Assembly (NCBI GenBank): GCA_963823665.1
Contig: CAWGMQ010000011.1
Span: 544,001-608,000 of the forward strand
DNA length: 64,000 nucleotides
DNA from: an uncultured Planctomycetota bacterium
Lineage (GTDB): Bacteria > Planctomycetota > Planctomycetia > Isosphaerales > Isosphaeraceae
Direction: 5' to 3'
The position numbers and the translations under genes are program-made. Positions 1 to 64,000 of the stretch are shown here, piece by piece. Within the stretch, counting starts at the first letter, position 1. Every line of letters begins with the position of its first letter. Under the pieces are notes generated by a model. That model was given only the letters and a program-made list of their open reading frames with translations, was not told where the DNA came from and did not search any database.

Positions 1-555
1 TGGATGGGACGAAATGGGACTCTTTGACCCCAAAAAGTCTCATTTTGCTCGCTGTCTTGAACCCCTCCGATGGCTGGCCGGAACGCCTCGAAGCCGTACG
101 GAAATGCTGAGAGCCAAAGAGGATAACGCCACCAGTCTGCTCTCTGATTGCTCGACGCGGCGGAAGAAAACTCACACTCATGCTGGTCCAGACCCGTCCC
201 ACGCTCGGCACAGCTCAAAATTCGGGCGGATTCCGTCGCGCACCGGTCCCCCTTTACGAGCGCAGGCCGGCCCCATTTTTCCCAGTGCACATGCGTGGTC
301 AGGCCGACTTGGGATCCTCGAGCACGCGCTCGAGCAAACGCAGCAATCATTCCAGGTTCCAGAGAGGTGGGCGCCCATCGCGCCGACTCCAGTGTCGGCG
401 ATCGAGATCGGGCTTTAGATATTATGCGACGGGTTTCCCGGATTTGGACATTTCGCCGACCAGAAATCCTGGGATTCTTTTTCGCGTCGCAACGGATGCA
501 ACGACAAACTCGATCGAATCCAACGATTTGCGCACGCCGCGGCCAAAAAACGGGG

Positions 556-700
556 CTGGTTCAATCGTTCGTCTGCTTGGGTAACCCGTTGCGCGCTCGT
601 CCCGGCGACCACACCAACCCGAAGCGTAAGCGAGGACTCCGGTTACTCTTGCCGGCGCTTCCTGCGCGTGTGCCGGGGGTGTTACCCGCAATTGAACCAG
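556..700. repeat. MITE-like inverted-repeat element flanked by 14-bp direct repeats
   Basis: CTGGTTCAAT (556-565) and ATTGAACCAG (691-700) form an inverted pair; GCCAAAAAACGGGG occurs at 542-555 and 701-714; REP-like AACCCGAAGCGTAAGCGAGG at 616-635. Confidence 0.5.
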
Positions 701-821
701 GCCAAAAAACGGGGAAAAACGTGTGCGTCCGGCCAACCCCATTCGGGGTTTCGGGCTGGCCTCAGGGGGGGCGACCCGGCATACCTTGAATGGCGGCGGT
801 GGGACCGATCAACGACTTGGA

Positions 822-1877
822 CTAACCTGGCGAACGTTCGCGCCCCGATGCCGGCGAGCGCTTTGACACGTCGCGCACTGGCTCGTACGAGTTTCGCAAC
901 TCCCGGAGGGACGTGCTCAGTCGAATCTCGTCCTTTTCGCGAATCGCTTTTTGCACGTCCCGAAGGTGCTCAGTCGTGGCGTGCACATCGTCTCGCAGTT
1001 TTCTCAGCGTCGGCGATGCACTCCAACCCACCAGAGAATGGATGGCCGGTCCGCGTGCCAGACGCTCTGTCGCGCTCGATGCTTGCTCAGCTTGCTCCTG
1101 CATCGTGTCCCAGTCTTTCTTGACTCGGGCCTGCTCGATGCCGTCGATCGCGGCGTCGATGCTCGCAACTTGCTCCACGGCCCAGGGACGGACCATCGGG
1201 CCGAGTTCCGGCGTCGCCAGACAGAAGGTCACCACGAGCGAGACCGTCATCACCATGACCACCAGGAACAAGCCCAGGGCCGAGGTCCCGAGCGCTGAGA
1301 ATCGCATCAGCGATTTGTTCTCGCCCTTGACTCGCCACTCGAAGAGGCCGATCGCCGCCGCCGCTGCCAGCAAAATTGACCACCAGTAATTCGCTGCCAC
1401 GGTCTCCAATCGCTCGAGGAACGTGAGCATCCATGAGCCGGTCACTTTCCGGAGGAACTCTCCATCGATGAGCCCGGCACCCAAGAGCCCGCTGAATTTC
1501 GGGAAGATGAAGTACACGTTGAATGCGATGAATAACAGCTCGAGAGCGATCATCAGACTCAGGGTCAGGTTTGCCCACGACGACCACAACCACTTCGCTC
1601 GCATTGTTCTCTCCTTCCATTGCAGCGCCCTGTCGATCAACACCGCGAGCATGCGGTGTCCGTGTGTCGCTTCCAGTTCCGGCCGGAGGTCCTCAGGCCG
1701 GCCGAACTCCTCCATCGCCTTGGTGACCGCCTCCTCATCGGTGAGCCCCGCCGTCTTGTGCTGCTCCACGGCATCGACGAGATGAGCGCGCAGTTCTTGC
1801 CGCACGTGCTCTCGAAGCGCCTTCGGGCCACCGATACTCCAGCAGATCTGATTGACGTACCTATCGAGTCTATCCAT
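822..1877 (-). CDS. Membrane protein with N-terminal permease-prefix (HAAS-like) domain, PadR-associated
   Basis: N-terminal ELRAHL..AVE...GLTDEEA..KAMEEFG motif, several TM segments, start overlaps the PadR stop. Confidence 0.8.
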   Translation of the reverse strand: MDRLDRYVNQICWSIGGPKALREHVRQELRAHLVDAVEQHKTAGLTDEEAVTKAMEEFGRPEDLRPELEATHGHRMLAVLIDRALQWKERTMRAKWLWSSWANLTLSLMIALELLFIAFNVYFIFPKFSGLLGAGLIDGEFLRKVTGSWMLTFLERLETVAANYWWSILLAAAAAIGLFEWRVKGENKSLMRFSALGTSALGLFLVVMVMTVSLVVTFCLATPELGPMVRPWAVEQVASIDAAIDGIEQARVKKDWDTMQEQAEQASSATERLARGPAIHSLVGWSASPTLRKLRDDVHATTEHLRDVQKAIREKDEIRLSTSLRELRNSYEPVRDVSKRSPASGRERSPG

Positions 1878-2199
1878 GGGACTTGTCCAGGATGCGATTG
1901 ACCGCGATACACATGTCGGCCCACGACCGCCGCTTTTCGGCGAGCGCGGCCCGCCCGCGCTTGGTGATGTGATAGTACCGCCGCTTTCGCCCGCTCTCCT
2001 TCTCCTCCCATTCGCCCACGATCAGGCCATCCTGCTCCAGCTTGTGTAGGCTCGGATACAACGACCCCTCACGCCACGTGAACGCCCCGTCGCTGTCGCT
2101 ATGGACCGTCTCAGCGATTTCGTAGCCGTACATCTCCTTCCGGCTCAGCAACGAGAGAATGAGCAACGCGAGTGTGCCTTTGAGTAGTGCCGTGTCCAT
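1870..2199 (-). CDS. PadR family transcriptional regulator
   Basis: LLKGTLALLILSLL..MYGYEI..EGSLYPSLHKLE..RRYYHIT motifs; ATG at 2199 chosen as start. Confidence 0.92.
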   Translation of the reverse strand: MDTALLKGTLALLILSLLSRKEMYGYEIAETVHSDSDGAFTWREGSLYPSLHKLEQDGLIVGEWEEKESGRKRRYYHITKRGRAALAEKRRSWADMCIAVNRILDKSHG

Positions 2200-2306
2200 G
2201 ACTTGCCGTAACCCAGGATTCCGATGCATTGGATTCCTAGGTATTGTGTCGCGCGAGCCGCTAAGTGTCAAGGCGTCGATCGGTCTTAGGCGGAGGAATA
2301 TGGGTT

Positions 2307-4881
2307 CTAGCGGTCGCTCTCGTTCAATCCCTGCTTCATCCTGAGCAGCAGAAACAAGCGGTACGGCACCATTTCTCCGCGGCCGTTCTTGACGAACCGA
2401 TTCCAGTAATCCTCGGCGACCCTCTCGAATGTCCACTCGGCCTGTTTATCGTCGCCCATGATGACGAGTAGGTTCTCCAGCGCATCCGCGATCGACACAC
2501 CGCGCTGCCTGGCGACGTCGTTGTTGATGACCAGCTCATATCGCGGGTAGTGGCCGGCGAGGAAGGTGAAGAGGCCCTCCAGGCTCTTGCGTTTCAACAG
2601 GTCATCCATGAACGTCTCCGCCCCACTTCCGGGCCGCCTGTCGCCGTGCGAGTTCGTCTTGTCCAGGACGCGTACGGAGAAACCCCCGGCCGCGACGAAG
2701 ACCGAAACTGCGGGCGGCTCGAAGAACTCGAGATCGACATTCATCGTCCGGCATTTTCCCTCGAGCGTCTCGATGATCTGGCGCGAGGTCAGCTTGCGGC
2801 CCGACCGTAGCTTCAAATGGATGAAACAGGTCCCTACGCCCAGGCCGTGGCCCTCCGTCCGGATCTGGTAGCCCGCCAGCGACGAGACCGAGGCGATCCC
2901 GTCGATGCGCCTGGCGATCGCACCCAGCTCATGGCACTTGGCGCTCGTGTACTCGAGCGACGAGCCCCGAGGAGACTCGATAACCGCATAGATCATGTCC
3001 CGGCTATCGAGCGGAATGACCTCGAAGCTCATGCCGGGAGGGAACGCCGCCGCCTTCAGCTCCTCGAGGTCCTTCTCAATCGCCTCGATCGCGATGGCGG
3101 CGCTCCAGCCGGGGAGGGGCTTGAGGACGATCGCCGTCGCGGGATGCCCGTCGACGTCCGAGGAAATATCCAAGTACGGGGGGGGCCGGCTCCACCCGGC
3201 CGACGTCTTTGACTTGCAGGTGGTCGAGGTGCTCGCCGTCGCGATTCACCTCCAAAACGTTGAATTCATAGTTATCCGCCTTGTCGGAGGGCCAGATAAC
3301 AATCAGCTCGTACGGCGTGAGCGGAAACACCTGCCCCCAATACACCTTCCCCATGGCCTCGTCGAGCTCGTCGCCCGGGAGGATCAATTCCGACGGCCTT
3401 TCGCCGAGTTGCTCTATGATGTCCTCGGACGTTAGCTTGTGGGCCCGCATCTGGTCGGGGTTCAGCCGGACCCGCACGGCGGAGTGGCCCTTGGCGAGTT
3501 CCCTCGGGACATCCATGCCCTTGATGCGCCTGAGGCGGGGCATGACGACGTCGTTCGCGAACTTGACGAGGTCCTTCCGGTCGGCGTCGGGGGCGGTCGA
3601 GTAGACGTTCACATACACCAGCTTGCCGTCCGGCGTGAAGAGGCGGCCCTTGCTCCCGCCGCCGCCGTCACCCCTGGCCTCCGGTGGCTTCTCCGCCTTC
3701 GCCGCGGCGTCCGTATCGTCAGGAAAAAAGGTGTGGATGTTGAGATTCGGCAGCGCCTTGAGGATCCGCGACTTGCCCGCATCGGTGATCTGGGTATGGT
3801 AGGCCACCACTTCGCTGAGCCGCGCGAGTCGCTCGAGGTGCCGCAGGCCGGCATCGCTGACTTTGGTACCGTCGATCCACACGGTTTTCAGGCCGGTCAG
3901 ACCCGCCAGGTGGGCCAGGCCCGCGTCGGTGATCCTTGTTTGGCCGACATACAGACTGCTCAGCCCGTTCAAGCGCGGCAGGTGCGCGAGTCCGTCGTCG
4001 GTCACGGGCGTCCGGCTCAGGTACAGGCTGGTGAGCCCGACCAGGGGACGCAGGTGGGCGAGTCCCGGACCCTTAACCTGGGTGTGGGAGAGATTCAGCA
4101 CGCCCAAGCTCGTCATCCCTCCCAGGTGAACGAGTCCGGCATCGGTGACCCACGTACTGTCGAGCTCAAGCTGCCGGAGCCGAGGTAAGCGACTCAGGTG
4201 CGCCAGGCCAGCGTCGCCAACCTTCGTGCGCGCCAGCGTCAGTAACTCCAGGCTCGCGAGCCCCTCGAGAGATGCCGGGCCGGCGTCGCTGACCTGCGTA
4301 CTCGCAAGTTGCAGGACGCGGAGGTTGACCAGGCCCTTCAGGTGGACCAGCCCCGCATCGGTCACCGGCGTGCGATCCAACGACAGGAACTCAAGGCGAG
4401 TCAGCGCTTTGAGGTGAACCAGCGCGGCATCCGTGATCGGGCAATTCTCAAGGTCCAGGAACCGAAGCCGGGTCAGCCTCCCCAGTGACGCCATGCTGGC
4501 GTCGGTCACGTTCGCGCCGTCAACGTACAGATGCTCCAGACGGTCAAACTGTGCGACCTGGGCCAGCTCCGCCTCGCCGCAGCGCGGACTGAGCCACGCC
4601 TGAACGACGTTGCTTGTGAGATCGACGTCGACATGCTCCGCCACCCATCGGCGCCACCCGGGCGTACTGGGAGCGCCGGGAACATCCCACTCGTCGGAGA
4701 TCGTGCCCCCCGCCGCCCGAATGGCCGCCACCGCCTGACGCTGGACGCGTGCAAGGTGCAGCCACCAGCCCAGGCAGCCCCCGACCGCCAGGACCACGAC
4801 GATCAGTCCCCTCACGCTGAAACGCAGGTAACGCCACCAGGGCCGCTTGCGGGGTGTTTCCATGCAACCAGCATCCGGCAT
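2307..4881 (-). CDS. LRR membrane protein fused to RND (AcrB/HAE1-like) periplasmic subdomain fragments; frameshift near 3180
   Basis: RFSVRGLIVVV anchor and 24-aa LRRs (VTDAGLVHL), then AcrB-like segments (AVRVRLNPDQMRAHKLT; VDGHPATAIVLK; FFEPPAV); the frame changes at the G run 3178-3185. Confidence 0.65.
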
Positions 4882-4950
4882 GAGCCGACTGGAGTCGATC
4901 TGAAAGATGCTACATGGCCGATTCGGAACGGGTTGTGATACAGTGCCGCG

Positions 4951-5427
4951 ATGCGTCCGCCAGGCGTTCGATTCTCGTTGGGATGGGGGATGGCTGCGAT
5001 AGGGGGTTTCGCGGTCGCGCTGTACTTGTTGCGAGTTGCGCCGCCGGTTGTTGGGATTGCAGTCGCGGTCATCGGGTCGATCTGGGGCATGAAACGGGGC
5101 GGAAACGGATTGAGCTTCGCCGTGATCGGTGGGGTCATCGCGGCGATCGGGGTTGGGATCTTTTTTCTCGTTCAGGCTTTCATCGCTCAAGATAATAGCG
5201 CCGTGACAGCGCGCTGGATGGGCGCGGCAGCGACGGCGCGTGGGATCGGCGGGCTAGCGAAAGTGTTTTTGTTCCTCATGCTCGACGGTGCCCTCACCGG
5301 ATTGGCGGTGGGAATCAGCGTTTGGGGCCTGCGCTGCCTGGCATTGCTGCCCGGTCGATTACGCCTCCAGGCGAACAGAAGCGCCCCTGGGAATTCAGGG
5401 AACGCCGAGCGGCCGGCGGTTGGTTGA
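4951..5427 (+). CDS. Hypothetical membrane protein
   Basis: 158-aa ORF with about 4 hydrophobic segments and an RFSL N-terminus. Confidence 0.6.
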   Translation: MRPPGVRFSLGWGMAAIGGFAVALYLLRVAPPVVGIAVAVIGSIWGMKRGGNGLSFAVIGGVIAAIGVGIFFLVQAFIAQDNSAVTARWMGAAATARGIGGLAKVFLFLMLDGALTGLAVGISVWGLRCLALLPGRLRLQANRSAPGNSGNAERPAVG

Positions 5428-5592
5428 TCGTGGGGAAAAAGGCCTCGAATGCGCCTGCGGCGGGTCATCGCCTACGTCGGTGAGGATCAGTCGGTCAGGC
5501 ACTTAAGACGAGGTAGATGCGCGTTTTTTAGGGGAGCACGCCTGACGTAGCCGCAAATCATGAACACGCCGCGGTACCCCAGTTCGTCGTCC

Positions 5593-5847
5593 TTAACCAG
5601 GCGTCCCGAACGTAAAGGGCCAACGTCCGGTCCTCGCTCCCACAGCCAAGCCGATGCCAGCAAAGTAACAGCACGCCGCGCCAAACCATGCCAGGCAGTT
5701 CCCGTCTCGAACCTCAAGAACCTCCAGGGGCAACCCAACCAGCAGCAGGAACAACGCGAGGGCTCCCGCCAAGACCCGAAAAATGAAGCGGGTCTTCTGT
5801 TCAATGCGGGGATGCGATGTGGTCGTTCTCATGGAGACCAACTCCAA
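5593..5847 (-). CDS. Small hypothetical membrane protein
   Basis: Two hydrophobic segments. Confidence 0.45.
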   Translation of the reverse strand: MELVSMRTTTSHPRIEQKTRFIFRVLAGALALFLLLVGLPLEVLEVRDGNCLAWFGAACCYFAGIGLAVGARTGRWPFTFGTPG

Positions 5848-6132
5848 AGAGACTCGATGTTTCCGATCAGTGTCGCGACTTGCGACCCGCCTCCCGCATT
5901 ATACGCAACCCATCCGACCGGCGGAATACGAGCCCGCCAGGCCGTTCTGACCGCCACGCCTGGTATCGTTTACCCTACCTGGCACACCGACATCTTGGGG
6001 GCTAACGCTGGTTTTCTGTTCCGTTGCTACTCAGACCCCAGCACCTTGGTGTCCGCTTCATTATGGAAATCACCTCTCGGCCCTTTCGTCACTCACGGAA
6101 ATGCCATTTATAGCCGATAAACCTGAGGTTGG

Positions 6133-6421
6133 CATGCTAATGCAGGCGACTGCGACGCAGATGCCGTCCTCCCAAACGCTAACGCAGCCCAGGACCCCGC
6201 CCATGTTCGACAGAGGCGACCGCGTAACCCTGGACCTGGCCGCATTCGGGACCAGCTCGCGCCACCGCCGCACCGCCGAACGGGCTGGGACCGTGGTCGG
6301 GCTTGCCCGGCCAGACGGGCCTCGCGCGGGTGTGGTCTACGTGCGCTGGGACGGGACCTGGGCGTGCACGCCGGTGAGCCAGGACGCCTTGGTCCGGGTC
6401 GAGGCGGCCCCGAAGATCTAA
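6133..6421 (+). CDS. Small hypothetical protein (SH3-like: GDRV..GTVVG..VYVRWD)
   Basis: ORF pattern; start uncertain. Confidence 0.45.
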
Positions 6422-6542
6422 CCCGGTCCAGGAGGGCTAGGACACGCATCGGCACCGAGCCGCCGCTCATGTTCCTGGGGAAACGAATCGCGTCCCGGTT
6501 TCCGTCCCCATGGGCGAAACCCATGGGTGCCAGCCGTTACGA

Positions 6543-6944
6543 TCACGTTCGGTGTCCTTGAAGCTCTTGCCCCTGCAACTGTGCTGCACCGTTTCGCAAC
6601 GTCGACGACAGCACGGCGAACAGGTTCGAAGCATCCTCCGCGGCTTCCGCGTAGATCTCGCTCTCAGCGGCGGTACCGGGACACAGGAAGATGGCAAAAC
6701 GGCGATGCGTTGCGTCCTCCGGCGACGGAACTGAATAAACTTCGGCGACGGTCCCGGACGCCAGCTCGACGCGTACGTCCAGCAAACCCGGCTCCGGTGT
6801 CTCCAGCGTCAGCGTCGCGCTTGGAACCGCCGACAAGAGCTTGAGCGTAAATGACCGCAGGTGTCCCATCTCGATTTCAGGATCACCATGATCCGGATGC
6901 CAGTCAGGCCGATGCCATGCTTCGAGTTCTTGTGTCGAGTCCAT
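6543..6944 (-). CDS. Hypothetical protein
   Basis: 133-aa acidic, protein-like ORF. Confidence 0.5.
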   Translation of the reverse strand: MDSTQELEAWHRPDWHPDHGDPEIEMGHLRSFTLKLLSAVPSATLTLETPEPGLLDVRVELASGTVAEVYSVPSPEDATHRRFAIFLCPGTAAESEIYAEAAEDASNLFAVLSSTLRNGAAQLQGQELQGHRT

Positions 6945-7300
6945 TGCTCAGTTCCCCAGGATGGTCCAAAACTCGCCGGTCGTCTTGAAGATATATGTTA
7001 CGCCGCCGTCTTCGAATGCGACGGCGGCCTCTCCGGCAAATGTCGTGGCCCTCCCAGCTCCCTGGGCCACACGATCTTGATCAGAACTTCGGCATCTCCC
7101 AACTTTTCTCGCGATCTGGGTTTCCACGCGTGGCTCACGTTCTTACAAAATGATAAGCCGAACTCCGCGCACGAGCAACATCAGGCGGTTCCGGGGACAC
7201 AGGGGTTTACCTCACAAGGGCCCGGCTCGGTGGCCGGAAACGGACCGGGGGACGCGGCCTTGGCGACCGAAAACCTCGGCATCGCGCCGGCCACGTTCAG

Positions 7301-8192
7301 GGGATTCCAGGATTCCAGACACCCATCCTTTTGTCTCGGTCCCGCGCATCCATTCATTCGCGGCTCGCTCGTTCGGTGCAAAACTACGGCCTCTGGTCAT
7401 TTCGAACTCGCAGAAGGCGAGTGCCCGACGCACGGCAAAACGTGGGTGTCTTTGCGTCAGGAAAGCTCGAGAAAGGAGGAAGTGCCTCGAAACACAGAAA
7501 CCTTTCATCGCGACCCTGCGGGTTAACGAATCCCGCCCGGCAGAGCCTGGCCGGCAGCCGGAAGCAAGTCTTGCGTGGGGAGGGGTGACCCTCACTGCGA
7601 AGCGTAGACAGCGAGTCTCCATGCCATGCTATCGAGCCCCGAAATACTCATCGTGGGAGCCTCCGTTGTAGACACAAGCGGGGGCCGCGTCGACACGCCG
7701 CAATGGCCTGGCGTGTTCGGTCCTGCCGGGGTCCAAGAACATGGCGCAGGGACGCGAGGGTTGCTCGGGAACCTGAGAGCCCCATCCGTCTCCACTGACA
7801 TTTCCGGCTCGGGAACCGGAATACCAACTCCCCGGCCCACGACCCCGCGTCGGGTCGCTGGGAGCGAACAAGACGCAAGGGTGGTATCGCAACATGAAGG
7901 CAACGAAATGTGACGAAAGGGGCGGACGGGAGTCGGAGTGCTCCGTAGTAGCAGTGAAGCGGGGGAATGGGCCCTCCCAGACCCTGTGGAGCGAAGGGGG
8001 TACCGTGTCGCGGACTGGAAGCCGGAACCACGCCGAGGGCATTGGACCTCAGAGCGCGTCACCGCGAGGCGACCAGATCGTGTGAGGGACAGCGACGCCG
8101 CGACATGACGAGCCGGATGCCTTAATTGGGCACGTCCGGATCAGTGGGAGCCCTGGCGGAGCGATCCGCCAGGGCGACCCGGCGACATCCCC
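7301..8192 (+). repeat. Hairpin repeat R1 (right arm split by intron)
   Basis: Left arm GGGATTCCAG-GATTCCAGACACCCATCC from 7301; right arm GTGGGTGTCT(7451)^GACATCCCC(8184-8192). Confidence 0.9.
7452..8183 (+). mobile_element. ORF-less group II intron, copy 1 (732 nt)
   Basis: 5' TTGCG; domain V GAGCCGGATGCCTTAATTGGGCACGTCCGGATC; domain VI hairpin ending GACCCGGC; EBS1 AGACAC at 7670-7675 complements exon GTGTCT; boundaries set from empty sites. Confidence 0.92.
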
Positions 8193-8621
8193 TTCCCTGC
8201 TTTTCATTCGTGCGATTCGTCAGATTCGTGGCTTCTCTTCCCCGCTCCGCGCCACGCTTCGCTTCCGCTTTTCGCCTTTGGACACGCACAACCTTGTTCC
8301 GCCCCGTCGTTCGCGATCGGTGCTACGCAAATTCTGCTTCCCCTGTCGGGCGACCATCGGGCGGCAGCCGCGCACGCCATGCTACCCGCCGATCATTCCG
8401 ATTGCTGCCGGCCGAAGCCAGCCCGTCCGTCCATTGCGGACCGACTTCCGCCGAGCGAAAGTGGAGGCGCGCCGAAAACAACCGGCGCGCATCAGCTTTC
8501 GGTTGGTAAAATGGTGGAAATCCCGATGGGCTGCATCGCTTGACCGTGAGTCTCGACCCTCAAAGGAACCGGGTTTGGCGTAGTTACGGATAGCGTCGTC
8601 TATGAAAGGGAGAGCAAAGCC

Positions 8622-8906
8622 GTGACCACCGTGCGTACCGTCATCCACGACCGGCGAATCGAGATTCCCGCACCCGAGAACCTCGCCGATGGTACGGAGG
8701 TAATCCTCACGATCGGCACCGATGTCGCCGATGACGACGGTCCGATGTCGCCCGCGGAAATCGCCCGCGTTCTGGCGGCTATGGGGCGCTTGCAACCACT
8801 CGAAATCCCCGACGATGTCGCGGCGGAACTCGACGCCTGGGAAAACAAGCTGAATCAACACGGCATCGATCGCGCTGAGCGTGAAGGCGAGGACATGTCC
8901 GGATGA
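8622..8906 (+). CDS. Putative antitoxin (VapB-like partner)
   Basis: Small acidic ORF overlapping (ATGA) the start of a PIN toxin gene. Confidence 0.75.
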   Translation: MTTVRTVIHDRRIEIPAPENLADGTEVILTIGTDVADDDGPMSPAEIARVLAAMGRLQPLEIPDDVAAELDAWENKLNQHGIDRAEREGEDMSG

Positions 8907-9301
8907 GACGGTTCATCCTCGATACCGGCATAGCCGCGCTGCATCTCGACCGCAAGCGAGGCGTATTTGAACGGGCAGCCGCCGAGGTCGCCAGAGGCAA
9001 CCGGGTCGGCATCGCGGCGCCGGTGCTCGCCGAACTTGCATTCCGGGCGGAAGGGAGCCCGCAACGCGAACGGAACATCCTGCGGCTTCGCCAGGCACTG
9101 GACGCGTGGAAACTCTGTTTGGTCGACACCGCAGCAGCATTCGAATACGGCCGGCTGGCACTCGAGTTGAAGTCGATCGGTCGCCCCATAGGCCAGAACG
9201 ACATCATGATCGCCGCCATCGCGCTGTCCCTGGGCAACACCACTGTCGTCACTACGGATAGCGACCTCGCCGCCGTCCCCGGATTGACCGTCGAGAACTG
9301 A
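8903..9301 (+). CDS. vapC: PIN-domain VapC family toxin
   Basis: FILDTG, LAEL, IGQNDIMIAAIA, VVTTDSDL..VPGLTVEN motifs. Confidence 0.92.
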   Translation: MRRFILDTGIAALHLDRKRGVFERAAAEVARGNRVGIAAPVLAELAFRAEGSPQRERNILRLRQALDAWKLCLVDTAAAFEYGRLALELKSIGRPIGQNDIMIAAIALSLGNTTVVTTDSDLAAVPGLTVEN

Positions 9302-9348
9302 GCGGAGGCCACTTAACCAGCGAATGTCCGGGTCTCCTGGCGTGGCCA

Positions 9349-10329
9349 GGAGCCAGACACCCAATCTCTGAGGAGCCGAGGAGCCAGACACCCAATCTCT
9401 GGTTCCGAGGAGGAGCCAGGGATTCCAGGCACCCATCCTTTGTCTCGCGGCCCCCGCATCCTTTCATTCGCGGCACGCAAGTCGGGTGCAAAACCACGGC
9501 CTCTGGTCAAGTCGAACACGCAGAACGCGAGCGCCTGACGCTCGGCAAACGGTGGGTGTCTGACATCCTCGGCAAACGGTGGGTGTCTTTGCGTCAGGAA
9601 AGCTCGAGAAAGGAGGAAGTGCCTCGAAACACAGAAACCTTTCATCGCGACCCTGCGGGTTAACGAATCCCGCCCGGCAGAGCCTGGCCGGCAGCCGGAA
9701 GCAAGTCTTGCGTGGGGAGGGGTGACCCTCACTGCGAAGCGTAGACAGCGAGTCTCCATGCCATGCTATCGAGCCCCGAAATACTCATCGTGGGAGCCTC
9801 CGTTGTAGACACAAGCGGGGGCCGTGTCGACACGCCGCAATGGCCTGGCGTGTTCGGTCCTGCCGGGGTCCAAGAACATGGCGCAGGGACGCGAGGGTTG
9901 CTCGGGAACCTGAGAGCCCCATCCGTCTCCACTGACATTTCCGGCTCGGGAACCGGAATACCAACTCCCCGGCCCACGACCCCGCGTCGGGTCGCTGGGA
10001 GCGAACAAGACGCAAGGGTGGTATCGCCAAACGAAGGCAACGAAGTGCGGCGAAATGGGCGGACGGGAGTCGGAGTGCTCCGTAGTAGCAGTGAAGCGGG
10101 GGAATGGGCCCTCCCAGACCCTGTGGAGCGAAGGGGGTACCGTGTCGCGGACTGGAAGCCGGAACCACGCCGAGGGCATTGGACCTCAGAGCGCGTCACC
10201 GCGAGGCGACCAGATCGTGTGAGGGACAGCGACGCCGCGACATGACGAGCCGGATGCCTTAATTGGGCACGTCCGGATCAGTGGGAGCCCTGGCGGAGCG
10301 ATCCGCCAGGGCGACCCGGCGACATCCCC
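9349..10329 (+). repeat. Hairpin repeat R2 with GGAGCCAGACACCCAATCTCTG sub-repeats and a duplicated right arm
   Basis: Sub-units at 9349-9418; main left arm at 9419; empty arm GGTGGGTGTCTGACATCC at 9551-9568; second arm split by intron. Confidence 0.9.
9589..10320 (+). mobile_element. ORF-less group II intron, copy 2 (732 nt)
   Basis: Near-identical to copy 1; same insertion point GGGTGTCT^GACATCCC. Confidence 0.92.
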
Positions 10330-10458
10330 AAAAATGAATGTCGGCCCGGACCTGGAAATCTCGGATTCGGTGCTCAGTGGCGAGAGGGTCGGTTCGCCCG
10401 ATAAGCTAAACGCACGTCGACCTTCACTGCGAATATGCAAAACCGGAGTGCGTTTGCC

Positions 10459-11724
10459 ATGCAATCGAGCCGTCGCCAGTTCTTGCAGCGCTCGGCCGCT
10501 CTTCCTCCAAGCTGGATGGCGTTCGCAACGGCCCTCGCGGCCGCGCGAACGACGCGAGCCGTCGCCGATGGGGGTTCGGATGAACTGCAGTGGCAACTTG
10601 TCCGACGACAGTTTCCGCTCGAAGACGGCCTGATCTACCTGAACGCCGCCAACGTCTGCCCGGTTTCGCGCCCGGTCCTCGATCGGTACGCTTCATTCTT
10701 GCGCGACTTCCAGGCCAACCCTTCTTTTCAGAATCGCGACAAGTACCACGCGCTTCGGGAATCGGTCCGCTCCAAGCTGGCTGCCCTTCTCGGCGTCTCG
10801 GCCGACGAGGTTGCCATCACTCGCAACACCAGCGAAGGCTCCAATCTCATCGTCCGCGGAATCGACCTCAAGCCCGGAGACGAAATCGTCATCACCGACC
10901 ACAACCATCCCTCGAACAATGAGAGCTGGAAGCTTCGCGCCCGCCGCGACGCCTTGGTGATCAGAAGTGTTCCAGCGCCCGTCCCGGCGCAGTCGCCCGA
11001 GCAACTGGTCGCCGGCATCGAGAAAGCCTTGAGCCCGCGCACGCGCGTGATAGCGCTCACCCATTTGACCAGCACCTGCGGCCTTCGATACCCTATCAAG
11101 CCAATCGCTGAGCTGGCCCGACGGCGCGACATTTTCCTGCATGTCGACGGCGCACAGTCGCTCGGCGCAAGCGACGTGAATCTCAGGAACCTCGGCTGCG
11201 ACTCATTCTCGGCCAGTGCACACAAGTGGCCGATGGGCCCTCTTGAAGCCGGGATTCTCTTCGTGCGCACCGAGCGGATCCCATCAGTCTGGCCGTCGAT
11301 TGTCTCGGCGGGCTGGAGCGACCAGCTCAAAGGCGCCAGGAAGTTCGAGTCGGTCGGCCAGCAGGATGACCCCCGAGTGGTCGCCCTGGAAGCGGCCCTG
11401 GACCTGCTCAACCTGATCGGTATCCGGCAGGTCGAAGCCCGAGTGCAGGCACTGGCTGGTCGCGTCAAACATTCGCTGTCAGAACTGGCGAACGTGGAAC
11501 TGAAAACGAATCTCGAGCCCGAACTCTCAGGCGGGGTAGTCAAGTTCAGACTCAAGAACATGCCCACTGCGCAAGCCTACGACGTGCTCTGGAAACGGCA
11601 TCGCCTGGCGATTGCGATGACCGGCGGAGGCGATTCGGAAGGACTGCGATTCTCGCCCCATATCTATAACACCGTCGACGAGATCGACCGCGCCGTAGCC
11701 GCCGTTCGCGAGCTCTCCGGATGA
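10459..11724 (+). CDS. Class V PLP-dependent aminotransferase (isopenicillin N epimerase/cysteine desulfurase-like) with probable Tat signal
   Basis: SRRQFL Tat motif; YLNAAN, TRNTSEG, HVDGAQ, SAHKW (PLP lysine), LRFSPHIYN. Confidence 0.9.
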   Translation: MQSSRRQFLQRSAALPPSWMAFATALAAARTTRAVADGGSDELQWQLVRRQFPLEDGLIYLNAANVCPVSRPVLDRYASFLRDFQANPSFQNRDKYHALRESVRSKLAALLGVSADEVAITRNTSEGSNLIVRGIDLKPGDEIVITDHNHPSNNESWKLRARRDALVIRSVPAPVPAQSPEQLVAGIEKALSPRTRVIALTHLTSTCGLRYPIKPIAELARRRDIFLHVDGAQSLGASDVNLRNLGCDSFSASAHKWPMGPLEAGILFVRTERIPSVWPSIVSAGWSDQLKGARKFESVGQQDDPRVVALEAALDLLNLIGIRQVEARVQALAGRVKHSLSELANVELKTNLEPELSGGVVKFRLKNMPTAQAYDVLWKRHRLAIAMTGGGDSEGLRFSPHIYNTVDEIDRAVAAVRELSG

Positions 11725-12390
11725 GTGCCACTCGCAGACCGAGGGCTTCGATGCCGAGATTGGAAAGCCGAACTTCGTCGTCACGGCGATCATGGCCCAC
11801 GAGCTCTGTCACACACTCCAGGGCCTCAGAAACTACCCGCTTCCAACGGTTCTCAAAGAGCTGCACGCCGACTTCCTGGCTGGCTGGGCGGTCAAGTACC
11901 TTCAAAGGGTCGGCAGCGCCCGATGTCGACGAGACCAAAATCTTCGGGTCGTTCTACAACAAGGGCGACGTTGAGTTCAACAACGAGCAACACCACGGCA
12001 CCAAAAAGGAACGCCTCGATGCCTTCCTCGCAGGCTTTGAGATCGAGGAAGATGACGTCAATGTGGCGTTCGACCGGGGTGACGTGTATGTCAGAAATCT
12101 ACGGATCCGAGACGCGCGGGAGTATTTCGCCAGGAACCTCAGCGTGTACTACGTGGCTGTCGGCAGCCCCGACGGCACATTTGGACTGAAGGTCACCCGC
12201 CCCCCCCGCAGCAGACTCGCCCGTCGGCCGAGGCGGGATCGAGGTTGGCGACGTGATCGTCTCGCTCGACGAACTGCCGATTCGAACTCCCGATGACGTC
12301 GCGAGGCACTTTGGGACCACTACCGTCGTGGTGATCGACGTCAGAACTGGGCAACCCCAGCGAACCGTCATCGAGCTTCCGCAACCCTGA
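11725..12390 (+). pseudogene. 5'-truncated zinc metallopeptidase + PDZ domain fragment with two frameshifts
   Basis: AHELCH...ELHADFLAG and HHGTKKERL motifs; C-terminal GIEVGDVIVSLD PDZ-like part; no N-terminus, abuts the aminotransferase stop. Confidence 0.6.
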
Positions 12391-13306
12391 TGGATGGAGA
12401 GAGCGGCCGGGGATCCCAGACACCCATCCTTTGTCTCAGGGATCCCAGACACCCATCCTTTGTCTCACGGCCCCCGCATCCATTCATTCGCGGCTCGCAC
12501 GCTCGGCGGAATACCACGGGATCCCAGACACCCATCCTTCGGGATCCCAGACACCCATCCTTTGTCTCACGGCCCCCGAATCCACTCATTAGCGGCTCGC
12601 ACGTTCGGCGCAAAACCACGGCCTCTGGTCATTTCCAACACGCAGAAGGCCAGTGCCCGACGCTCGGCAAACGGTGGGTGTCTGACATCCCTCTGACATC
12701 CCCGACGTTCGGCAAAAGGTGGGTGTCTTTGCGTCAGGAAAGCTCGAGAAAGGAGGAAGTGCCTCGAAACACAGAAACCTTTCATCGCGACCCTGCGGGT
12801 TAACGAATCCCGCCCGGCAGAGCCTGGCCGGCAGCCGGAAGCAAGTCTTGCGTGGGGAGGGGTGACCCTCACTGCGAAGCGTAGACAGCGAGTCTCCATG
12901 CCATGCTATCGAGCCCCGAAATACTCATCGTGGGAGCCTCCGTTGTAGACACAAGCGGGGGCCGTGTCGACACGCCGCAATGGCCTGGCGTGTTCGGTCC
13001 TGCCGGGGTCCAAGAACATGGCGCAGGGACGCGAGGGTTGCTCGGGAACCTGAGAGCCCCATCCGTCTCCACTGACATTTCCGGCTCGGGAACCGGAATA
13101 CCAACTCCCCGGCCCACGACCCCGCGTCGGGTCGCTGGGAGCGAACAGGACGCAAGGGTGGTATCGCCACACGAAGGCAACGAAGTGCGGCGAAAGGGGC
13201 GGATGGGAGTCGGAGCGTCTCGTAGTACCGTTGAAGCCGGGGAACCACTCCGAGGGACCCGGTGGAGGGAAGGAGACGCCATGTCACACAACCGTTGGAG
13301 GGAAAC

Positions 13307-14658
13307 ATGGCGGGTGCATCGGAACCCGTGGACGTGTCCACGAAACAACAACGGATAGCGGAACTCGCTCGGCGAAGCCCGGAGATGGGATTCACATCCC
13401 TGGGGCACTTCATCGACCTCGATTGGCTGCTCACAGCTTACTACCGGACCCGCCAAGACGGGGCGGTGGGCGTAGACGGACAAGATGGCGAGGCCTACGC
13501 AGCGAACCTGGTCCCGAACCTACGGTCGCTGCTGGAACGAGCCAAGTCCGGTACGTACCACGCACCGCCTGTGCGGCGAGTGCATATCCCCAAGGCAGGC
13601 TCAGCGACCGAAACCCGGCCACTGGGAATCCCGACCTTCGAGGATAAAGTGCTCCAGCGTGCTGTCGTGATGGTTCTGGAGGCGATATACGAGCAGGACT
13701 TCAAGAACTGCTCGCATGGCTTCCGGCCCGAGCGATCGGCACACACTGCGTCAGAGAGCCTGTGGCAACAGACGATGAACATGAAGGGCGGATGGGTAGT
13801 GGATGTGGACATTCGTAAGTTCTTTGACACGATTGACCACGGCCATCTACGCGACTTCCTCAAGCGTCGGGTGCGAGACGGAGTGCTGCTCCGGCTCATC
13901 GGCAAATGGCTCAATGCGGGCGTCTTCGAGAACGGGTGCGTTACGCACCCCGAAATGGGGTCGCCACAAGGGGGTGTGATCAGCCCGATCCTTTCGAATA
14001 TCTTCCTGCACTACGTGCTGGACGAGTGGTTCGAGCGGGAGGTTCAGCCTCGGATGATGGGCAGATCGTTCTTGATCCGCTATGCGGACGACTTCGTCAT
14101 GGTCTTCTCATGCGAGTCCGACGCACGGCGTGTGATGAATGTGTTGCCCAAACGCTTTGAGAAGTACGGCTTGACCATCCACCCGGACAAGACGCGGCTG
14201 GTGCCGTTCGAGCGGCCATCGGACCGTCCCAAACCGGAAGGCAGACCCACACGAACTCCACCAGGGACTTTCGACCTGCTGGCGTTCACCCATTACTGGG
14301 GTCGCTCCCGGCAGGGTCGCTGGGTGGTGAAGCGCAAGACGTCCAAAAGTCGATTTCGCCGCAGCCTGCGAACGTTGGCGGATTGGTGTCGCAAAATCGC
14401 CATCAACCGCTCAAGGTGCAGCACCGGATACTAGGTCAGAAACTGCTAGGCCACTATGCCTACTACGGAATCACCGGCAACTCCAAAATGTTGTCACGGT
14501 TTCGCAGTGGTGCCACCTGGCTCTGGCAGCACTGGCTGTCGCGCCGCGGGCGCGGCCGTCGGATGACATGGGAACGGTTCGCTCGGTTCCTGAAGCATAA
14601 ACCGCTTCCGGCAGCGATTGCGATCCACTCAGTATGCCGTCTCGTAGCGAACAAGTGA
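13307..14658 (+). CDS. ltrA: Group II intron reverse transcriptase/maturase without endonuclease domain; one-base frameshift at 14393-14396
   Basis: RPLGIPTFEDK, GFRP, DIRKFFD, GSPQGGVISP, RYADDF; X domain GHYAYYGITGN in the next frame; one extra A in the AAAA run restores RKNRHQP. Confidence 0.9.
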
Positions 14659-14705
14659 CATGACGAGCCGGGTGCCTTAATTGGGCAAGCCCGGATCTGT
14701 GGGAG

Positions 14706-17125
14706 TCGCGAAACGAAGCTGCGGATGAGTCTGTTATGACTGGATTTGCAACCAGGACATAACCCGATGTACGACCACCGGAACCCTACCAGGACGTGCG
14801 GCCGGAGCAATCCGACCGTGCGAAGCTCTTGGGACAACGTAACCTCACCTTCGGGTGGTTGGATATCCCGTGAGGGAATCCGGCGACTGCGAACGCCAAT
14901 GCGGTCGGGGGCCAGGGGTGGATGGCATGGCTAATCCAGGTGAACTGCCGATAAACGTCGTGAGATCCAACAAGCCAAAGGCGCTGAGAGGCTTGAACCA
15001 AAAAGGTACGTGGCCAGGTACAGTGGGATTTCCCATCCCCTGTCGTCGTCATCCGAGCCACCGGCGGAGAGGCAGAGCCTAAACCATCCGTGATTCATCC
15101 GTGGAACGTGGTAAGCCCGTCGCCCTCCCTTCGGGGTAGGACCGTCGTAAGGCGTCGCCGATGGGGCGGCGGGTGGAGGATGAGGGAGCAAGCCAATGCC
15201 GTTCGGTAGTCGATCGGATAGAGGGTGAGTCCTCCCACGGACGACATCCCCTCACCGCGAAAGCGGTGCCGACTTCCCTCAGGTGTTCCGTCACGAGAGA
15301 ACCTTGGCCAACCGACTCAGGGAGACAAGCAGATATGTCGGCGGCAGAAATGCTTGCTGGTGCGGCTCCCGAGCTTACGCCCGACTGGCACTCCATCGAA
15401 TGGAAGAAAGTCTGGCGCACAGTCCGTCGGCTCCAGGCGCGTATCGTGAAGGCTGTTGCGGAGGGCAGATGGAATAAGGTCAAGGCTCTGGTTTATCTGC
15501 TCACGCACTCGTTCAGTGGCCGGGCCCTGGCCATTTTGCGAGTCATCAGTAATTCGGGTGCGAAGACTCCCGGTGTGGACGGAGTTCTCTGGAACACACC
15601 GGAAGCCAAGTCGGCTGCTTTCAGCACTCTGCGTCGGCACGGTTACCAACCGCAACCGCTCCGCCGGGTGTACATTCCCAAAAGCAACGGCAAGCGACGT
15701 CCTCTCGGAATTCCCACCATGTCAGATCGAGCCATGCAGGCATTATACTTGCTAGGCCTCGATCCCATTGCGGAATCTCGAGCCGACGGCCATTCCTATG
15801 GCTTTCGGCTGGAACGTCGTTGTGCCGACGCCCTGGAACAATCTCATATTGTCTTGGGTAATCGGAGCGGTCCAGCATGGATTCTCGAAGGGGACATCAA
15901 AGCTTGCTTTGATCGCATCAGTCATGACTGGCTCTTGACGCACGTCCCCATGGACCGGCAGTTGCTCGGGCAATGGCTGAAAGTGGGTTTCCTGGAGAAG
16001 CACGCCTGGTTCGCCACCACGGAAGGAACACCTCAAGGCGGGATCATTTCACCCGTCCTGGCGAATTGGACTCTGGATGGACTGCAACGGCTGTTGGCGG
16101 AACAGTTCGCCGAGAAGCACGGGCGACAACGGAAGTTTAAAGTCCACCTGGTCCGCTATGCGGATGACTTCTTGATCACGGGCATCTCAAAGGAACTCCT
16201 CCGTGACCAAGTGCAACCTCTCGTGGCTCATTTCTTGAAGGAACGCGGCTTGGAACTTTCCCACGAGAAAACCCAGATCACGCATGTGGAGGATGGCTTC
16301 GATTTCTTGGGGCAGAATGTGCGACGCTATCGCTGCGGCAAGGTGTTCACCAAGCCGTCCTTGCGAAACGTGAAGACGTTCTTGAACAAGATACAGGAAA
16401 CGATCGACGGCTCGGGCAGCCTAACGGCAGGAGAGATGATCTGGCGTTTGAATCAGCAGATCAAGGGCTGGACCATGTACCACCGTTACGCGGCGAGCAA
16501 GCGCACTTTTACGTACGTGGATCACCGGATTTTCCAGAAATTGTGGCGTTGGTGTCGACGACGGCACCAGAACAAAGGCCGGAGGTGGATCAAGGAGAAA
16601 TACTTCCAGCAAGACGGTTACCGCCACTGGGTCTTCACCGGTACGCTGTTTGACCAGAAAGGCCAAGGCCGGCCGATCCAGTTGATGGAAGCAGCCAAAG
16701 TGAAGATCATTCGTTATGTGAAGATCCGGAGCGACGTGAATCCCTACGATCCGAAGTGGGAACTGTACCTGGAAGCACGACTGGGTTGGCAACTGAGCCA
16801 AACGCTGGCAGGTCGGGGTCGGATCGAATACTTATGGAAGGAACAAGAGGGACGATGCGTGGTCTGTGGTCAACCGCTGCGGATCGCAGAGGAAGACTTG
16901 CATCTCCACCATCGCATCTGGCGCAGCCGGGGCGGTTCTGGCACAGCCGACAACCTGGAGTTGTTGCATGCCAACTGTCATCGGCAGATCCATGTCCAAG
17001 AACGACTGACGAAAGCGGCCGCGTCCTGCGAGGGGCGTTCGTGAAGGCTTGAGCTGCATGAAGGGAAACTTTCACGTGCAGTTCTGAGGGGAGGGGGTGG
17101 CGGTAACGTCACCTCCTTACCCGGC
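14706..17125 (+). mobile_element. Inner group II intron (CL-like, IIB) inserted in domain VI of the outer intron
   Basis: Removing it restores GGGAG-CCTTGGGGGA-GCGA-TCCCCCAAGG-CGACCCGGC; it has its own DV (GAGCTGCATGAAGGGAAACTTTCACGTGCAGTTC, about 17051-17084) and DVI; putative EBS1 TTCCCA (15030-15035) pairs with TGGGAG. Confidence 0.9.
15335..17044 (+). CDS. ltrA: Group II intron RT/maturase with C-terminal HNH endonuclease
   Basis: [18 protein letters not shown]-terminal domain, [17 protein letters not shown] domain, CVVC...HLHH...[16 protein letters not shown] upstream of the ATG. Confidence 0.95.
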
Positions 17126-17318
17126 CCTTGGGGGAGCGATCCCCCAAGGCGACCCGGCGACATCCCTGACATCCCCTAAGCGTGATAAGTAAACGGCAGG
17201 GGAAGAGTCGGACGGTCGCTGGAAGCTAACTCCCACCGACGTAGTGACCCTAACGGCAGGCCCACCAGGTCGCCGTCGGCGGGGTGTAATTACAGCGCGA
17301 GCTCGTTATGATAAATCC

Positions 17319-17585
17319 ATGAACGAAACCCAAGCGGTGCGAAATCTAGACGGCCTGCTCGACCCTTTGAGCCACTGCCTCGACGACGAGTCAGCGCGAC
17401 GAGTGGTCGATTTCCAGGTCGACCCGAACGTGCAGGCAAGAGTCGACGTTCTCGCCGAACGCGCAAACGAAGGTCTCCTAACCGATGATGAGCGGTCTGA
17501 GTATGAGGCTTTCATCTCCGCGGCGCATGTGATCACAATCCTGAAATTGAAGGCCCGGCGAAATCTCAGTCGAACCGGTGCGTAA
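17319..17585 (+). CDS. Small antitoxin-like protein upstream of an HNH gene
   Basis: VQARVDVLAERANEGLLTDDERSEYE motif; next gene starts right after the stop. Confidence 0.7.
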   Translation: MNETQAVRNLDGLLDPLSHCLDDESARRVVDFQVDPNVQARVDVLAERANEGLLTDDERSEYEAFISAAHVITILKLKARRNLSRTGA

Positions 17586-17587
17586 CC

Positions 17588-17690
17588 GTGGACAAAGCCA
17601 CGCGGGACCTCGTCCGATCGCGAGCCAACGGACGCTGCGAGTACTGCCTACTCCGACAAGAACATGTCTCACTAACGCACCACATCGAAC
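17588..17690 (+). pseudogene. N-terminal fragment of an HNH endonuclease, truncated at a repeat half-site
   Basis: GTG-start frame reads MDKATRDLVRSRANGRCEYCLLRQEHVSLTHHIE and then runs into GGTGGGTGTCCGACATCC. Confidence 0.75.
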
Positions 17691-17708
17691 GGTGGGTGTC
17701 CGACATCC
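17688..17708 (+). repeat. Isolated right arm (half-site) R4 of the hairpin repeat
   Basis: AACGGTGGGTGTCCGACATCC, one mismatch to the consensus arm. Confidence 0.8.
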
Positions 17709-17806
17709 GCTAGAGAACTCCCAGCGCGCGTCCGGCATCGGTCGGTCACGTATCGTAGTCGCCGCTGTCCCACGGCTCGTAGAACGCCATGTACTTCCCC
17801 TCCTGG

Positions 17807-19468
17807 TCAAGGGTTCGCCACCAGGACCGGTACCTGCACACCCTGCCAGATCGCGTGGTCGACGTCGTCCTGCACGAAGGCCACGATGGCCAGGTCGTCG
17901 AGGTCGATCGGCGGGAGCGGGTTCGGGAACGATCGGCCTGCGCTGCCGGGGAACTTGTCGACATAATCCGTCTGGGCCTTTCGCACATCGGACAGCTTGA
18001 CCACGAGGTCGACCGAGGCCTTGCCTCCCTCGAGCGCCTTGCCCGGAACGCCGCCGGGGAACGCCCGAACGACGTTGTGGTGGAACCGAAGCTTGTTGCC
18101 GCCGGGATAGCGCACGGATTCCTCGACTAGCACGAGCCGGAGCCTGGGCTTGGCGCTGTTGGAGGCGCCTTCGGCCTTGGCGGTCGCGTTGATCTTGAGC
18201 GAGTCGCCGGTCCGGGTCGCGCTCAGGGTGATTTCCGCCTGCTTCGACGTCTCGAGGGCAGGGTCGATCAATCCCCGATACTGCGTGTATTTGGCCTCGG
18301 CGCGCTGCATCGGGCCGCCTCCACCGGCGGCCTGCTTGCCCTGGAAGAACGTGCTGGGCGTGCCCCGGATTTCGGTGCCGTAGTACTTCTGCCGGGCGAC
18401 GGTGTCGTCGTTGGTCAGAGGGTCGGGACCGGGAATGTGAAGGTGGTATTGCAGGCCAATGAACTCGGTTGGCTTGTACGACTTGAGCAGGGCGTCGAAA
18501 CCGACATCGGCTGCGACGCACGGGGGGCACTCGGCCCCGGTGAAGATCTCCATGACCACCACGCGCTCGGCCTTGGTGTTCTTGCGGCCGCCGAAGGTCT
18601 GGGGCTTGAACGGCGGGACCGTCTTGTGATACTCCTCGTCCAGCTTGGCGTCGAGCTCCTTGACCTTGGCAAGGTTGGCGTCGGCGAGGTCGATCTTGCC
18701 GGCGAGTCGAGCCGACCGGGCGAGCATCCCACTGATAGAGGCGCGCACCTCGAGGGGGGCGTCGGCGGGCAGCGCGGCCTCGGCCGCAACCGCGAGTTCG
18801 GTGGCGAGCCCGGCAAAGTCCTTCTTGTCCTGCAGAGCCCTTAACGCCCGGGTGCGGATGTCAGTCACCCATTCAGTCCCGTAAGGGATGGCGTCATTGG
18901 TCCAGTTTTCGACGTGCTTGCGAACCTCGGCCTCGGACAGGCCGGCCTTATCGGCCACGCTCAGCATCGAGGCATAAGCGACGGCGTTGTACGGCTCGCC
19001 GTTCTCATGAATCAAGGCCAGCAGCTTGGCCACCTTGGCCTTGCCATCGGCCTCGCGCATGGCCTCCGACACGTTGGGACGGCTGCCCGCGTTCGATAAG
19101 GGCGCGACCTTCTCGGCGTCGGTCTTCTCCAGCCGCGCCGGGTACTTCGATGTCGCGTAATTGACAACGCCGCGGGCCTTGCCATCCGGCCCCACCTTGC
19201 CACGGAACGAGAGTGCGACCCCGCTGCCGGGGAAGTTGAGCGTGACCGCGTCTCCCTCGATCTTCCCCTCGGCCTTGCGTTCGCCCAGCATGGCCTGGGT
19301 GCTGAGCGCGCTGCCGGAGAGCGCACCGTCCGAGGCTTTTTTGAGATCAACGATCAGGAACTCGTCGTACCCGAACGGCAAGACCACGAGCTTCCACTTG
19401 CCGGCGAGGTCGGGCGGGGCGGCACCTGTGAGGGCCAGGGCTAGAACGGCGGTCGCGAGTCTCCACAT
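17807..19468 (-). CDS. Secreted protein with C-terminal thioredoxin-like (Omp28-like) domain
   Basis: Signal peptide; VVMEIFTGAECPPC, YHLHIPGPDPL, GTPS. Confidence 0.8.
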   Translation of the reverse strand: MWRLATAVLALALTGAAPPDLAGKWKLVVLPFGYDEFLIVDLKKASDGALSGSALSTQAMLGERKAEGKIEGDAVTLNFPGSGVALSFRGKVGPDGKARGVVNYATSKYPARLEKTDAEKVAPLSNAGSRPNVSEAMREADGKAKVAKLLALIHENGEPYNAVAYASMLSVADKAGLSEAEVRKHVENWTNDAIPYGTEWVTDIRTRALRALQDKKDFAGLATELAVAAEAALPADAPLEVRASISGMLARSARLAGKIDLADANLAKVKELDAKLDEEYHKTVPPFKPQTFGGRKNTKAERVVVMEIFTGAECPPCVAADVGFDALLKSYKPTEFIGLQYHLHIPGPDPLTNDDTVARQKYYGTEIRGTPSTFFQGKQAAGGGGPMQRAEAKYTQYRGLIDPALETSKQAEITLSATRTGDSLKINATAKAEGASNSAKPRLRLVLVEESVRYPGGNKLRFHHNVVRAFPGGVPGKALEGGKASVDLVVKLSDVRKAQTDYVDKFPGSAGRSFPNPLPPIDLDDLAIVAFVQDDVDHAIWQGVQVPVLVANP

Positions 19469-19734
19469 GGTTGAACTCCTGGTGGGGGGACGGAAACGAG
19501 ATGCACCCAGTATCGAAATCGATCCGCCTTTTCGGGATCAGTCACTCTTATGCCCAGAACAGCCAGAGTAGCACCCCGCGGGCTGGTTTACCACGTCCAG
19601 GACCGCATTTCCCGTCGCGTTCAAGGATGAGCACCCGAGCACCCGAGCCGGGGACTGAGAAGCCCGTTGGCCGCGTCATTGCCGCCTTACCCGAAGGACC
19701 GCTGAAGCAAGTCTTGAGAAGGATGGCGGTCGCA

Positions 19735-19897
19735 GGGATTCCAGGGGATTCCAGACACCCATCCTTTTGTCACGGCCCTCCGCATCCACTCATTCGCGGC
19801 TCGCACGTTCGGCGCAAAACCACGGCCTCTGGTCATTTCCAACACGCATAAGGCTAGTACCCGACGCTCGGCAAACGGTGGGTTTCTGACATCCCCC
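19735..19897 (+). repeat. Hairpin repeat R5, intron-free, with altered target (GGGTTTCT)
   Basis: Complete unit with both arms; IBS1 changed from GTGTCT to GTTTCT. Confidence 0.9.
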
Positions 19898-19931
19898 TGC
19901 GAACGACGACGGCACCAGCAGCGGAACCCGA

Positions 19932-20576
19932 TTGTGGCTTCGTCCGGTCGGCTGGATGGCGGCCGGCGCGCTGGTCGGCCTGGCCGATGGGCTCTTCGCG
20001 CTGTCACCAAACCGGATGCGCAACGGCTTGATCGGCGGACTGGCCGGCGGCCTGATCGGAGGCATCCTCTTTGATCCGATCAAGGCGCTGGTGGCGCGGA
20101 CCGCCGGCGCGGGCGATCCGGCCCTCCCGTTCGAGATCACCAGCCGCGCGGCCGGGTTCGTCGCAGTCGGCCTCCGCATCGGCGCGGCGGTAGGGCTGAC
20201 GCACCTTTTGCTCAAGCACGCCCGGCTGACCGTCCTCGACGGCGACCGGCCCGGCCGGCAAGTGATCCTCACCGGCAGCGGCGCGACTCTGGGAAGCGAC
20301 CTGGGCGCCGGCCTCCCGTTCCTGCGCGACGCCGACCCGACCCTGCTGCCCACCCATCTGCGCATCGAGCGCAGCCGCGATGGCTCCTTCTCGCTCCTGG
20401 CCGCATCTCCGGCCGCCGATGCCGATGTCACCGTCGTGAAGCAAGGCATCCGCCAGATGCGTTCGCTATTAGACCAAAGTGCGAAAGGCATCAGTCTCGA
20501 ATCTGACGGCCAATCGAGCGAAGAGGATCACTTCGCGCGGGCAGTGCCCACAACCTGGTCTGACGTGACCGACTAG
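19932..20576 (+). pseudogene. Probably 5'-truncated membrane protein with FHA-like domain
   Basis: Gly-rich TM segments then ARLTVLDGDRPGRQVIL..TLGSD..HLRIER; begins just after R5 with no good start. Confidence 0.5.
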
Positions 20577-21646
20577 GTCCCGGATGCGCACTCGAGTGCA
20601 AGCGTGATGAACTTGGGAAGCATTGCAATCAACTCGCGAGCGAACACGTCGAACTCGATCGGTTCGTTCCGGCCGACGATCGGTAGGAAACGCGCTCTCT
20701 CGGCGGCTTCGACGTCTGAGACCAGTGAGCGACGTGCCCGGAGAGTTGTCGATCCATCGAGAGTCGTCAATCGGATTGTGCTTCGGTGCTCAAGCACCGG
20801 CTTTCTCAGGAACGTGCCGACACGCAGCTTGACGGCCAGCGCGATGTCCGCGTGAGTCTCCTCGAGGATTTTCCGCTGGGCAGCCTCTCGACTGCGAGTG
20901 GTTCCCTGCAAGACACCCAGCCCGGGTGCCGCGAAAGTCCGGGTGTGCAACACACGCCCGATGTCACTTCCGATTGGGTTAAGCACCATGAGTGGTGACG
21001 ACTTGACGAAAGGCTTCTTGCGCAATTCCCTGTACGCGGGACTCGCGAGCAAGTCGGAGTCGCGGACAGGCTCCAGCCTTCGATTGCGGAGGTCCTTCAC
21101 GAAGGCCGCATAGAGCTCGGACGCCAAAGCTTCCTGCTGCTCCTCGGGCATCTGCGTGTTCTTGCGCCCCACCCCGATCACCTGAAGGGCCCCGCTGGGG
21201 ATCATCACGAGGGGCGCAACGGGCATCACCACGAAGGCCGCGACAGGGTACACAACGGAGGTTAAAGACAGCGCCGTGTTCGGCATGAGCTTGAACATCG
21301 GCTGCCGCTCCAGCGCCGGCTGGAACTGGAGGTCCACCAGCTCGACCTCAAACTCCGTGACGACCACCCGCCTGCCCTTTGCGAGGGCTGCCCCCGGCTC
21401 GAGCGGTCCCTCGCGTTTCCAGTAGCCGGCCGGGACCACAGACTCGTCAGCACGTGCGGGAACCGCGTTGACCGATGCTGCTTTTGGCGGCGGATCCGCC
21501 AGTACTTCCGAAGCTCGTCGCGGCGGGCTAAAGCACCCGGGCACGAGAGACAGAACGAGCAGGGCACCGACGCGCGCCGAAAGGCCCCGAGCTCGTTCGC
21601 GACGGCATGACGGGTTTATCACTGGCACCCTTCCGGATCGATTCAT
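20573..21646 (-). CDS. Hypothetical exported protein, possibly a lipoprotein
   Basis: 357-aa ORF; hydrophobic segment ending VPGC. Confidence 0.65.
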   Translation of the reverse strand: MNRSGRVPVINPSCRRERARGLSARVGALLVLSLVPGCFSPPRRASEVLADPPPKAASVNAVPARADESVVPAGYWKREGPLEPGAALAKGRRVVVTEFEVELVDLQFQPALERQPMFKLMPNTALSLTSVVYPVAAFVVMPVAPLVMIPSGALQVIGVGRKNTQMPEEQQEALASELYAAFVKDLRNRRLEPVRDSDLLASPAYRELRKKPFVKSSPLMVLNPIGSDIGRVLHTRTFAAPGLGVLQGTTRSREAAQRKILEETHADIALAVKLRVGTFLRKPVLEHRSTIRLTTLDGSTTLRARRSLVSDVEAAERARFLPIVGRNEPIEFDVFARELIAMLPKFITLALECASGT

Positions 21647-22185
21647 CCCTGATTCTCCGGATCAAACCCACGCTCTATAGACAAGGAACAGTACGGCCCA
21701 GTTTGCGACGGCGCCCGCGAAGAGTACCCGATCTCATCAAAAACGCATATTCGTCTTGTTGACATTGTCAATTTTTAACCGCCCATGCATGGTGCTCGGC
21801 ACTCGAGCTCACCTCACCTAGCTAGATCTTGCTCGCGCGCTAGACCTGACGCCCGCTCACCGAATGAAACTCGTCGCAATCGAATGCGCTTTCTGGACCG
21901 CGATCCCTTGGGTGTAGTACACTTAATTCGCCGCGCTCAACCGTCACGTGACTGCTCTTGCGGTTACCCCGAGATCCAACGTTCTCTGTTCCACGGGATC
22001 GCGACTATGGCAGTGGTCGGACGGCGAACCGTTGCTCGCGTCGTTGAACAGTGTTCTCGTGGCTCTTCGACGCCATGATCTGGATGAGAGACCGGGCGAC
22101 GAGACGTTACCTGCCCGTCAGAGGGCGAGGGATTTGGCCGTTGGTCGTCGCTTGATGAGAATCTTTCCACTCGGGAGGGCCGCTG

Positions 22186-23364
22186 TTGGCCATGGCCAGG
22201 AAGTCGAGCCAAGAGCGAGTGCAGGCGACGCAAGACGGGCGATCCGAGCGAGCCGATTCCTTCGATATTGGCGACACGGTCGAGGTGCAATTTCGAGTCG
22301 TCGAGGGAGGGAACGAGCGGATCGAGATCTTCAATGGCGTCGTCGTCCAGCGGTCGGGGCATGGGTTGCACGAGATGTTCACGGTTCGCCGCATTGTTCA
22401 GGGCGAAGGTGTCGAGCGCCGGTTCAAATTGCATTCGCCATGGATCGCCGACGTCGCTGTGAAAAGGTCGGGCAAGGTGCGGCGCACCAGGCTCTATTAC
22501 CTCCGTGACAGGTCGGGGAAGGCCGTTCGGCTCAAGGAGCGCTTCTCCTACACAACCGGCGCTGACGCCAAAGCCGCCAAAGCCGAGCGCAGAGCCGCCC
22601 GAGCCGCCCGGAAAGCCAGCAAGGTAGAGGCCGAAGTAGCACCGTCAAGTAAAACGAAGCAGCCCAAGGAGGCGTCCCATCGAACGGCCAGTGCGAGCGA
22701 TGCCGGGCCGGCAGAGTCCGAAGGGACGGTCGCGGGATCGTCGATTGACGCCGTATTCGTCCCCGGTAAGTCGCCATACCGGCTAAAGCAGTCTATCGCG
22801 CTCACCGTGGTCGAAACCCGGTCAGGAGTGACCATCCGAAGCGCTGATCTGGGCCTCGAGCGCGACTTAGTCGGTCGTGGACCAGATTGGAACTCCGCGA
22901 TGAATGACTTCGGGCGCAGGTTCGACTTACTGGTCGAGAATAATTGGGCTCTACCGCCTCATAGCATGACACTCAAGAACCGTCGTATTGCCAGCATCCT
23001 CGACAGCGTCGTGGATTGGAAGCGCCACGACGACGAGAATCCTTTGGTGCAGCCCATGTGGGGCCGGCTCCAAGGGCGCCTTGCAGATGGGGCTTTGACC
23101 ATCCATTGGCTAATCGGTCCGAATGGGGATCGCGATGCCGAAGGCGGCCTGCACACGCGAGATGTTCCCGAGGCGCTCGCCGAGCTCGACACGGGCCAGT
23201 GGTTCTACGGCACGGCCAAGTGCTATCCGGATCACATTGAGTGGATCGAGCAGCCCAGCGTTGTTCCGGACCCGAGCGACTCTGAGGGCAGGCGTGCGGT
23301 CTGGGACAGCATGCGGAAGGTCCAGGCCAATCAGCCAGGCTGCTGGCCCGTGAAGCCGCGCTGA
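22186..23364 (+). CDS. rplS: Ribosomal protein L19 (bL19) domain fused to a ~200-aa uncharacterised C-terminal region
   Basis: FDIGDTVEV..VVEG..ERI..F.GVV...FTVRRIVQGEGVERRF.LHSP.I..V.V.RSGKVRR.RLYYLRDRSGKA; Lys/Ala linker; extra domain in the same frame. Confidence 0.85.
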   Translation: MAMARKSSQERVQATQDGRSERADSFDIGDTVEVQFRVVEGGNERIEIFNGVVVQRSGHGLHEMFTVRRIVQGEGVERRFKLHSPWIADVAVKRSGKVRRTRLYYLRDRSGKAVRLKERFSYTTGADAKAAKAERRAARAARKASKVEAEVAPSSKTKQPKEASHRTASASDAGPAESEGTVAGSSIDAVFVPGKSPYRLKQSIALTVVETRSGVTIRSADLGLERDLVGRGPDWNSAMNDFGRRFDLLVENNWALPPHSMTLKNRRIASILDSVVDWKRHDDENPLVQPMWGRLQGRLADGALTIHWLIGPNGDRDAEGGLHTRDVPEALAELDTGQWFYGTAKCYPDHIEWIEQPSVVPDPSDSEGRRAVWDSMRKVQANQPGCWPVKPR

Positions 23365-23391
23365 TTCGGAGCGGGGAGCGGACGAGTAACC

Positions 23392-24435
23392 ATGGCGATC
23401 AGTTTGTATTGTCTGGATGTCGGCCAGGGCCAATGCATAGTGTTGATGGCCCAATCGGCCGAGGGAAACCAGGCCGCCTTGATCGATGTCGGCGTGGACG
23501 GGAAGCGGTTGGCCCGATGGCTGAAACGCATCAAAGTCCGGCGCATTCCGCTGGTTGTGTTGACGCACAATCATAGCGACCACATCAAGGGACTCGCTGC
23601 TCTGGTCGAGGAATTCGCATCGAAAGTCGGCGATATCCGATTCGTCATCGATCAGCCTCCAGAGCAACTTCCTTTCTGGTCGCCAATCCAGGCATGGCGT
23701 GCCGCCGGTAAGATCGGGTCGGCCAGCGTCGTCTATCCGCCGGACACGTTTGAGGCCGGGACGGGTCACCCCCTTCTCAGCCGCGACCTAGGGGGATTCC
23801 AGCTCTACTGCACCTATCCGACCATCTTCGAGGCCGAGGCAGTTGTCCGCGAAGCCCCGCTGCTGGGTACTCAGCCCGGCGGCAGCGTGAATGCCGTGAG
23901 CACGGTAGTGCGACTGGCCAGAACTGCTGAACCACACCGGACGATTGCCCTTTTTGGCGGCGATCTCACCTTTCGAGGATGGCAGCGCCTTGACGAGAAA
24001 GGTTACGACCTGTCCACCAACCTGCTTGTCGTCCCGCACCATGGCTCGAGTTTCGGTGCCAGCCGGGCGTTTGGGCCCCGACACCTAGCACGCCTCTCTG
24101 AGCCCAAATATGCCCTGTTCTCCGTCGGCACCGAGAATTCGTTTGGGCACCCCCGCAGGGATGTCGTTCGCGCTTTTTGCGAAGTGCGGGCGACGGTGCT
24201 CTGCACTCAAATCACGCATCAGTGCGTGCGCAGGCCCAAGCAACTCCCCGGTCAAACTGTGCGGACAGCCACGCCGGGGGAGCCTGACCTGGTTTCGATC
24301 GGAGTGCGCTGCGCAGGCACAATCATGATCGAAATCCCCGACGTGGGTTCGCCAAGAGTGGTTGGTCTTCGGGAACATCGGAGAGCGGTCGACCGCCTGC
24401 CTCGAACCGCGGACTGCCCGATGTGTCGCCCTTGA
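23392..24435 (+). CDS. Stand-alone ComEC/Rec2-like metallo-beta-lactamase-fold hydrolase (putative nuclease)
   Basis: LDVGQG, LIDVG, THNHSDHIKG, GGD, PHHGS, SVGTENSFGHP; Cys-rich tail; no membrane domain. Confidence 0.88.
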   Translation: MAISLYCLDVGQGQCIVLMAQSAEGNQAALIDVGVDGKRLARWLKRIKVRRIPLVVLTHNHSDHIKGLAALVEEFASKVGDIRFVIDQPPEQLPFWSPIQAWRAAGKIGSASVVYPPDTFEAGTGHPLLSRDLGGFQLYCTYPTIFEAEAVVREAPLLGTQPGGSVNAVSTVVRLARTAEPHRTIALFGGDLTFRGWQRLDEKGYDLSTNLLVVPHHGSSFGASRAFGPRHLARLSEPKYALFSVGTENSFGHPRRDVVRAFCEVRATVLCTQITHQCVRRPKQLPGQTVRTATPGEPDLVSIGVRCAGTIMIEIPDVGSPRVVGLREHRRAVDRLPRTADCPMCRP

Positions 24436-24473
24436 GTTCCCCCAGATTGGTGACTCGCAATCCGCGTCCGTCG

Positions 24474-24737
24474 GGACAACCGTCCGAGGAGGAGGAGCCA
24501 GGGGGAGCCAGACACCCAATCTCTGGACAACCGTCCGAGGAGCCGAGGAGCCAGAGGAGCCAGACACCCAATCTCTGGTTCCGAGGAGAAGCCAGGGAAT
24601 CCAGGCACCCATCCTTTTCTCACGGTCTTCCATATCCATTCATTCGCAGCTCGCACGTTCGGCGCAAAACCACGGCCTCTGGTCACTTCGAACACCCATA
24701 ACGCGAGTGTCCGACGCTCCGCAAGAGGTGGGTGTCT
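24474..24737 (+). repeat. Hairpin repeat R6 with sub-repeats; right arm ends at the intron insertion point
   Basis: GGAGCCAGACACCCAATCTCTGG twice; left arm at 24595; GGTGGGTGTCT followed by GTGCG instead of GACATCCC. Confidence 0.85.
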
Positions 24738-24833
24738 GTGCGTCGTTGGCTCGGTGTCACCGCGTTTGCGCCTGAATCTCTCGCCTGAATCGGCTCCTGA
24801 GCCCTGTGTCAAACAATTCCGGCCCCGGCAAAC

Positions 24834-26613
24834 TCACGAGCCGTCGAAGAGGTCGCTATAGGCGGTCGTGGCCTTGTTGCCTTTGATACTGGTGGCCACG
24901 AGGCTCAGGGCGTGGTCAAAGGCGTAAATCCCGCCGCCCTGTCCCAGCACAGTGCCATCGGCCTTGTTGCCGATGACCGCGCAGACATCCAGGCTCATTG
25001 TGCTAGCGACGGAATAGATGCCACCGCCGTAGGCAGTCGAGCCGTCAGTCTGGTTGGCGTAGACGATGCAGAACCTGAGCGACAGGTCGCTGTTCGCGCA
25101 GTCGATCCCGCCGCCTGAGGCGATGCCGGTTGACTTGACCTGGTTGGAGTTGATCGTGGAGCCGAAGATCGTCGCGCTGCCGCCGGTCGTGCTGATACCG
25201 CCTCCCGCGGACGACGCCTGGTTCCCGCTCACGTCGCTGGACGCGACGGTGAGCGTACCGGTATTGGCAATGCCGCCGCCGACCGTCGCGGAATTGTCGT
25301 CAATGTTCGTGCCCGTCACGTTGGTCGCGCCGTAAACGGTGTTGTCAAGTCCGCCGCCACCACCGCTGGCCGAGTTGCCGCTGACGATGCAGTCGACCAG
25401 GTTGGTCGTGCCGCTCAAGTTGTAACCGGGAAGACCGCAGGTATACGCCCCGCCGCCGCCCCCGGCCGAATTGCCACTGATCCTGGTGTTGATCGCCGTG
25501 GTCGTGCCAAAGGTCGTGACCAGGCCGCCGCCATCGGTCGCGGCAGAGTTATTGCTAACGGTGCAGTTGTTCAAGATCGTCAACCCTTTCTGCGTCTGAT
25601 CGCCGCCGAAAAGACTGAACGTGCCCTGCGTGGCCACGCCGGCGCCGTTGCCGGCGGAGTTGCCGGTGATGGCGCAGCCAGTCAGCGTGAGGGTGCCCAC
25701 CTTGCCACCACCATAAAGCGTCGTGCCGCAGAACGCTCCGCCCCCTTCGCCGTTGGCCGAGTTGCCGCTGACGGTGCAGTTGATCAGCGTCGTCGTGGCA
25801 TAGTTAGCCACGCCGCCGCCGAAGCCAAGAGAACCGGTGGCTTGATTGCCGCTGATGGTGCATTTGGCCAGGATGGTGACAGCCGTGGAGTTTTCGAAGC
25901 CGCCGGTGTACACCCCGCCGCCGAATGCGTATGCGGAGTTGCCGCTGACGGTGCAATCGGCCAGCGTGGCCTTGCCGCCATTGTAGATCCCGCCGCCGGA
26001 ATAGGCGGAATTCCCGCTCAAGTTGCAACCGGTCATGGTCAGCGTGGCATCGGGGGCATAGGAGTAATTGCCGTTGGCGACGCCCCCGCCGCCTGGGCTG
26101 AAGCTAAAGCCGCCGGTGGAATTGCCGGTGACGGTGCAGTCGGTCATTGTCGCCGTGCCGAGGTTGAGCACGCCGCCGCCCACGCCACTCGAGTCTCGCA
26201 TTGCCGTCGCTGATCGTCAGTCGTGAGAGGGACGCCGTGACCAGCTCATCGATCTGGAACACGCGGCTGAGGCCGCCGCCGCTGATCGTCACGCCACCCG
26301 CTGGGCCTCGGATCGTCACCGCCTCGTTCGGTGTGCTCAGCTCGAGCTGGGTGCCGGAGAGAGTGATCGTCTGCGGCTTGTCGAAGACGGTGCCGTCGAA
26401 ATCGATCGTGCTCGCCCCCCCGGCCGCATTCGCCAGGCCGATCGCCTGGCGCAGATCGATTTCGCCGATCACGGGCGTATCGGTCGGGTTGTTCACGGTA
26501 AACGTGGACAGCAAGCGCCGGTCCTCGAGCGCGAGCAACGTCGGACGCGCCCGCCGGCCCTCGACTGTTCCCCGCCCGCGATTTCGCTCATCTCTGGCAC
26601 TGTCGTAGCGCAT
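24834..26613 (-). CDS. Extracellular beta-helix (Pmp/pectin-lyase-like) repeat protein with LEPR-XLL-type motif; frameshift near 26190
   Basis: LLALEDRRLLS motif; many SGNSA..GGG repeats; two ORFs form one continuous protein. Confidence 0.75.
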
Positions 26614-27113
26614 CGTGCTCTCCTGGGGTGTTGAACTTTTGTGATGAACAACCTCTCTTACGCCCTGCACGAGTGCCTCGAATCCCTCGCGTCCCCATGG
26701 CGCAGGGGTCCACACATCCGGCGCCTGCCGGTCATCCCAGCGAATGGCGCCGGCTGCGAGCGCGGTGCCGCTGTCGATGGATCGGGGCGTTCGCGCAGGG
26801 ATCGGGCTCAAAGGCCCTGACCGGGTGAAAACGCTCGACCAAACCCGAAAACTCAGGGAAGCGCCTGCCGCGTGTCCGGCGCGGCGATGAATAGAGACCT
26901 TCGCGATTTCGAATTAACGGACAGGGTTTCCGGGAAAATTCCAGATTTTCCCCGTCGGTCGTTTCGAGCAGGGTGCCGGGGCCGCACCCGGCGTGCAACT
27001 CCTGGCGCTACCGACGCGGTACCGTGCGATCCCCTTACTCATACTCCTGCTCCTGCTCTCACTTCCGCTTTCTCCATCAATCATCCAACCCGGTTCGCAC
27101 AGACGAAGTGCCA

Positions 27114-28068
27114 GGAGGAGCCAGACGCCCAATCTCTGGTTCCCAGGAGGAGCCGGGGAATCCAGACACCCATCGTTTTATCAGGGAATCCAGACACCCA
27201 TCGTTTTATCACGGTCCCCCCCATCCATTCACTCGCGGCTCGCAAGTTCGGTGCAAAACCACGGCCGCCGGTCATTTCGAACACGCAGAAGGCGAGTGCC
27301 CGACGCTCGGCAAAAGGTGGGTGTCTTTGCGTCAGGAAAAGCTCGAGAAAGGAGGAAGTGCCTCGAAACACAGAAACCTTTCATCGCAACCCTGCGGGTT
27401 AACGAATCCCGCCCGGCAGAGCCTGGCCGGCAGCCGGAAGCAAGTCTTGCGTGGGGAGGGGTGACCCTCACTGCGAAGCGTAGACAGCGAGTCCACATGC
27501 CATGCTATCGAGCCCCGAAATACTCATCGTGGGAGCCTCCGTTGTAGACACAAGCGGGGGCCGCGTCGACACGCCGCAATGGCCTGGCGTGTTCGGTCCT
27601 GCCGGGGTCCAAGAACATGGCGCAGGGACGCGAGGGTTGCTCGGGATCCTGAGAGCCCCATCCGTCTCCACTGACATTTCCGGCTCGGGAACCGGAATAC
27701 CAACTCCCCGGCCCACGACCCCGCGTCGGGTCGCTGGGAGCGAACAAGACGCAAGGGTGGTATCGCAACATGAAGGCAACGAAATGTGACGAAAGGGGCG
27801 GATGGGAGTCGGAGTGCTCCGTAGTAGCAGTGAAGCGGGGGAATGGGCCCTCCCAGACCCTGTGGAGCGAAGGGGGCACCGTGTCGTGGACTGGACGCCG
27901 GAACCACGCCGAGGGCATTGGACCTCAAAGCGTGTGACCGTAAGGCAGCCAGATCGTGAGAGGGACAGCGACGCCGCGACATGACGAGCCGGATGCCTTA
28001 ATTGGGCACGTCCGGATCAGTGGGAGCCCTGGCGGAGCGATCCGCCAGGGCGACCCGGCGACATCCCC
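27114..28068 (+). repeat. Hairpin repeat R7 (split by intron)
   Basis: Sub-repeat, duplicated GGGAATCCAGACACCCATCG left arms, right arm split at 27326/28060. Confidence 0.9.
27327..28059 (+). mobile_element. ORF-less group II intron, copy 4 (733 nt, the most divergent)
   Basis: Same ends and domains as the other copies, with several substitutions. Confidence 0.92.
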
Positions 28069-28441
28069 GCGTGAAATTTATGCCGATAGCGGCATAACTT
28101 TCATAATGCCGCCTTCCGGATTACGCCGACTGGGGTTCGCATGGTGATGCGACCTCCGGCGCATCGCGCGGGTCCTTCACGGCCTTGAGATATGGTGCCA
28201 TCCACGGGATTGTGAATGATGCAAAGAGCGTCGCGGAACGCTATCATTCGGAGGATGGACCGTGCTGGAACTTTGACCATCAATCGGTCACTCAGAGGAC
28301 GCTCGTGCGGCTGTCCAATGTGTAAAGGGTGAATATCCCCCTCGCATCAACGACATCCGAGACGAGGGTTAAGGACTTACGTCACACTTCCAATGTAAGG
28401 CCTGATCCAGAAACGAGAATTCACGGACGGAGCGGCTCGCA

Positions 28442-29041
28442 ATGCGCATGAAGTCTTCTCGCAAACTCACCGTGTTGGACGCCATGATTCTCGTCGGAGC
28501 AACAGCATCCGCGCTTGCGGTGATGCGTAGTCAATGGCCGACCGACTTAGGGATTCAGGACACATACACGGATTCAACCCACGCTTTGAGGTTGTCAAAC
28601 TTATTAATGATCATAAGGCATCACGTGTATTTTGCATCTTACATGATCGCGATGTGGACCTTGTCCTGCTTGATCCTCCGACTACGCCAGCCACGACCTG
28701 CTCTCCGCTTGCTGACCCGCGAGCCCGGGATGGTAGCCTGCATTGCGGCAGTGATCGTCATGGCCATCAGGATGATCAACTTTGGCAGTTTGATGAGTGT
28801 GCTCTCAATTGACGGCGTGAATTCCGTAGCTGGACTAACCGTGCTGGATCTCTTTCCTGATCACTTCATCAATATTCCCTCGGAAATCGGTTGTGCGGTG
28901 ACGGCGGCATGGATTATCCAGGCGATCAGCGGTCGATGGCGCTGCGAACCAAACTGGATCGACCGCGCGGGTCGTAGTATCGGAGCTTTCTGGATCGCAA
29001 CCATTCCGTTCGCCTGGTTTTCAGTTCACTGGTCCGGATGA
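28442..29041 (+). CDS. Hypothetical membrane protein
   Basis: 199 aa, multiple TM segments, EPNWIDRAGR motif; visibly lower GC. Confidence 0.75.
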   Translation: MRMKSSRKLTVLDAMILVGATASALAVMRSQWPTDLGIQDTYTDSTHALRLSNLLMIIRHHVYFASYMIAMWTLSCLILRLRQPRPALRLLTREPGMVACIAAVIVMAIRMINFGSLMSVLSIDGVNSVAGLTVLDLFPDHFINIPSEIGCAVTAAWIIQAISGRWRCEPNWIDRAGRSIGAFWIATIPFAWFSVHWSG

Positions 29042-29097
29042 AAAAGGCGTGCGATGATGCACCCATTAGCGGCTCGTGAACCCGTTGTCGGCGACTT

Positions 29098-29649
29098 TTA
29101 TGCGTGTTCGGACCGGCCGTCTTCCGCGGCGGTGAGTCGGCCCAAGACCATTCCGATCAAGCCGAACATGATGGCCGCTAAACAATGGCCGATTCGGCGG
29201 AACTGGAAGGCGTCAGGAGGGGACACAAGGGGCCCTGGAACCAGCCCTCCGCCCATCCCCCCGCCCATGCCCTTCATCGTGAACCGCGGAAACAGCTCCT
29301 CTCCTGGTGAACCGGTGTCCATCCGACCGACAGACCAGAGTTTGGAATCCCAGTAGTCGAGCCCCCACCGGGTCACGTAGGGCGGTGCCGTCACCCCATT
29401 GACGGTCGCCCACGGTCCGAACGTCGTCCCGAGGTAGATCCATCCGAAGAGGGCGAAGCCGGCCCAGGTCATCCGGGCTCGCCCCCGGCGTGCCATTGCC
29501 CCAAGGATTGCCGCCGAGAGGACCGCTACGGTGAGCGTGAAGACCGCACTAGCCCAGAGGAGCGAGGCCGACCGTATCGCGGCGAATCCGAGCCCGATGA
29601 AGAACACGGTGGCCATCAACTGGGCGAGGGTGAAGCGGAGGCGCGTCAT
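29098..29649 (-). CDS. Hypothetical membrane protein
   Basis: RLRFTLAQLM N-terminus, WAGFALFGWIYL, FRRIGHCL. Confidence 0.75.
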   Translation of the reverse strand: MTRLRFTLAQLMATVFFIGLGFAAIRSASLLWASAVFTLTVAVLSAAILGAMARRGRARMTWAGFALFGWIYLGTTFGPWATVNGVTAPPYVTRWGLDYWDSKLWSVGRMDTGSPGEELFPRFTMKGMGGGMGGGLVPGPLVSPPDAFQFRRIGHCLAAIMFGLIGMVLGRLTAAEDGRSEHA

Positions 29650-29950
29650 GGGCTCTCTCCCGGAACGAGGGGCGAGGTCAAGGCACCCGGCAATCCCGAA
29701 TCTACGCGACGCCGCAGCTTCTTTCTAGCGAGTGACGTCGGAGGTTGGCGGCCCTTATTCCAGTTTCCTGTTCGTTTGCTATCCTCGGCTACACATTAAG
29801 GGTCAAGTCGCGGGGCGAGACTTACCAGTTCAGGCTGCTATCGACCTCGCGTTGGTGGTGGGGGTGGTGGGACCTGGACCGTTTTTGGTTCGCCGATACA
29901 GCACTTCCCCTGAGAAGGGAGCTCGTAAACCCGGACTGGCGAGGGTCCAA

Positions 29951-30776
29951 GGGGATTCCAGACGCCCACCCTATTGTCATGGTCCCCCGCATCCATTCAT
30001 TCGCGACTCGCGCACTCGGCAAACGGTGGGTGTCTTTGCGTCAGGAAAGCTCGAGAAAGGAGGAAGTGCCTCGAAACACAGAAACCTTTCATCGCGACCC
30101 TGCGGGTTAACGAATCCCGCCCGGCAGAGCCTGGCCGGCAGCCGGAAGCAAGTCTTGCGTGGGGAGGGGTGACCCTCACTGCGAAGCGTAGACAGCGAGT
30201 CTCCATGCCATGCTATCGAGCCCCGAAATACTCATCGTGGGAGCCTCCGTTGTAGACACAAGCGGGGGCCGTGTCGACACGCCGCAATGGCCTGGCGTGT
30301 TCGGTCCTGCCGGGGTCCAAGAACATGGCGCAGGGACGCGAGGGTTGCTCGGGAACCTGAGAGCCCCATCCGTCTCCACTGACATTTCCGGCTCGGGAAC
30401 CGGAATACCAACTCCCCGGCCCACGACCCCGCGTCGGGTCGCTGGGAGCGAACAAGACGCAAGGGTGGTATCGCCAAACGAAGGCAACGAAGTGCGGCGA
30501 AATGGGCGGACGGGAGTCGGAGTGCTCCGTAGTAGCAGTGAAGCGGGGGAATGGGCCCTCCCAGACCCTGTGGAGCGAAGGGGGTACCGTGTCGCGGACT
30601 GGAAGCCGGAACCACGCCGAGGGCATTGGACCTCAGAGCGCGTCACCGCGAGGCGACCAGATCGTGTGAGGGACAGCGACGCCGCGACATGACGAGCCGG
30701 ATGCCTTAATTGGGCACGTCCGGATCAGTGGGAGCCCTGGCGGAGCGATCCGCCAGGGCGACCCGGCGACATCCCC
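29951..30776 (+). repeat. Hairpin repeat R8, internally deleted (split by intron)
   Basis: Both arms present but the central part is missing. Confidence 0.85.
30036..30767 (+). mobile_element. ORF-less group II intron, copy 5 (732 nt)
   Basis: Appears identical to copy 2 by eye. Confidence 0.92.
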
Positions 30777-31121
30777 TTCAGCGACCTTGCCGAGCAGGTA
30801 GCCAAGCTCGTCCCCGTCAAGCCCGGCGACCTCGGCAATCCCGTGGATATTCCGGATCAGGTCCGCTTCAGCGCCGATGACGACCGTGTGTGTTACCTCA
30901 CTCCTCGGCCGGGCGAGAACGAAGCGGTCCCATGAGATGAACAGTTCCTCGATCTTGGGTGTCGTCCAGTCCTCGTCGAGTAGAGCGGCCAGGAGCGCAG
31001 TGAACATTACGCCGGTCTCGATCGGCTTGAGTTTCCGGGCGCAGTCGGCGCGGATCTGGGCGGGGTGTTCGTACGACGACGTGAAGCGGATCATCAAGAT
31101 CCTCGCCACGTGGGGTGCCAA
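30777..31121 (-). pseudogene. Hypothetical gene whose 3' end runs into repeat R8
   Basis: Protein-like ORF (..GLDGDELGYLLGKVAE) continues without a stop into the repeat and intron. Confidence 0.5.
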
Positions 31122-31344
31122 GATCAGCGGCGAACAGTTCCGGGAGCAAACCTCTGCCTATCTTAAGAAACGACCCGCCAGGTGAATCGCGCAATCGGTC
31201 TCCGCACTCGAACGAAATCATCGGCCGCTGTCGCCCGCGGTTCAAAGGCGTGCGTTCTGCCCAGAAGAACGCACATGACTGTAGATCGGCCGGGATCACC
31301 GTCTCAATACGGATTTTGGCTCTTCTGCACGTCCCGATTCACCT

Positions 31345-31893
31345 CTAAAGGTCATCGACGAGTTTTGGCAAATTGCGGAGCCAAACTAAAGGATTGAACG
31401 TTTCCTCGAACGCCCAACCCGCGAAGCTGCATTGCGCAACGAACGTCTCACGAGCAGTATTTCCTGATTTCCAGTGGCGGCCAGGAATGGCTTCCAGCGA
31501 TTCAAACTCGGTCAACACGGCATCGCAACTTATTTTGTTCATCGGCTTTTCACCCAATCGCCACCAGTTGGTGAGTCGGTCAGGGCGAGCTTGATAAAAA
31601 TCCCGCACCTCAGCGCCTTGCGGTGGGGAACTCACCTTGTCCTGCGAAACTAAACGGGCGACTACAGCCTCGACCCTTGGTGATCGATCCGGATGATGGA
31701 AAATCACGCATACGGAGTTACCAGCGCGCAAAAAACCAGTGCCAGCGTGGTGAGTCGCGAACCAAGCGGCTGAATTCGGATCGCGGCGGCACTGTTTCAC
31801 GATGTTTCGTAGTTCCGTGGCAGGGTGAGGCCCGCCATTCATCGACAGCTTTGTTAGAACATGTGAATAATGTTTAACTGAAGTCGCGGCCAT
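31345..31893 (-). CDS. Hypothetical protein (lower GC)
   Basis: 182-aa ORF with GGAG upstream of the ATG. Confidence 0.6.
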   Translation of the reverse strand: MAATSVKHYSHVLTKLSMNGGPHPATELRNIVKQCRRDPNSAAWFATHHAGTGFLRAGNSVCVIFHHPDRSPRVEAVVARLVSQDKVSSPPQGAEVRDFYQARPDRLTNWWRLGEKPMNKISCDAVLTEFESLEAIPGRHWKSGNTARETFVAQCSFAGWAFEETFNPLVWLRNLPKLVDDL

Positions 31894-32130
31894 AAACTGT
31901 TACTCTCCTGGAGTTTTGCTGATTGCGTGAGACAACTTCCGGGATGGCGCACCGGCGAGCCCGCCACGGTCATCTTGACCGACGACGATGTCCCGGGATT
32001 GAGTGAGGTTGAGATCGCGGCCGAATAGACTGCGAGCAGCATTATAACCGATCGGCACAAAACATCCTGGTACGACGGTCCACTGGGCGGTGCTCGCACG
32101 CCGGGCCATACCCTGGTGATCTTTATGCCT

Positions 32131-32325
32131 GGGGATTCCAGACACCCATCCTTTAGTCACGGTCCCCCGAATCCATTCATTCGCGGCTCGCTCGTTCGGC
32201 GCAAAATCACGGCCTCTGGTCAAGTCGAACACGCAGAAGGCGAGTGCCCGACGCTCGCCAAAACGTGGGCGTCTAACATCCCGACATCCCCGACGCTCGG
32301 CAAACGGTGGGTGTCTGACATCCCC
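32131..32325 (+). repeat. Hairpin repeat R9, intron-free with intact target site
   Basis: Complete unit with duplicated right arm; GTGTCT^GACATCCCC at 32311-32325. Confidence 0.92.
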
Positions 32326-32541
32326 GCCCCTTCCGGAACAGACTCTGAGGCGTTAGACTCGGGAGTGACGCCGGTGTATCGATGCGGCCCGTCCCGATCG
32401 AGGGCCGCATCTCCCGAGCCGGAGACGATCCCGCGTCGAGTTTCCAGATAGGACCCACCTGCGACGAACCGTCAGGCCGGTGATTACGTTTAGCAGAGAG
32501 AGTCGGATGGAGTCTCCCAGCACATCTCGCGGAGAGTTCCC

Positions 32542-34134
32542 ATGAGATGTCGACGGCAAGTCCCCGCGCTGGTCGTGCCCCTGGCGTGCCTCGTCGCCTG
32601 GGGGGTCTCCCGAGTAGGACTCGCCCGAAGCGATGATCTCCCCGGCCGGAAGCCGGAGGCCCCGGCCGCCAGGGCCGAGCGGCGGGCCGACCTGGGCGCG
32701 ATGGCCTGGACGACGGCCGTCGAGCCCAACGCGCTGAGCCCAAGCGTGAAGAACGGCCTCGACTGGCTGGTTGCGCATCAACTCTCGAGCGGCGGCTGGG
32801 GCGAGGGCGACGCGATGATGCAGGCGGGCGCGACCCTCCGAGGCGTCTCGATCCGCGACACGCCCAATGTTGCCGACACGTGTATCGCTTCCCTCGCCCT
32901 GATCCGATCGGGGAGCACGCCGCGCGAGGGGCCGTATCGCGGCGCGATCGTCAAGGGCGTCGGGTACGTCACCACCCAGGTCCGGGAATCCGACGCCGGG
33001 TCGCTCTCGGTAACGAGCGCGCGCGGGACGCGCGACCAGATGAAGCTCGGGCCCAACATCGACACTTACCTGGCTTCCATGCTCTTGGCCGAGGTGAAGG
33101 GGCGCATGCCCGACGAGGCGAGCAAGAGCGCCGTCGACCAGGCCCTGGACAAGGTGATCGGCAAGATCGAGCGGCACCTGGCGGGGGATGGCCCGTTCGA
33201 GTTCCAGGGGTATGCACCGGTCCTGGCGCTGGCCATGTCCGCCAAGGGGCTCAATCGCGCGCGCCAGGCCGGGGTGCGCGTCTCGGACGTCGCCCTGGCC
33301 CGGGCGGCGGACGCCGCGCGGATGGCCTACACGACCGGAGGCTGGCCGGTGGCGTACCAGATGGCAGGCCGGTCGATGGCGATCGGTCATGCACGTACGG
33401 GCCACAAGCCATCGACGCGGCCGAGGGCGACGGACGGCGTGGGGTCGGCGGCCGAGGGGTCGAGCCGGTCGATGGCGGCGGGTGTGGACGACGAGGATGA
33501 CGACCTCCGGACGGAACCTTCGGCGGGCAGCCCGGCATCCCCATCGCACGGGACCAGGAGGATGACGAAACGCGGGGCGGCGAGGCCCGGCACGGGTGCC
33601 GGCCGTCCGATGATGACAGGCATGGCGGCTGGGTCCCCGCTCTACGGCTGGTCCGCCTGCCTCGGCATCCTGCAAGATTCCCTCAATACGGGCAGGGCGC
33701 AGCTCCCGCGGCTCCGCGACCAGGCGGCCCATTCCCGGGACCCGCAGGAGTGCGCCCAGGCCAGAAAGAAGCTCGCACGGATCGCCGAGGTGGAGCAGGT
33801 CCAGCGGGGGGCCCAGGCGGCCGTCGTCGCGCGGCTGGGTGGCCCAGGATTCCTCCTCTTCGCCGGCATGGACGGCGGCGAGGAATTCCTCAGCTACATG
33901 ACCCTCGCCGAGAGCCTGGCCGTCACGGGCGACGAGGCGTGGAGGCGCTGGGATTCCGGGATGACCGACTACCTCAACCGGGTGCAGAACGCCGACGGGA
34001 GCTGGTCCGGCAGCCATTGCATCACGGGCCGCACCTTCTGCACCTCGGCGGCGCTCCTGACCTTGATGGCCGACCGCACCCCGGTCCCCGTCCCCGTCCC
34101 GGCCCGGGCGAAGACCTCGTCCTCCTCCCAATGA
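32542..34134 (+). CDS. Secreted prenyltransferase/squalene-oxidase-repeat (alpha/alpha toroid) protein
   Basis: GLDWLVAHQLSSGGW and QNADGSW repeats; signal peptide. Confidence 0.8.
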   Translation: MRCRRQVPALVVPLACLVAWGVSRVGLARSDDLPGRKPEAPAARAERRADLGAMAWTTAVEPNALSPSVKNGLDWLVAHQLSSGGWGEGDAMMQAGATLRGVSIRDTPNVADTCIASLALIRSGSTPREGPYRGAIVKGVGYVTTQVRESDAGSLSVTSARGTRDQMKLGPNIDTYLASMLLAEVKGRMPDEASKSAVDQALDKVIGKIERHLAGDGPFEFQGYAPVLALAMSAKGLNRARQAGVRVSDVALARAADAARMAYTTGGWPVAYQMAGRSMAIGHARTGHKPSTRPRATDGVGSAAEGSSRSMAAGVDDEDDDLRTEPSAGSPASPSHGTRRMTKRGAARPGTGAGRPMMTGMAAGSPLYGWSACLGILQDSLNTGRAQLPRLRDQAAHSRDPQECAQARKKLARIAEVEQVQRGAQAAVVARLGGPGFLLFAGMDGGEEFLSYMTLAESLAVTGDEAWRRWDSGMTDYLNRVQNADGSWSGSHCITGRTFCTSAALLTLMADRTPVPVPVPARAKTSSSSQ

Positions 34135-34141
34135 GCCTGCC

Positions 34142-35367
34142 ATGGAGCCCCATCTGATCCGGCCCGGTCGCCGAGTCGCGGCGCTGATCGTGGTCTCGCT
34201 GGCGACCTGGCTGGCCTCGTGCCGCCCGCGAAGCGAGGCCCCCGGCGCCCGGGTCGACCGGGCGCTGGGCCGTGCGTTGCGATCGCTTATTGTCGCCCAG
34301 TCCCCCGACGGGGCCTGGCGATCGTCGACCTACGGCGTGTTCAAGGACGGCTTGTCGCTGACACCCACGGTGCTGAAGGCAGTCGCGTTCGGGCCGGACG
34401 TCGACGGTTCCGCGATGGCAAGGCGCCGCGCGGCCGGGTACCTGATCGGGTGCGTCAGGGCCGACGGCTCGATCGACGGCGGCCGGTTCGGCATGACCTA
34501 TCCGGTCTACAACGCCTCGGCCGCGGTGATCACGCTGACGGTCCTCGATGTCCCGGAGGGCCGCGGGCGCGCGACGCCTGGCTCCGCGAGCTGCGCCGGC
34601 GGCAATCGACCGAGGTCCTCGGATGGGGGCCCGGCGATCCGGCGTTCGGCGGATGGGGCTACTCGATCGAGCCGCCGTCGCGGGGAGATGCGGCCCTCGC
34701 CCCGGGCCAGCATGTAGACGCCGACCTCTCCTCGACCTTGTTCGCGATCGGAGCCTTGCGGATCGCCGGGGTGGAGGCCGAAGATCCCGCGATCCGCAAG
34801 GCCTTGACCTTCGTCGAGCGGTGCCAGAACGTCGCGGCGGGCGATGAGGGGAGCGATCCGCGATTCGATGACGGGGGCTTCTTCTTCACGACGACCGACC
34901 CGGTGCGCAACAAGGCCGGCGTCGCGGGCATGGATCGGCACGGCTGGACGCGCTACCACTCCTATGGCAGCGCGACGGCCGACGGGCTGAGAGCCCTGCT
35001 GCGTTGCGGCCTCGCCAGGGATCATCCGCGGGTCGCCGCCGCAAGGAAGTGGCTGGAGGCGAATTTCTCGCCCTCGACCAATCCCGGCACGTTCGAGCCA
35101 GCCCGCGAGTCCGACCGCGACGCCACGTATTTCTACTACGCGTGGTCGGTCGCCCACGCCTTCCGCGGCCTGGGGATCGCGGAGATCGAGTGCGACGGCC
35201 GCAGGATCGCCTGGGCCGAAGTCCTCGCGACCGAACTCGTCCGCAGGCAGCGCGACGACGGGAGCTGGGCTAACCGGTTCACTGCGTCCAAGGAAGATGA
35301 CCCCCTCGTCGCGACACCCTTCGCGGCCGGGGCACTCGGCATCTGTCGGACGTTCCTCGCCCGATGA
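34142..35367 (+). CDS. Prenyltransferase/squalene-oxidase-repeat protein; frameshift near 34562
   Basis: QSPDGAW, FGGWGY, DGGF, QRDDGSW repeats across two overlapping frames. Confidence 0.75.
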
Positions 35368-35438
35368 ATCCCATTGAGCGCCGACCGGACACCACCCGTG
35401 AATTCACACTGACAACTCAAAGTATTCATGAATATTAA

Positions 35439-36366
35439 GGGATGTCAGACACCCACCTTTGGGATGTCAGACACCCACCTTTGGGGATGTCAGACACCCA
35501 CCTTTTGCCGGGCGTCGGACACGCGCCTTCTGCGTGTTCGAAATGACCGGGGGCCGTGGTCTTGCGCCGAACTTGCGAGCCGCGAATGAATGGATGCCGG
35601 GGCCGTGACAAAAAGATGGGTGTCTTTGCGTCAGGAAAAGCTCGAGAAAGGAGGAAGTGCCTCGAAACACAGAAACCTTTCATCGCGACCCTGCGGGTTA
35701 ACGAATCCCGCCCGGCAGAGCCTGGCCGGCAGCCGGAAGCAAGTCTTGCGTGGGGAGGGGTGACCCTCACTGCGAAGCGTAGACAGCGAGTCTCCATGCC
35801 ATGCTATCGAGCCCCGAAATACTCATCGTGGGAGCCTCCGTTGTAGACACAAGCGGGGGCCGTGTCGACACGCCGCAATGGCCTGGCGTGTTCGGTCCTG
35901 CCGGGGTCCAAGAACATGGCGCAGGGACGCGAGGGTTGCTCGGGAACCTGAGAGCCCCATCCGTCTCCACTGACATTTCCGGCTCGGGAACCGGAATACC
36001 AACTCCCCGGCCCACGACCCCGCGTCGGGTCGCTGGGAGCGAACAAGACGCAAGGGTGGTATCGCCAAACGAAGGCAACGAAGTGCGGCGAAATGGGCGG
36101 ACGGGAGTCGGAGTGCTCCGTAGTAGCAGTGAAGCGGGGGAATGGGCCCTCCCAGACCCTGTGGAGCGAAGGGGGTACCGTGTCGCGGACTGGAAGCCGG
36201 AACCACGCCGAGGGCATTGGACCTCAGAGCGCGTCACCGCGAGGCGACCAGATCGTGAGAGGGACAGCGACGCCGCGACATGACGAGCCGGATGCCTTAA
36301 TTGGGCACGTCCGGATCAGTGGGAGCCCTGGCGGAGCGATCCGCCAGGGCGACCCGGCGGAATCCC
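35439..36366 (-). repeat. Hairpin repeat R10, inverted; intron lies in the opposite arm
   Basis: GGGATGTCAGACACCCACCTTT three times, reverse-complement core, GATGGGTGTCT^GGAATCCC. Confidence 0.9.
35626..36358 (+). mobile_element. ORF-less group II intron, copy 6 (733 nt)
   Basis: Same element; 3' exon begins GGAATCCC. Confidence 0.92.
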
Positions 36367-36584
36367 GTGACACCTATCTCGTCGTCGACGCTCTGATCAA
36401 GGCGAACAAGGACTTCGATCTGATCATCATTCCCAACGCCGGCCACGCGTACGGCAGCGCATCGAACTATGTGGTGCGGCGCCGCTGGGACTATTTCGTC
36501 CGGGGGTTGCTGGGCGCCGAGCCGCCGAAGGAGTACCTGGTGAAAGCGGGCGGCGGTGGTCGTGGGGGGCGCGCGAATGACTGA
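36367..36584 (+). pseudogene. C-terminal fragment of an S9 (DPP IV-like) peptidase starting at the end of R10
   Basis: VVDALIKANKDFDLIIIPNAGH...WDYFVR; no upstream portion present. Confidence 0.75.
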
Positions 36585-36704
36585 CCCGAGACTCACGATC
36601 CACGATGGCGCACCTCTTGGAGCGTCGACGACTCTATCGGAGGCGGGTGCACACAACCGACAACCGCAGGGTCTATCACGGGAATTGAGGCCGCGGCGCC
36701 GCCG

Positions 36705-39700
36705 TTATCGTTTGGCGGCGGCGGGTTGGCCTACTCGCACGCGAACAGGGAATGGCGGACGGGCTGGAGGCTTGGGCGGCGGGCTTTTCTCGAGCTCCGC
36801 CAGGATCTCCTCGATCGCCCGGTCAAGCTGCGGATCTTTGCCGGCGGCCACGAGCGCCGGGTCTTGCTCGACGTCGATATCGGGTGGAACGCCGACGTTT
36901 TCGACGACCCAGCCGTCCTCGGTGAAGATCGCCAGGTCGGGCGCCGTCACCATTCCGCCATCCATGAGCACCGGGAAGCCGAGAATTCCCACCAGCCCGC
37001 CCCACGTCTTCTTGCCGACCAGCTTTCCCAGGCCAAACTTACGGAACATCCAGGGGAACAAGTCGCCGCCCGATCCGGCGGTCTCGTCGATGATCATCAC
37101 CTTGGGACCCGAGGATTGCCGCGTTCGGCGTGCGGATCGTCTCGCCGTAACGCGTGGCCCAGTAGCTGACCAGTGGCCTACGAAGTAGGTCGATGTAATA
37201 GTCCGCGACCTGGCCGCCGCCGTTGAACCTTTCGTCGACAATGATGGCTTCCTTGCCGGCTTGCGGGAAGAAATAACGCTTGAAGTACTCATGGCCCGAC
37301 CCGGCGGTGTTCGGCACGTAGACATAAGCGACGCGTCCGCCCGTGCGTTCGTGAACTTTGCGCAGATTGCCTTCGACCCAGGCGCGGTTGCGAAGCGAAC
37401 GTTCGTCGCCGATGGGTTCGACCACCACCGTGCGTGCGTTCGACCCGTCCGCATTTGGACCGACCTTGAGCTCGATTCGCTTGCCCGCGGTTCCTTCGAA
37501 CGCGCGATAGACCTCGCTGTCGGCCTTGATCTCCTTGCCGTCGACGGCCAGGAGGAAGTCGCCAGGCTTGACGTCGACGCCCGGTGCCGCGAGCGGCGCG
37601 CGCAGGCTCGTGTCCCAGTAGGCGCCACCGTAGATCGTCTTGAACCGGAATCGGCCGTCCTGCACGTCGTAATCGGCGCCGAGCAGGCCGACGGGCACCG
37701 GCTTGGGCTCATAGATGTGTTCTCCGCCACCCGAGAAGCTGTGGCCGACCGACAGCTCACTGAGCATCATGCGAATCACGCGATTCAAGTCGTCTCTGGT
37801 CGCCAAGTGGGGAATGAACGCCTCGTATTTGCTCCAGACGGCGTTCCAGTCCGCGCCGTGCATGTTCGTGGCGTAGAAGTAGTCGCGGTTGATCCGCCAG
37901 GCTTCGCGCAGAATCTGCGGCCATTCCGAGCGTGGCTCGACCCGCACGGAGATCGCGGCGAGCGGAAGCGCTCCGTCGCCCTTGTTGAATTTGCCCGCGT
38001 CGACGATACCGAGCGAGGGCGGTCCGGAAGGAAGTCCATCAGGACCGGCAGGCAAGGACGTCCACAGAATCTTCTTGCTTGTCCGCGGAAATTTGAAATT
38101 CGTCGATTCCTTCGGCGAGCGTTTCTTCCTCGCGCTTCTTGAGATCGAATCGCCTCAGCGATGGCTTGCCACGTAATGTCGGCCCGGCGCGTGTAATAAA
38201 TCTGTCCGTCGGTTCCGGACGCCAGGTTGGCAATAAGCCCCGACTCGGCCGGCAAAGCCACGACCCGGGCCGAGATGCCGTCAACGTCGACGACGGTGGG
38301 AGGCGAGGGTTTTGCCTTCAGCTCAGACATTCGCTTATTGAACGCGCTCGTGAAGGTGTCACCATCACCTTCGGTCCCGGGCTTCCCTTCGACTTTCTCC
38401 TTCTCGTTGGATTTCTCGTCTTTGCCTTTTTCATCCTTCGTCTTCTCGTCAGCCGGCTTCTTCTCGGCGTCGGCGGCCCCTTCCTCGTCGCTCTCCTTGA
38501 GGAGCGGGTTCGGCGTCGCCTTGGCCAGCGTGACCAGGTAGATCGTCGACGTCACAAGCATGTCGGTGTTCGACTGATCGAACCAGTTGTTCACCGGGCC
38601 GGCGTCGGTCGAGGCCAGGAAATAGAGGTACTTGCCGTTGTGGTCGAACGTCGGTTCACCGGCCTCGGCGAGCCCGTCGGTGATGCCCGTCGATTTGTCA
38701 TTCTCGACGGAGTAGAGCCAGATCTGCTGGAAGCCGGCGCGATTGGTGAGGGAGTACGCCAGCCACTTCGAGTCGGCAGACCAGTCGTAATTGGTGCGCG
38801 CGGTGCGTCTCGGTCCGTAGATCGGCTCGGCGGCGATGCGCTTGACTTTCCCGCTTTCGAGGTCGATCCAGAAGAGGGTGCGAGAGTTGTCGATCATGGC
38901 GATCTTCTTGCTGTCGGGCGGACCACACCAGTCCCTCGTAGAACCCGGAGCCGGGTATTGGAAAAGACTTGCCGTCGCCCTTGCCGTCCTGCGGGCGAAT
39001 GACGAGCTGGTACTCACCGGTCGCGTCGGACAGGTAAGCGATCGACTTGCCGTCGGGCGACCAGGCGGGGTGGCGTTCGTGCGCGCCGGGCGTCTGTGTG
39101 AGGTTGCGCGGGTCACCCTTCTTGGCTGGCACTGTGACGATCTCGCCGCGATAGCCGAGTACGGCACGGTTGCCGCCGGGTGAAATCGATGCGCCCGAAT
39201 GTGCTTGGGATCGCTCGCAAATCGCGGCCGGGTCTCGGTCGAGGTCGGCTGCCACGAAATCTTGAGCCGGTGCGATTGCCGCTCGTGCGGGTCGAACAGA
39301 TAGACCCAGTCCGCCTTGCTCGTAGATCAGTTTTCCCGCACCCGAAGACGCGCTGGCCATCGGAAAAGCATCATGATCTGTGCATCGGGCAACGGTCTTG
39401 GCGGCGAGGTCATAGGAATAGACGTTGAACTCACCGTCACGATCGGAAAGGAAGTAGACGGTCTCGCCGATCCACATCGGCTCGGTGTCGTTGCAACCTG
39501 CCGGGGGCTTGGGAATCTCCACGTGCGACAGGTCATCCAGTTTCAAGACCCAGATCCGCGACACGGTTCCGCCGCGGTAGTTCTTCCACTGCCTGAAGTT
39601 TTCCGCAGAGCGGCGTGTACGCCAGGATACTTTCCATCCGGAGAGATCGCCCCTTTTTCGCCGTTCGGAACAGGCAGACGCTCCGGCACTCCGCCTTTGA

Positions 39701-40148
39701 TATCAACCACGAAGAACTGCGAATAGCGCCGCGAGAAAACCGCCCGCTGAGAGCTGAAGATGACCTTGCCGCCGGGGGTGAAGCCGCGAACGACGTCCTC
39801 GCCCGGGTGCCAGGTAAGGCGAACCGGCTCGCCCCCATCGGCGGGGATGACATAAACATCGGCGTTTCCATCGTAACTGCCCGTGAACGCGATGTGCTTT
39901 CCGTCCGGAGAAAAGTAAGGGTGCTGCTCGGATCCTGAGTGAGAGGTGACTCGTCGTGGGTTCGAGCCATCCGGCCCGGCCACCCAGATGTCATCGCCGT
40001 AGACGAACGCGATCTTTCCATCGGTGATCGCCGGCGCCGCCAGCAGGCGCGTGTCGCCGGTCTCGACCGCAGCCGCGCGAATCGGTGCGACCGCCAGGGC
40101 AATTGTTATTAACATCATGATCAACCGATTCCGCAATTGACGCGCCAT
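36705..40148 (-). pseudogene. Tricorn-like S41 peptidase (PD40 propellers, PDZ, S41) broken by several frameshifts
   Basis: Signal peptide, FSPDGK, YFYATNMHGADW, DERFNGGG, AGSGGD, KTWGGLVG, ENVGVPPD spread over about 6 ORF segments; may be sequencing error. Confidence 0.8.
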
Positions 40149-40447
40149 CGTGGGTTCCTCGAGGAGCTTTCACTTGCGGGCGTGGCTCGCGCTTGCGAGC
40201 CCGCCCTCTTTACCGGGTAGATTATGAACGCCACGCCGGCACACAGCCAGACCTTGCGGACTGTCGCAGTTCCTCCACGCGAATCGCTCTCGCGAGAAAA
40301 CTACGCCAGTTTGGGGCCAGTTCAAGCAGCGGACCGACCGTCGCGGCCGCACGTCCTGACCGCCCGCCTGGGCGTCCACCACCTTGCCAACCTGGCCGGA
40401 TGCGCTGCCCGACAAACAACGGGTGAAGCTCGTGATTCGTCCGCTCG

Positions 40448-40642
40448 CTACACCTGCGTGTTGATCAGCAGCAACAGAGCTGTCGCGATTGCCAGGAGCG
40501 CGAGGATGCTGAGGCTCAGGCGAATCGATCGCGCCCAGATGCGCGGCCACGATTCGTGACGGGAGGCCGCGTAGACCACGCTGATCACGCCCACCAAGGG
40601 CAGGACGGCCCAGTAAAGCTGGACCGAGTTGACGCTCATCAT
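40448..40642 (-). CDS. Small membrane protein
   Basis: ISVVYAASRHE motif; overlaps the stop of the upstream gene. Confidence 0.7.
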   Translation of the reverse strand: MMSVNSVQLYWAVLPLVGVISVVYAASRHESWPRIWARSIRLSLSILALLAIATALLLLINTQV

Positions 40643-41188
40643 GCCGACCCCTCTGGCTTGAGCTCGGCGGCGGCGACCAGCGCCGGTGACGCTTGGCTCG
40701 ACTCCGCTTCCTGGTCCTCGTCCAGATACGCGGGCCCTTCGTAGGCATCGTAGATCGCGAGGATATTGAGCAGGCCGGCGATCGTGGTGTAGATCGTGCC
40801 GATCTCAACGAGCTTGCCAAGCCTTGGATGCAGCCCGTTCAGAACGACCGGCGTCGGCTCGGCGAGGATGCCTCCCAGGATGAAATCCTTGCCGTAGTAC
40901 TGCAGCGTGCCCTGGATCAGTGCCGGCAAGGATGCCAGTCCCACGAAGAACTGGCCCAGGTAGTGAACGCAGAACTTCTCGGGATAGTGAAAGGGGTTGA
41001 CCCAGCGCCAGTAGACGATCTTCCCTTCCCCCATGTACAAGCCGACGAAATAAAGGCCGAGGATGCAAAACGCGTAGAGGAATGCCTTGCCCTTCCGCCC
41101 CTGGTAATAGTGCCCCCAGCCGGGCACCAGCCAGGCGAGAAACGCGGCCGTCAAGGGATTGCGAAACGTGATCGGTGTCTGACTCATA
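40639..41188 (-). CDS. Membrane protein (DUF6677-like)
   Basis: AAFLAWLVPGWGHYYQGR; IAGLLNILAIYDA. Confidence 0.75.
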
Positions 41189-41286
41189 AGCTTTCGAGGT
41201 TCAACAGCAAGAAAGTTCGTGCCCTCGCATGGAGGGCTGCCCCGCTCGTTCACTGGTCAATGCTATCACGAAACGCGGGGTTGAAT

Positions 41287-42345
41287 CTACCCCGCGTGAG
41301 GGGCCCCGCACATGTGCGACGTCAAGCCTGGCGTCCCGGATTCGACCGCGTCGACGAGATCGGGTGGAATGGCCGCGATTCCGTGGGCTGCACCAACCAT
41401 CAAGCAGCATGTGGCGAGTTGATCAATGGCTCGAGGAACGCCGGCAGTCGAACAGTGCAGCCGCGTGATCGCACGGGGTGTGAAGAGCGGCTCGTTGCAG
41501 CCCGCGGCGGCAAGCTTGGCCGCGAGATAACGCTCTGCGTCACTGCGGGTGAGCGAATCCAGCCGAATCGCAAGCGACCAGGGGCGGGTGCGATTCGCGT
41601 ACGGCATCACGCGCGGCCTTCCGGCCTGGATGATCGTCAGTCGCGCGTGGAAGCCAGTTCCAAGACCGGTGAGGACGGCGATGTCGCGACGGACCGCAGG
41701 GGTTGCGTTCTGGCAGTCGTCGAAACCGATGACGATGTGGTTTCCGAGGATCGACATCAGGCGCAGTGCCCGTTCAACGGCTCGCCAGCACGCGAGCCGG
41801 CCGGGCTCGCGGCCCAGGCGCTCCCCGAGATGCTCTGCGAGCAATCCAGGTAACAGATCTGCCTCGCGCGGGCAGCTCATCAGGATACATCGCCGGCGCG
41901 GGCTGCGGACCTCGGCAAACACCCGGCGCAAGACGGTGGTCTTACCCAGACCAGCTTCCGCGATCAGTTCCGCGCCTCGCCCGCCCGATCGAATGCACTC
42001 GAACAGGAGCCGGGCGGCCTCGTCGTGGGATGGGAGCGAAACGTACGGTGGATCATGCTCGACGAAAGGCGTTCTGTCGAAACGCCAGTACGACTTCCAG
42101 TCGCTGCTCAATTTCTCGTCGGAACCACCAGTGAGCACGAGCTGTTTCTCCCGGGAAAACGCACGCGTCGGGACGGAGCGTGTGCCGATCGATTGCGCAT
42201 CGCCAGATATCCCTACCATCGGATAGCATGAGGGCCGACCTTTTGCCGGATCCGGAGCCAAATTGTGCCCGCCCGTTTCTTTTGCCCAGATCCCCCAAGC
42301 CAGGGCGTGTATCGACTCAAACCCAATGAGGCGAGACATTTGCAC
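41287..42345 (-). CDS. ExeA-like AAA ATPase (real start probably downstream of 42345)
   Basis: YWRFDRTPF, AEAGLGKTT Walker A, TAGVPRAIDQLA. Confidence 0.75.
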   Translation of the reverse strand: MQMSRLIGFESIHALAWGIWAKETGGHNLAPDPAKGRPSCYPMVGISGDAQSIGTRSVPTRAFSREKQLVLTGGSDEKLSSDWKSYWRFDRTPFVEHDPPYVSLPSHDEAARLLFECIRSGGRGAELIAEAGLGKTTVLRRVFAEVRSPRRRCILMSCPREADLLPGLLAEHLGERLGREPGRLACWRAVERALRLMSILGNHIVIGFDDCQNATPAVRRDIAVLTGLGTGFHARLTIIQAGRPRVMPYANRTRPWSLAIRLDSLTRSDAERYLAAKLAAAGCNEPLFTPRAITRLHCSTAGVPRAIDQLATCCLMVGAAHGIAAIPPDLVDAVESGTPGLTSHMCGAPHAG

Positions 42346-42984
42346 CGTGTTTGCCGGCTTGGCGCGGACGACGAAGTCGAGATTTTCGATGGCTCGGGCT
42401 TTGCAACTCGAGCGCGGGTGCTCGCCATCGGCAGCGATTGGGTGGAATTACGCGCACTCGGCCAGCCGATTCTCGAAAGGTTACCCGCGTTCCCGCTGAT
42501 TCTGGCGGCGGCTGCGCCGAAGGCCGATCGCCTGGACTGGCTGGTGGAAAAGGCGACCGAGCTTGGAGTTGCACGGTTGATCCCGGTTGTCTTCGAGCGG
42601 TCGGTGGTCGAGCCGGGCGCGAGCAAGATCGCGCGGCTCGAGCAGAAGGTGATCGAGGCATCGAAGCAGTGCGGGCGCGCGAGTTTGATGGTGATTGAGC
42701 CGCCGAGGCGATGGGCGGGCGTTTCTCAGGAGTTTCCCGACGCTCGGAAGTTCCTCGCGGATGCGGTGGGATTTTCGCCGATGGATGTTTTTGAGATTCC
42801 CGGTGGTCATCCCGCTGTTCTTGCCGTGGGCCCGGAGGGAGGGCTCACTCCGGCGGAGCGTGAGCAGGCGATCCGCCTGGGATGGGTTCCCGTCCGTTTG
42901 GGAGTGAACACACTACGTATCGAGACGGCCGCCGTGGCTGGGGTCGGCGTGCTATTCTCCAGAGCGCGGGAGCGGAACGAATGA
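42265..42984 (+). CDS. rsmE: 16S rRNA m3U1498 methyltransferase
   Basis: HLHRVCRL, EKATELGV, EASKQCGR, VGPEGG, LRIETAA. Confidence 0.93.
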   Translation: MPARFFCPDPPSQGVYRLKPNEARHLHRVCRLGADDEVEIFDGSGFATRARVLAIGSDWVELRALGQPILERLPAFPLILAAAAPKADRLDWLVEKATELGVARLIPVVFERSVVEPGASKIARLEQKVIEASKQCGRASLMVIEPPRRWAGVSQEFPDARKFLADAVGFSPMDVFEIPGGHPAVLAVGPEGGLTPAEREQAIRLGWVPVRLGVNTLRIETAAVAGVGVLFSRARERNE

Positions 42985-43421
42985 ATGATCTTTCGGAGAT
43001 CTTGAAACTGTGCGCATTGGGCGGTGTTGCCGGTGTGCTGAGCGGAATGTTCGGAATCGGCGGGGGCCTGGTGATCGTGCCGGCGCTCGTGCTCATCTTC
43101 GGTTTTGACATCAAATCCGCAGTGGGCACGTCGCTGTTCGTGATCCTGCTGCCGACCGGGTTGCTCGGCGTGCTGGAGTATCACAAGAATGGCCAGCTAA
43201 AGATTCCGGCCGGGCTGATGATTGCGCTCGGTGTCTTCGTCGGCGCGTTTTTCGGGGCCAAGCTCGCCGGTGCGGTGTCGGCGGCCACGATGCGGCGATC
43301 TTATGCGGTGTTCTTGCTGCTCGTCGCCGGATATTTCCTGCTGGTGGCGCCGCCGATCACACCCAAGGTGATCGAGCCCGCGCAGGCAGCGCCCGTGGGC
43401 GAGGACGGGCCTGGCTCTTAG
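42981..43421 (+). CDS. TauE/SafE (TSUP) family membrane protein, half-size
   Basis: SGMFGIGGGLVIVPAL, AVGTSL. Confidence 0.85.
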   Translation: MNDLSEILKLCALGGVAGVLSGMFGIGGGLVIVPALVLIFGFDIKSAVGTSLFVILLPTGLLGVLEYHKNGQLKIPAGLMIALGVFVGAFFGAKLAGAVSAATMRRSYAVFLLLVAGYFLLVAPPITPKVIEPAQAAPVGEDGPGS

Positions 43422-43834
43422 CCACCCGTCCACTGGCCGCCGGATTTGTCCTGATAGATCGACCAGACGAAGCCGTCCGGGTCGCGGAGGGCAAACTCGC
43501 GCCAGCCCCAGCTCTGGTCGGTGGGCTCGCCGGAGACGCTCAAGAGGGCACCCTGGTTCAAGCAGTGGTCGTAAAACCCATCGACGTCGTCGACCTGGAC
43601 CTGGAGATGGATTCCCACTCCGACGCGCGTATCGGTGAACTCATCGGCGTGCGGCTCCTGCGGATGCAGCATCAGGGTGAAGCCGCCGATACGGAGAATC
43701 GCCAGCGACAGCGGTGCACCTTCAGTCTCGGCGTGGACCTGGACGACCTCGGCGCCGACGACTTCGTTGTAGAACTCAAGAGACCGGCGAACGTCCTTGA
43801 CGTAGAGAAAGACGCTCGTAACACGGCCCACCAT
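43418..43834 (-). CDS. VOC/glyoxalase family protein
   Basis: LYVKDVRRSLEFY; WGWREFALRDPDG. Confidence 0.9.
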   Translation of the reverse strand: MVGRVTSVFLYVKDVRRSLEFYNEVVGAEVVQVHAETEGAPLSLAILRIGGFTLMLHPQEPHADEFTDTRVGVGIHLQVQVDDVDGFYDHCLNQGALLSVSGEPTDQSWGWREFALRDPDGFVWSIYQDKSGGQWTGG

Positions 43835-44115
43835 CCCGACCCCCCTGTCGTTTCGACGAAAAAATCGACCGAAGTCGCGTATCTTTCCAGGGATGCTGTT
43901 ATTCCTCGCACGCGGCTTCCTCGGAGATTAACCCGATCCGTGATTTATGACAATCGAAACCGGGAAGCGAATTGCGCGAAGACGGAGTGGTGGGGAGGGT
44001 CGTGAGGGCTTGCGAAATTGCGATGGGAGCGGTCAAAGAGTACGATGCGTTCGGCGAATGATCCCCCGGCAATCATCAGTGGCGGGGAACGGGAGTACGT
44101 TCGGGAGTTGACTGG

Positions 44116-44334
44116 ATGGAACAAATTGTCGTAAGCGACCAGCAGGCCAGACTGATTGCGGAAGCAACTGAAAGCATCGAAATCCGAGATGCCAAGGGGA
44201 GCCACCTTGGATATGTGGCGCACGGCTTCACGGAGGAGGATATAGCGATTGCGAAACAACGCTCGGCGTCGGTCCAGCCCCGATACACGACAGCGCAGGT
44301 TCTCGATCATTTGCGATCACTGGACCGCAAATGA
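44116..44334 (+). CDS. Small hypothetical, antitoxin-like protein
   Basis: 72 aa ending YTTAQVLDHLRSL. Confidence 0.55.
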   Translation: MEQIVVSDQQARLIAEATESIEIRDAKGSHLGYVAHGFTEEDIAIAKQRSASVQPRYTTAQVLDHLRSLDRK

Positions 44335-44377
44335 ACCGCTATCACCCGATGCTCGAACGTCTTGGCCACGGCCGCGG

Positions 44378-45112
44378 TCATGTGATCCACAAATCGTGGC
44401 ACGCTTGCTCGTAACTCTGCTCCAGATCCAGCGGAATGACGAGATCGGCCGTCAACCACAACGGTAACGTTGGCAACGGTTCGCCAACAGTCAAAACGTG
44501 CGCCCAGGCTTCGAGGATCGTTCGTTTCTCCTTTTTCACCCAGCGGCACGACGTGGCGTAGATGGGGGGGGGTGGGTCGCTCAACGTCGGGTCGCTGTGA
44601 CCCACAAAGGCCAACACCTCGGCATATAGGTTGAATTGCCGAATGGTCACGAGGTCGACGATGCTGACGGCGACCCCTCTTTGAAGTAGCGCCGCACACT
44701 TGCCGACAAAGGCATTCCGATGCTCGGGACGATCTTTGTTTCCGGGGCTGACGATCTCGATGGCCGCGACCAGATGCCGACCCCGTCTGGCGTCGTAGAT
44801 TCGGACTTCGTATTCATCGAAATCGGGCAGGCTCGTTTCCACGGCCAGGCTGGGACGTGCCGGTGCCCACACGGCGGTTGCCACCCCGCCGTTTCCTTCG
44901 GTCGTCCCGGAAATCGGCGGGGACTCGTCTTTCTCGAACGCCGCGACATCGATCTCGATCTGCGATCCGGAGTGAACGCGTGGACCAGCGACATACCCAG
45001 CCGGGAGCATCTTCCGCAAGTGCTGCACAATCATGGCGGGCCACTGACCGTGTAGCTCTTCCCACGAAGCGATTTCATCCAGTGGCGGTCGAAAATGGTC
45101 GCGTAATGGCAT
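44378..45112 (-). CDS. DUF4058-like protein (PD-(D/E)xK-like)
   Basis: MPLRDHFRPP, LVAAIEIVSPGNKDR, PLPTLPLWL. Confidence 0.8.
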   Translation of the reverse strand: MPLRDHFRPPLDEIASWEELHGQWPAMIVQHLRKMLPAGYVAGPRVHSGSQIEIDVAAFEKDESPPISGTTEGNGGVATAVWAPARPSLAVETSLPDFDEYEVRIYDARRGRHLVAAIEIVSPGNKDRPEHRNAFVGKCAALLQRGVAVSIVDLVTIRQFNLYAEVLAFVGHSDPTLSDPPPPIYATSCRWVKKEKRTILEAWAHVLTVGEPLPTLPLWLTADLVIPLDLEQSYEQACHDLWIT

Positions 45113-45223
45113 GATTCGGTTCTTCTTACTCCCAGAGTATCCGAACTCTGTCGCGGCCCAAGGGGAGCGAGGTGACAATCACTTATTCTGGGACAAATGC
45201 CCTCATTGACGACTCGTTTCACT

Positions 45224-48200
45224 CTAACGTTTTTTGGCATTCGCCGCTTCCCATTTGGTCCTCCACTCCGCCGCCTCGTCCTTCTTGTCCATGGCCTCGT
45301 ACAGTTGCACTAACCGTTCGATGGCTTCGGGAAGTCGGGCTTTGCCCTGCGGCGGAATCGTCTTCTCCCGCTGCTTCATTCCCTCGTAACCGGCCAGCAG
45401 GAGCGGCTCGGCGTCGGCGAATTTCTTCTGGCCTAGCAAGGCGCCGCCGAGTATCGACTTCGTGTTGAAAGTGGACCACACGTCGGCCTGCGTTTTTTCG
45501 CGGATGGCCAGGCACTCGCGGAGAAGCGGTTCGGCCTCGGTCCATTTCTTCTGTTGCAGGAGGCTGCTACCGATCTGGGCGAGCATGCCAGCCAGTTGGG
45601 GACTGTCCTTCGGCAGCGTTTTCCGAGCAATGGGCAATTGCTCCGGGAGCAAGCCGCTAAGCTTGGCGTCCTCGCCCGCCTTCGCATAAGCGTCCATCAA
45701 TTGGGTGCCGACCCAGCGGAGCGAGGGGAGGTTTTTCGCCGATTGATGGGCTTCTTCGAGGAGTGGGATCGCCTCCTTGAGCCGGCCGGCGTCCTTGTAG
45801 TTGACCCCGAGGTTGGCCACTGTCTGCTGCGTATTCAGGTGACGGCGGCCGAACTTGGCCTCTTGCCGCTTGAGCACATCCTCGAACAGAGGCACGGATT
45901 TGCCGAATTGCTTTGTACTCCAGTACGCCGAGGCGAGGTTGTTGATCGTGGTCAGCATGTCGGAGTGGTCGGGGCCGAGCTTGGCGATCTGGGTGTCGCG
46001 GACGCGTTCGAGAAGGGCGATCGCGTCTGAGAGCTTGCCAACGTTCCGGTACGCCGCTGCGAGGTTCTTGATCGTCTTCAGGGTGTCGGGGTGGTCGGGG
46101 CCGAGCTTGGCGATCTTGACGTCGCGGGTGCGCTCCAAGACGACGATCGCCTCGGGGATCCTGCCGATCGCCTGGTACGCCACGGCGAGGTTGTTGAGCG
46201 TGTTCAGGGTGTCGGGGTCGTCGGGGCCGAGCTTGGCCATCCGGGCGTCGCGGGCGCTCTCCAAGACCACGATTGCCTCGGGAAGCCTGGAGGCGTCCAT
46301 GTACACCCGGGCGAGATTGTCGAGCGTGTTCAGGGTCTCGGGGTGATCTGGGCCGAGCTTGGCGATCCGGGCGACGCGGACGCGCTCAAGAAGGGCGATC
46401 GCCTCGGGGAGCTTGCCGAGGGACCCGTATGCCGAGGCGAGGTCGTTTTGCGTTAAAAGGCTGTCGGGGTGGTCGGGGCCGAGCCCGGCGATCCGGGCGT
46501 CGCGGACGCGTTCGAGAAGGGCGATCGCCTCGGGGAGCCTGCCGGCGTCCCGGTACGCCGAGGCGAGGTTGTGAAGCGTGTTCACGGTGTCGTGGTGGTC
46601 TTGGCTGAACTCGGCGAGGCTGTTGAGCGCGCTCGGGCGCTGGGGTAGTTGGGGCCGACCTTGGCGATCAGGGCGTCGCAGGCTCGCTCGAGAATGGCGA
46701 TCGCCTCGGGGAGCCTGCCGGCGGCTTGGTACGCCGAGGTGAGGGTGTTGAGCGTGATCAGGGTGTCGTGGTGGCCGGGGCCGAGTGTACCTTCGAGTCC
46801 CTTGGCGGCCGCCTCCGCCATCGCCAAGACTTCGGCGTCCACTCGACCGCGGTGTTGAAGAATGTGCGCGAGAAAGCCTTGAGCGTAATAGCCTTCGGGC
46901 GACCGTGGATCTCGCTTCCGCGCCGCTTCGAGCACGGCCCGCAATTGCGCTTCGGCCTTTTCCCAGGACGCCAGGCCGTGGTAGGTATTCGCGATTGTCC
47001 TGCGGAGTGCGCGTTCGAGCTCCGGCTGGTCCGCAAACCGCGTTCCTACCTTCGCGGCCGCGCGGTCGAGGACTTCCAGAAGCGTGACCTTGTCTTCCAC
47101 GGCGTTGTTCGCCGGCTCGGCCTGGGTGAGCAGGTCCTGGGTGAGGAAGTCATTGATCGTCTGGGCCTTGGCCCGCTCCTGGCGCGCCTTGGTTTCGGAG
47201 GCGATCGCCTTGTCGCGCTGTTCGTCAGCCGCGGCGCGCTGTTCGGCTTCCGCGTCGCGGGCCCGCTGGGCTTCGATCTTGGCATTTCGCTCGCCATCGG
47301 CCCGCTCGCGTTCAGCCACGCGAGCGCGGTTCGCCTCCCACATGCCCCACGACGTACCGATGATCCCGGCCAGCAGCGTGAGCAGGAGAAGACTCGCCGC
47401 GATCACCTGCCCCTTGTTCCGCCTGACGAATTTCCTCAAGCGGTAGCCGCGGCTGGGCGGACGGGCCTCGACGACCTCGTCGGCCAGGTACCGCTGGATA
47501 TCTCGCGCGAAGCCGTTGGCCGTCTCGTAGCGCCTGGTGCGATCCTTCTCGATCGCCTTCATCACCACCCAGTCGAGCTCGCCCTGCAACAGCTTCGACA
47601 GCCTGGCGGGCTCGATACTCCGGTTGGCGGCGATGTTCGGCAGTGCTTCGGCGGTGCTCAGCTTGGTGCTGGGACGCGGCGGATCGACCTCGCGCACCAT
47701 TCGTAGCATCTCGAGGATGGCACCCCGCTGGAACTGCTTGGCGCTTAACGGCGGCGACCCCGTGAGCAGTTCGTAGAGCATGACGCCCAGGGCGTATACG
47801 TCGGTGCGTGTGTCGATATCCGTCGACGTCGGGTTGGCCTGTTCCGGCGACATGTACGCCGGCGTTCCCACGATCGCCCCGAGGTCGGCCAAGCTCATGT
47901 CGGTGAGCTTCAGTTCGGTCGCCTTGGCCACGCCGAAGTCGATCACCTTCGGCGTGGGCCGCCCATCCACCTCCGTGACCAGCACGTTGCCTGGCTTCAG
48001 ATCGCGGTGGATGATTCCCTTCTGGTGAGCGTGTTGCACCGCCTGGCAGACCGCCACGAACAGCTCCAGTCGGGCTGGCACTGACAGCCGCTGCTGGTCG
48101 CAATACTCGGTAAGCGGCACTCCCTTGACCAGCTCCATGACGAAGAACGGCTGCCCGGCCGGGGTGAGGCCGCCGTCGTAGATGCGCGCGATGTTGGGAT

Positions 48201-48783
48201 GGTCCATCAGCGCGAGGGCCTGGCGCTCGGCGTCGAACCGGGCCAGCACTCCGCGTGAATCCATCCCGGTCTTGATCAGCTTGAGCGCCACCTCACGCGT
48301 CACTGGCTCGGTCTGCCTCGCCAGATAGACCGATCCCATGCCGCCCTCGCCGATCACGTCGACGAGTGTGTATCGGCCGGCGATCACGGTGCCGATTCCT
48401 TCGCGCGTTGTGGCCTTTGTCGCGCGGGGCCCCGTGGCCGAGAATTCCCATGCCGTGGTGGCATCGAAATCGGGGTGGGCAGACGTCGCGGTCGCCCAGC
48501 CTGGGCCTGGATCCTCGGTTGGCATATCGGTCGGGTCCGGCGCGTCCGGGTCGAACGCCTGAGTGGCGGAGGTTCTGTCCGGGAGTAGGGCGGTCGCCGG
48601 TTGGCTGCATGCGGGTTCGACGATGCTGTCGGGAGCGGCGTGTGCGGCCAGCAGTCGATCGACGTCGGCCCGCAGGTCGGCATCGCTTCCGCAAGCCTCG
48701 GCCAGGTATCTCGGCCGCTCTTCCGATGAGAGTTCGACGGCGGCGAGGAAGACATCGCGGACGCGGCCTGGATCGGCGGGCAT
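45224..48783 (-). CDS. Ser/Thr protein kinase with C-terminal 42-aa TPR repeats, copy A; frameshift near 46640
   Basis: GEGGMG, VALK, HRDLKP.N, DFG, YMSPEQ; LGPDHPDTL repeats; split across two ORFs. Confidence 0.85.
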
Positions 48784-48925
48784 GACTTGACCTCCTGGTT
48801 CACCCTTCAATGCGGATTTGCCGTCGATTGAGTCTCAAGAGATTCCGGATTCTTTTCCAGACCCGTCGGTGGGTCGCTCGGCCGGGACAACGGCTCGCTC
48901 GCACCGCTGACGGGTAGCCCGCCCT

Positions 48926-51900
48926 TCACTTCTTCTCCGCCGGCATCGGGGCCGCATTGGGGTACTTCGCCCGCTCCGCTTGCCACTCCTTGACTTCGTC
49001 CAGCTTGTTCGTGGCGGTGGAGAGCTCGATCAGCCGTTCGATGGCCTCGGGGATGCGGTCTTTGCCCTGCGGCGGGATCGTCTTCTCCCTCTGCTTCATC
49101 CCTTCGTAGCCCTTCCGCAATAGCGGTTCGGCTTCGGCGTACTTCTTCTGGCCCAGCAGGGCGCCGCCGAGCTGCGACTTCGTGTTGAAGGTGGACCAGA
49201 CATCGGGCTGCGTCTTCTCGCGGATGGCGAGGCACTCGCGGAGGAGCGGCTCGGCCTCGGTCCATTTCTTCTGTTGCAGGAGGATCAGACTGATCTGGGC
49301 GAGCAAGCCGGTCAGTTCGGGGCTCGCCTTAGGCAGCGTGTTTCGAGCTTCGGCTAGTTCCTCCGGGAGCAAGTCGGTGAGCTTCGCGTTCTCGCCCGCC
49401 TTCATATAGGCGTCGATTAATTCAAGGCCTAGAAAGCGAAGCTTTGGGATTCTCTTTGCCGCTTGATGGCCTTCCTCGAGGAGCGGGATCGCCTCCTTGA
49501 GCCGGCCGGCATCCTTGTAGTTGATCCCGAGGTTCGCCACCGTCACCTGTGTATCCGGGTGCTGGCGGCCGAGCTTGGCCTCTTGCCGTTTGAGCACGTC
49601 CTCGAACAGAGGGACCGATTTGTCGAGTTGCTTGGTAGTCCAGTACGCCGTGGCGAGGTTGTTGAGCGTGGTCAGGGTGTCGGGGTGGTCGGGGCTGAGC
49701 TTGGCGATCCGGGCGTCGCGGACGCGCTCGAAGAGGGCGATCGCCTCGGGGAGCCTGCCGACGTCCCTGTACGCCAGGGCGAGGTTGTTGAGCGTCTTCA
49801 AGGTGTGGGGGTGGTCAGGGCCGAACGTGGCGATCGAGGCGTGGCGGACGCGCTCGAAAAGGGTGATCGCCTCGGGGAGCCTGCCGACGGACTGGTACGC
49901 CTGAGCGAGGCCGATTTGCGCGGTCAGGGTTTCGGGGTGGTCCGGGCCGAACGTGGCGATCCGGGCGTGGCGGACGCGCTCGAACAAGGCGATCGCCTCG
50001 GGGATCCTGCCGACGGCAATGTACGTCAAAGCAAGGTTGTTGAGCGTGCGGAGGGTATCGGGGTGGTCGGGGCCGAGCTTGGTGACCCGGACGTCGCGGA
50101 CGCGCTCGAACAGGGCGATCGCCTCGGGGAGCTTGCCGGCTTTCAGGTACATCCCGGCGAGGTTATGGAGCGTGTTCAGAGTTTCGGGGTGGTTGGGGCC
50201 GAGCTTGGCGATAAAGGCATCGCGGACGCGCTCGAAGAGGGCGATCGCCTCCGGGAGCTTTCCGATCTTGTCGTACACTAAGCCGAGGTGGCTGAGCGTG
50301 ATCAGGGTGGAGGGGTCGTCGGGGCCGAGTGTGCGTTCGAGTCCCTTTGCGGCCGCCTCGGCCATCTCCAAGACCTCGGCGTCCGATCGACCGCGGTGGA
50401 AAAGAATGTGCGCGAGGTAACCTTGCGTGCCATAGGCTATGGCCGACGGCGCATCACGCTGCCGCGCTGTGTCTAGCGAGGCCCGCAATTGAGCTTCGGC
50501 CTTTTCCCAGGACGCAAGGCCGTGATACGTCTTCGCAATCGTCCCACGGAGGTGAAGCTCGAGTTCCGGCTTATCCGCGAACCGCGTTCCCACCTTTTCA
50601 GCCGCGCGGTCGAGGACTTCCAGGAGCGTGACCTTGTCCTCGACTGCGTTGTTCGCCGGCTCGGCCTGGGTGAGCAGGTCGTTGGTGAGGAAGTCGTTGA
50701 TCGTCTGGGTCTTCGCGGCCTCCTCGCGGGCCTTGGTTTCGGAGGCGATCGCCTTGTCGCGCTGGTCGACCGCATTGGCACGCTGTTCGGCTTCCGACTG
50801 CTGTGCCCGCCGGGCGAATGCCATTCCCAAACTGGTGCCCACGATCCCGCCGACCAACGTCAAGAAGACCAGGCTCGCGGCGATCACCTGCCCCTTGTTG
50901 CGCTTGACGAATTTCTTCAAGCGGTAGCCGCGGCTGGGCGGCCGGGCTTCGACGACTTCGTCGGCCAGATACCGCTGGACGTCGCGGGCGAATCCGCTCG
51001 CCGTCTCGTAGCGCCGGGTGCGGTCTTTCTCGAGCGCCTTCATCACGACCCAGTCGAGCTCGCCTTGCAGAAGTTTTGCGAGCCTGGCCGGATCAATGCT
51101 CCGGTTCGCCGCGATGCTCGGCAGGGCGTCGGCGGTGCTCAGCTTGGTGCTCGGCCGCGGCGGGTCGACCTCGCGGACCATCCGCAGCATCTCGAGGATG
51201 GCACCGCGCTGGAATTGCTTGGCATCCAGCGGCGGCGAGCCGGTCAGCAACTCGTAGAGCATCACACCGAGAGCGTACACGTCGGTGCGGGTGTCGATGT
51301 CCATCGAAGAGGGGTCGGCCTGCTCGGGCGACATGTACGCCGGAGTGCCGACGATTGCTCCGACGTCGGCCAGGCTCATGTCGGTCAGCTTCACCTCGGT
51401 CGCCTTGGCCACGCCGAAGTCGATCACCTTCGGCGTGGGCCGCCCATCCACCTCCGTGACCAGCACGTTGCCTGGCTTCAGGTCGCGGTGAATGATCCCC
51501 TTCTGGTGAGCGTGCTGGACAGCTTGACACACCGCCGCGAAAAGCTCCAGTCGGGCTGGCACCGACAGCCGCTGCTTGTCGCAGTACTCGGTGAGCGGCA
51601 CCCCGTTGACCAGCTCCATGACGAAGAACGGCTGCCCGGCCGGGGTGAGGCCGCCGTCGTAGATGCGGGCGATGTTCGGGTGGTCCATCAAGGCGAGGGC
51701 CTGGCGCTCGGCGTCGAAACGGGCCAGCACTCCCCGCGAGTCCATCCCGGTCTTGATCAGCTTGAGCGCCACCTGCCGCTTGACCGGCTCGGTCTGGCCC
51801 GCGAGGTACACCGATCCCATGCCGCCCTCGCCGATCACCTCGACGAGCGTGTACCGGCCAGCGATGACGGTGCCGATCCCTTCACCCGTCGTGGCCCTTG

Positions 51901-52300
51901 TCGCGCGGCGGCCCGTGGCCGAGTATTCCCGTGCCGTGGTGGCATCTAAATCGGAGGGGTGGGCAGACGTCCCCGTCGCCCCGCCTGGGCCTGGATCCTC
52001 GTTTGCCATATCCGTCGGGTCCGGCGATTCCGGGTCGAACGCGGCGGTGGACATTCCGCCCGGGAGAGTGGCGGTCCCGCGACTGTCGGAGACGGATGCA
52101 GCGGTGGCTTGCGCAGTGGTGGGTGATCGGGGTTCGACGATGCTGTCCGGGGCGGCGTGTGCGGCCAGCAGTCGATCGACCTCGGACCGGAGATCGGCAT
52201 CCCGTCCGCAGGCCCCCGCCAGGTAGGCCGGCCGCTGTTCCGGTGAAAGTTCGATGGCTGCGAGGAACACATCGCGGACGCGATTCGGATCGCCGGGCAT
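48926..52300 (-). CDS. Ser/Thr protein kinase with TM segment and TPR repeats, copy B
   Basis: Full Hanks kinase motifs; LGPDHPDTL repeats; paralogue of copy A. Confidence 0.93.
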   Translation of the reverse strand: MPGDPNRVRDVFLAAIELSPEQRPAYLAGACGRDADLRSEVDRLLAAHAAPDSIVEPRSPTTAQATAASVSDSRGTATLPGGMSTAAFDPESPDPTDMANEDPGPGGATGTSAHPSDLDATTAREYSATGRRATRATTGEGIGTVIAGRYTLVEVIGEGGMGSVYLAGQTEPVKRQVALKLIKTGMDSRGVLARFDAERQALALMDHPNIARIYDGGLTPAGQPFFVMELVNGVPLTEYCDKQRLSVPARLELFAAVCQAVQHAHQKGIIHRDLKPGNVLVTEVDGRPTPKVIDFGVAKATEVKLTDMSLADVGAIVGTPAYMSPEQADPSSMDIDTRTDVYALGVMLYELLTGSPPLDAKQFQRGAILEMLRMVREVDPPRPSTKLSTADALPSIAANRSIDPARLAKLLQGELDWVVMKALEKDRTRRYETASGFARDVQRYLADEVVEARPPSRGYRLKKFVKRNKGQVIAASLVFLTLVGGIVGTSLGMAFARRAQQSEAEQRANAVDQRDKAIASETKAREEAAKTQTINDFLTNDLLTQAEPANNAVEDKVTLLEVLDRAAEKVGTRFADKPELELHLRGTIAKTYHGLASWEKAEAQLRASLDTARQRDAPSAIAYGTQGYLAHILFHRGRSDAEVLEMAEAAAKGLERTLGPDDPSTLITLSHLGLVYDKIGKLPEAIALFERVRDAFIAKLGPNHPETLNTLHNLAGMYLKAGKLPEAIALFERVRDVRVTKLGPDHPDTLRTLNNLALTYIAVGRIPEAIALFERVRHARIATFGPDHPETLTAQIGLAQAYQSVGRLPEAITLFERVRHASIATFGPDHPHTLKTLNNLALAYRDVGRLPEAIALFERVRDARIAKLSPDHPDTLTTLNNLATAYWTTKQLDKSVPLFEDVLKRQEAKLGRQHPDTQVTVANLGINYKDAGRLKEAIPLLEEGHQAAKRIPKLRFLGLELIDAYMKAGENAKLTDLLPEELAEARNTLPKASPELTGLLAQISLILLQQKKWTEAEPLLRECLAIREKTQPDVWSTFNTKSQLGGALLGQKKYAEAEPLLRKGYEGMKQREKTIPPQGKDRIPEAIERLIELSTATNKLDEVKEWQAERAKYPNAAPMPAEKK

Positions 52301-52367
52301 GATCTGACCTCCTGGTTCACCCTTCAATGCGGATTTGCCGCCGGTCGAGTCTCAACAAACTCCGAAA

Positions 52368-52928
52368 TCATTTCCCCGACCCGTCGGCGAGACGTGAGGT
52401 CAACCAGGCCCGGGCGTAAGTCCAGAGTCGGAAGGCGGTTGCACGGGGAATACCGAGGGCGTCGCCCGCTTCTTGGACGGAGAGGCCGCCGAAGACCCGC
52501 AGCTTCGCCAGCTCGGCGGCCGACGGTTCGATCGCCGTGAACCGGGTGAGAGCATCGTCCAGGTCGATCCAGCGGTCGGGGTCGGAGCCGCGGGCGGGCA
52601 AGCGATCCGGGTCGAGGTCGGCACGCGCGGCGCGGTCGCCGCGCTTCTCCGCCCGTTTCGCCCGGGCGTGGTCGACGAGGATCCGGCGCATGGCCTCGGC
52701 GGCCGCGGCGAAGAAGTGACCGCGGCCATCGAACTGCTGATCCCCGACGAGCTTCAGGTAAGCTTCGTGAACCAGGGCGGTGGCGTCGAGGGTGTGCCCG
52801 GGAGCTTCGGCCGCCATGCGTGCGGCGGCGAGCTTCCGCAGCTCATCGTAGACGAGCGGTAGCAACTGGGCTGCGGCCTTGCAGTCGCCGGCTCCTGCGG
52901 CCTCGAGCAGGCGGGTCAGATCGGGCAT
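52368..52928 (-). CDS. ECF sigma factor (kinase-associated type)
   Basis: LLPLVYDELRKLAA, ATALVHEAYL, FFAAAAEAMRRILVD, WTYARAWL. Confidence 0.93.
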   Translation of the reverse strand: MPDLTRLLEAAGAGDCKAAAQLLPLVYDELRKLAAARMAAEAPGHTLDATALVHEAYLKLVGDQQFDGRGHFFAAAAEAMRRILVDHARAKRAEKRGDRAARADLDPDRLPARGSDPDRWIDLDDALTRFTAIEPSAAELAKLRVFGGLSVQEAGDALGIPRATAFRLWTYARAWLTSRLADGSGK

Positions 52929-52986
52929 GAGGGCGAGTTTATCAGCGCCCGGCGGCTGAAGCACACAGAAACCAAGCGGGTGACGA

Positions 52987-54903
52987 CTACGGAGGAGGCT
53001 GGTGATAAGGCTGCCTGGACGCGTAGAGCTTCAATCGGGTGCGGTAATCCGCTTTCTCTACTTCCGTCGCGAGCGATGCGATCGCGTCTTCTTGTGACTT
53101 GACAGCCTGGTCGAACTGACCCGCTTCGGCGTAGGCGGCGGAAAGTGTGTCGAGGAAAGTTGCGTTCTTCCGCTGGGTCAACTCGCACGCTTTCTTCGCC
53201 GACTCGACGGCCTGACTGCCATTGCGGTACTTCGCGTCCGAACAGGTGGCCTGGAGCCAGGCACGGTTGTTCAGACTTTCGGGGTAACTGGGATCGAGGC
53301 GGATGGCCTCATTGTAATCGGCGATTGCCTTGCCGAATGCGCCCATACTCGCGTGCGCGACGCCGCGGTTGAGATACGCGGCGGCGTAATTCGGGTCGAT
53401 ACGAATGGCTTCGCTGTAGTCGTCAATTGCCTTTTTGCGCGCACCCATCTTCTCCGATGCGATGCCGCGGCAGTAGTGTGCTCTCGCGCACCTGGGATCG
53501 ATTCGAATGGCCTCGCTGAAATCGGCGATTGCCTTCGCCTCATCGGTCTTCTCATGCCACGCGCGACCCCGCCCAACGTAAGCGTCAACAAACGCGGGAT
53601 CGAGGCGGATGGCCTTCTCAAAATCAGCGATCGCTGTGTCGAGTTGTTTCCTGTCAAGCAAGATTTCGCCGCGATTTCGGTAGGCCAGGACGCCTTCCGG
53701 ATCGATACGAATGGCCTCGTTGAGGTCGGCGATCGCTCGATCGTCATCCTTGTTGAGCCGCCAGGCACAGCCGCGGTCGTTGTAGGCCATCGCGAAATCG
53801 GGTTTCAGGCGAATGGATTCGCTCAAGTCATCGACCGCCTTGACGTATTCCTTCTTCAGGATCCAGGCGTTACCGCGGTAGGCATAGGCCATAGAATCGC
53901 TGGGGTCGATGCGAATCGCGGAGTTGAAGTCATCGATGGCTTTCTCGCATTCCTTCTTCTGGCGCCACGCAAAGCCGCGGCAGGTGTAGGCGTTGGCGAG
54001 GCGAGGCTCGAGCTTGATTGCGTATGTACAGTCCTTGATTGCTTGATCGGGTTTGTGCAGGTCGATACAGACTGCGCCGCGCATGCAGTAGGCGATGGCG
54101 TACTTGGCGTCGAGCCGAATGGCATGATCGAAATCGCTGAGGGCCTTGGCGTGCTGCTTCTTCTCGTGCCACGCGGAGCCGCGTTGGAAATAGACGATGG
54201 CTTTGCTGGGATCGAGCCGGATCGCGCTGTTGTAGTCCGCAATGGCCTTGTCGTACTGTTTTTCGGCACTCCAGGTGTCACCACGATTGCAATAGGCCTC
54301 CGCAAGGGCCGGCCGCATTCGGATCGCCTCGTCATAATCGGCACGTGATTTGGCGAACTCCCCCTTCGCGTACAGGACCCTGGCGCGCTCGAAATAGAAC
54401 CAAACGCGATTCGGATTGAGCTCGATCGCTTTGGTGTAGTCAGAAAGGGCGAGGTCGATTTCGCTCTTGTCACGCCGAATGCAGGCGCGCACAGCGTAGG
54501 GGAACGGGTCGCGCGGATCCTTGGCGATCCGCGCGGTGAAGAATTCCACGGAACCGTCCACTGGGATCACATCATCGGCGTTGGCCCAGCCTTCCATGGT
54601 CCCGCTTTCGGATTTCAACCACAGCCAAAGGCCTTCCGCGCTCACAACCCGGTAGATCCGGACGTTCTCGCTAGGAGAAAACCGCGTCTTCCCCAGGCGG
54701 AATGTCAGCTCGCTGGATTTTTGCACGACCCTCTTGCCGACCATGTCCCTCGCGGGCTGGCCAGCGGCATCAGGCGGAAAGGACACAGCGGCGACTAAAC
54801 AGCTAACAGCCGTGATCGCCCGCAACTGGGCCCGAGCCCTCGGGCTGCAACTTCGATGTAGGGTTCGATTCAATCCGAGCTTTTGCAGTTTGCAACCGGA
54901 CAT
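52987..54903 (-). CDS. Exported TPR repeat protein
   Basis: Many AIADxxEAIRLDP repeats; NNRAWLQATC; start uncertain. Confidence 0.88.
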   Translation of the reverse strand: MSGCKLQKLGLNRTLHRSCSPRARAQLRAITAVSCLVAAVSFPPDAAGQPARDMVGKRVVQKSSELTFRLGKTRFSPSENVRIYRVVSAEGLWLWLKSESGTMEGWANADDVIPVDGSVEFFTARIAKDPRDPFPYAVRACIRRDKSEIDLALSDYTKAIELNPNRVWFYFERARVLYAKGEFAKSRADYDEAIRMRPALAEAYCNRGDTWSAEKQYDKAIADYNSAIRLDPSKAIVYFQRGSAWHEKKQHAKALSDFDHAIRLDAKYAIAYCMRGAVCIDLHKPDQAIKDCTYAIKLEPRLANAYTCRGFAWRQKKECEKAIDDFNSAIRIDPSDSMAYAYRGNAWILKKEYVKAVDDLSESIRLKPDFAMAYNDRGCAWRLNKDDDRAIADLNEAIRIDPEGVLAYRNRGEILLDRKQLDTAIADFEKAIRLDPAFVDAYVGRGRAWHEKTDEAKAIADFSEAIRIDPRCARAHYCRGIASEKMGARKKAIDDYSEAIRIDPNYAAAYLNRGVAHASMGAFGKAIADYNEAIRLDPSYPESLNNRAWLQATCSDAKYRNGSQAVESAKKACELTQRKNATFLDTLSAAYAEAGQFDQAVKSQEDAIASLATEVEKADYRTRLKLYASRQPYHQPPP

Positions 54904-55047
54904 TGCCGCGGTCTCCCGGGAGGCATCGCAAGTCCGCTTCGCCGAATAATAGCCATCGGTGTATGAAGATACGACGGAAGGCCCGGCGCGATCAAGGGGG
55001 TGTGATTCGCGGCGAACTAACTCTCGAGGCCCGAGTCAATCAGACGA

Positions 55048-56757
55048 CTAAGGGGGAAGCTGGCGGTAGGGCTGCCGGGAAGCGTAGAGCTTCAATCGGG
55101 TGCGGTAATCCGCTTTCTCCGCTTCTGTGGTGAGCAATGCGATCGCGTCTTCTTGTGACTTCACTGCCTGGTCGAATTGACCCGCTTCGGCGTAGGCGGC
55201 GGAAAGTGTGTCGATCAGAGATGCGATCTTCCACTCGGTCAAGCCGCACGCCTTTTTCGCTGATTGGACGGCCTCTTTGCCGTTGCGGATCCTGGCGTCG
55301 GGACACGTGGCCAGGAGCCACGCGCGGTTGTTGAGACTTTCGCCAGAGGTGGGATCGAGCCGGATGGCTTCGGCGTAATCGGCGAGTGCCTTGTGGTAGT
55401 CCAGCTTGTCTCGCCACGCGTCGCCGCGCGCACGGTAGGCGAGAGTATCCTGGGGATCGATGCGAATGGCAGCGCCAAAATCGGCGATTGCCCGGGTGAG
55501 CTCTTTGCTCTCGTGCCAGATGGCGCCGCGGTTGAGATAGGCAAGCTCGCAGTCGGGATCAATGCGGATTGCTTCGGAGAAGTCGTCGATCGCCTTGACA
55601 CGTTCGTTGATTGCTCGCCAGATGAGCCCGCGGCCGGCGAATGCCAGAGCGTTTGCGGGTTCGAATCGAATCGCGGTGTTCAAGTCTGCGAGTGCCTTGT
55701 CGAACTCATTCTTGGCCGCCCAGGCGCTGCCGCGGTCGATGTAAGCGATCGCCAGACGAGGATTGAGCTTGATGGCGTGGTTGAAGTCCTTGAAGGCTCC
55801 GTCAAGCTCATTGAGCTGCTGGCGGATGTAGCCGCGAGCGCTAAAGGCGAGCGCGTTTCTTGGATCAAGCCGGATGGCGTGGCTCATGTCGCCAAGGGCG
55901 CTGGGAAATTCTTTCTTGAGCCCCCGGACGCGGCCGCGGTTGAAGAACGAATCGCCACGGTTTGGATCGAGCTGGATCGCTCGGCTGTAGTCGGCGATCG
56001 CTCTGTCGTACTGGCGCTCGCTGCACCATGACTCGGCACGGCTCGAGTAGGCTTCGACGCTCTCGGGCCACCGAAGGATCAGCTCGTCGTAGTCTGCGCG
56101 AGCGCGAGCGTAGTTCTTCTTTGCAGTCCACACCCTGGCGCGCTGGAAGTAGAACCAGGCGCGCTCGGAATTGAGCTGGATTGCCTTGTTAAAATCGCGC
56201 AGGGCGAGGTCGACCTCGCCCTGATCATGACGGACGAGCGCTCGCCCGGCGTAGAGAAAGGGATCGCGTGCGTCGTTGGCGATCCGGGCCGTGAAGAACT
56301 TTGCGGCGTCTTCGACGGGGATCACATCATCCGCATCGGCCCAGCCTTCGATGACACCGTTCTCGGACTTCAGCCACAGCCTGGTACCGTCGGCACTGAC
56401 GACGTGATAGATCGGTACCTCGTCGCTATGGGAAAACCGCCTGTCCCCGCCATGCAGCATCAATTTGCCCGACTTCTGCACAACTCGCGAGCCGTCGGCG
56501 ATCTTGCCGGTCTGGGCGTGGGCCCCGGCCGCGACACACTGAGCGACCAACAGACAAATGATCGCCATGAGCACCCGAGCCGGCATCTTGTGCCATGACC
56601 TTCCCAGTCGAAACACAGCGTGATTCGACTGAGGCGCCGACCCACCGTAGAGGGCCATGCTACAATCTCCCGCGAGAGCACACCAACTCACAGGGCGGAA
56701 TCGCGATTCATCAGTGTATGATGATACGACCTTTAGCCCCACGACATCAAGTGGCAT
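55048..56757 (-). CDS. Exported TPR repeat protein (paralogue; real start probably near 56590-56660)
   Basis: Same architecture and near-identical C-terminus as 52987-54903. Confidence 0.85.
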   Translation of the reverse strand: MPLDVVGLKVVSSYTDESRFRPVSWCALAGDCSMALYGGSAPQSNHAVFRLGRSWHKMPARVLMAIICLLVAQCVAAGAHAQTGKIADGSRVVQKSGKLMLHGGDRRFSHSDEVPIYHVVSADGTRLWLKSENGVIEGWADADDVIPVEDAAKFFTARIANDARDPFLYAGRALVRHDQGEVDLALRDFNKAIQLNSERAWFYFQRARVWTAKKNYARARADYDELILRWPESVEAYSSRAESWCSERQYDRAIADYSRAIQLDPNRGDSFFNRGRVRGLKKEFPSALGDMSHAIRLDPRNALAFSARGYIRQQLNELDGAFKDFNHAIKLNPRLAIAYIDRGSAWAAKNEFDKALADLNTAIRFEPANALAFAGRGLIWRAINERVKAIDDFSEAIRIDPDCELAYLNRGAIWHESKELTRAIADFGAAIRIDPQDTLAYRARGDAWRDKLDYHKALADYAEAIRLDPTSGESLNNRAWLLATCPDARIRNGKEAVQSAKKACGLTEWKIASLIDTLSAAYAEAGQFDQAVKSQEDAIALLTTEAEKADYRTRLKLYASRQPYRQLPP

Positions 56758-56789
56758 GGTCTTGGCTGGAGTGAATTTCGAGGCGCACG

Positions 56790-57782
56790 CTACTTCGGCG
56801 CCTTTGGGTGCGCTGCCGTGGATTCAAAAAACTCCACCGTCCGCCTGATTCCCGGCAGCAAGTATCCGACGGATGAATAGTGTCCGCAGTCGTACCAGAG
56901 GATCGGGGGTTTGCCGGCGGCTTCCCAGAGCCGGCGGGTGCACTCCGGGGGCACGACCTCATCGACCTTGCCAGCAATCATGAGCATGCGCTTTCCGGCC
57001 AGGCCGGCCGCATAAGTGAGCGGGTCGAACGGGTCCGTCAGCTTTTTGAGGTCGGCCTTTGTGCGTCCGGATTCAATCCAGACTTTCCGGAAAGGCGCTC
57101 CTTCGGGCATTTCCCACAAGACCGTCGAGAGATCGCCGCCGGCCAGCAGGAATGCGCCGTCCTTGATTGCCGGGTCCACTCCGGCCACGAGCGCCGAGAC
57201 GATTCCGCCCAGGCTGATTCCGGAGACGCCCAGATGGGCAGGATCGACGCCGGGCTGGGCGGCGAGCCAGCAGCCGGCTCGGCGCACGTCGAGGACGGCC
57301 TGGCGCATGGCCGTCATCGTGCGCTCGATATCTGCCGAGACGAGGCGCTTCGAGGGAATTGCACGGTCGCGGCCGGGCGGCCGCCGCTCGCCGTAGTAGG
57401 GCAGCTTGACGAAGAGAGCCGCGATCCCGCGGTCGGCCATCCGCGCAGCCATGTAGCGCGAGAGCGGGAAATCGGCGCCCAGGATGTGCAGCACGATGAC
57501 GCCGGGACGGCCGGACGCGGTCCCGATCGGGGCAAAGAACTCGGCGTGGACGGTATTGTTCTCGATGTCGGGCGTTTCGACGAGCGACGGAAATCGCAGC
57601 TTGGCAACCGTGTAGCGAGAGGTCGAGAGCATCGGCTCGAGCTCGTAGCGGAACGTCGAGCCCTTCATGCGGAACTGCTCGGGCACCGACGATTCCTTCG
57701 CATCCGGCTGAAACGTGACTTCGCCTGTCTGGACGGGGCCAGCACTCAGACACAACACCATGGCGGCAAGAACGCTATTCAT
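56790..57782 (-). CDS. Secreted alpha/beta hydrolase
   Basis: Signal peptide, GISLGG, DEVVP, GH. Confidence 0.85.
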   Translation of the reverse strand: MNSVLAAMVLCLSAGPVQTGEVTFQPDAKESSVPEQFRMKGSTFRYELEPMLSTSRYTVAKLRFPSLVETPDIENNTVHAEFFAPIGTASGRPGVIVLHILGADFPLSRYMAARMADRGIAALFVKLPYYGERRPPGRDRAIPSKRLVSADIERTMTAMRQAVLDVRRAGCWLAAQPGVDPAHLGVSGISLGGIVSALVAGVDPAIKDGAFLLAGGDLSTVLWEMPEGAPFRKVWIESGRTKADLKKLTDPFDPLTYAAGLAGKRMLMIAGKVDEVVPPECTRRLWEAAGKPPILWYDCGHYSSVGYLLPGIRRTVEFFESTAAHPKAPK

Positions 57783-57971
57783 TGGTTATTGCCGCTTTCG
57801 GGTTGAGAACGGTGGATCATCGTGCACCTATCCGGCACATTTCTTCGGAATCCGCCTTATCCTTTGATCCAATCTCAGATAATCTGTCGGCCCGGATACC
57901 AGGCGGTGGCCCTGGCTAATCGGAAACCAGCACTGGCAGTGACATTGCCACTCAGAGAGCATGGAGCGGGC

Positions 57972-58018
57972 GGCACACGGAGTGTGCCTGCTACAGAGCA
58001 GCACTGGCGGAGCCAGTG
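57972..58018. repeat. Two REP-like GGA-triloop hairpins
   Basis: GGCACAC-GGA-GTGTGCC and CACTGGC-GGA-GCCAGTG. Confidence 0.6.
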
Positions 58019-58104
58019 ACACCCGGATCCATCTTCGATCGCACGAACCGGGCGCAGTTCATTATGCCGACTCTGCTGTGTCTGGGAAGGGAGATTCTCA
58101 CTCG

Positions 58105-59181
58105 ATGATCGAAGCGCAGCCGCGGCTAGCCCGGCTGGAACCGGCCCGAGTCTGCATCATCAAGCCAAGCTCACTTGGCGATGTGGTTCATGCTTTGCCG
58201 ATCCTGACGGCGCTCCGAGCCCGCTGGCCGTTGGCTCACATTTCGTGGGTGGTCAATCATCCCTTTCGCGAGGTGCTCGAAGGTCATCCGGCGCTTGACG
58301 AGCTGATTGTCCACGACCGATCAACCGAGCGTGCGGGGCCGCTCGGGATATCCGGCACGGGCGGGCTGTTCAGGAGGCTGGCTCAAGGCCGCTTCGACCT
58401 GACGATCGACCTGCAAGGGCTATTGCGATCGGGGCTGATGACTGCGGCCACGCGGGCGCACGTGCGCGTGGGAATGGCCGATGCGCGTGAGGGGGCTCGG
58501 TGGTTCTACACGGACCGCGTCGACGCATCGCGGCTACGGCTGCACGCGGTGGAGCGCGTGCGCCGCGTCGCCGCCGCCTTCGGGGCGAGCATGGCCGAGC
58601 CGCAGTTTGGCCTGACTGTCGCTACTGAGCACGCGGAATGGGCGAGACACGTGCTCGAACCCTTGCCGAGGCCCCGAATCGTGCTGAACCTCGGTGCGCA
58701 GTGGCTGACGAAACGCTGGCCTCCCGAGCATTTTGCCGAGATCGCGCGGCGCGCGGTTACGAGATACGGTGCGGGCTTGATCGCCGTGGGCTCGGCGTCG
58801 GATCGAGGGCTTGTCGAGGACCTCGTGCGACACGCGGCTCCGATTCCGATCCTCAACCTGTGCGGCCAAACGGGCCTGAATCAGCTCGCGGCAGTGATGA
58901 CGGCGTCGGACCTGCTGATCTCGAACGATACCGGCCCGTTGCACCTGGCTGCGGCGGCCGGGGCCCGGGTCGTGGGGATCTACACCTGCACGGACCCGGT
59001 TCTGACCGGTCCGTTCGGCCCGCGGGCGACCACGGTTCAAACGGCAGTCTGGTGCAAATGCAGCCTGATCAAAACGTGTCGTCGCATGGAATGTATGAGT
59101 GAGCTGACGCCTGACCGCGTTTGGCCGGTGGTGCAGCAACAGACCGAGCAGGCGATTAACGCGACCGCCCGCGCCGGTTGA
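58105..59181 (+). CDS. Glycosyltransferase family 9 (LPS heptosyltransferase-like)
   Basis: IIKPSSLGDVVH, DLQGLLRS, KRWPPEHF, SNDTGPLHLA. Confidence 0.9.
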   Translation: MIEAQPRLARLEPARVCIIKPSSLGDVVHALPILTALRARWPLAHISWVVNHPFREVLEGHPALDELIVHDRSTERAGPLGISGTGGLFRRLAQGRFDLTIDLQGLLRSGLMTAATRAHVRVGMADAREGARWFYTDRVDASRLRLHAVERVRRVAAAFGASMAEPQFGLTVATEHAEWARHVLEPLPRPRIVLNLGAQWLTKRWPPEHFAEIARRAVTRYGAGLIAVGSASDRGLVEDLVRHAAPIPILNLCGQTGLNQLAAVMTASDLLISNDTGPLHLAAAAGARVVGIYTCTDPVLTGPFGPRATTVQTAVWCKCSLIKTCRRMECMSELTPDRVWPVVQQQTEQAINATARAG

Positions 59182-59187
59182 GGTCGC

Positions 59188-61101
59188 TCAGGGCCGGGCC
59201 GGCACCGGGTCGATGCGAGGAGGCACCGCCCAGTTACCTGATAGATTTCCTGAGCGTAGTCTGTCGAACAGTGCCAGGATGCGATCGCCTGGGACCGCCA
59301 TGCAACCGTGCCCTCCCACCCGGGCGATCGTGATCCCAATCACCTTGCCAGAGAGGTCTACCAGCGGACCTCCGCACTCGTGGGGCCTCACCGCGGCCGC
59401 GTGCTCGAACACCACCGGAAAGTCGTCGCACCGGAAATTGGCGTCTCCAAATTCGCCCTCCGCGTGCAGGGGAACACGGATGCTAAGCGGTTTTCCCTCG
59501 TGGAGTAGCGCAACGGATACGGTGTCACCGGAGAACCGCCGCTGTGGCGTTGCGTCGGACTTGATCGGGCGGCCGTCGATCGTTTGGATTCTATCCCCGG
59601 CCCGGATCCCGGCCGCAAGCGAGCGGCCCCACGCGTGCTGGACCAGGACGCCCTCATTGGACTCGACGCCCAGGCTGAGCTCCAGCCTCGCCGCGCGGAC
59701 GCGCAGGGGCATCCGGCCTGGCGGCGGCTTCGCGTCATTGAGATCACGTCGCGCCACGCTGACGATGCCCACCGCCAGGGGGTCTCCGCCCGCGCCGACG
59801 GCGGCCACGAAGCTTCCCACCCCCGGCGTGGGGGCGTCGGACCAGGCCACTGGGGCGAGTTCGGCGGTATCTGGCACTCGGAGGAGGGCCAGGTCGAATG
59901 CCAGGTCGACTCCGACGACCTGCGGTCGCCCCACCGTGCCCCTGGGAAGCCGGCATGTCGGTTCGGGCGGTAGCTCGCTGGCCTTGGTGAGGATCCAACC
60001 GCCCGGCGCGACAACGGTGCCCAGGGCGACAGGGACGCCCTCGTTGAGGATCGTCACGACGGCGGCAGCCGACCGCGTCGTGATCGGCCGGAACGCCGCC
60101 AGCACAGAAGGGCCTTGCGACCAATCCGCGCCGGGCACCGGCCTCTCGCGGTGCAGCATCCAGATCTCCCGAGTGAGCGCGAAGTTGTCGCGCGCGTTCA
60201 TGACCGGGATCGGTAGCTCGCGGTTCAGCATCCGGGGCAGGAGTCGGCCGATCATCGGGCTCGCCAGGGTCGTCATCGGGCCAAACCCGGGTTGGCCGCA
60301 GCGCTGGGCGAGGTCCGGGTTCCCCGGCAGCAGGTCCAACAGGTCGGCGCTGCCATTGTGCGAGATGCCGACAAGGTCCCCTTCGAGGTTGAAGTAGGGG
60401 CCGCCCGAGTCGCCGCCCGAGATCGGGCAATCGGCGAGAAACCCATCGTCGACCCGCGCGACCACGCGGCCGGAGCGGACCACGGCCGGGCGGTCACGGC
60501 GGTGCCCCCAGGGATGACCCAACTTGAGCACCCACTCACCGTCTCCCACGACGGCGTCGGGCTTTAAGGGGACAAACGGATACGGACCCTTGCCGGTGAG
60601 GCGAACCAGCGCAAGGTCATGTCCGGGCATCGCGCCCATTAGCTCCGCGGGGCACGCGCGGCCATCGTGCAGGATGATCGTGGTCATTTCGCCTGGCCGA
60701 TGGCTACCGTCCTTGTCGCATGGGTCAAGGATCCCGGATGGGGTCAGCGCCGCGTGGCTTACGTGCCACTGCGTGAGCACAAGCCCCTCGGGGCTGATGA
60801 TCACACCGGAAGCGCCTTCGGCATAGCGGCCTCCCCGGAGTCGCTTCGCCTCCTCGGGGTTCATGACCGCGACGACGGCCGGCCGAACGGCCTCCGCCAC
60901 GCGACGGAACTTCGCCTCGAGCGCTCCCAGCGCCGGGATGTCGACGGGGATCGATTCGGGGTGGGTGGGGGCGTCGCCCGATGTTGACCCGATCCCCGCC
61001 GGCCGGCGAACCAGGCCGCGGGACCAAATCGGATAGGAGGCCGCCACGGCGATGGCGACCAGAGCGACCCACATTGCCTTCCTGGGTCTCAAGTTTTGCA
61101 C
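59188..61101 (-). CDS. Trypsin-like serine protease with tandem protease domains and PDZ
   Basis: LTQWHV, DLALV, GGDSGGP; second degenerate domain ECGGPLVD. Confidence 0.85.
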   Translation of the reverse strand: MQNLRPRKAMWVALVAIAVAASYPIWSRGLVRRPAGIGSTSGDAPTHPESIPVDIPALGALEAKFRRVAEAVRPAVVAVMNPEEAKRLRGGRYAEGASGVIISPEGLVLTQWHVSHAALTPSGILDPCDKDGSHRPGEMTTIILHDGRACPAELMGAMPGHDLALVRLTGKGPYPFVPLKPDAVVGDGEWVLKLGHPWGHRRDRPAVVRSGRVVARVDDGFLADCPISGGDSGGPYFNLEGDLVGISHNGSADLLDLLPGNPDLAQRCGQPGFGPMTTLASPMIGRLLPRMLNRELPIPVMNARDNFALTREIWMLHRERPVPGADWSQGPSVLAAFRPITTRSAAAVVTILNEGVPVALGTVVAPGGWILTKASELPPEPTCRLPRGTVGRPQVVGVDLAFDLALLRVPDTAELAPVAWSDAPTPGVGSFVAAVGAGGDPLAVGIVSVARRDLNDAKPPPGRMPLRVRAARLELSLGVESNEGVLVQHAWGRSLAAGIRAGDRIQTIDGRPIKSDATPQRRFSGDTVSVALLHEGKPLSIRVPLHAEGEFGDANFRCDDFPVVFEHAAAVRPHECGGPLVDLSGKVIGITIARVGGHGCMAVPGDRILALFDRLRSGNLSGNWAVPPRIDPVPARP

Positions 61102-61260
61102 CCCACGATGGACTCGCCATCGAACCGGCGTCTGTCCGGTACCGCACGGATTTGTTACCGCCGAGCTCGAATCGATTCTATCCGCGCCCGCATCGGCGCG
61201 GGAGTGAGTTGCGGGTACTCGCCATCGTGTTGCGGCGTGGGACCGTGGGGAGGGGAAAGA

Positions 61261-61279
61261 CCCTTCGCGGAGCGAAGGG
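61261..61279. repeat. REP-like hairpin CCCTTCGC-GGA-GCGAAGGG downstream of lptB
   Basis: Perfect 8-bp stem. Confidence 0.6.
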
Positions 61280-61294
61280 CGACACTGGCGGTTC

Positions 61295-62272
61295 TCAATC
61301 CCAATCCTCGTCGGCGGAATTGGAGCCGGAATGGTCCTGGTCGGGATCTATCGGCGACTCTTCGCTGTATTCGATGGTGTATTCCTCGAGCTGGCCGAGG
61401 AAAGCGTCGGTACTCACAGTCTGACCGGGCAGCATGAATGAGCGGTCGTTGAATTCGTCGAGATGGGCTTCCGGGACCGCGGGCTCGGGTGCAGGCTGAT
61501 CCGGATGCGGCAGTGATGCGGGCCGGCGGCGGTCGAGCAAGTGTCCGACGTCGAACCGCTCGCCGATGTAGCGCCTTCGAACGTCGGGGTTCTTGAGAAT
61601 CTGCTCGCGATTTCCGTAAGCAAACACGCGACCATCGCTGATCACGTAGCAGCGATCGGTGACCTCGAGGGTTTCTCGGAACTGGTGGTCGGTCAAGAGG
61701 ATGCCGATATTGTATTGTTCGACCAGGGCACGGATCTGGTCCTGGATCTCGGCGACCGTCTTGGGGTCGATGCCCGCGAACGGCTCGTCAAGCATGATCA
61801 TCTTGGGATCGTTGATAAGGGACCGCGCGATCTCCAGACGCCGGCGCTCGCCGCCGGAGACGCGGTTGGCCTTGGTTTTGCGGATCTTGGTGAGGCCAAA
61901 CTGGTCCAGCAGCTCGTTCTGGCGGTCTCTTTGCTGCTTCCGGCTCAAGTCGCGCCGGGTTTGCAGGATGGCCATCAAGTTGTCTTCAACCGACAACTGC
62001 CGGAAGACGCTGGTATCCTGCGCCAGATATCCCATGCCGGCCCGGGCCCGGAGGTACATCGGCAGCTTGGTGACATCGCGGTCGTCGAACATGACAGAGC
62101 CGCCGTCCGCATCGATCAAGCCGATCGTCATGCGGAAGCTCGTGGTCTTGCCCGCGCCGTTGGGCCCGAGGAGGCCCACGACCTCGCCACGCTCGACGTC
62201 GTAGTCGACCCCGCTCACCACCATGCGGCGGCCGTATGATTTTTGCAGACCGCGAACTTGCAAGAGGGGCAC
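61295..62272 (-). CDS. lptB: LPS export ABC transporter ATP-binding protein
   Basis: GLLGPNGAGKTTSF, SGGERRRLEIAR, LDEPFAGIDP, GILLTDH; acidic C-terminal extension. Confidence 0.92.
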   Translation of the reverse strand: MPLLQVRGLQKSYGRRMVVSGVDYDVERGEVVGLLGPNGAGKTTSFRMTIGLIDADGGSVMFDDRDVTKLPMYLRARAGMGYLAQDTSVFRQLSVEDNLMAILQTRRDLSRKQQRDRQNELLDQFGLTKIRKTKANRVSGGERRRLEIARSLINDPKMIMLDEPFAGIDPKTVAEIQDQIRALVEQYNIGILLTDHQFRETLEVTDRCYVISDGRVFAYGNREQILKNPDVRRRYIGERFDVGHLLDRRRPASLPHPDQPAPEPAVPEAHLDEFNDRSFMLPGQTVSTDAFLGQLEEYTIEYSEESPIDPDQDHSGSNSADEDWD

Positions 62273-62364
62273 GGCTCGATCCTCCTTGATCGCAGATTTA
62301 GCTCGGCGGGAGCCTCGCCTTCCCGGGCGGGAGCCCTGGGCTTCCCGGCGTCAGACGACGGCGG

Positions 62365-64000
62365 CTAGCGGATCCAATGCATTCGCTCGTAATAAGGGCG
62401 GAAGAGAATACGGGTATCGTGGTTGATTCGGATGTCGGGTCCGAACGGCATGCCATGCGGCCAGTAAACGTAAAACGCCTTGCCGGTGACGAGCTGCCGC
62501 GGAACCTCCCAGTACTTTCGGTCAGACGGATCCCACGCGGTATCGTCGGTTCCCCACCCACGGCTATCCTTGCTGCGGGGACTGTTGTCTCCCATCATGA
62601 AGAATCGGTCAGGACCGATCTCGTACTCCGATGATCTTACGTTCGCCAGGCTGGGAAAGCGCGAAGAATCCGACAGGAAGTCAAGCAGGTCGGCGGGGGT
62701 GCGCGGATAATTCTGGTCCCAGACCAAGCCGTAGTCGACCCGTCCAGGGTACTGGGTATAGTAGATATCCCGTTTCAGGACAAGGTCGCTCGCGACCACC
62801 TCGGCATTTCGCGCCGAGATGGCGGCCGGGGCCAGATCAGCCTCGGTGGGAATCGGGATCGGCGCCACCGATTCGTACTCGATGCCATTGCCGTCACAGG
62901 GTTTACCGTCGACCACCAAGCTCATTCGGTCGTCGACGTTGGCGAATTCGAGGTGATGCCGCCCCGTGCCCTTGATGGTTGTCTGCCAGCGGCCCAGCTC
63001 CTCTTCGTTGCGGGAGACGACCGCCGTACCCGTGGCGAGGTCGATCGTGCAGAGGTGGGGAATTCCTCCCTTCACGAGCTCAAGCCGCACTGCGGCGCCC
63101 GGGCCGGCAGCACTGACCTCGATGTCGGCCTCCAGCGTCAAATCACCAACCCAGTGCGGTTGCATCCATGCGTTATCGATTTGACTTTCGTCGGGCAGAC
63201 GATTCCGAACGGCCATCATGTTGGTGTTGTAGGAGTAAAAGTCCGTGATCAGCGCCGCACGCGGGCCGCGTGGTGGCGGCTGGCTATTGAGCACCGCGTC
63301 CCAATCTTCAGGACCCGGCACGAGATTGCGGTAACGCAACTCGGCCCACTGTTCGCTCGCTTGCTTGGTCTGATAGCGGCTGACACCGAACTGCTCGATC
63401 AACCAGCCGCCGTCAGGGCTCGTCCAGCGCTGCCATTCCGGCTTCGTCTGGAACGCCCGCGGCTGGTGCCGATCGTCATACACGGCGATTTGCATGGCGG
63501 CCTGGTGCCGCAAAGGCTTGCGGGCCAAGGCGTAGCCCTCTCCGCCGGGCGATTTGATAAAGATGTCCCCGTGGAAAATGCGAACCGTCTCTCCCGGCAG
63601 GCCCACCAGGCGTTTGATGTAGCTTACCTCGGGATCCTCCGGATAGCGGAAGACGACGACGTCCCAGCGCTCGGGCGGAGTACTTCCCGGCAAAGAGGGC
63701 AGGTCATAGGGAAACATCATCACGAGGATCCGATCGCCCTTGAAGCTGGGCAAGGCTTCGACCTTCGCCTGGAAGCGGCAGTTGCTGCAAAGGCCGGAGT
63801 ACAAGCGCAAGTCCCGGTTTGCCGTTCGCGGCTCGACTTCTTCCGACGCGTTCAAGGCGAAGACGAAGTCGCACTGGGGGCAGGCAAGCTCCTTGTGCCG
63901 GCCCATCAGCGTGGGGGCCATCGAGCCCGTGGGAATGACGAACGCCTGGGCCTCAAAGCCCCGCACGACCAGGGCGAGAATGAAGGCGACCACGATGGCC
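62365..64000 (-). CDS. lepB: Signal peptidase I, long form (5' end outside the window)
   Basis: FVIPTGSMAPTL, YIKRLVGLPGE, MMGDNSPRSKDSR. Confidence 0.92.
   Translation of the reverse strand, partial: AIVVAFILALVVRGFEAQAFVIPTGSMAPTLMGRHKELACPQCDFVFALNASEEVEPRTANRDLRLYSGLCSNCRFQAKVEALPSFKGDRILVMMFPYDLPSLPGSTPPERWDVVVFRYPEDPEVSYIKRLVGLPGETVRIFHGDIFIKSPGGEGYALARKPLRHQAAMQIAVYDDRHQPRAFQTKPEWQRWTSPDGGWLIEQFGVSRYQTKQASEQWAELRYRNLVPGPEDWDAVLNSQPPPRGPRAALITDFYSYNTNMMAVRNRLPDESQIDNAWMQPHWVGDLTLEADIEVSAAGPGAAVRLELVKGGIPHLCTIDLATGTAVVSRNEEELGRWQTTIKGTGRHHLEFANVDDRMSLVVDGKPCDGNGIEYESVAPIPIPTEADLAPAAISARNAEVVASDLVLKRDIYYTQYPGRVDYGLVWDQNYPRTPADLLDFLSDSSRFPSLANVRSSEYEIGPDRFFMMGDNSPRSKDSRGWGTDDTAWDPSDRKYWEVPRQLVTGKAFYVYWPHGMPFGPDIRINHDTRILFRPYYERMHWIR

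What the first reader, a model, noticed from the sequence alone, without database searches (positions are those of the whole stretch)
7301..36366. Integron-like array: about ten ~150-bp hairpin repeats partition 29 kb of unrelated cargo
Seen: the same unit occurs at about 7301, 9419, 12409, 17688 (half), 19735, 24595, 27155, 29951, 32131 and 35439 (inverted). It has ~22-bp imperfect terminal inverted arms (GGGATTCCAGACACCCATCCTTT / AAACGGTGGGTGTCTGACATCCC) and nested internal pairings (CTCGC/GCGAG, GTTCG/CGAAC, ACCA/TGGT), so the whole unit can fold as one long hairpin. I saw no copies after 36.4 kb. Between units lie unrelated cargo segments: VapBC, an HNH toxin-antitoxin-like pair, secreted enzymes, an MBL hydrolase and low-GC orphans. 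I see no consistent target-site duplication and no attC-type RYYYAAC/GTTRRRY ends. Established: integron attC sites are ssDNA hairpins that delimit cassettes, their arrays are rich in toxin-antitoxin cassettes, and IIC-attC introns target them. Inference: this may be an analogous but distinct gene-capture or shuffling platform whose recombinase (tyrosine recombinase or HUH/RAYT-type) is encoded elsewhere.
Basis: partly seen in the sequence, partly recalled or inferred. Interest (0 to 1): 0.9.

Follow-up and report, generated by a model that had tools for sequence, protein, structure and literature searches.

The report
Transposon-end mini-elements carrying homing introns
The repeats are miniature, gene-less copies of a little-studied jumping-DNA family that gather in same-direction clusters at points where unrelated DNA has been joined, and self-splicing introns have specialised on landing in their ends; this is not an integron, but it may shuffle genes in a related way.

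Summary
The ten repeats are real, but this is not an integron. No IntI reaches its cut-off in either genome searched, there are no attC cores, only the arms pair, and arms cut through genes.

The unit is a ~150-bp non-autonomous element (53 matches genome-wide). Its arm core, CAGACACCCA, also flanks ~1.75-kb elements encoding a ~408-aa HUH/Y1 transposase elsewhere in the genome. That enzyme fits TnpA-Y1 subclass 2.3, and its model matches TnpA-REP. The same inward motif flanks homologues in other phyla.

All 18 of 18 intron starts follow GGGTGTCT, matching EBS1. A sister intron lineage targets the opposite strand.

Copies cluster (32 of 49 within 10 kb; null 2.8) and are co-oriented (50 of 53 pairs). 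Four of nine cargo intervals recur at 89-98% identity beside repeats of a congener, in other order.

Best reading: TIRtron-type MITEs whose one-ended joining, plus recombination between copies, builds IS26-like arrays. The enzyme link and array mechanism are inferred, not shown.

The parts
7301..8192 (+). Repeat unit 1 (7301-7451 plus arm end 8184-8192), right arm split by an intron
7452..8183 (+). ORF-less group II intron, lineage A (EBS1 AGACAC; target GTGTCT|G)
   Evidence: Rfam RF02005
8622..9301 (+). Cargo: antitoxin-sized ORF plus VapC/PIN toxin; module 8190-9324 is 97.6% identical to DNA between arms in a G001 cluster
9339..10329 (+). Repeat unit 2 with stuttered left extension and stuttered right arm
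9589..10320 (+). ORF-less group II intron, lineage A (100% identical to the 30036 copy)
10435..11724 (+). Cargo: class V aminotransferase, followed by an N-terminally cut fragment with no arm at the join
12410..17178 (+). Repeat unit 3 (three prefix duplications), right arm split by nested introns
12729..17158 (+). RT-bearing lineage-A group II intron (12729-14705 plus 17126-17158); RT/maturase ORF 13295-14434 with a frameshifted tail to 14658; likely helper of the ORF-less copies
14706..17125 (+). Inner group II intron nested just after domain V of the outer one; 627-aa RT-maturase-HNH ORF 15161-17044
17688..17709 (+). Lone right arm cutting a short HNH-like ORF that starts at 17588 (HNH call from the motif by eye; no family hit)
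17757..19640 (-). Cargo: 553-aa Omp28-like protein; 96.7% identical to DNA in the G001 C5 cluster
19735..19897 (+). Repeat unit 5, intact; its right junction is bridged by short-read contigs of two other studies
20578..21820 (-). Cargo shared (89%) with the G001 C5 cluster; interval also holds an L19-domain fusion ORF and an MBL-fold ORF
24489..24738 (+). Repeat unit 6; right arm ends at the intron insertion point, followed by GTGCG and then unrelated DNA
27102..28068 (+). Repeat unit 7 with ORF-less intron 27327-28059
29951..30777 (+). Internally deleted repeat unit 8 with ORF-less intron 30036-30767; arm end cuts an ORF on the - strand
31276..32088 (.). Cargo shared (92%) with G001 C4:3208862-3209663, 1.3 kb from a G001 repeat
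32131..32325 (+). Repeat unit 9 with suffix duplication
35439..36367 (-). Repeat unit 10, inverted, with triple right arm; ORF-less intron 35626-36358 (+ strand) sits in its left arm
36368..36614 (+). 3' fragment of a peptidase S9 gene fused to the arm; intact relatives (94%) lie at G000 C6:379.9 kb and in G001 without an arm

Best explanation
The ~150-bp unit is a non-autonomous 'TIR dimer' (MITE) of a TIRtron-like family whose enzyme is a subclass-2.3 HUH/Y1 transposase encoded elsewhere in the genome. Shown: shared end motif, Y1 fold and motifs, many intact and broken enzyme copies, identical end-stutter. Inferred: the enzyme nicks single-stranded DNA at the end motif, forms a 5'-phosphotyrosine and joins that end to new DNA, often one end at a time and with re-initiation. 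That would give stuttered ends, no target duplication, adjacent deletions and arms fused to gene interiors. Inferred (about 0.4): pieces of 'one element plus adjacent DNA' enter at resident copies, by the transposase or by recombination through the repeat or the near-identical 733-bp introns, building co-oriented arrays as IS26 does. Shown by sequence: two sister group II intron lineages home on the end motif by EBS1-IBS1 pairing on opposite strands. Inferred: the ORF-less copies move in trans using the RT-bearing sibling.
For: CAGACACCCA 194 vs 8 control in G000. Intact ~408-aa ORFs carry this core about 230 bp upstream and 330 bp downstream, inward-facing and stuttered. 60 listed matches in each of G000 and G001. 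Invariant NHxH and YxDLNP in 42 homologues fit the subclass 2.3 row of PMC6006769 Table 1. Model pLDDT 79; best Foldseek hit TnpA-REP 4er8, then IS200/IS605 TnpA. Inward motif upstream in 26 of 36 and downstream in 24 of 36 intact homologues, outward 1 and 4, background 5.8%; metagenome loci alone 20 of 24 and 11 of 13. Also seen at 4 of 5 Gammaproteobacterial loci. Stutter also occurs in single-contig G137. Clustering and co-orientation. 0 empty sites among 43 of 97 elements with a flank homologue. Mid-gene joins. Intron starts: 18 of 18 after GGGTGTCT; lineage B 8 of 10 after CAGACA, 1 near match, 1 cut.
Against: No autonomous element with this unit's exact arms or interior was found: the interior matches none of 10 sampled transposase UTR pairs (best z 3.4). 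In G137 the end motifs differ and stand in direct orientation, so inverted ends are not universal. Both ends carry the inward motif in only 17 of 30 homologues. The motif list was chosen after seeing earlier loci. A Pseudoalteromonas site shows a plain insertion with contiguous flanks, so the family need not rearrange. Mosaic joins occur without arms in the left flank. The empty-site test used only about 1.1 Mb of fetched, repeat-centred DNA. G007 is motif-rich (25 vs 0) without a hit to this query. No activity was measured.
Confidence: 0.65

Rival explanations
1. Ordinary MITE hot spot: the elements insert singly into dispensable, already mosaic DNA. Later deletions and homologous recombination between copies or introns scramble the flanks, with no special capture role.
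For: Simple insertion in Pseudoalteromonas. Mosaicism without arms. Copies are recombinant: left/right half distance correlation 0.23, r2 falls from 0.40 to 0.03-0.07 with distance. A weak GC-skew bias (25 of 37 loci) could let replication explain co-orientation.
Against: 32 of 49 copies within 10 kb and 50 of 53 pairs co-oriented. Arm-plus-flank duplications inside arrays. Both cargo matches found by whole-genome search lie within about 1.3 kb of a G001 repeat.
Confidence: 0.3
2. Integron-like site-specific cassette system in which the hairpin acts as an attC analogue.
For: Co-oriented repeats 0.5-4.6 kb apart. Two toxin-antitoxin modules are bounded by arms on both sides in both genomes. Arms keep a 2-nt mismatch in 41 of 50 copies.
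Against: No IntI over cut-off in 2 of 2 genomes. No PF00589 match on this contig. 0 of 52 attC cores and an unstructured interior. Junctions vary by tens of bases and cut genes.
Confidence: 0.07
3. A different enzyme moves the unit: a subclass-2.1 TIRYT of the same genome, or the intron RT copying the RNA.
For: 11 PF01797 matches in G000, several with similarly stuttered ends. No exact parent found.
Against: Those ends lack the CAGACACCCA core, whereas subclass-2.3 genes carry it across phyla. Stutter occurs at both ends and around intron-free transposase genes.
Confidence: 0.1
4. The array is a misassembly through the near-identical introns.
For: Five intron copies are 97-100% identical over 733 bp. 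The assembly has frameshifts nearby.
Against: Contigs of runs X2 and X3 bridge the 19897 junction and one of X4 bridges 24489. G001 has like arrays without lineage-A introns. Repeat copies differ by 7-20%.
Confidence: 0.04

Closest known systems
TIRtrons/TIRYT and their TIR dimers (Di Nocera et al. 2013, PMC3733652; section 16 and passages read)
   Same: Y1 transposase gene between inverted repeats; the repeats also occur as dimers or clusters elsewhere in the genome.
   Different: End motif here is the GACACCCA type, not GGGGWSAS; the enzyme is subclass 2.3; dimers form co-oriented arrays at DNA breakpoints and host introns. Figure 9 and the supplements were not seen.
TnpA-Y1 subclass 2.3 (Quentin et al. 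2018, PMC6006769; sections 17, 22 and passages read)
   Same: YVDLNP motif, insertions in the core, long C-terminal tail, several copies per genome.
   Different: That paper found no REP-like flanking structure for 2.3; here a conserved inward end motif and dependent MITEs are seen. HuH is NHLH rather than NHYH.
REPIN/RAYT (Bertels and Rainey, PMC3116915, search listing only; passages in 10.1101/2024.07.17.603846)
   Same: About 100-150-bp non-autonomous units with inverted ends, tied to a Y1 enzyme.
   Different: No GTAG foot was seen in the arms; the enzyme is multicopy and often broken, not a single domesticated gene; copies sit in accessory DNA and cut genes.
IS26 arrays (Harmer and Hall 2021, PMC7885326, abstract read)
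   Same: Clusters of directly oriented copies interspersed with unrelated cargo.
   Different: IS26 is an autonomous DDE element (recalled) and its targeted reaction needs identical ends; these copies are 80-93% identical and non-autonomous.
Integrons/CALINs with group II introns (PMC7923331, abstract and section 13 read)
   Same: Repeat-punctuated cargo rich in toxin-antitoxin genes, with introns at the repeats.
   Different: No attC, no IntI; introns use EBS1 pairing with a sequence motif rather than a folded attC.

Membership tests
Integron / CALIN | Integron integrase gene | tested here: not met
   TIGR02249 below cut-off in G000 and G001; genomes 92% and 84% complete
Integron / CALIN | attC cores RYYYAAC...GTTRRRY (definition recalled) | tested here: not met
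   0 of 52 copies, either strand
Integron / CALIN | Fixed crossover point and intact, mostly single-gene cassettes | tested here: not met
   variable junctions and cut genes
TIRtron TIR dimer / MITE | Short, non-coding, multicopy unit with inverted ends | tested here: met
TIRtron TIR dimer / MITE | Ends shared with a Y1 transposase element in the same genome | tested here: met
   10-bp core shared, outer bases differ
TIRtron TIR dimer / MITE | GGGGWSAS consensus of most published TIRs | tested here: not met
   arms read GGGATTCCAG / GGGATGTCAG; PMC3733652 says other TIRs are unrelated to that motif
TIRtron TIR dimer / MITE | Interior derived from the autonomous parent | tested here: inconclusive
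   no match to 10 sampled elements; a sister family matches a transposase right end
TIRtron TIR dimer / MITE | Mobilised by that enzyme | not testable with these tools
   needs biochemistry
TnpA-Y1 subclass 2.3 | HuH, YVDLNP, core insertions, long tail, Y1 fold | tested here: met
   (31 of 42 hit PF01797 at E<=0.1); no tree against the published set was built
Classical DDE MITE | Precise ends and target-site duplication | tested here: not met
Group II intron | Ribozyme domains, domain V, 5' TTGCG, EBS1-IBS1 match | tested here: met
Group II intron | Splicing and retrohoming | not testable with these tools
   no RNA holder listed
IIC-attC intron | Inserts at a folded attC or terminator, not by a 6-nt EBS1 (recalled) | tested here: not met
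   fixed 6-nt IBS1 in either arm and in lone arms; RT class not assigned

The most novel reading that the evidence does not exclude
Subclass-2.3 HUH transposases and their MITEs form an IS26-like gene-recruiting system that works on single-stranded DNA. One end joins to flanking DNA, the 'element plus flank' unit is released, and it re-enters at resident copies. This grows co-oriented arrays that trade toxin-antitoxin and other modules between loci and genomes, while two intron lineages parasitise the recombining end from opposite strands.
Probability: 0.3. Interest if true: 0.8.

Novelty: new variant of a known kind. Interest (0 to 1): 0.55.

Why it matters
Subclass 2.3 Y1 enzymes are widespread and carry extra domains of unknown use, and PMC6006769 reported no flanking structure for them. 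A conserved end motif gives a concrete DNA substrate and makes their mechanism directly testable. The arrays suggest a route by which very large soil genomes reshuffle accessory genes without an integron. The sister introns are a clean natural case of EBS1 retargeting onto the two strands of one transposon end, with ORF-less copies depending on a helper.

Tried and rejected
DNA searches scored only the top 40 candidates per genome.

Pfam PF01797 search of G000 missed the cognate family; it was found with a local profile. Single-sequence PDB search was empty and the profile search gave only E 0.3-1 hits.

First pair count was misregistered by one column and redone. mis-indexed one group and was redone. 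One search timed out and was redone. The lineage-B count was circular (the pattern required CAGACA) and was replaced.

Empty-site searches between G000 and G001 found none: the regions are not syntenic, so this is uninformative. Cargo 10330-12400 has no match in G001. Three intervals (17179-17687, 24739-27101, 28069-29950) were compared only with fetched loci.

No RNA holder listed. Uncovered bins are not used as evidence.

Related introns in other genomes of the phylum (RT 56-63% identical) do not follow the arm motif at 0 of 10 loci with a plausible 5' end, so end-targeting is local, not lineage-wide.

Strand bias against GC skew is weak. Earlier-findings look-ups returned nothing.

Paper searches found no description of subclass-2.3 end motifs or of introns homing into TIRYT ends. 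The library holds open-licence papers only, and supplements of PMC3733652 and PMC6006769 were not opened and may list such ends.
Full report
Observation. The ten units exist where stated. They are about 150 bp and 80-93% identical, nine on the + strand and one inverted. Flanking direct repeats are only 2-4 bp and inconsistent, and attC cores are absent in 52 of 52 intact copies from two genomes. The arms can pair (88% of cells; in the MFE of 43 and 45 of 52 copies). The interior is no more structured than shuffles (mean z +0.3 and +0.6), and RNAalifold finds no long stem. Ends are ragged and stuttered: prefixes repeat at the left, suffixes at the right.

A third of the span (10,005 of 29,067 bp) is repeat and intron. 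Rfam finds group II intron domains at six arm sites and one nested site. Five copies are ORF-less, 733 bp and 97-100% identical. One carries an RT/maturase and has a second RT-HNH intron nested after its domain V. The ORF-less form aligns to the RT-bearing one on both sides of the ORF region, so trans-mobilisation is the natural inference. All 18 of 18 lineage-A starts in the fetched G000 DNA follow GGGTGTCT (one further pattern hit was not an intron), matching EBS1 AGACAC. A sister lineage about 72% identical has EBS1 UGUCUG at the same place and follows CAGACA on the other strand in 8 of 10 cases, with one near match and one cut copy. Related introns in other genomes of the phylum do not use this target (0 of 10).

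Distribution. The internal 21-mer has 53 matches on 9 of 12 contigs, control 0, and 44 in the congener G001. Of 41 genomes searched, only these two hold the unit, apart from a 32-bp marginal hit. Elements with the same arms occur in records titled Isosphaeraceae or Planctomycetota. Copies cluster: 32 of 49 have a neighbour within 10 kb (null mean 2.8, maximum 12 in 5,000 draws), and 32 of 42 in G001. Of 53 neighbour pairs under 8 kb apart in fetched loci, 50 are co-oriented.

The enzyme. No integron integrase reaches its cut-off in either genome, and none of 20 tyrosine-recombinase matches lies on this contig. The arm core CAGACACCCA occurs 194 times against 8 for the control. A local profile found ~408-aa ORFs beside such arms. 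Intact copies have the core about 230 bp upstream and 330 bp downstream, facing inward and stuttered, and one has the RT intron in its left end. Sixty matches are listed in each genome, most of them broken. NHxH and YxDLNP are invariant in 42 homologues, matching subclass 2.3 in PMC6006769. The model's best structural match is TnpA-REP, then IS200/IS605 TnpA.

The end motif across the family. An inward motif lies upstream in 26 of 36 and downstream in 24 of 36 homologues with enough flank; outward 1 and 4; background 5.8%. It is also seen at 4 of 5 Gammaproteobacterial loci. Among 200 other genomes of the class, four of the most motif-enriched (G141, G198, G024, G094) have the gene and G007 gave no hit. 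Against the link: no parent with this unit's interior was found, G137 has different motifs in direct orientation, and the motif list was set after seeing earlier loci.

Cargo and junctions. Four of nine intervals recur beside repeats of G001 in other order and in three different clusters: 8190-9324 (97.6%), 17757-19640 (96.7%), 20578-21820 (89%) and 31276-32088 (92%). The first two came from comparing fetched cluster DNA only, so they are not an unbiased test of proximity. Syntenic DNA right of the array matches at 80-90%. One G001 cluster holds pieces that G000 spreads over three arrays. Arms cut genes at 17688, 30777 and 36368, and probably at 19898. The 36368 fragment has intact relatives without an arm. 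A toxin-antitoxin module lies between two units in both genomes, but its upstream joins differ by about 40 bp, as adjacent deletion would give. No empty site was found among 43 of 97 elements with a flank homologue, though the search space was small. Some joins show 3-4 bases of microhomology and others none. Against a special role: mosaic joins also occur without arms, and a Pseudoalteromonas element is a plain insertion.

Assembly. Short-read contigs from runs X2 and X3 bridge the 19897 junction and one from X4 bridges 24489. Stutter also occurs in a single-contig genome.

Mechanism. Shown: shared end motif, Y1 fold, clustering, co-orientation, breakpoint position and intron target rule. Inferred from HUH chemistry (established knowledge; PMC7923331 section 13 for one-ended transposition): nicking at the motif, one-ended joining and re-initiation. 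Inferred by analogy with IS26 (abstract of PMC7885326): entry of element-plus-flank units at resident copies. Copies look recombinant, which fits either enzyme-driven or homologous exchange.

Papers seen. PMC3733652: passages and section 16. PMC6006769: passages and sections 17, 22. PMC7923331: abstract and section 13. PMC7885326: abstract. PMC11708052, PMC8919778, 10.1101/2024.07.17.603846 and 10.64898/2026.09.22.753630: passages. PMC12584367: abstract. No supplements were opened.

Verdict. Not an integron. It is a new variant of TIRtron/TIR-dimer elements, tied to subclass-2.3 Y1 enzymes, arranged in co-oriented arrays and parasitised by specialised introns. Interest 0.55; the IS26-like capture reading has probability about 0.3.

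Noticed in passing
G137 loci L200-L213: Fourteen near-identical subclass-2.3 elements in a single-contig genome carry their end motif in direct orientation at both ends, heavily stuttered; this suggests each end works on its own.
   Followed up: partly
L274/L280 versus L279: Pseudoalteromonas filled and empty sites between icd and an acetolactate synthase gene show contiguous flanks with no clear duplication.
   Followed up: yes
L020:6099-6297 and 7413-7604; L021:10135-10299 and 12495-12676: A second MITE family with the same arm core; it contains a relic arm plus 8 nt of the lineage-A intron start and part of a transposase right end.
   Followed up: partly
window 22192-23364: Ribosomal protein L19 domain fused to about 270 extra residues, inside the array; a paralogue lies at G000 C3:937 kb.
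   Followed up: no
window 36705-40148: Tricorn protease gene split over several frames; the beta-helix ORF at 24834-26538 and the RT tail are also frameshifted. These may be sequencing indels or decay.
   Followed up: no
window 1-570: An unidentified repeat with more than 30 listed matches in G000.
   Followed up: no
L001:11668-12109; L006:4021-4637; L002:19292: Arms of this family cut subclass-2.1 and subclass-2.3 transposase genes mid-frame.
   Followed up: partly
L019:3887-4956, 11275-12344, 16862-17373: About 1 kb of DNA plus a right arm is repeated at 98-99.5% within one array, once inverted.
   Followed up: partly
window 45224-56757: Run of Ser/Thr kinase-TPR, ECF sigma and TPR genes with 126-bp and 102-bp coding repeats; ordinary.
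   Followed up: no
L099, L110, L112, L114, L122: A ~165-bp MITE with perfect arms containing the same core in a Comamonadaceae record (5 copies); no Y1 gene within the fetched flanks.
   Followed up: no

What the first reader, a model, noticed from the sequence alone, without database searches (positions are those of the whole stretch)
7452..36358. ORF-less group II introns homing into the hairpin repeat
Seen: five 732-733 nt ORF-less introns and one RT-encoding relative all sit at GGGTGTCT^G. Empty sites (9551-9568, 32311-32325) define the boundaries. The loop sequence AGACAC (7670-7675 in copy 1) is the exact complement of the exon end GTGTCT and is also the core motif of the repeat. The termini are non-canonical (TTGCG...CGGC) and domain V has a TTAATT loop. 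Inference: these are non-autonomous ribozymes mobilised in trans by an endonuclease-minus RT (13307-14658 is the local candidate) and specialised on a multicopy intergenic site. Occupying a hairpin arm may also block recombination at that site.
Basis: partly seen in the sequence, partly recalled or inferred. Interest (0 to 1): 0.8.

Follow-up and report, generated by a model that had tools for sequence, protein, structure and literature searches.

The report
Mosaic protein-less introns targeting repeat ends
A self-splicing mobile RNA without its own enzyme has copied itself into the ends of a small repeat; that habit is known, but this one appears to be a hybrid that took its aiming half from the enzyme-carrying intron in the same genome, as relatives did independently.

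Summary
Confirmed: five 732-733-nt ORF-less group II introns and one RT-bearing sister sit at GGGTGTCT^G. Genome-wide there are 14 and 6 copies, with unrelated flanks and 141 empty sites. EBS1 pairs 6/6 at 19 of 20 sites. Both arms of a 150-bp inverted repeat are used, and the strand is biased.

Corrections: the local RT is frameshifted and its intron carries a nested 2,420-nt endonuclease-plus intron; intact 450-aa copies lie on another contig. The U1...G(-2) termini covary with canonical G1...A(-2) in 48 of 48 scorable homologues.

New: the element is a mosaic. Domains I-II are 398/401 identical to the resident RT intron. Domains III-IV belong to an older ORF-less lineage that forms one clade across four genomes (100/99), while its domains I-II do not (AU p=3e-8).

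Homing into inverted repeats (RmInt2) and trans-mobilised ORF-less introns (TeI3c) are published, and this scan noted the habit on other DNA before. Splicing and mobility are not shown. Verdict: new variant of a known kind.

The parts
7452..8183 (+). ORF-less group II intron, family A, copy 1 (732 nt; TTGCG...CCGGC)
7648..7654 (+). predicted EBS2 (UCAUCGU); pairs with exon -13..-7, and its U at -10 accepts both the G of the right arm and the A of the left arm
   Evidence: loop position from the Rfam alignment; inferred
7670..7675 (+). EBS1 (AGACAC), complement of IBS1 GTGTCT
7928..7939 (+). inferred crossover at the conserved J2/3 segment: RT-intron-like upstream, older ORF-less lineage downstream
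   Evidence: 126 of 127 leading informative sites match the RT sister, then a switch between nt 477 and 488
7939..8109 (+). domains III-IV of the old ORF-less lineage (domain IV keeps a folded remnant of the ORF start)
8110..8183 (+). domain V (AGC triad, 5-nt UAAUU loop) and domain VI with bulged A at 8177
7310..7451 (+). 150-bp inverted-repeat element, right arm interrupted by copy 1 (arm resumes at 8184)
9419..9588 (+). repeat with an empty right arm (9554) and a tandemly duplicated arm that is filled
9589..10320 (+). ORF-less copy 2
   Evidence: a DNA contig of run X1 matches 9599-10383 with 0 differences (that run may be the source sample)
12406..12728 (+). repeat cluster with duplicated arms before the RT-bearing intron
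12729..17158 (+). RT-bearing family A intron, interrupted in domain VI by intron N
13307..14658 (+). endonuclease-minus RT/maturase gene, frameshifted (375 aa); intact 450-aa versions on contig C6
14706..17125 (+). nested intron N (2,420 nt, TCGCG...CCGGC), 7 identical copies in the genome, all in domain VI of family A or B introns
15335..17044 (+). RT + maturase + HNH endonuclease of intron N (569 aa)
19741..19895 (+). empty repeat; its right arm reads GGGTTTCT (IBS1 mismatch)
24595..24738 (+). empty repeat, right arm truncated after GGGTGTCTG
27184..27326 (+). repeat, right arm filled
27327..28059 (+). ORF-less copy 3 (most diverged in the window, 97.7% to copy 1)
29950..30035 (+). internally deleted repeat, right arm filled
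30036..30767 (+). ORF-less copy 4
32128..32325 (+). empty repeat with duplicated right arm (empty site at 32309)
35439..35625 (-). repeat in reverse orientation: three tandem right-arm sites on the - strand are empty, the left arm on the + strand is filled
35626..36358 (+). ORF-less copy 5, inserted in the left arm (GGGTGTCT^GGAATCCC)

Best explanation
Family A is a non-autonomous, IIB-like (class E/F-like) group II intron. Its excised RNA binds the endonuclease-minus RT/maturase made by intact sister copies (inferred). It reverse-splices into single-stranded DNA at (A)CGRTGG-GTGTCT^G by EBS1/EBS2 pairing (pairing shown in sequence), mostly on the lagging-strand template, where the replication fork supplies the primer (strand bias shown, mechanism taken from known En-minus introns). 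The motif lies in both arms of an abundant 150-bp inverted-repeat element, so one arm is always on the usable strand. The element is a recombinant: domains III-IV come from a long-lived ORF-less lineage, and domains I-II (the targeting module) were taken from the resident RT intron by a crossover at the conserved J2/3 segment. Relatives repeated this with their own resident RT introns (mosaic shown by trees; the mechanism, homologous recombination or RT template switching, is inferred). A base change in domain VI may shield the proliferating copies from the nested intron N.
For: Site pairing: IBS1 6/6 at 19 of 20 genomic sites, 5/6 at 1; IBS3 G in 18, A in 2. Flanks unrelated beyond the repeat. 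141 empty RTGGGTGTCTR sites against 17 for the reversed control pattern. Intact RT: 2 of 6 copies give 450 aa with YADD, TIGR04416 above cut-off, no HNH hit. Strand: in the window 6 filled/4 empty on +, 0 filled/12 empty on - (Fisher p=0.003); intron strand matches the locally G-rich strand in 8 of 8 clusters with a clear skew (16 of 20 copies; read by eye). Mosaic: identity to the RT sister 398/401 over nt 1-400, 46/70 and 46/98 over nt 491-650, where ORF-less family B gives 54/70 and 70/91. In the DIII-DIV tree 7 ORF-less rows from 4 genomes are one clade, 100/99 (99/98 on DIII alone). In the DI-DII tree that clade is rejected (AU p=3e-8), and own A, G003 and G002 each pair with a co-resident intron (100/99, 100/98, 99/96). 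G030 has another crossover point: DI 94% to A, DII 92% to B. 25 of 78 predicted DIII-DVI pairs show compensatory change among 7 ORF-less rows. N: 7 of 9 hosts with perfect IBS2 are invaded, 0 of 14 with a mismatch.
Against: No spliced junction, lariat or circle in three RNA runs and one DNA run, all contigs. The 7-row ORF-less group was chosen after seeing the identity table, the DIII-DIV alignment has only 140 columns, and holding G003's ORF-less and RT rows together there is not rejected (p=0.083); 3 of 47 rows were dropped as truncated or near-duplicate. Other ORF-less relatives (G014, G022, G034) look like plain deletions. The G002 partner is truncated and not shown to encode an RT. Skew is patchy; 4 A copies lie in unclear regions, and fragments at C5:2-9 kb and a B copy at C8:472 kb lie against or off the skew. 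The ORF-less domain IV differs much from the sister's, so a different RT could be the helper. The 13 N-free ORF-less copies share one ancestor, so p=1.5e-4 overstates.
Confidence: 0.68

Rival explanations
1. Ordinary ORF-deletion derivatives of the resident RT intron, as for TeI3; domains III-IV diverged fast once the ORF was lost, and the ORF-less clade is a long-branch artefact.
For: Published pattern (PMC2882425, passages). G014, G022 and G034 ORF-less introns fit it. Domains V-VI of A are closer to the RT sister (45/50, 28/32) than to B (40/52, 22/32).
Against: A sharp switch at nt 477-488 from near-identity to B-like bases. Domain III is non-coding yet gives the same clade at 99/98. A and B share 84% of domain III while domain I is about 70% alike.
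Confidence: 0.15
2. The mosaic is real but ran the other way, or the helper is another RT: the RT intron took domains I-II from the ORF-less element, or a diverged RT (61% and 71% fragments on C5, or the 479-aa family) mobilises the ORF-less copies.
For: Other RT genes exist in the genome. Domain IV, the usual protein-binding region, is unlike the sister's.
Against: The RT sister resembles the G014/G003 RT introns in both halves, so the ORF-less element is the incongruent one. The C5 matches are partial, and the 479-aa introns have a different RNA with canonical ends.
Confidence: 0.1
3. The lineage depends on the HUH (Y1) transposase that acts on these inverted repeats, using its single-strand nicks or exposed hairpins as entry or primer.
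For: 9 of 29 homologous RT introns with pyrimidine starts sit on the published TIRYT motif GGGGWSAS, against 32 of 6,200 control 18-mers; 12 of 29 with GG[GT]GWSAS, and 0 of 12 for G-start introns. A family B variant targets GCGTCC^, like the repeat beside Y1 gene L080. 11 Y1 genes in the genome.
Against: The family A arm fits the motif only with one mismatch, which 9.7% of control 18-mers also do. No Y1 gene flanked by these arms in 11 own loci, 30 loci of three relatives or 120 metagenome loci. Strand bias and EBS pairing explain the sites without a nuclease. Several of the 29 loci share genomes.
Confidence: 0.05
4. Copies spread passively by segmental duplication or with the repeat, or are assembly artefacts.
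For: Copies cluster (6 of 20 in this window); two loci hold adjacent tandem copies.
Against: Flanks diverge within 16 nt on the 3' side; both arms and non-repeat sites are used; copies differ at 40 columns; one DNA contig spans a junction exactly.
Confidence: 0.02

Closest known systems
RmInt2 of Sinorhizobium meliloti GR4 (RmInt1-related, En-minus), in the inverted repeats of ISRm17 (PMC4615759; passages read)
   Same: En-minus intron that uses both inverted repeats of a mobile element, so one target is on the lagging strand; relaxed EBS2 pairing.
   Different: RmInt2 encodes its own RT and targets an autonomous IS. Here most copies (14 of 20) are ORF-less mosaics, the target is a 150-bp non-coding element, and the RT looks to be of another class.
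ORF-less TeI3 introns and TeI4 RT introns of Thermosynechococcus elongatus (PMC2882425; passages read)
   Same: ORF-less majority mobilised in trans, EBS divergence into families, twintrons, a functional 5' U in TeI4h.
   Different: TeI3 arose by one deletion from the resident CL/IIB1 intron, whose protein has an endonuclease domain. Here the helper lacks the endonuclease and the ORF-less domains III-IV predate the resident RT intron and recur across genera.
Bacterial class E/F group II introns (PMC3753933, introduction and section 15 read; PMC3552965, parts 1-2 of 4)
   Same: No endonuclease domain, 5-nt domain V loop, EBS1/EBS2/EBS3 recognition; ribozyme size near the 450-700 nt given.
   Different: U1...G(-2) termini instead of GUGYG...AY; class E versus F/g1-g6 not settled here.
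TIR repeats of TIRYT (Y1 HUH) transposases (PMC3733652, passages; PMC6006769, passages and section 20)
   Same: Imperfect inverted arms, dimers and tandem clusters, Y1 genes with such arms in this genome, many homologous introns on the GGGGWSAS motif.
   Different: The arm targeted here departs from the consensus by one base and no parent transposase flanked by it was found.
UHB.I2, a CL1/IIB1 intron with 5'-UUGCG..GU-3' ends (PMC7923331; passages)
   Same: U at the first and G at the penultimate position.
   Different: A single intron of another class; no covariation across a clade was reported in the passages seen.

Membership tests
Group II intron | Domain I core with EBS1 loop | tested here: met
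   RF02005 at 138-140 bits in 6 of 6 copies
Group II intron | Domain V with AGC triad and bulge; domain VI with bulged A at -7 | tested here: met
   folds; RF00029 itself gives no hit
Group II intron | GUGYG...AY termini | tested here: not met
   UUGCG...GC; the first and penultimate bases covary in homologues (31 T/G, 1 C/G, 16 G/A of 48 with both ends called, out of 80 loci), as expected of the known first-penultimate contact (cited in PMC4238363)
Group II intron | Self-splicing, lariat formation | not testable with these tools
   no spliced joint in the 4 runs laid, all contigs
ORF-less intron mobilised in trans (TeI3 type) | Related intact RT intron in the same genome | tested here: met
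   2 of 6 RT copies intact, 450 aa
ORF-less intron mobilised in trans (TeI3 type) | Precise insertions with EBS-IBS pairing and unrelated flanks | tested here: met
ORF-less intron mobilised in trans (TeI3 type) | Derived from the resident RT intron by ORF deletion alone | tested here: not met
   domains III-IV come from another lineage
Class E/F (En-minus, IIB-like) | IEP without endonuclease domain | tested here: met
   RVT_1 above cut-off, no HNH at E<=0.1; TIGR04416 326.7 bits
Class E/F (En-minus, IIB-like) | 5-nt domain V loop | tested here: met
   UAAUU; feature from PMC3753933
Class E/F (En-minus, IIB-like) | IEP groups with named class E or F references in a tree | not tested
   no class-labelled reference sequences were fetched; a class E look of the X domain is recalled, from no call
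Class C (IIC) terminator or attC introns | Short IBS1, no EBS2, insertion after a stem-loop | tested here: not met
   6-bp IBS1 plus EBS2 pairing; no terminator-like site at the insertions in 6900-13400
TIRYT-associated TIR repeat (for the 150-bp target) | GGGGWSAS motif in the arms | tested here: inconclusive
   one mismatch; 9.7% of control 18-mers pass at that level
TIRYT-associated TIR repeat (for the 150-bp target) | Same arms flank a Y1 transposase gene | tested here: not met
   not seen in 11 own, 30 related and 120 metagenome loci; one repeat lies inside a Y1 gene (L076)

The most novel reading that the evidence does not exclude
A long-lived, protein-less group II 'chassis' (domains III-IV) persists across a bacterial family by repeatedly capturing the targeting module (domain I, sometimes II) of whichever RT intron shares its genome. 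It thereby inherits that intron's target and helper. The same clade uses a compensated U1-G(-2) terminal pair, favours the inverted repeats of Y1 transposases, and here escapes a nested hyper-parasite through one base in domain VI.
Probability: 0.55. Interest if true: 0.7.

Novelty: new variant of a known kind. Interest (0 to 1): 0.55.

Why it matters
ORF-less bacterial introns are described as rare and as derivatives of a resident intron (PMC4424553, passages). An old ORF-less lineage that survives by swapping domains would change how these elements persist and shows natural modular retargeting of a ribozyme. The Rfam domain V model misses these introns, so surveys built on it would undercount them. 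The clade-wide U1/G(-2) pair gives natural material to test the first-penultimate contact. The system is compact and testable: one 732-nt RNA, an intact RT, two target arms, and a nested intron with a candidate immunity base.

Tried and rejected
Segmental duplication: rejected. A second intron at 24738, suggested by GTGCG after the arm: the sequence that follows is not an intron. The local RT as helper: frameshifted, with the same break in the C3:1264199 copy, so probably real. Search for the repeat's parent transposase: none found; the repeat body itself was found in 3 of 60 other genomes, strongly only in the same genus. Raw GC skew of short loci was too noisy; four-fold sites in 60 further 20-kb regions were used instead. 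Public runs: RNA contigs cover parts of the intron at 88-100% identity but show no exon joint and cannot show expression. Solved-structure and plasmid searches gave only generic group II RTs, best 58%, and no class label. Promoter scan 6900-13400: 0 sites. The EBS1 scores for homologues (41 of 50 at 6/6, 9 at 5/6) take the best hexamer in a 50-nt window with G-U allowed, so they are partly selected. The gamma-gamma' tally used a loose anchor and is not used. Literature searches that showed no description of introns on RAYT/TIRYT repeats or of this domain swap, judged from listings only: (0 papers). The library lacks most subscription papers. The class-specific boundary consensus in a supplement of PMC4028801 was not seen and may bear on the termini.
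Full report
**Observation.** The window (63% G+C, contig C11 of a 16.46-Mb genome) holds six elements starting TTGCGTCAGG directly after GGGTGTCT. Each matches Rfam group-II-D1D4-6 at 138-140 bits. Five are 732-733 nt without an ORF; the sixth (12729-17158) carries an RT gene and a nested intron. Empty sites read GGGTGTCT^GACATCC. The intron ends at CCGGC, since two genomic copies are followed by A rather than G. The closest RT relatives come from Planctomycetota records, many of them Isosphaeraceae, so the host is probably of that group (inferred).

**Genome-wide picture.** There are 14 ORF-less and 6 RT-bearing family A copies (the search scored 40 of 80 candidates, so distant fragments may be missed). 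The RT is intact (450 aa, YADD, TIGR04416 above cut-off, no HNH) in 2 of 6 copies, both on contig C6. The window copy and one other share a frameshift (375 aa), and two more have other breaks. IBS1 pairs 6/6 at 19 of 20 sites. A predicted EBS2, UCAUCGU, pairs with positions -13 to -7, with a U opposite the position that is G in the right arm and A in the left arm. Similar flanks extend at most 16 nt on the 3' side and 166 nt on the 5' side, which excludes segmental duplication. There are 141 empty RTGGGTGTCTR sites against 17 for the reversed pattern. A second ORF-less family, B (71% to A; four near-complete copies), carries EBS1 UGUCUG in three copies and targets CAGACA^CCC, the opposite strand of the same arm motif; a variant with EBS1 GGACGC sits at GCGTCC^.

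**The target.** The repeat is about 150 bp with imperfect inverted arms (fold z=-2.5), at least 40 copies (40 of 102 candidates scored), often with tandemly duplicated arms. Its build recalls the TIR repeats of TIRYT transposases (PMC3733652, passages; PMC6006769, passages and section 20). Y1 genes of this genome have such arms, and 9 of 29 homologous pyrimidine-start introns sit on the published GGGGWSAS motif, against 0.5% of control 18-mers; 12 of 29 with a motif that I widened after seeing L072, and 0 of 12 G-start introns. The family A arm fits only with one mismatch and no parent transposase was found, so membership is open.

**Strand choice.** All six window copies lie on the + strand: 6 filled and 4 empty sites on +, 0 and 12 on - (p=0.003). 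At 35439-35625 the repeat is reversed; three perfect right-arm sites on - stay empty and the left arm on + is filled. Using G/C skew at four-fold sites, the intron strand equals the locally G-rich strand in 8 of 8 clusters with a clear signal (16 of 20 copies, read by eye). Four copies lie in unclear regions, and some B copies and fragments go against it. By convention the G-rich strand is the lagging-strand template, as expected for En-minus introns primed at the fork (PMC4424553, passages; PMC4615759, passages).

**Termini.** Of 80 homologous RT loci, 48 had both ends called: 31 T...G(-2), 1 C...G(-2), 16 G...A(-2), none mixed. These fall largely into two clades, so the count is not 48 independent events. 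Independent support comes from intron N (TCGCG...CCGGC) and from the published UHB.I2 (UUGCG..GU; PMC7923331, passages). A first-penultimate contact is established (cited in PMC4238363, passages; the original paper was not read), and a 5' U is functional in TeI4h (PMC2882425, passages). The termini are thus a compensated variant, not decay.

**Mosaic origin.** ORF-less A equals its RT sister at 398 of 401 columns over nt 1-400, but only 46/70 and 46/98 over nt 491-650, where family B gives 54/70 and 70/91. Informative sites switch between nt 477 and 488, the conserved J2/3 segment. In a tree of domains III-IV (44 rows; 3 dropped as truncated or near-duplicate), seven ORF-less rows from four genomes form one clade (100/99; 99/98 on non-coding domain III alone). 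In the tree of domains I-II that clade is rejected (AU p=3e-8), and own A, G003 and G002 each join a co-resident intron. G030 has A-type domain I (94%), B-type domain II (92%) and the old domains III-IV, at the same target motif. The old module keeps its fold with compensatory changes (25 of 78 pairs over domains III-VI). Against: the group was named after the identity table, the alignment is short, the G003 test in that tree is not significant (p=0.083), and three other ORF-less relatives are plain deletions. Domains V-VI of A are nearer the RT sister than B, so more than one exchange is implied. Two non-RT hosts of intron N carry the RT sister's domain VI exactly, a further sign of exchange.

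**Nested intron N.** Seven identical 2,420-nt copies with RT, maturase and HNH sit at one site in domain VI of A or B introns. Its EBS1 (UUCCCA) and a candidate EBS2 (AGAUCC) match the host site. Hosts with the perfect IBS2 are invaded in 7 of 9 cases, hosts with a mismatch in 0 of 14, among them all 13 uninterrupted ORF-less A copies. The 13 share ancestry, so this is a lead, not proof.

**What is not shown.** Splicing, expression and mobility. Three RNA runs and one DNA run, all contigs, gave no exon joint.

**Comparison and verdict.** It works like RmInt2 (both inverted repeats, lagging strand) combined with TeI3 (ORF-less, trans). Earlier notes of this scan describe the same habit in other genomes (unchecked AI notes); none matched this sequence or the domain swap. 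The habit is known. The mosaic ORF-less lineage, the clade-wide terminal pair and the possible escape from N did not appear in the listings, within a library that lacks most subscription papers. New variant of a known kind; interest 0.55.

Noticed in passing
L048, L049, L050 (G000 C8:613 kb, C8:128 kb, C6:816 kb): A third intron family, three copies with a 479-aa open RT frame, canonical GTGCG...CTCGAC ends and T-rich 5' exons; unrelated RNA.
   Followed up: partly
L053-L057: Five family B remnants that all stop near nt 112-116; L056 joins that point to domain IV, L053 resumes in domain II.
   Followed up: partly
window 8624-9301: Small ORF followed by a PIN-domain gene, a likely toxin-antitoxin pair between intron copies 1 and 2 (the first ORF was not scanned).
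   Followed up: no
window 9345-9420, 24490-24600, 27115-27150: A second short repeat, GGAGCCAGACACCCAATCTCTGG, in tandem against the left arm of the main repeat; same core, never filled by family A here.
   Followed up: no
L197 2647-4005 (G030): An IS110-family transposase inserted in domain II of the ORF-less intron; four similar copies by BLAST spacing.
   Followed up: partly
L076 (G000 C8:1768 kb): The 150-bp repeat interrupts a Y1 transposase gene.
   Followed up: partly
L052 (G000 C8:1396 kb): A 3' fragment of an N-like intron followed by a family A-like domain VI.
   Followed up: no
L031 7571: A family B copy starting CTGCG/TGCG whose 5' flank does not pair with its EBS1, right after an RT-bearing A copy; probably rearranged.
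   Followed up: no
G000 contigs C3, C5, C6, C8, C10, C11: G/C skew changes sign on a scale of about 100 kb, which suggests many inversions or a mosaic assembly.
   Followed up: no
window 45263-52387: Large duplicated genes with internal repeats of about 126 nt, 74-84% alike.
   Followed up: no
window 7310-36358: Target sites are far denser here (22 in 64 kb) than in 1.2 Mb of sampled regions (2 empty sites); reason unexplained.
   Followed up: no

Follow-up and report, generated by a model that had tools for sequence, protein, structure and literature searches.

What is a ribosomal protein doing at the N-terminus of a protein that is encoded directly ahead of a putative nuclease? The question is raised by a gene at 22186–23364 on the forward strand of the window, the 64,000-nucleotide stretch of DNA from a planctomycete of soil analysed here. 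Translation starts at TTG 22186 or ATG 22192, and a single frame stays open across the fusion, giving 390 aa counted from the ATG. Residues 17–117 match PF01245 (Ribosomal_L19; E 3e-38), and the TIGR01024 score of the fusion is 125 bits, against a cut-off of 90.7. The initial annotation had reported a divergent bL19 in frame with an unknown C-terminal region, and this L19-X fusion, where X denotes the C-terminal part, was confirmed. The ORF of a stand-alone ComEC-type MBL hydrolase, a predicted nuclease, begins 27 bp past the fusion stop on the same strand (23392–24435, 347 aa). The locus is best explained as a derived form of a mobile planctomycete TIGR04255-X-MBL cassette.

The fusion protein starts with a leader (residues 1–22, 22192–22257), which is followed by the captured bL19 core (residues 23–118, 22258–22545), a basic tail (residues 119–143, 22546–22620), a low-complexity linker (residues 144–184, 22621–22743) and X. 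It could be asked whether such a gene exists at all, or whether assembly merged two genes, a second, free-standing rplS and X, through one indel at 22696–22750. The assembly is one of long contigs, the genomes of the group are often frameshifted, and an out-of-frame ATG lies at 22700. A 151-base contig from run X4 is identical to 22545–22695 and reads through the position of the native rplS stop, ruling out a stop lost by error at that position, which had been named as a way in which the fusion might be spurious. Further identical contigs cover parts of X, the intergenic gap and the MBL gene; the read runs may derive from the same site as the genome. Positions 22696–23020 were uncovered by any contig among the matches listed, and the reads thus leave room for one indel in that interval. 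Two properties of the gene itself speak against an artefact: an X-type leader, MARKSS, lies upstream of L19 in place of the native rplS start, and the ORF holds no homopolymer of 5 or more. Taken together, an assembly artefact is highly improbable. From residue 96 up to the point where X begins, the frame contains no ATG, GTG or TTG. Near the fusion gene, no L19 leader or other RNA matched Rfam at E 1, and no sigma-70 site was found.

Two L19 matches in all occur in the genome (16.46 Mb, 92% complete, in 12 contigs). The other one is a canonical rplS on contig C3, located after trmD-like and rpsP-like ORFs (neighbours recognised by eye). The fusion gene as the genome's sole rplS is thereby ruled out, and its placement outside the usual rplS context, as first proposed, stands. 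Second copies of rplS are scarce: two matches were present in 6 of the 389 phylum genomes having an L19 match, and the other five such genomes are accounted for by split genes, a match riddled with stops, a pair of copies both linked to trmD, or an incomplete copy. One partial stand-alone L19-like ORF (L100, G406:C2:42775-42963) spans model positions 40–106 and has a basic tail; its genome also has a normal rplS.

The captured rplS-derived DNA spans about 22257–22620 and does not include the native N-terminal segment. The Lys/Ala stretch at residues 119–143, originally read as a linker, is no neutral spacer and belongs to it: it can be aligned with the native copy as the rplS tail specific to the family, and the identical X4 contig spans it. 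Over 22257–22617, DNA identity to the rplS of another genome (G080) is 76%. Phylogenetic trees placed the L19 copy beside the rplS of G080 (support 0.83; 65/51 in a second tree), and sisterhood with the genome's own rplS was also compatible with the data (p-AU 0.21), so that the copy arose by either duplication or transfer. The domain remains a recognizable bL19, with PF01245 and TIGR01024 above cut-off and the family-specific tail. It differs from genuine rplS products in being a second copy outside the trmD operon, with its N-terminal segment replaced, invariant positions changed and X fused to it.

We then compared the L19 copy with native L19s. Of the 75 columns that are invariant in 48 native L19s of the family (one frameshifted sequence was left out), 14 were changed in the copy, while zero were changed in 36 of the 48 natives; the copy has thus been released from housekeeping constraint. 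It is nonetheless kept under selection, with conservative, L19-like changes (P about 0.001–0.01). The dN/dS of the core was 0.18/1.68 relative to the genome's own rplS and 0.16/1.18 relative to that of G080, and about 120 codons are free of indels and stops despite a dS of 0.8–2.4 from every native copy. The mean BLOSUM value of the changes was +0.71, compared with −0.45 to −0.66 under neutrality (P 0.0003–0.005), and 31 of 61 departures were synonymous, compared with 18–19 in neutral simulations (P 0.004–0.012). Ten of the 14 changes hit residues found among 60 L19s of the phylum, where neutrality predicted 4.1 (P 0.0014), and basic residues were nearly retained (20 vs 22 K/R). At the phylum-universal columns, 5 of 37 were changed, a number not below the neutral 6.8–7.0 (P about 0.2). 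Four replacements, Q45E, K77R, P79K and A99T, were present in none of the 60 phylum natives, which are the best-scoring rows of a larger list and therefore under-sample diversity. Both points weigh against a role in the ribosome. In an alignment with the most-deposited L19 chain, of 115 aa, Q45 pairs with residue 41; Gln40/41 of E. coli L19 has a role in a subunit bridge. Selection on folding only would predict an identical conservative pattern.

How did L19 come to precede X? X (residues 185–390) was matched by no Pfam, NCBIfam, PADLOC or PHROG model, and viral contigs, plasmids, PHROGs, PDB sequences and the ESM Atlas gave no usable match to it. Its relatives numbered 18 among 424 candidates in one search and 48 representatives in a second (one of them a repetitive false match). 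The first six residues of the leader, MARKSS, recur in the N-terminal region of the sister sequence, P0004 (64% over X, tree support 0.987), which carries no L19. Insertion of L19 behind the 22-codon leader of X is therefore the most likely course of events, the alternative being a loss of L19 from P0004. The linkers of the two proteins are not significantly alike (454 of 2000 shuffles reached an equal score). Three other X proteins (P0006, P0007, L025) have in common a ~70-aa N-terminal domain of another kind, which has no Pfam or NCBIfam match.

The fusion is a singleton. An L19 profile found none among the 61 other X proteins, and in a word-index search that covered proteins up to 683 aa, X gave 7 matches among 1116 in proteins of 214–683 aa, with L19 on the fusion protein alone. 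A recurrent L19-X family was looked for and not found: it had no second case in the 61 X proteins, 20 X loci or 18 MBL-selected loci, so that recurrence is without support. X N-termini range in length from 8 to more than 200 residues. Some carry a patatin fragment, a peptidoglycan-binding domain or a zinc ribbon; such stray pieces fit a tolerated capture of L19. At one locus (L182:2558-4384, G045), an X-type domain ends a 609-aa protein with a 400-aa N-terminus, the MBL gene is next and TIGR04255 is absent.

These observations bear on the possibility that L19 is a passenger or folding tag on the same cassette, captured in frame by accident into a tolerant N-terminus and conserved as its misfolding would harm X, or as it aids the folding of X without TIGR04255. 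The single occurrence of the fusion agrees with this account, as do the other stray N-terminal domains (including the 400-aa extension in G045, again without TIGR04255) and the neutral-like rate at which universal L19 residues were lost; bL19, moreover, is described in a review as acting as an RNA and protein chaperone (PMC10931766). The account sits less well with ~120 codons free of indels and stops at such synonymous divergence, with the retained basic tail, and with at least one other locus without TIGR04255 (G099), which has no extra domain. On balance, we regard a passenger or tag as possible but rather unlikely.

X itself was modelled with a pLDDT of 94.5 as two domains: an N-terminal alpha/beta domain of three strands and then helices (22744–23019), with an invariant PPH at residues 255–257, followed by an OB-fold barrel (residues 284–362, 23041–23277) that starts with NPxxQPxW. 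The OB matches are middling (Z 6–7.3, all under 8; rmsd 2.4–3.7) and include OB folds that do not bind nucleic acid, such as CusF. The N-domain was folded together with the OB domain, which dominates the lists of fold matches; the single N-domain match listed was 4wsp (Z 4.7, rmsd 2.0, 57 aligned residues).

The MBL enzyme has the residues H59-x-H61-x-D63-H64, D191, H216-H217, S219 and H253. Its HxHxDH metal motif lies at 23566–23583, and H59, D63 and H64 are invariant in 32 aligned homologues. The C-terminal 80 residues hold a conserved Cys/His cluster (C271/C278/C307/H329/C345), and no PF03772 match to the membrane competence domain was found on the chain. The gene thus conforms to its first description as an MBL hydrolase 27 bp after the fusion, with intact metal motifs, a Cys-rich tail and no membrane domain. 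Among NCBIfam models, it scores best against the C-terminal part of ComEC/Rec2 (TIGR00361), with 40 bits, far below the whole-protein cut-off of 190. In ComEC, the catalytic residues H598/D602/H603/D700/H725/S728 (PMC12455585) correspond, by motif mapping, to H59/D63/H64/D191/H216/S219 here, and the ComEC OB fold enhances the MBL nuclease (PMC12455585). As in ComEC, an OB fold was modelled beside the MBL, with the reservation that its matches stay under Z 8 and that the binding is predicted. Unlike ComEC, the locus has no membrane channel domain, splits OB and MBL between two genes, and adds the Cys/His cluster, the alpha/beta domain and L19.

Do X and the MBL enzyme act together? The ESMFold2 complex of X and MBL, from which L19 was omitted, scored 0.72, and the best control scored 0.09; the mark for this score is reached by 116 of 157 solved pairs and 2 of 215 mismatched pairs and is roughly valid with the alignments used. 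The complex runs had at least 61% of contacts in common, with a partner pLDDT of at least 79. On the X side, the modelled interface consists of the invariant PPH and NPxxQPxW motifs. On the MBL side, the confident interface comprises residues 38–48, 66–76, 91–97 and 294–324, and excludes the metal ligands, which would fit a partner subunit better than a plug of the active site. The model therefore supports a binding of X, through these invariant motifs, to a surface of the MBL enzyme that is set apart from the metal site, and favours the two-protein pairing suggested by the initial annotation; likeness to ComEC could have raised the score.

The genomic data tie the two genes together as well. 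In all 14 X-bearing loci for which downstream sequence was available, the MBL gene came next after X, and four more loci stop at a contig edge. Twenty other loci were scanned (L022/L023 and L024/L027 being near-duplicates), two of which had an MBL gene with an X missed by that profile. In a search selected by MBL, 19 of 401 class genomes matched. X was upstream of MBL in 17 of the 18 other genomes (one remnant, one frameshifted, one fused), TIGR04255 was upstream in 12 of 18 and L19 in 0 of 18; two of the counted loci had contributed sequences to the X2 and TIGR04255 profiles. The pair thus recurs, always without L19, and a C-terminal domain that never accompanies the MBL gene, which would have spoken against the pairing, is not what these loci show. 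Ancestrally, the cassette consists of three genes, TIGR04255-X-MBL, and has no L19. At the window locus, the TIGR04255 gene is absent. The three-gene ancestor, the OB fold in X and the singleton nature of the fusion had all been missed in the initial annotation.

Several loci deviate from this layout. At L077:8001-9106 (G035, same genus), the last ~20 codons of X alone survive before a frameshifted MBL. At L185:3714-7225 (G077), a TIGR04255-X-MBL cassette lies near terminase-like ORFs (by eye), and a transposase-like insert splits its MBL. A more distant MBL at L184:2009-5938 (G033) follows a two-HATPase protein and a receiver-like protein, not X. Behind each of three TIGR04255 genes in the genome studied here (L079, L080 and L081; G000 contigs C5 and C8) lie a small gene and then an effector-like gene; of the three effector-like products, one is an HNH nuclease and two are related proteins without a Pfam match. 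TIGR04255 thus appears to be the first gene in a broader set of three-gene cassettes. The TIGR04255 model (9 sequences, pLDDT 81) had McsB, AdoMetDC and TBP-like sheets as its top folds (Z about 8), and SecB was not among the matches listed. In the literature covered, which lay outside subscription journals, no paper on TIGR04255 was found, nor any on an L19 fusion in anti-phage defence or as a decoy.

Such layouts, together with the order and 27-bp spacing of the genes, could suggest a type II toxin-antitoxin system, in which X would be a HicB-like antitoxin against an MBL toxin and TIGR04255 a TAC-like chaperone, here replaced by L19. The modelled X-MBL binding, the three-strand-plus-helix N-domain and the small gene and effector-like gene that follow the other TIGR04255 genes agree with this proposal, and relatives share with TAC systems an arrangement of three genes, of which the middle one encodes a variable protein and the last is effector-like. 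Unlike TAC, the TIGR04255 model lacks SecB among its listed matches and the window lacks the gene; relative to HicAB, the HicA partner is replaced by an MBL hydrolase. A HicB identity, as proposed for X at the outset, stays putative: no HicB family matched in Pfam at E 0.1 in 53 X homologues, and the confident interface omits the MBL metal ligands. The MBL of G035, moreover, persists behind its remnant of X, though it is itself frameshifted. A toxin-antitoxin system is accordingly very unlikely.

Is the cassette a defence system, as was also proposed? X was found in 7 of 121 family genomes and 3 of 401 phylum genomes, and the named relatives of the locus are planctomycete assemblies. One relative (L023) has the cassette between HmaC-type and HmaB-type genes, and two others (L022 and L028) have it ahead of HmaB-type genes. 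Genes embedded in Hma are often defences, and 7 of 9 candidates protected against phage (10.1101/2024.01.29.577857). Since the cassette is patchy in distribution and sometimes located inside Hma loci, X-MBL is probably a defence nuclease. Thus the proposal gained from the embedding of L022, L023 and L028 and gained nothing from the window, whose 64 kb hold no Hma genes. L026 had appeared by eye to be embedded as well, with no tblastn support. In adjoining HmaB-type genes, these relatives resemble HEC-01 to HEC-09, while the window copy lies outside Hma; the nine tested HECs are ATPase, GmrSD, RelE, HEPN and NYN systems, and no MBL system is named in the main text of that study (10.1101/2024.01.29.577857), whose supplements with 145 untested candidates could include this cassette. 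No PADLOC model matched X or TIGR04255, and MBL matches were partial only: Lamassu LmuA-MBL, RTasMBL, PDC-M48B, 6A-MBL and Avs1a (E 1e-12 to 1e-3). The locus shares with these defence proteins a stand-alone MBL within a small operon. It differs in that the matches are confined to motif regions and lie far below cut-offs where these are given, and in that X and TIGR04255 match none of the partner genes of Lamassu, DRT-associated, PDC-M48, 6A-MBL or Avs1 systems. The locus may thus work like the ComEC nuclease unit and the MBL defence effectors, yet it falls outside each of these groups.

The window also holds introns and repeats. Six group II intron 5′ regions (RF02005), 95–100% identical, lie at 7516–8116, 9653–10253, 12793–13273, 27392–27992, 30100–30700 and 35691–36291; only the copy at 12.8 kb precedes a reverse-transcriptase-like ORF. 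A second intron (RF02012/RF00029) with an RT-HNH-like ORF begins at 14763. A family of 70–250 bp repeats, 76–86% alike, has a member just 3′ of the MBL gene (24545–24744) and further copies near 7310, 9370, 12440, 12540, 19745, 27100, 29950, 32130 and 35625, several of them directly before intron copies. The repeat could be either a target site of the introns or a mobile element of small size.

What, then, might L19 contribute? In the scenario of a ribosome anchor or decoy, put forward in the initial annotation, the fusion would occupy the bL19 site of some 50S particles, or serve as bait for a phage factor, and thereby release or activate the MBL nuclease. The L19 core scores above the TIGR01024 cut-off and its changes fall mostly inside L19 sequence space; the long linker would put X-MBL outside the particle, and L19 is placed where the input of the missing third gene might be needed. 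Occupancy of the ribosomal site is made less credible by the missing native N-terminal segment, by changes at the near-universal Q45, P79 and A99, by the native rplS, present as a competitor, and by the single occurrence of the fusion. We consider this scenario quite unlikely. The related proposal that L19 docks X-MBL on ribosomes or baits a ribosome-targeting phage factor, and so replaces the TIGR04255 input, is unlikely too, if a little less so. If it were true, the N-terminus of X would be a swappable sensor slot of an undescribed family of OB+MBL immune nucleases, a bacterial parallel to integrated decoy domains.

Our leading reading, which we hold tentatively, is that the locus encodes a soluble OB+MBL nuclease with a co-opted, RNA-binding L19 appendage that localises or gates it. 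X and MBL would form a soluble, split version of the ComEC unit of OB fold and beta-lactamase nuclease, with X as the nucleic-acid-binding and regulatory subunit, and the pair would act on phage or other incoming nucleic acid. An L19 copy freed from housekeeping constraint may have been retained as a folded basic barrel with a basic tail. In this lineage without the third gene, the domain would add binding to RNA, through rRNA-like structures or ribosome proximity, and thereby localise or gate the nuclease.

In conclusion, the graft is genuine and unusual, and it sits on a candidate defence cassette that is itself undescribed; its single occurrence limits the weight that it can bear. An OB+MBL nuclease that is soluble and made of two chains would combine the parts of ComEC in a new way, and the cassette matches no PADLOC system. 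The recruitment of a ribosomal protein by what is probably an immune nuclease, and its retention there under selection, offer a small, clean test case of how a sensor or targeting module may originate.
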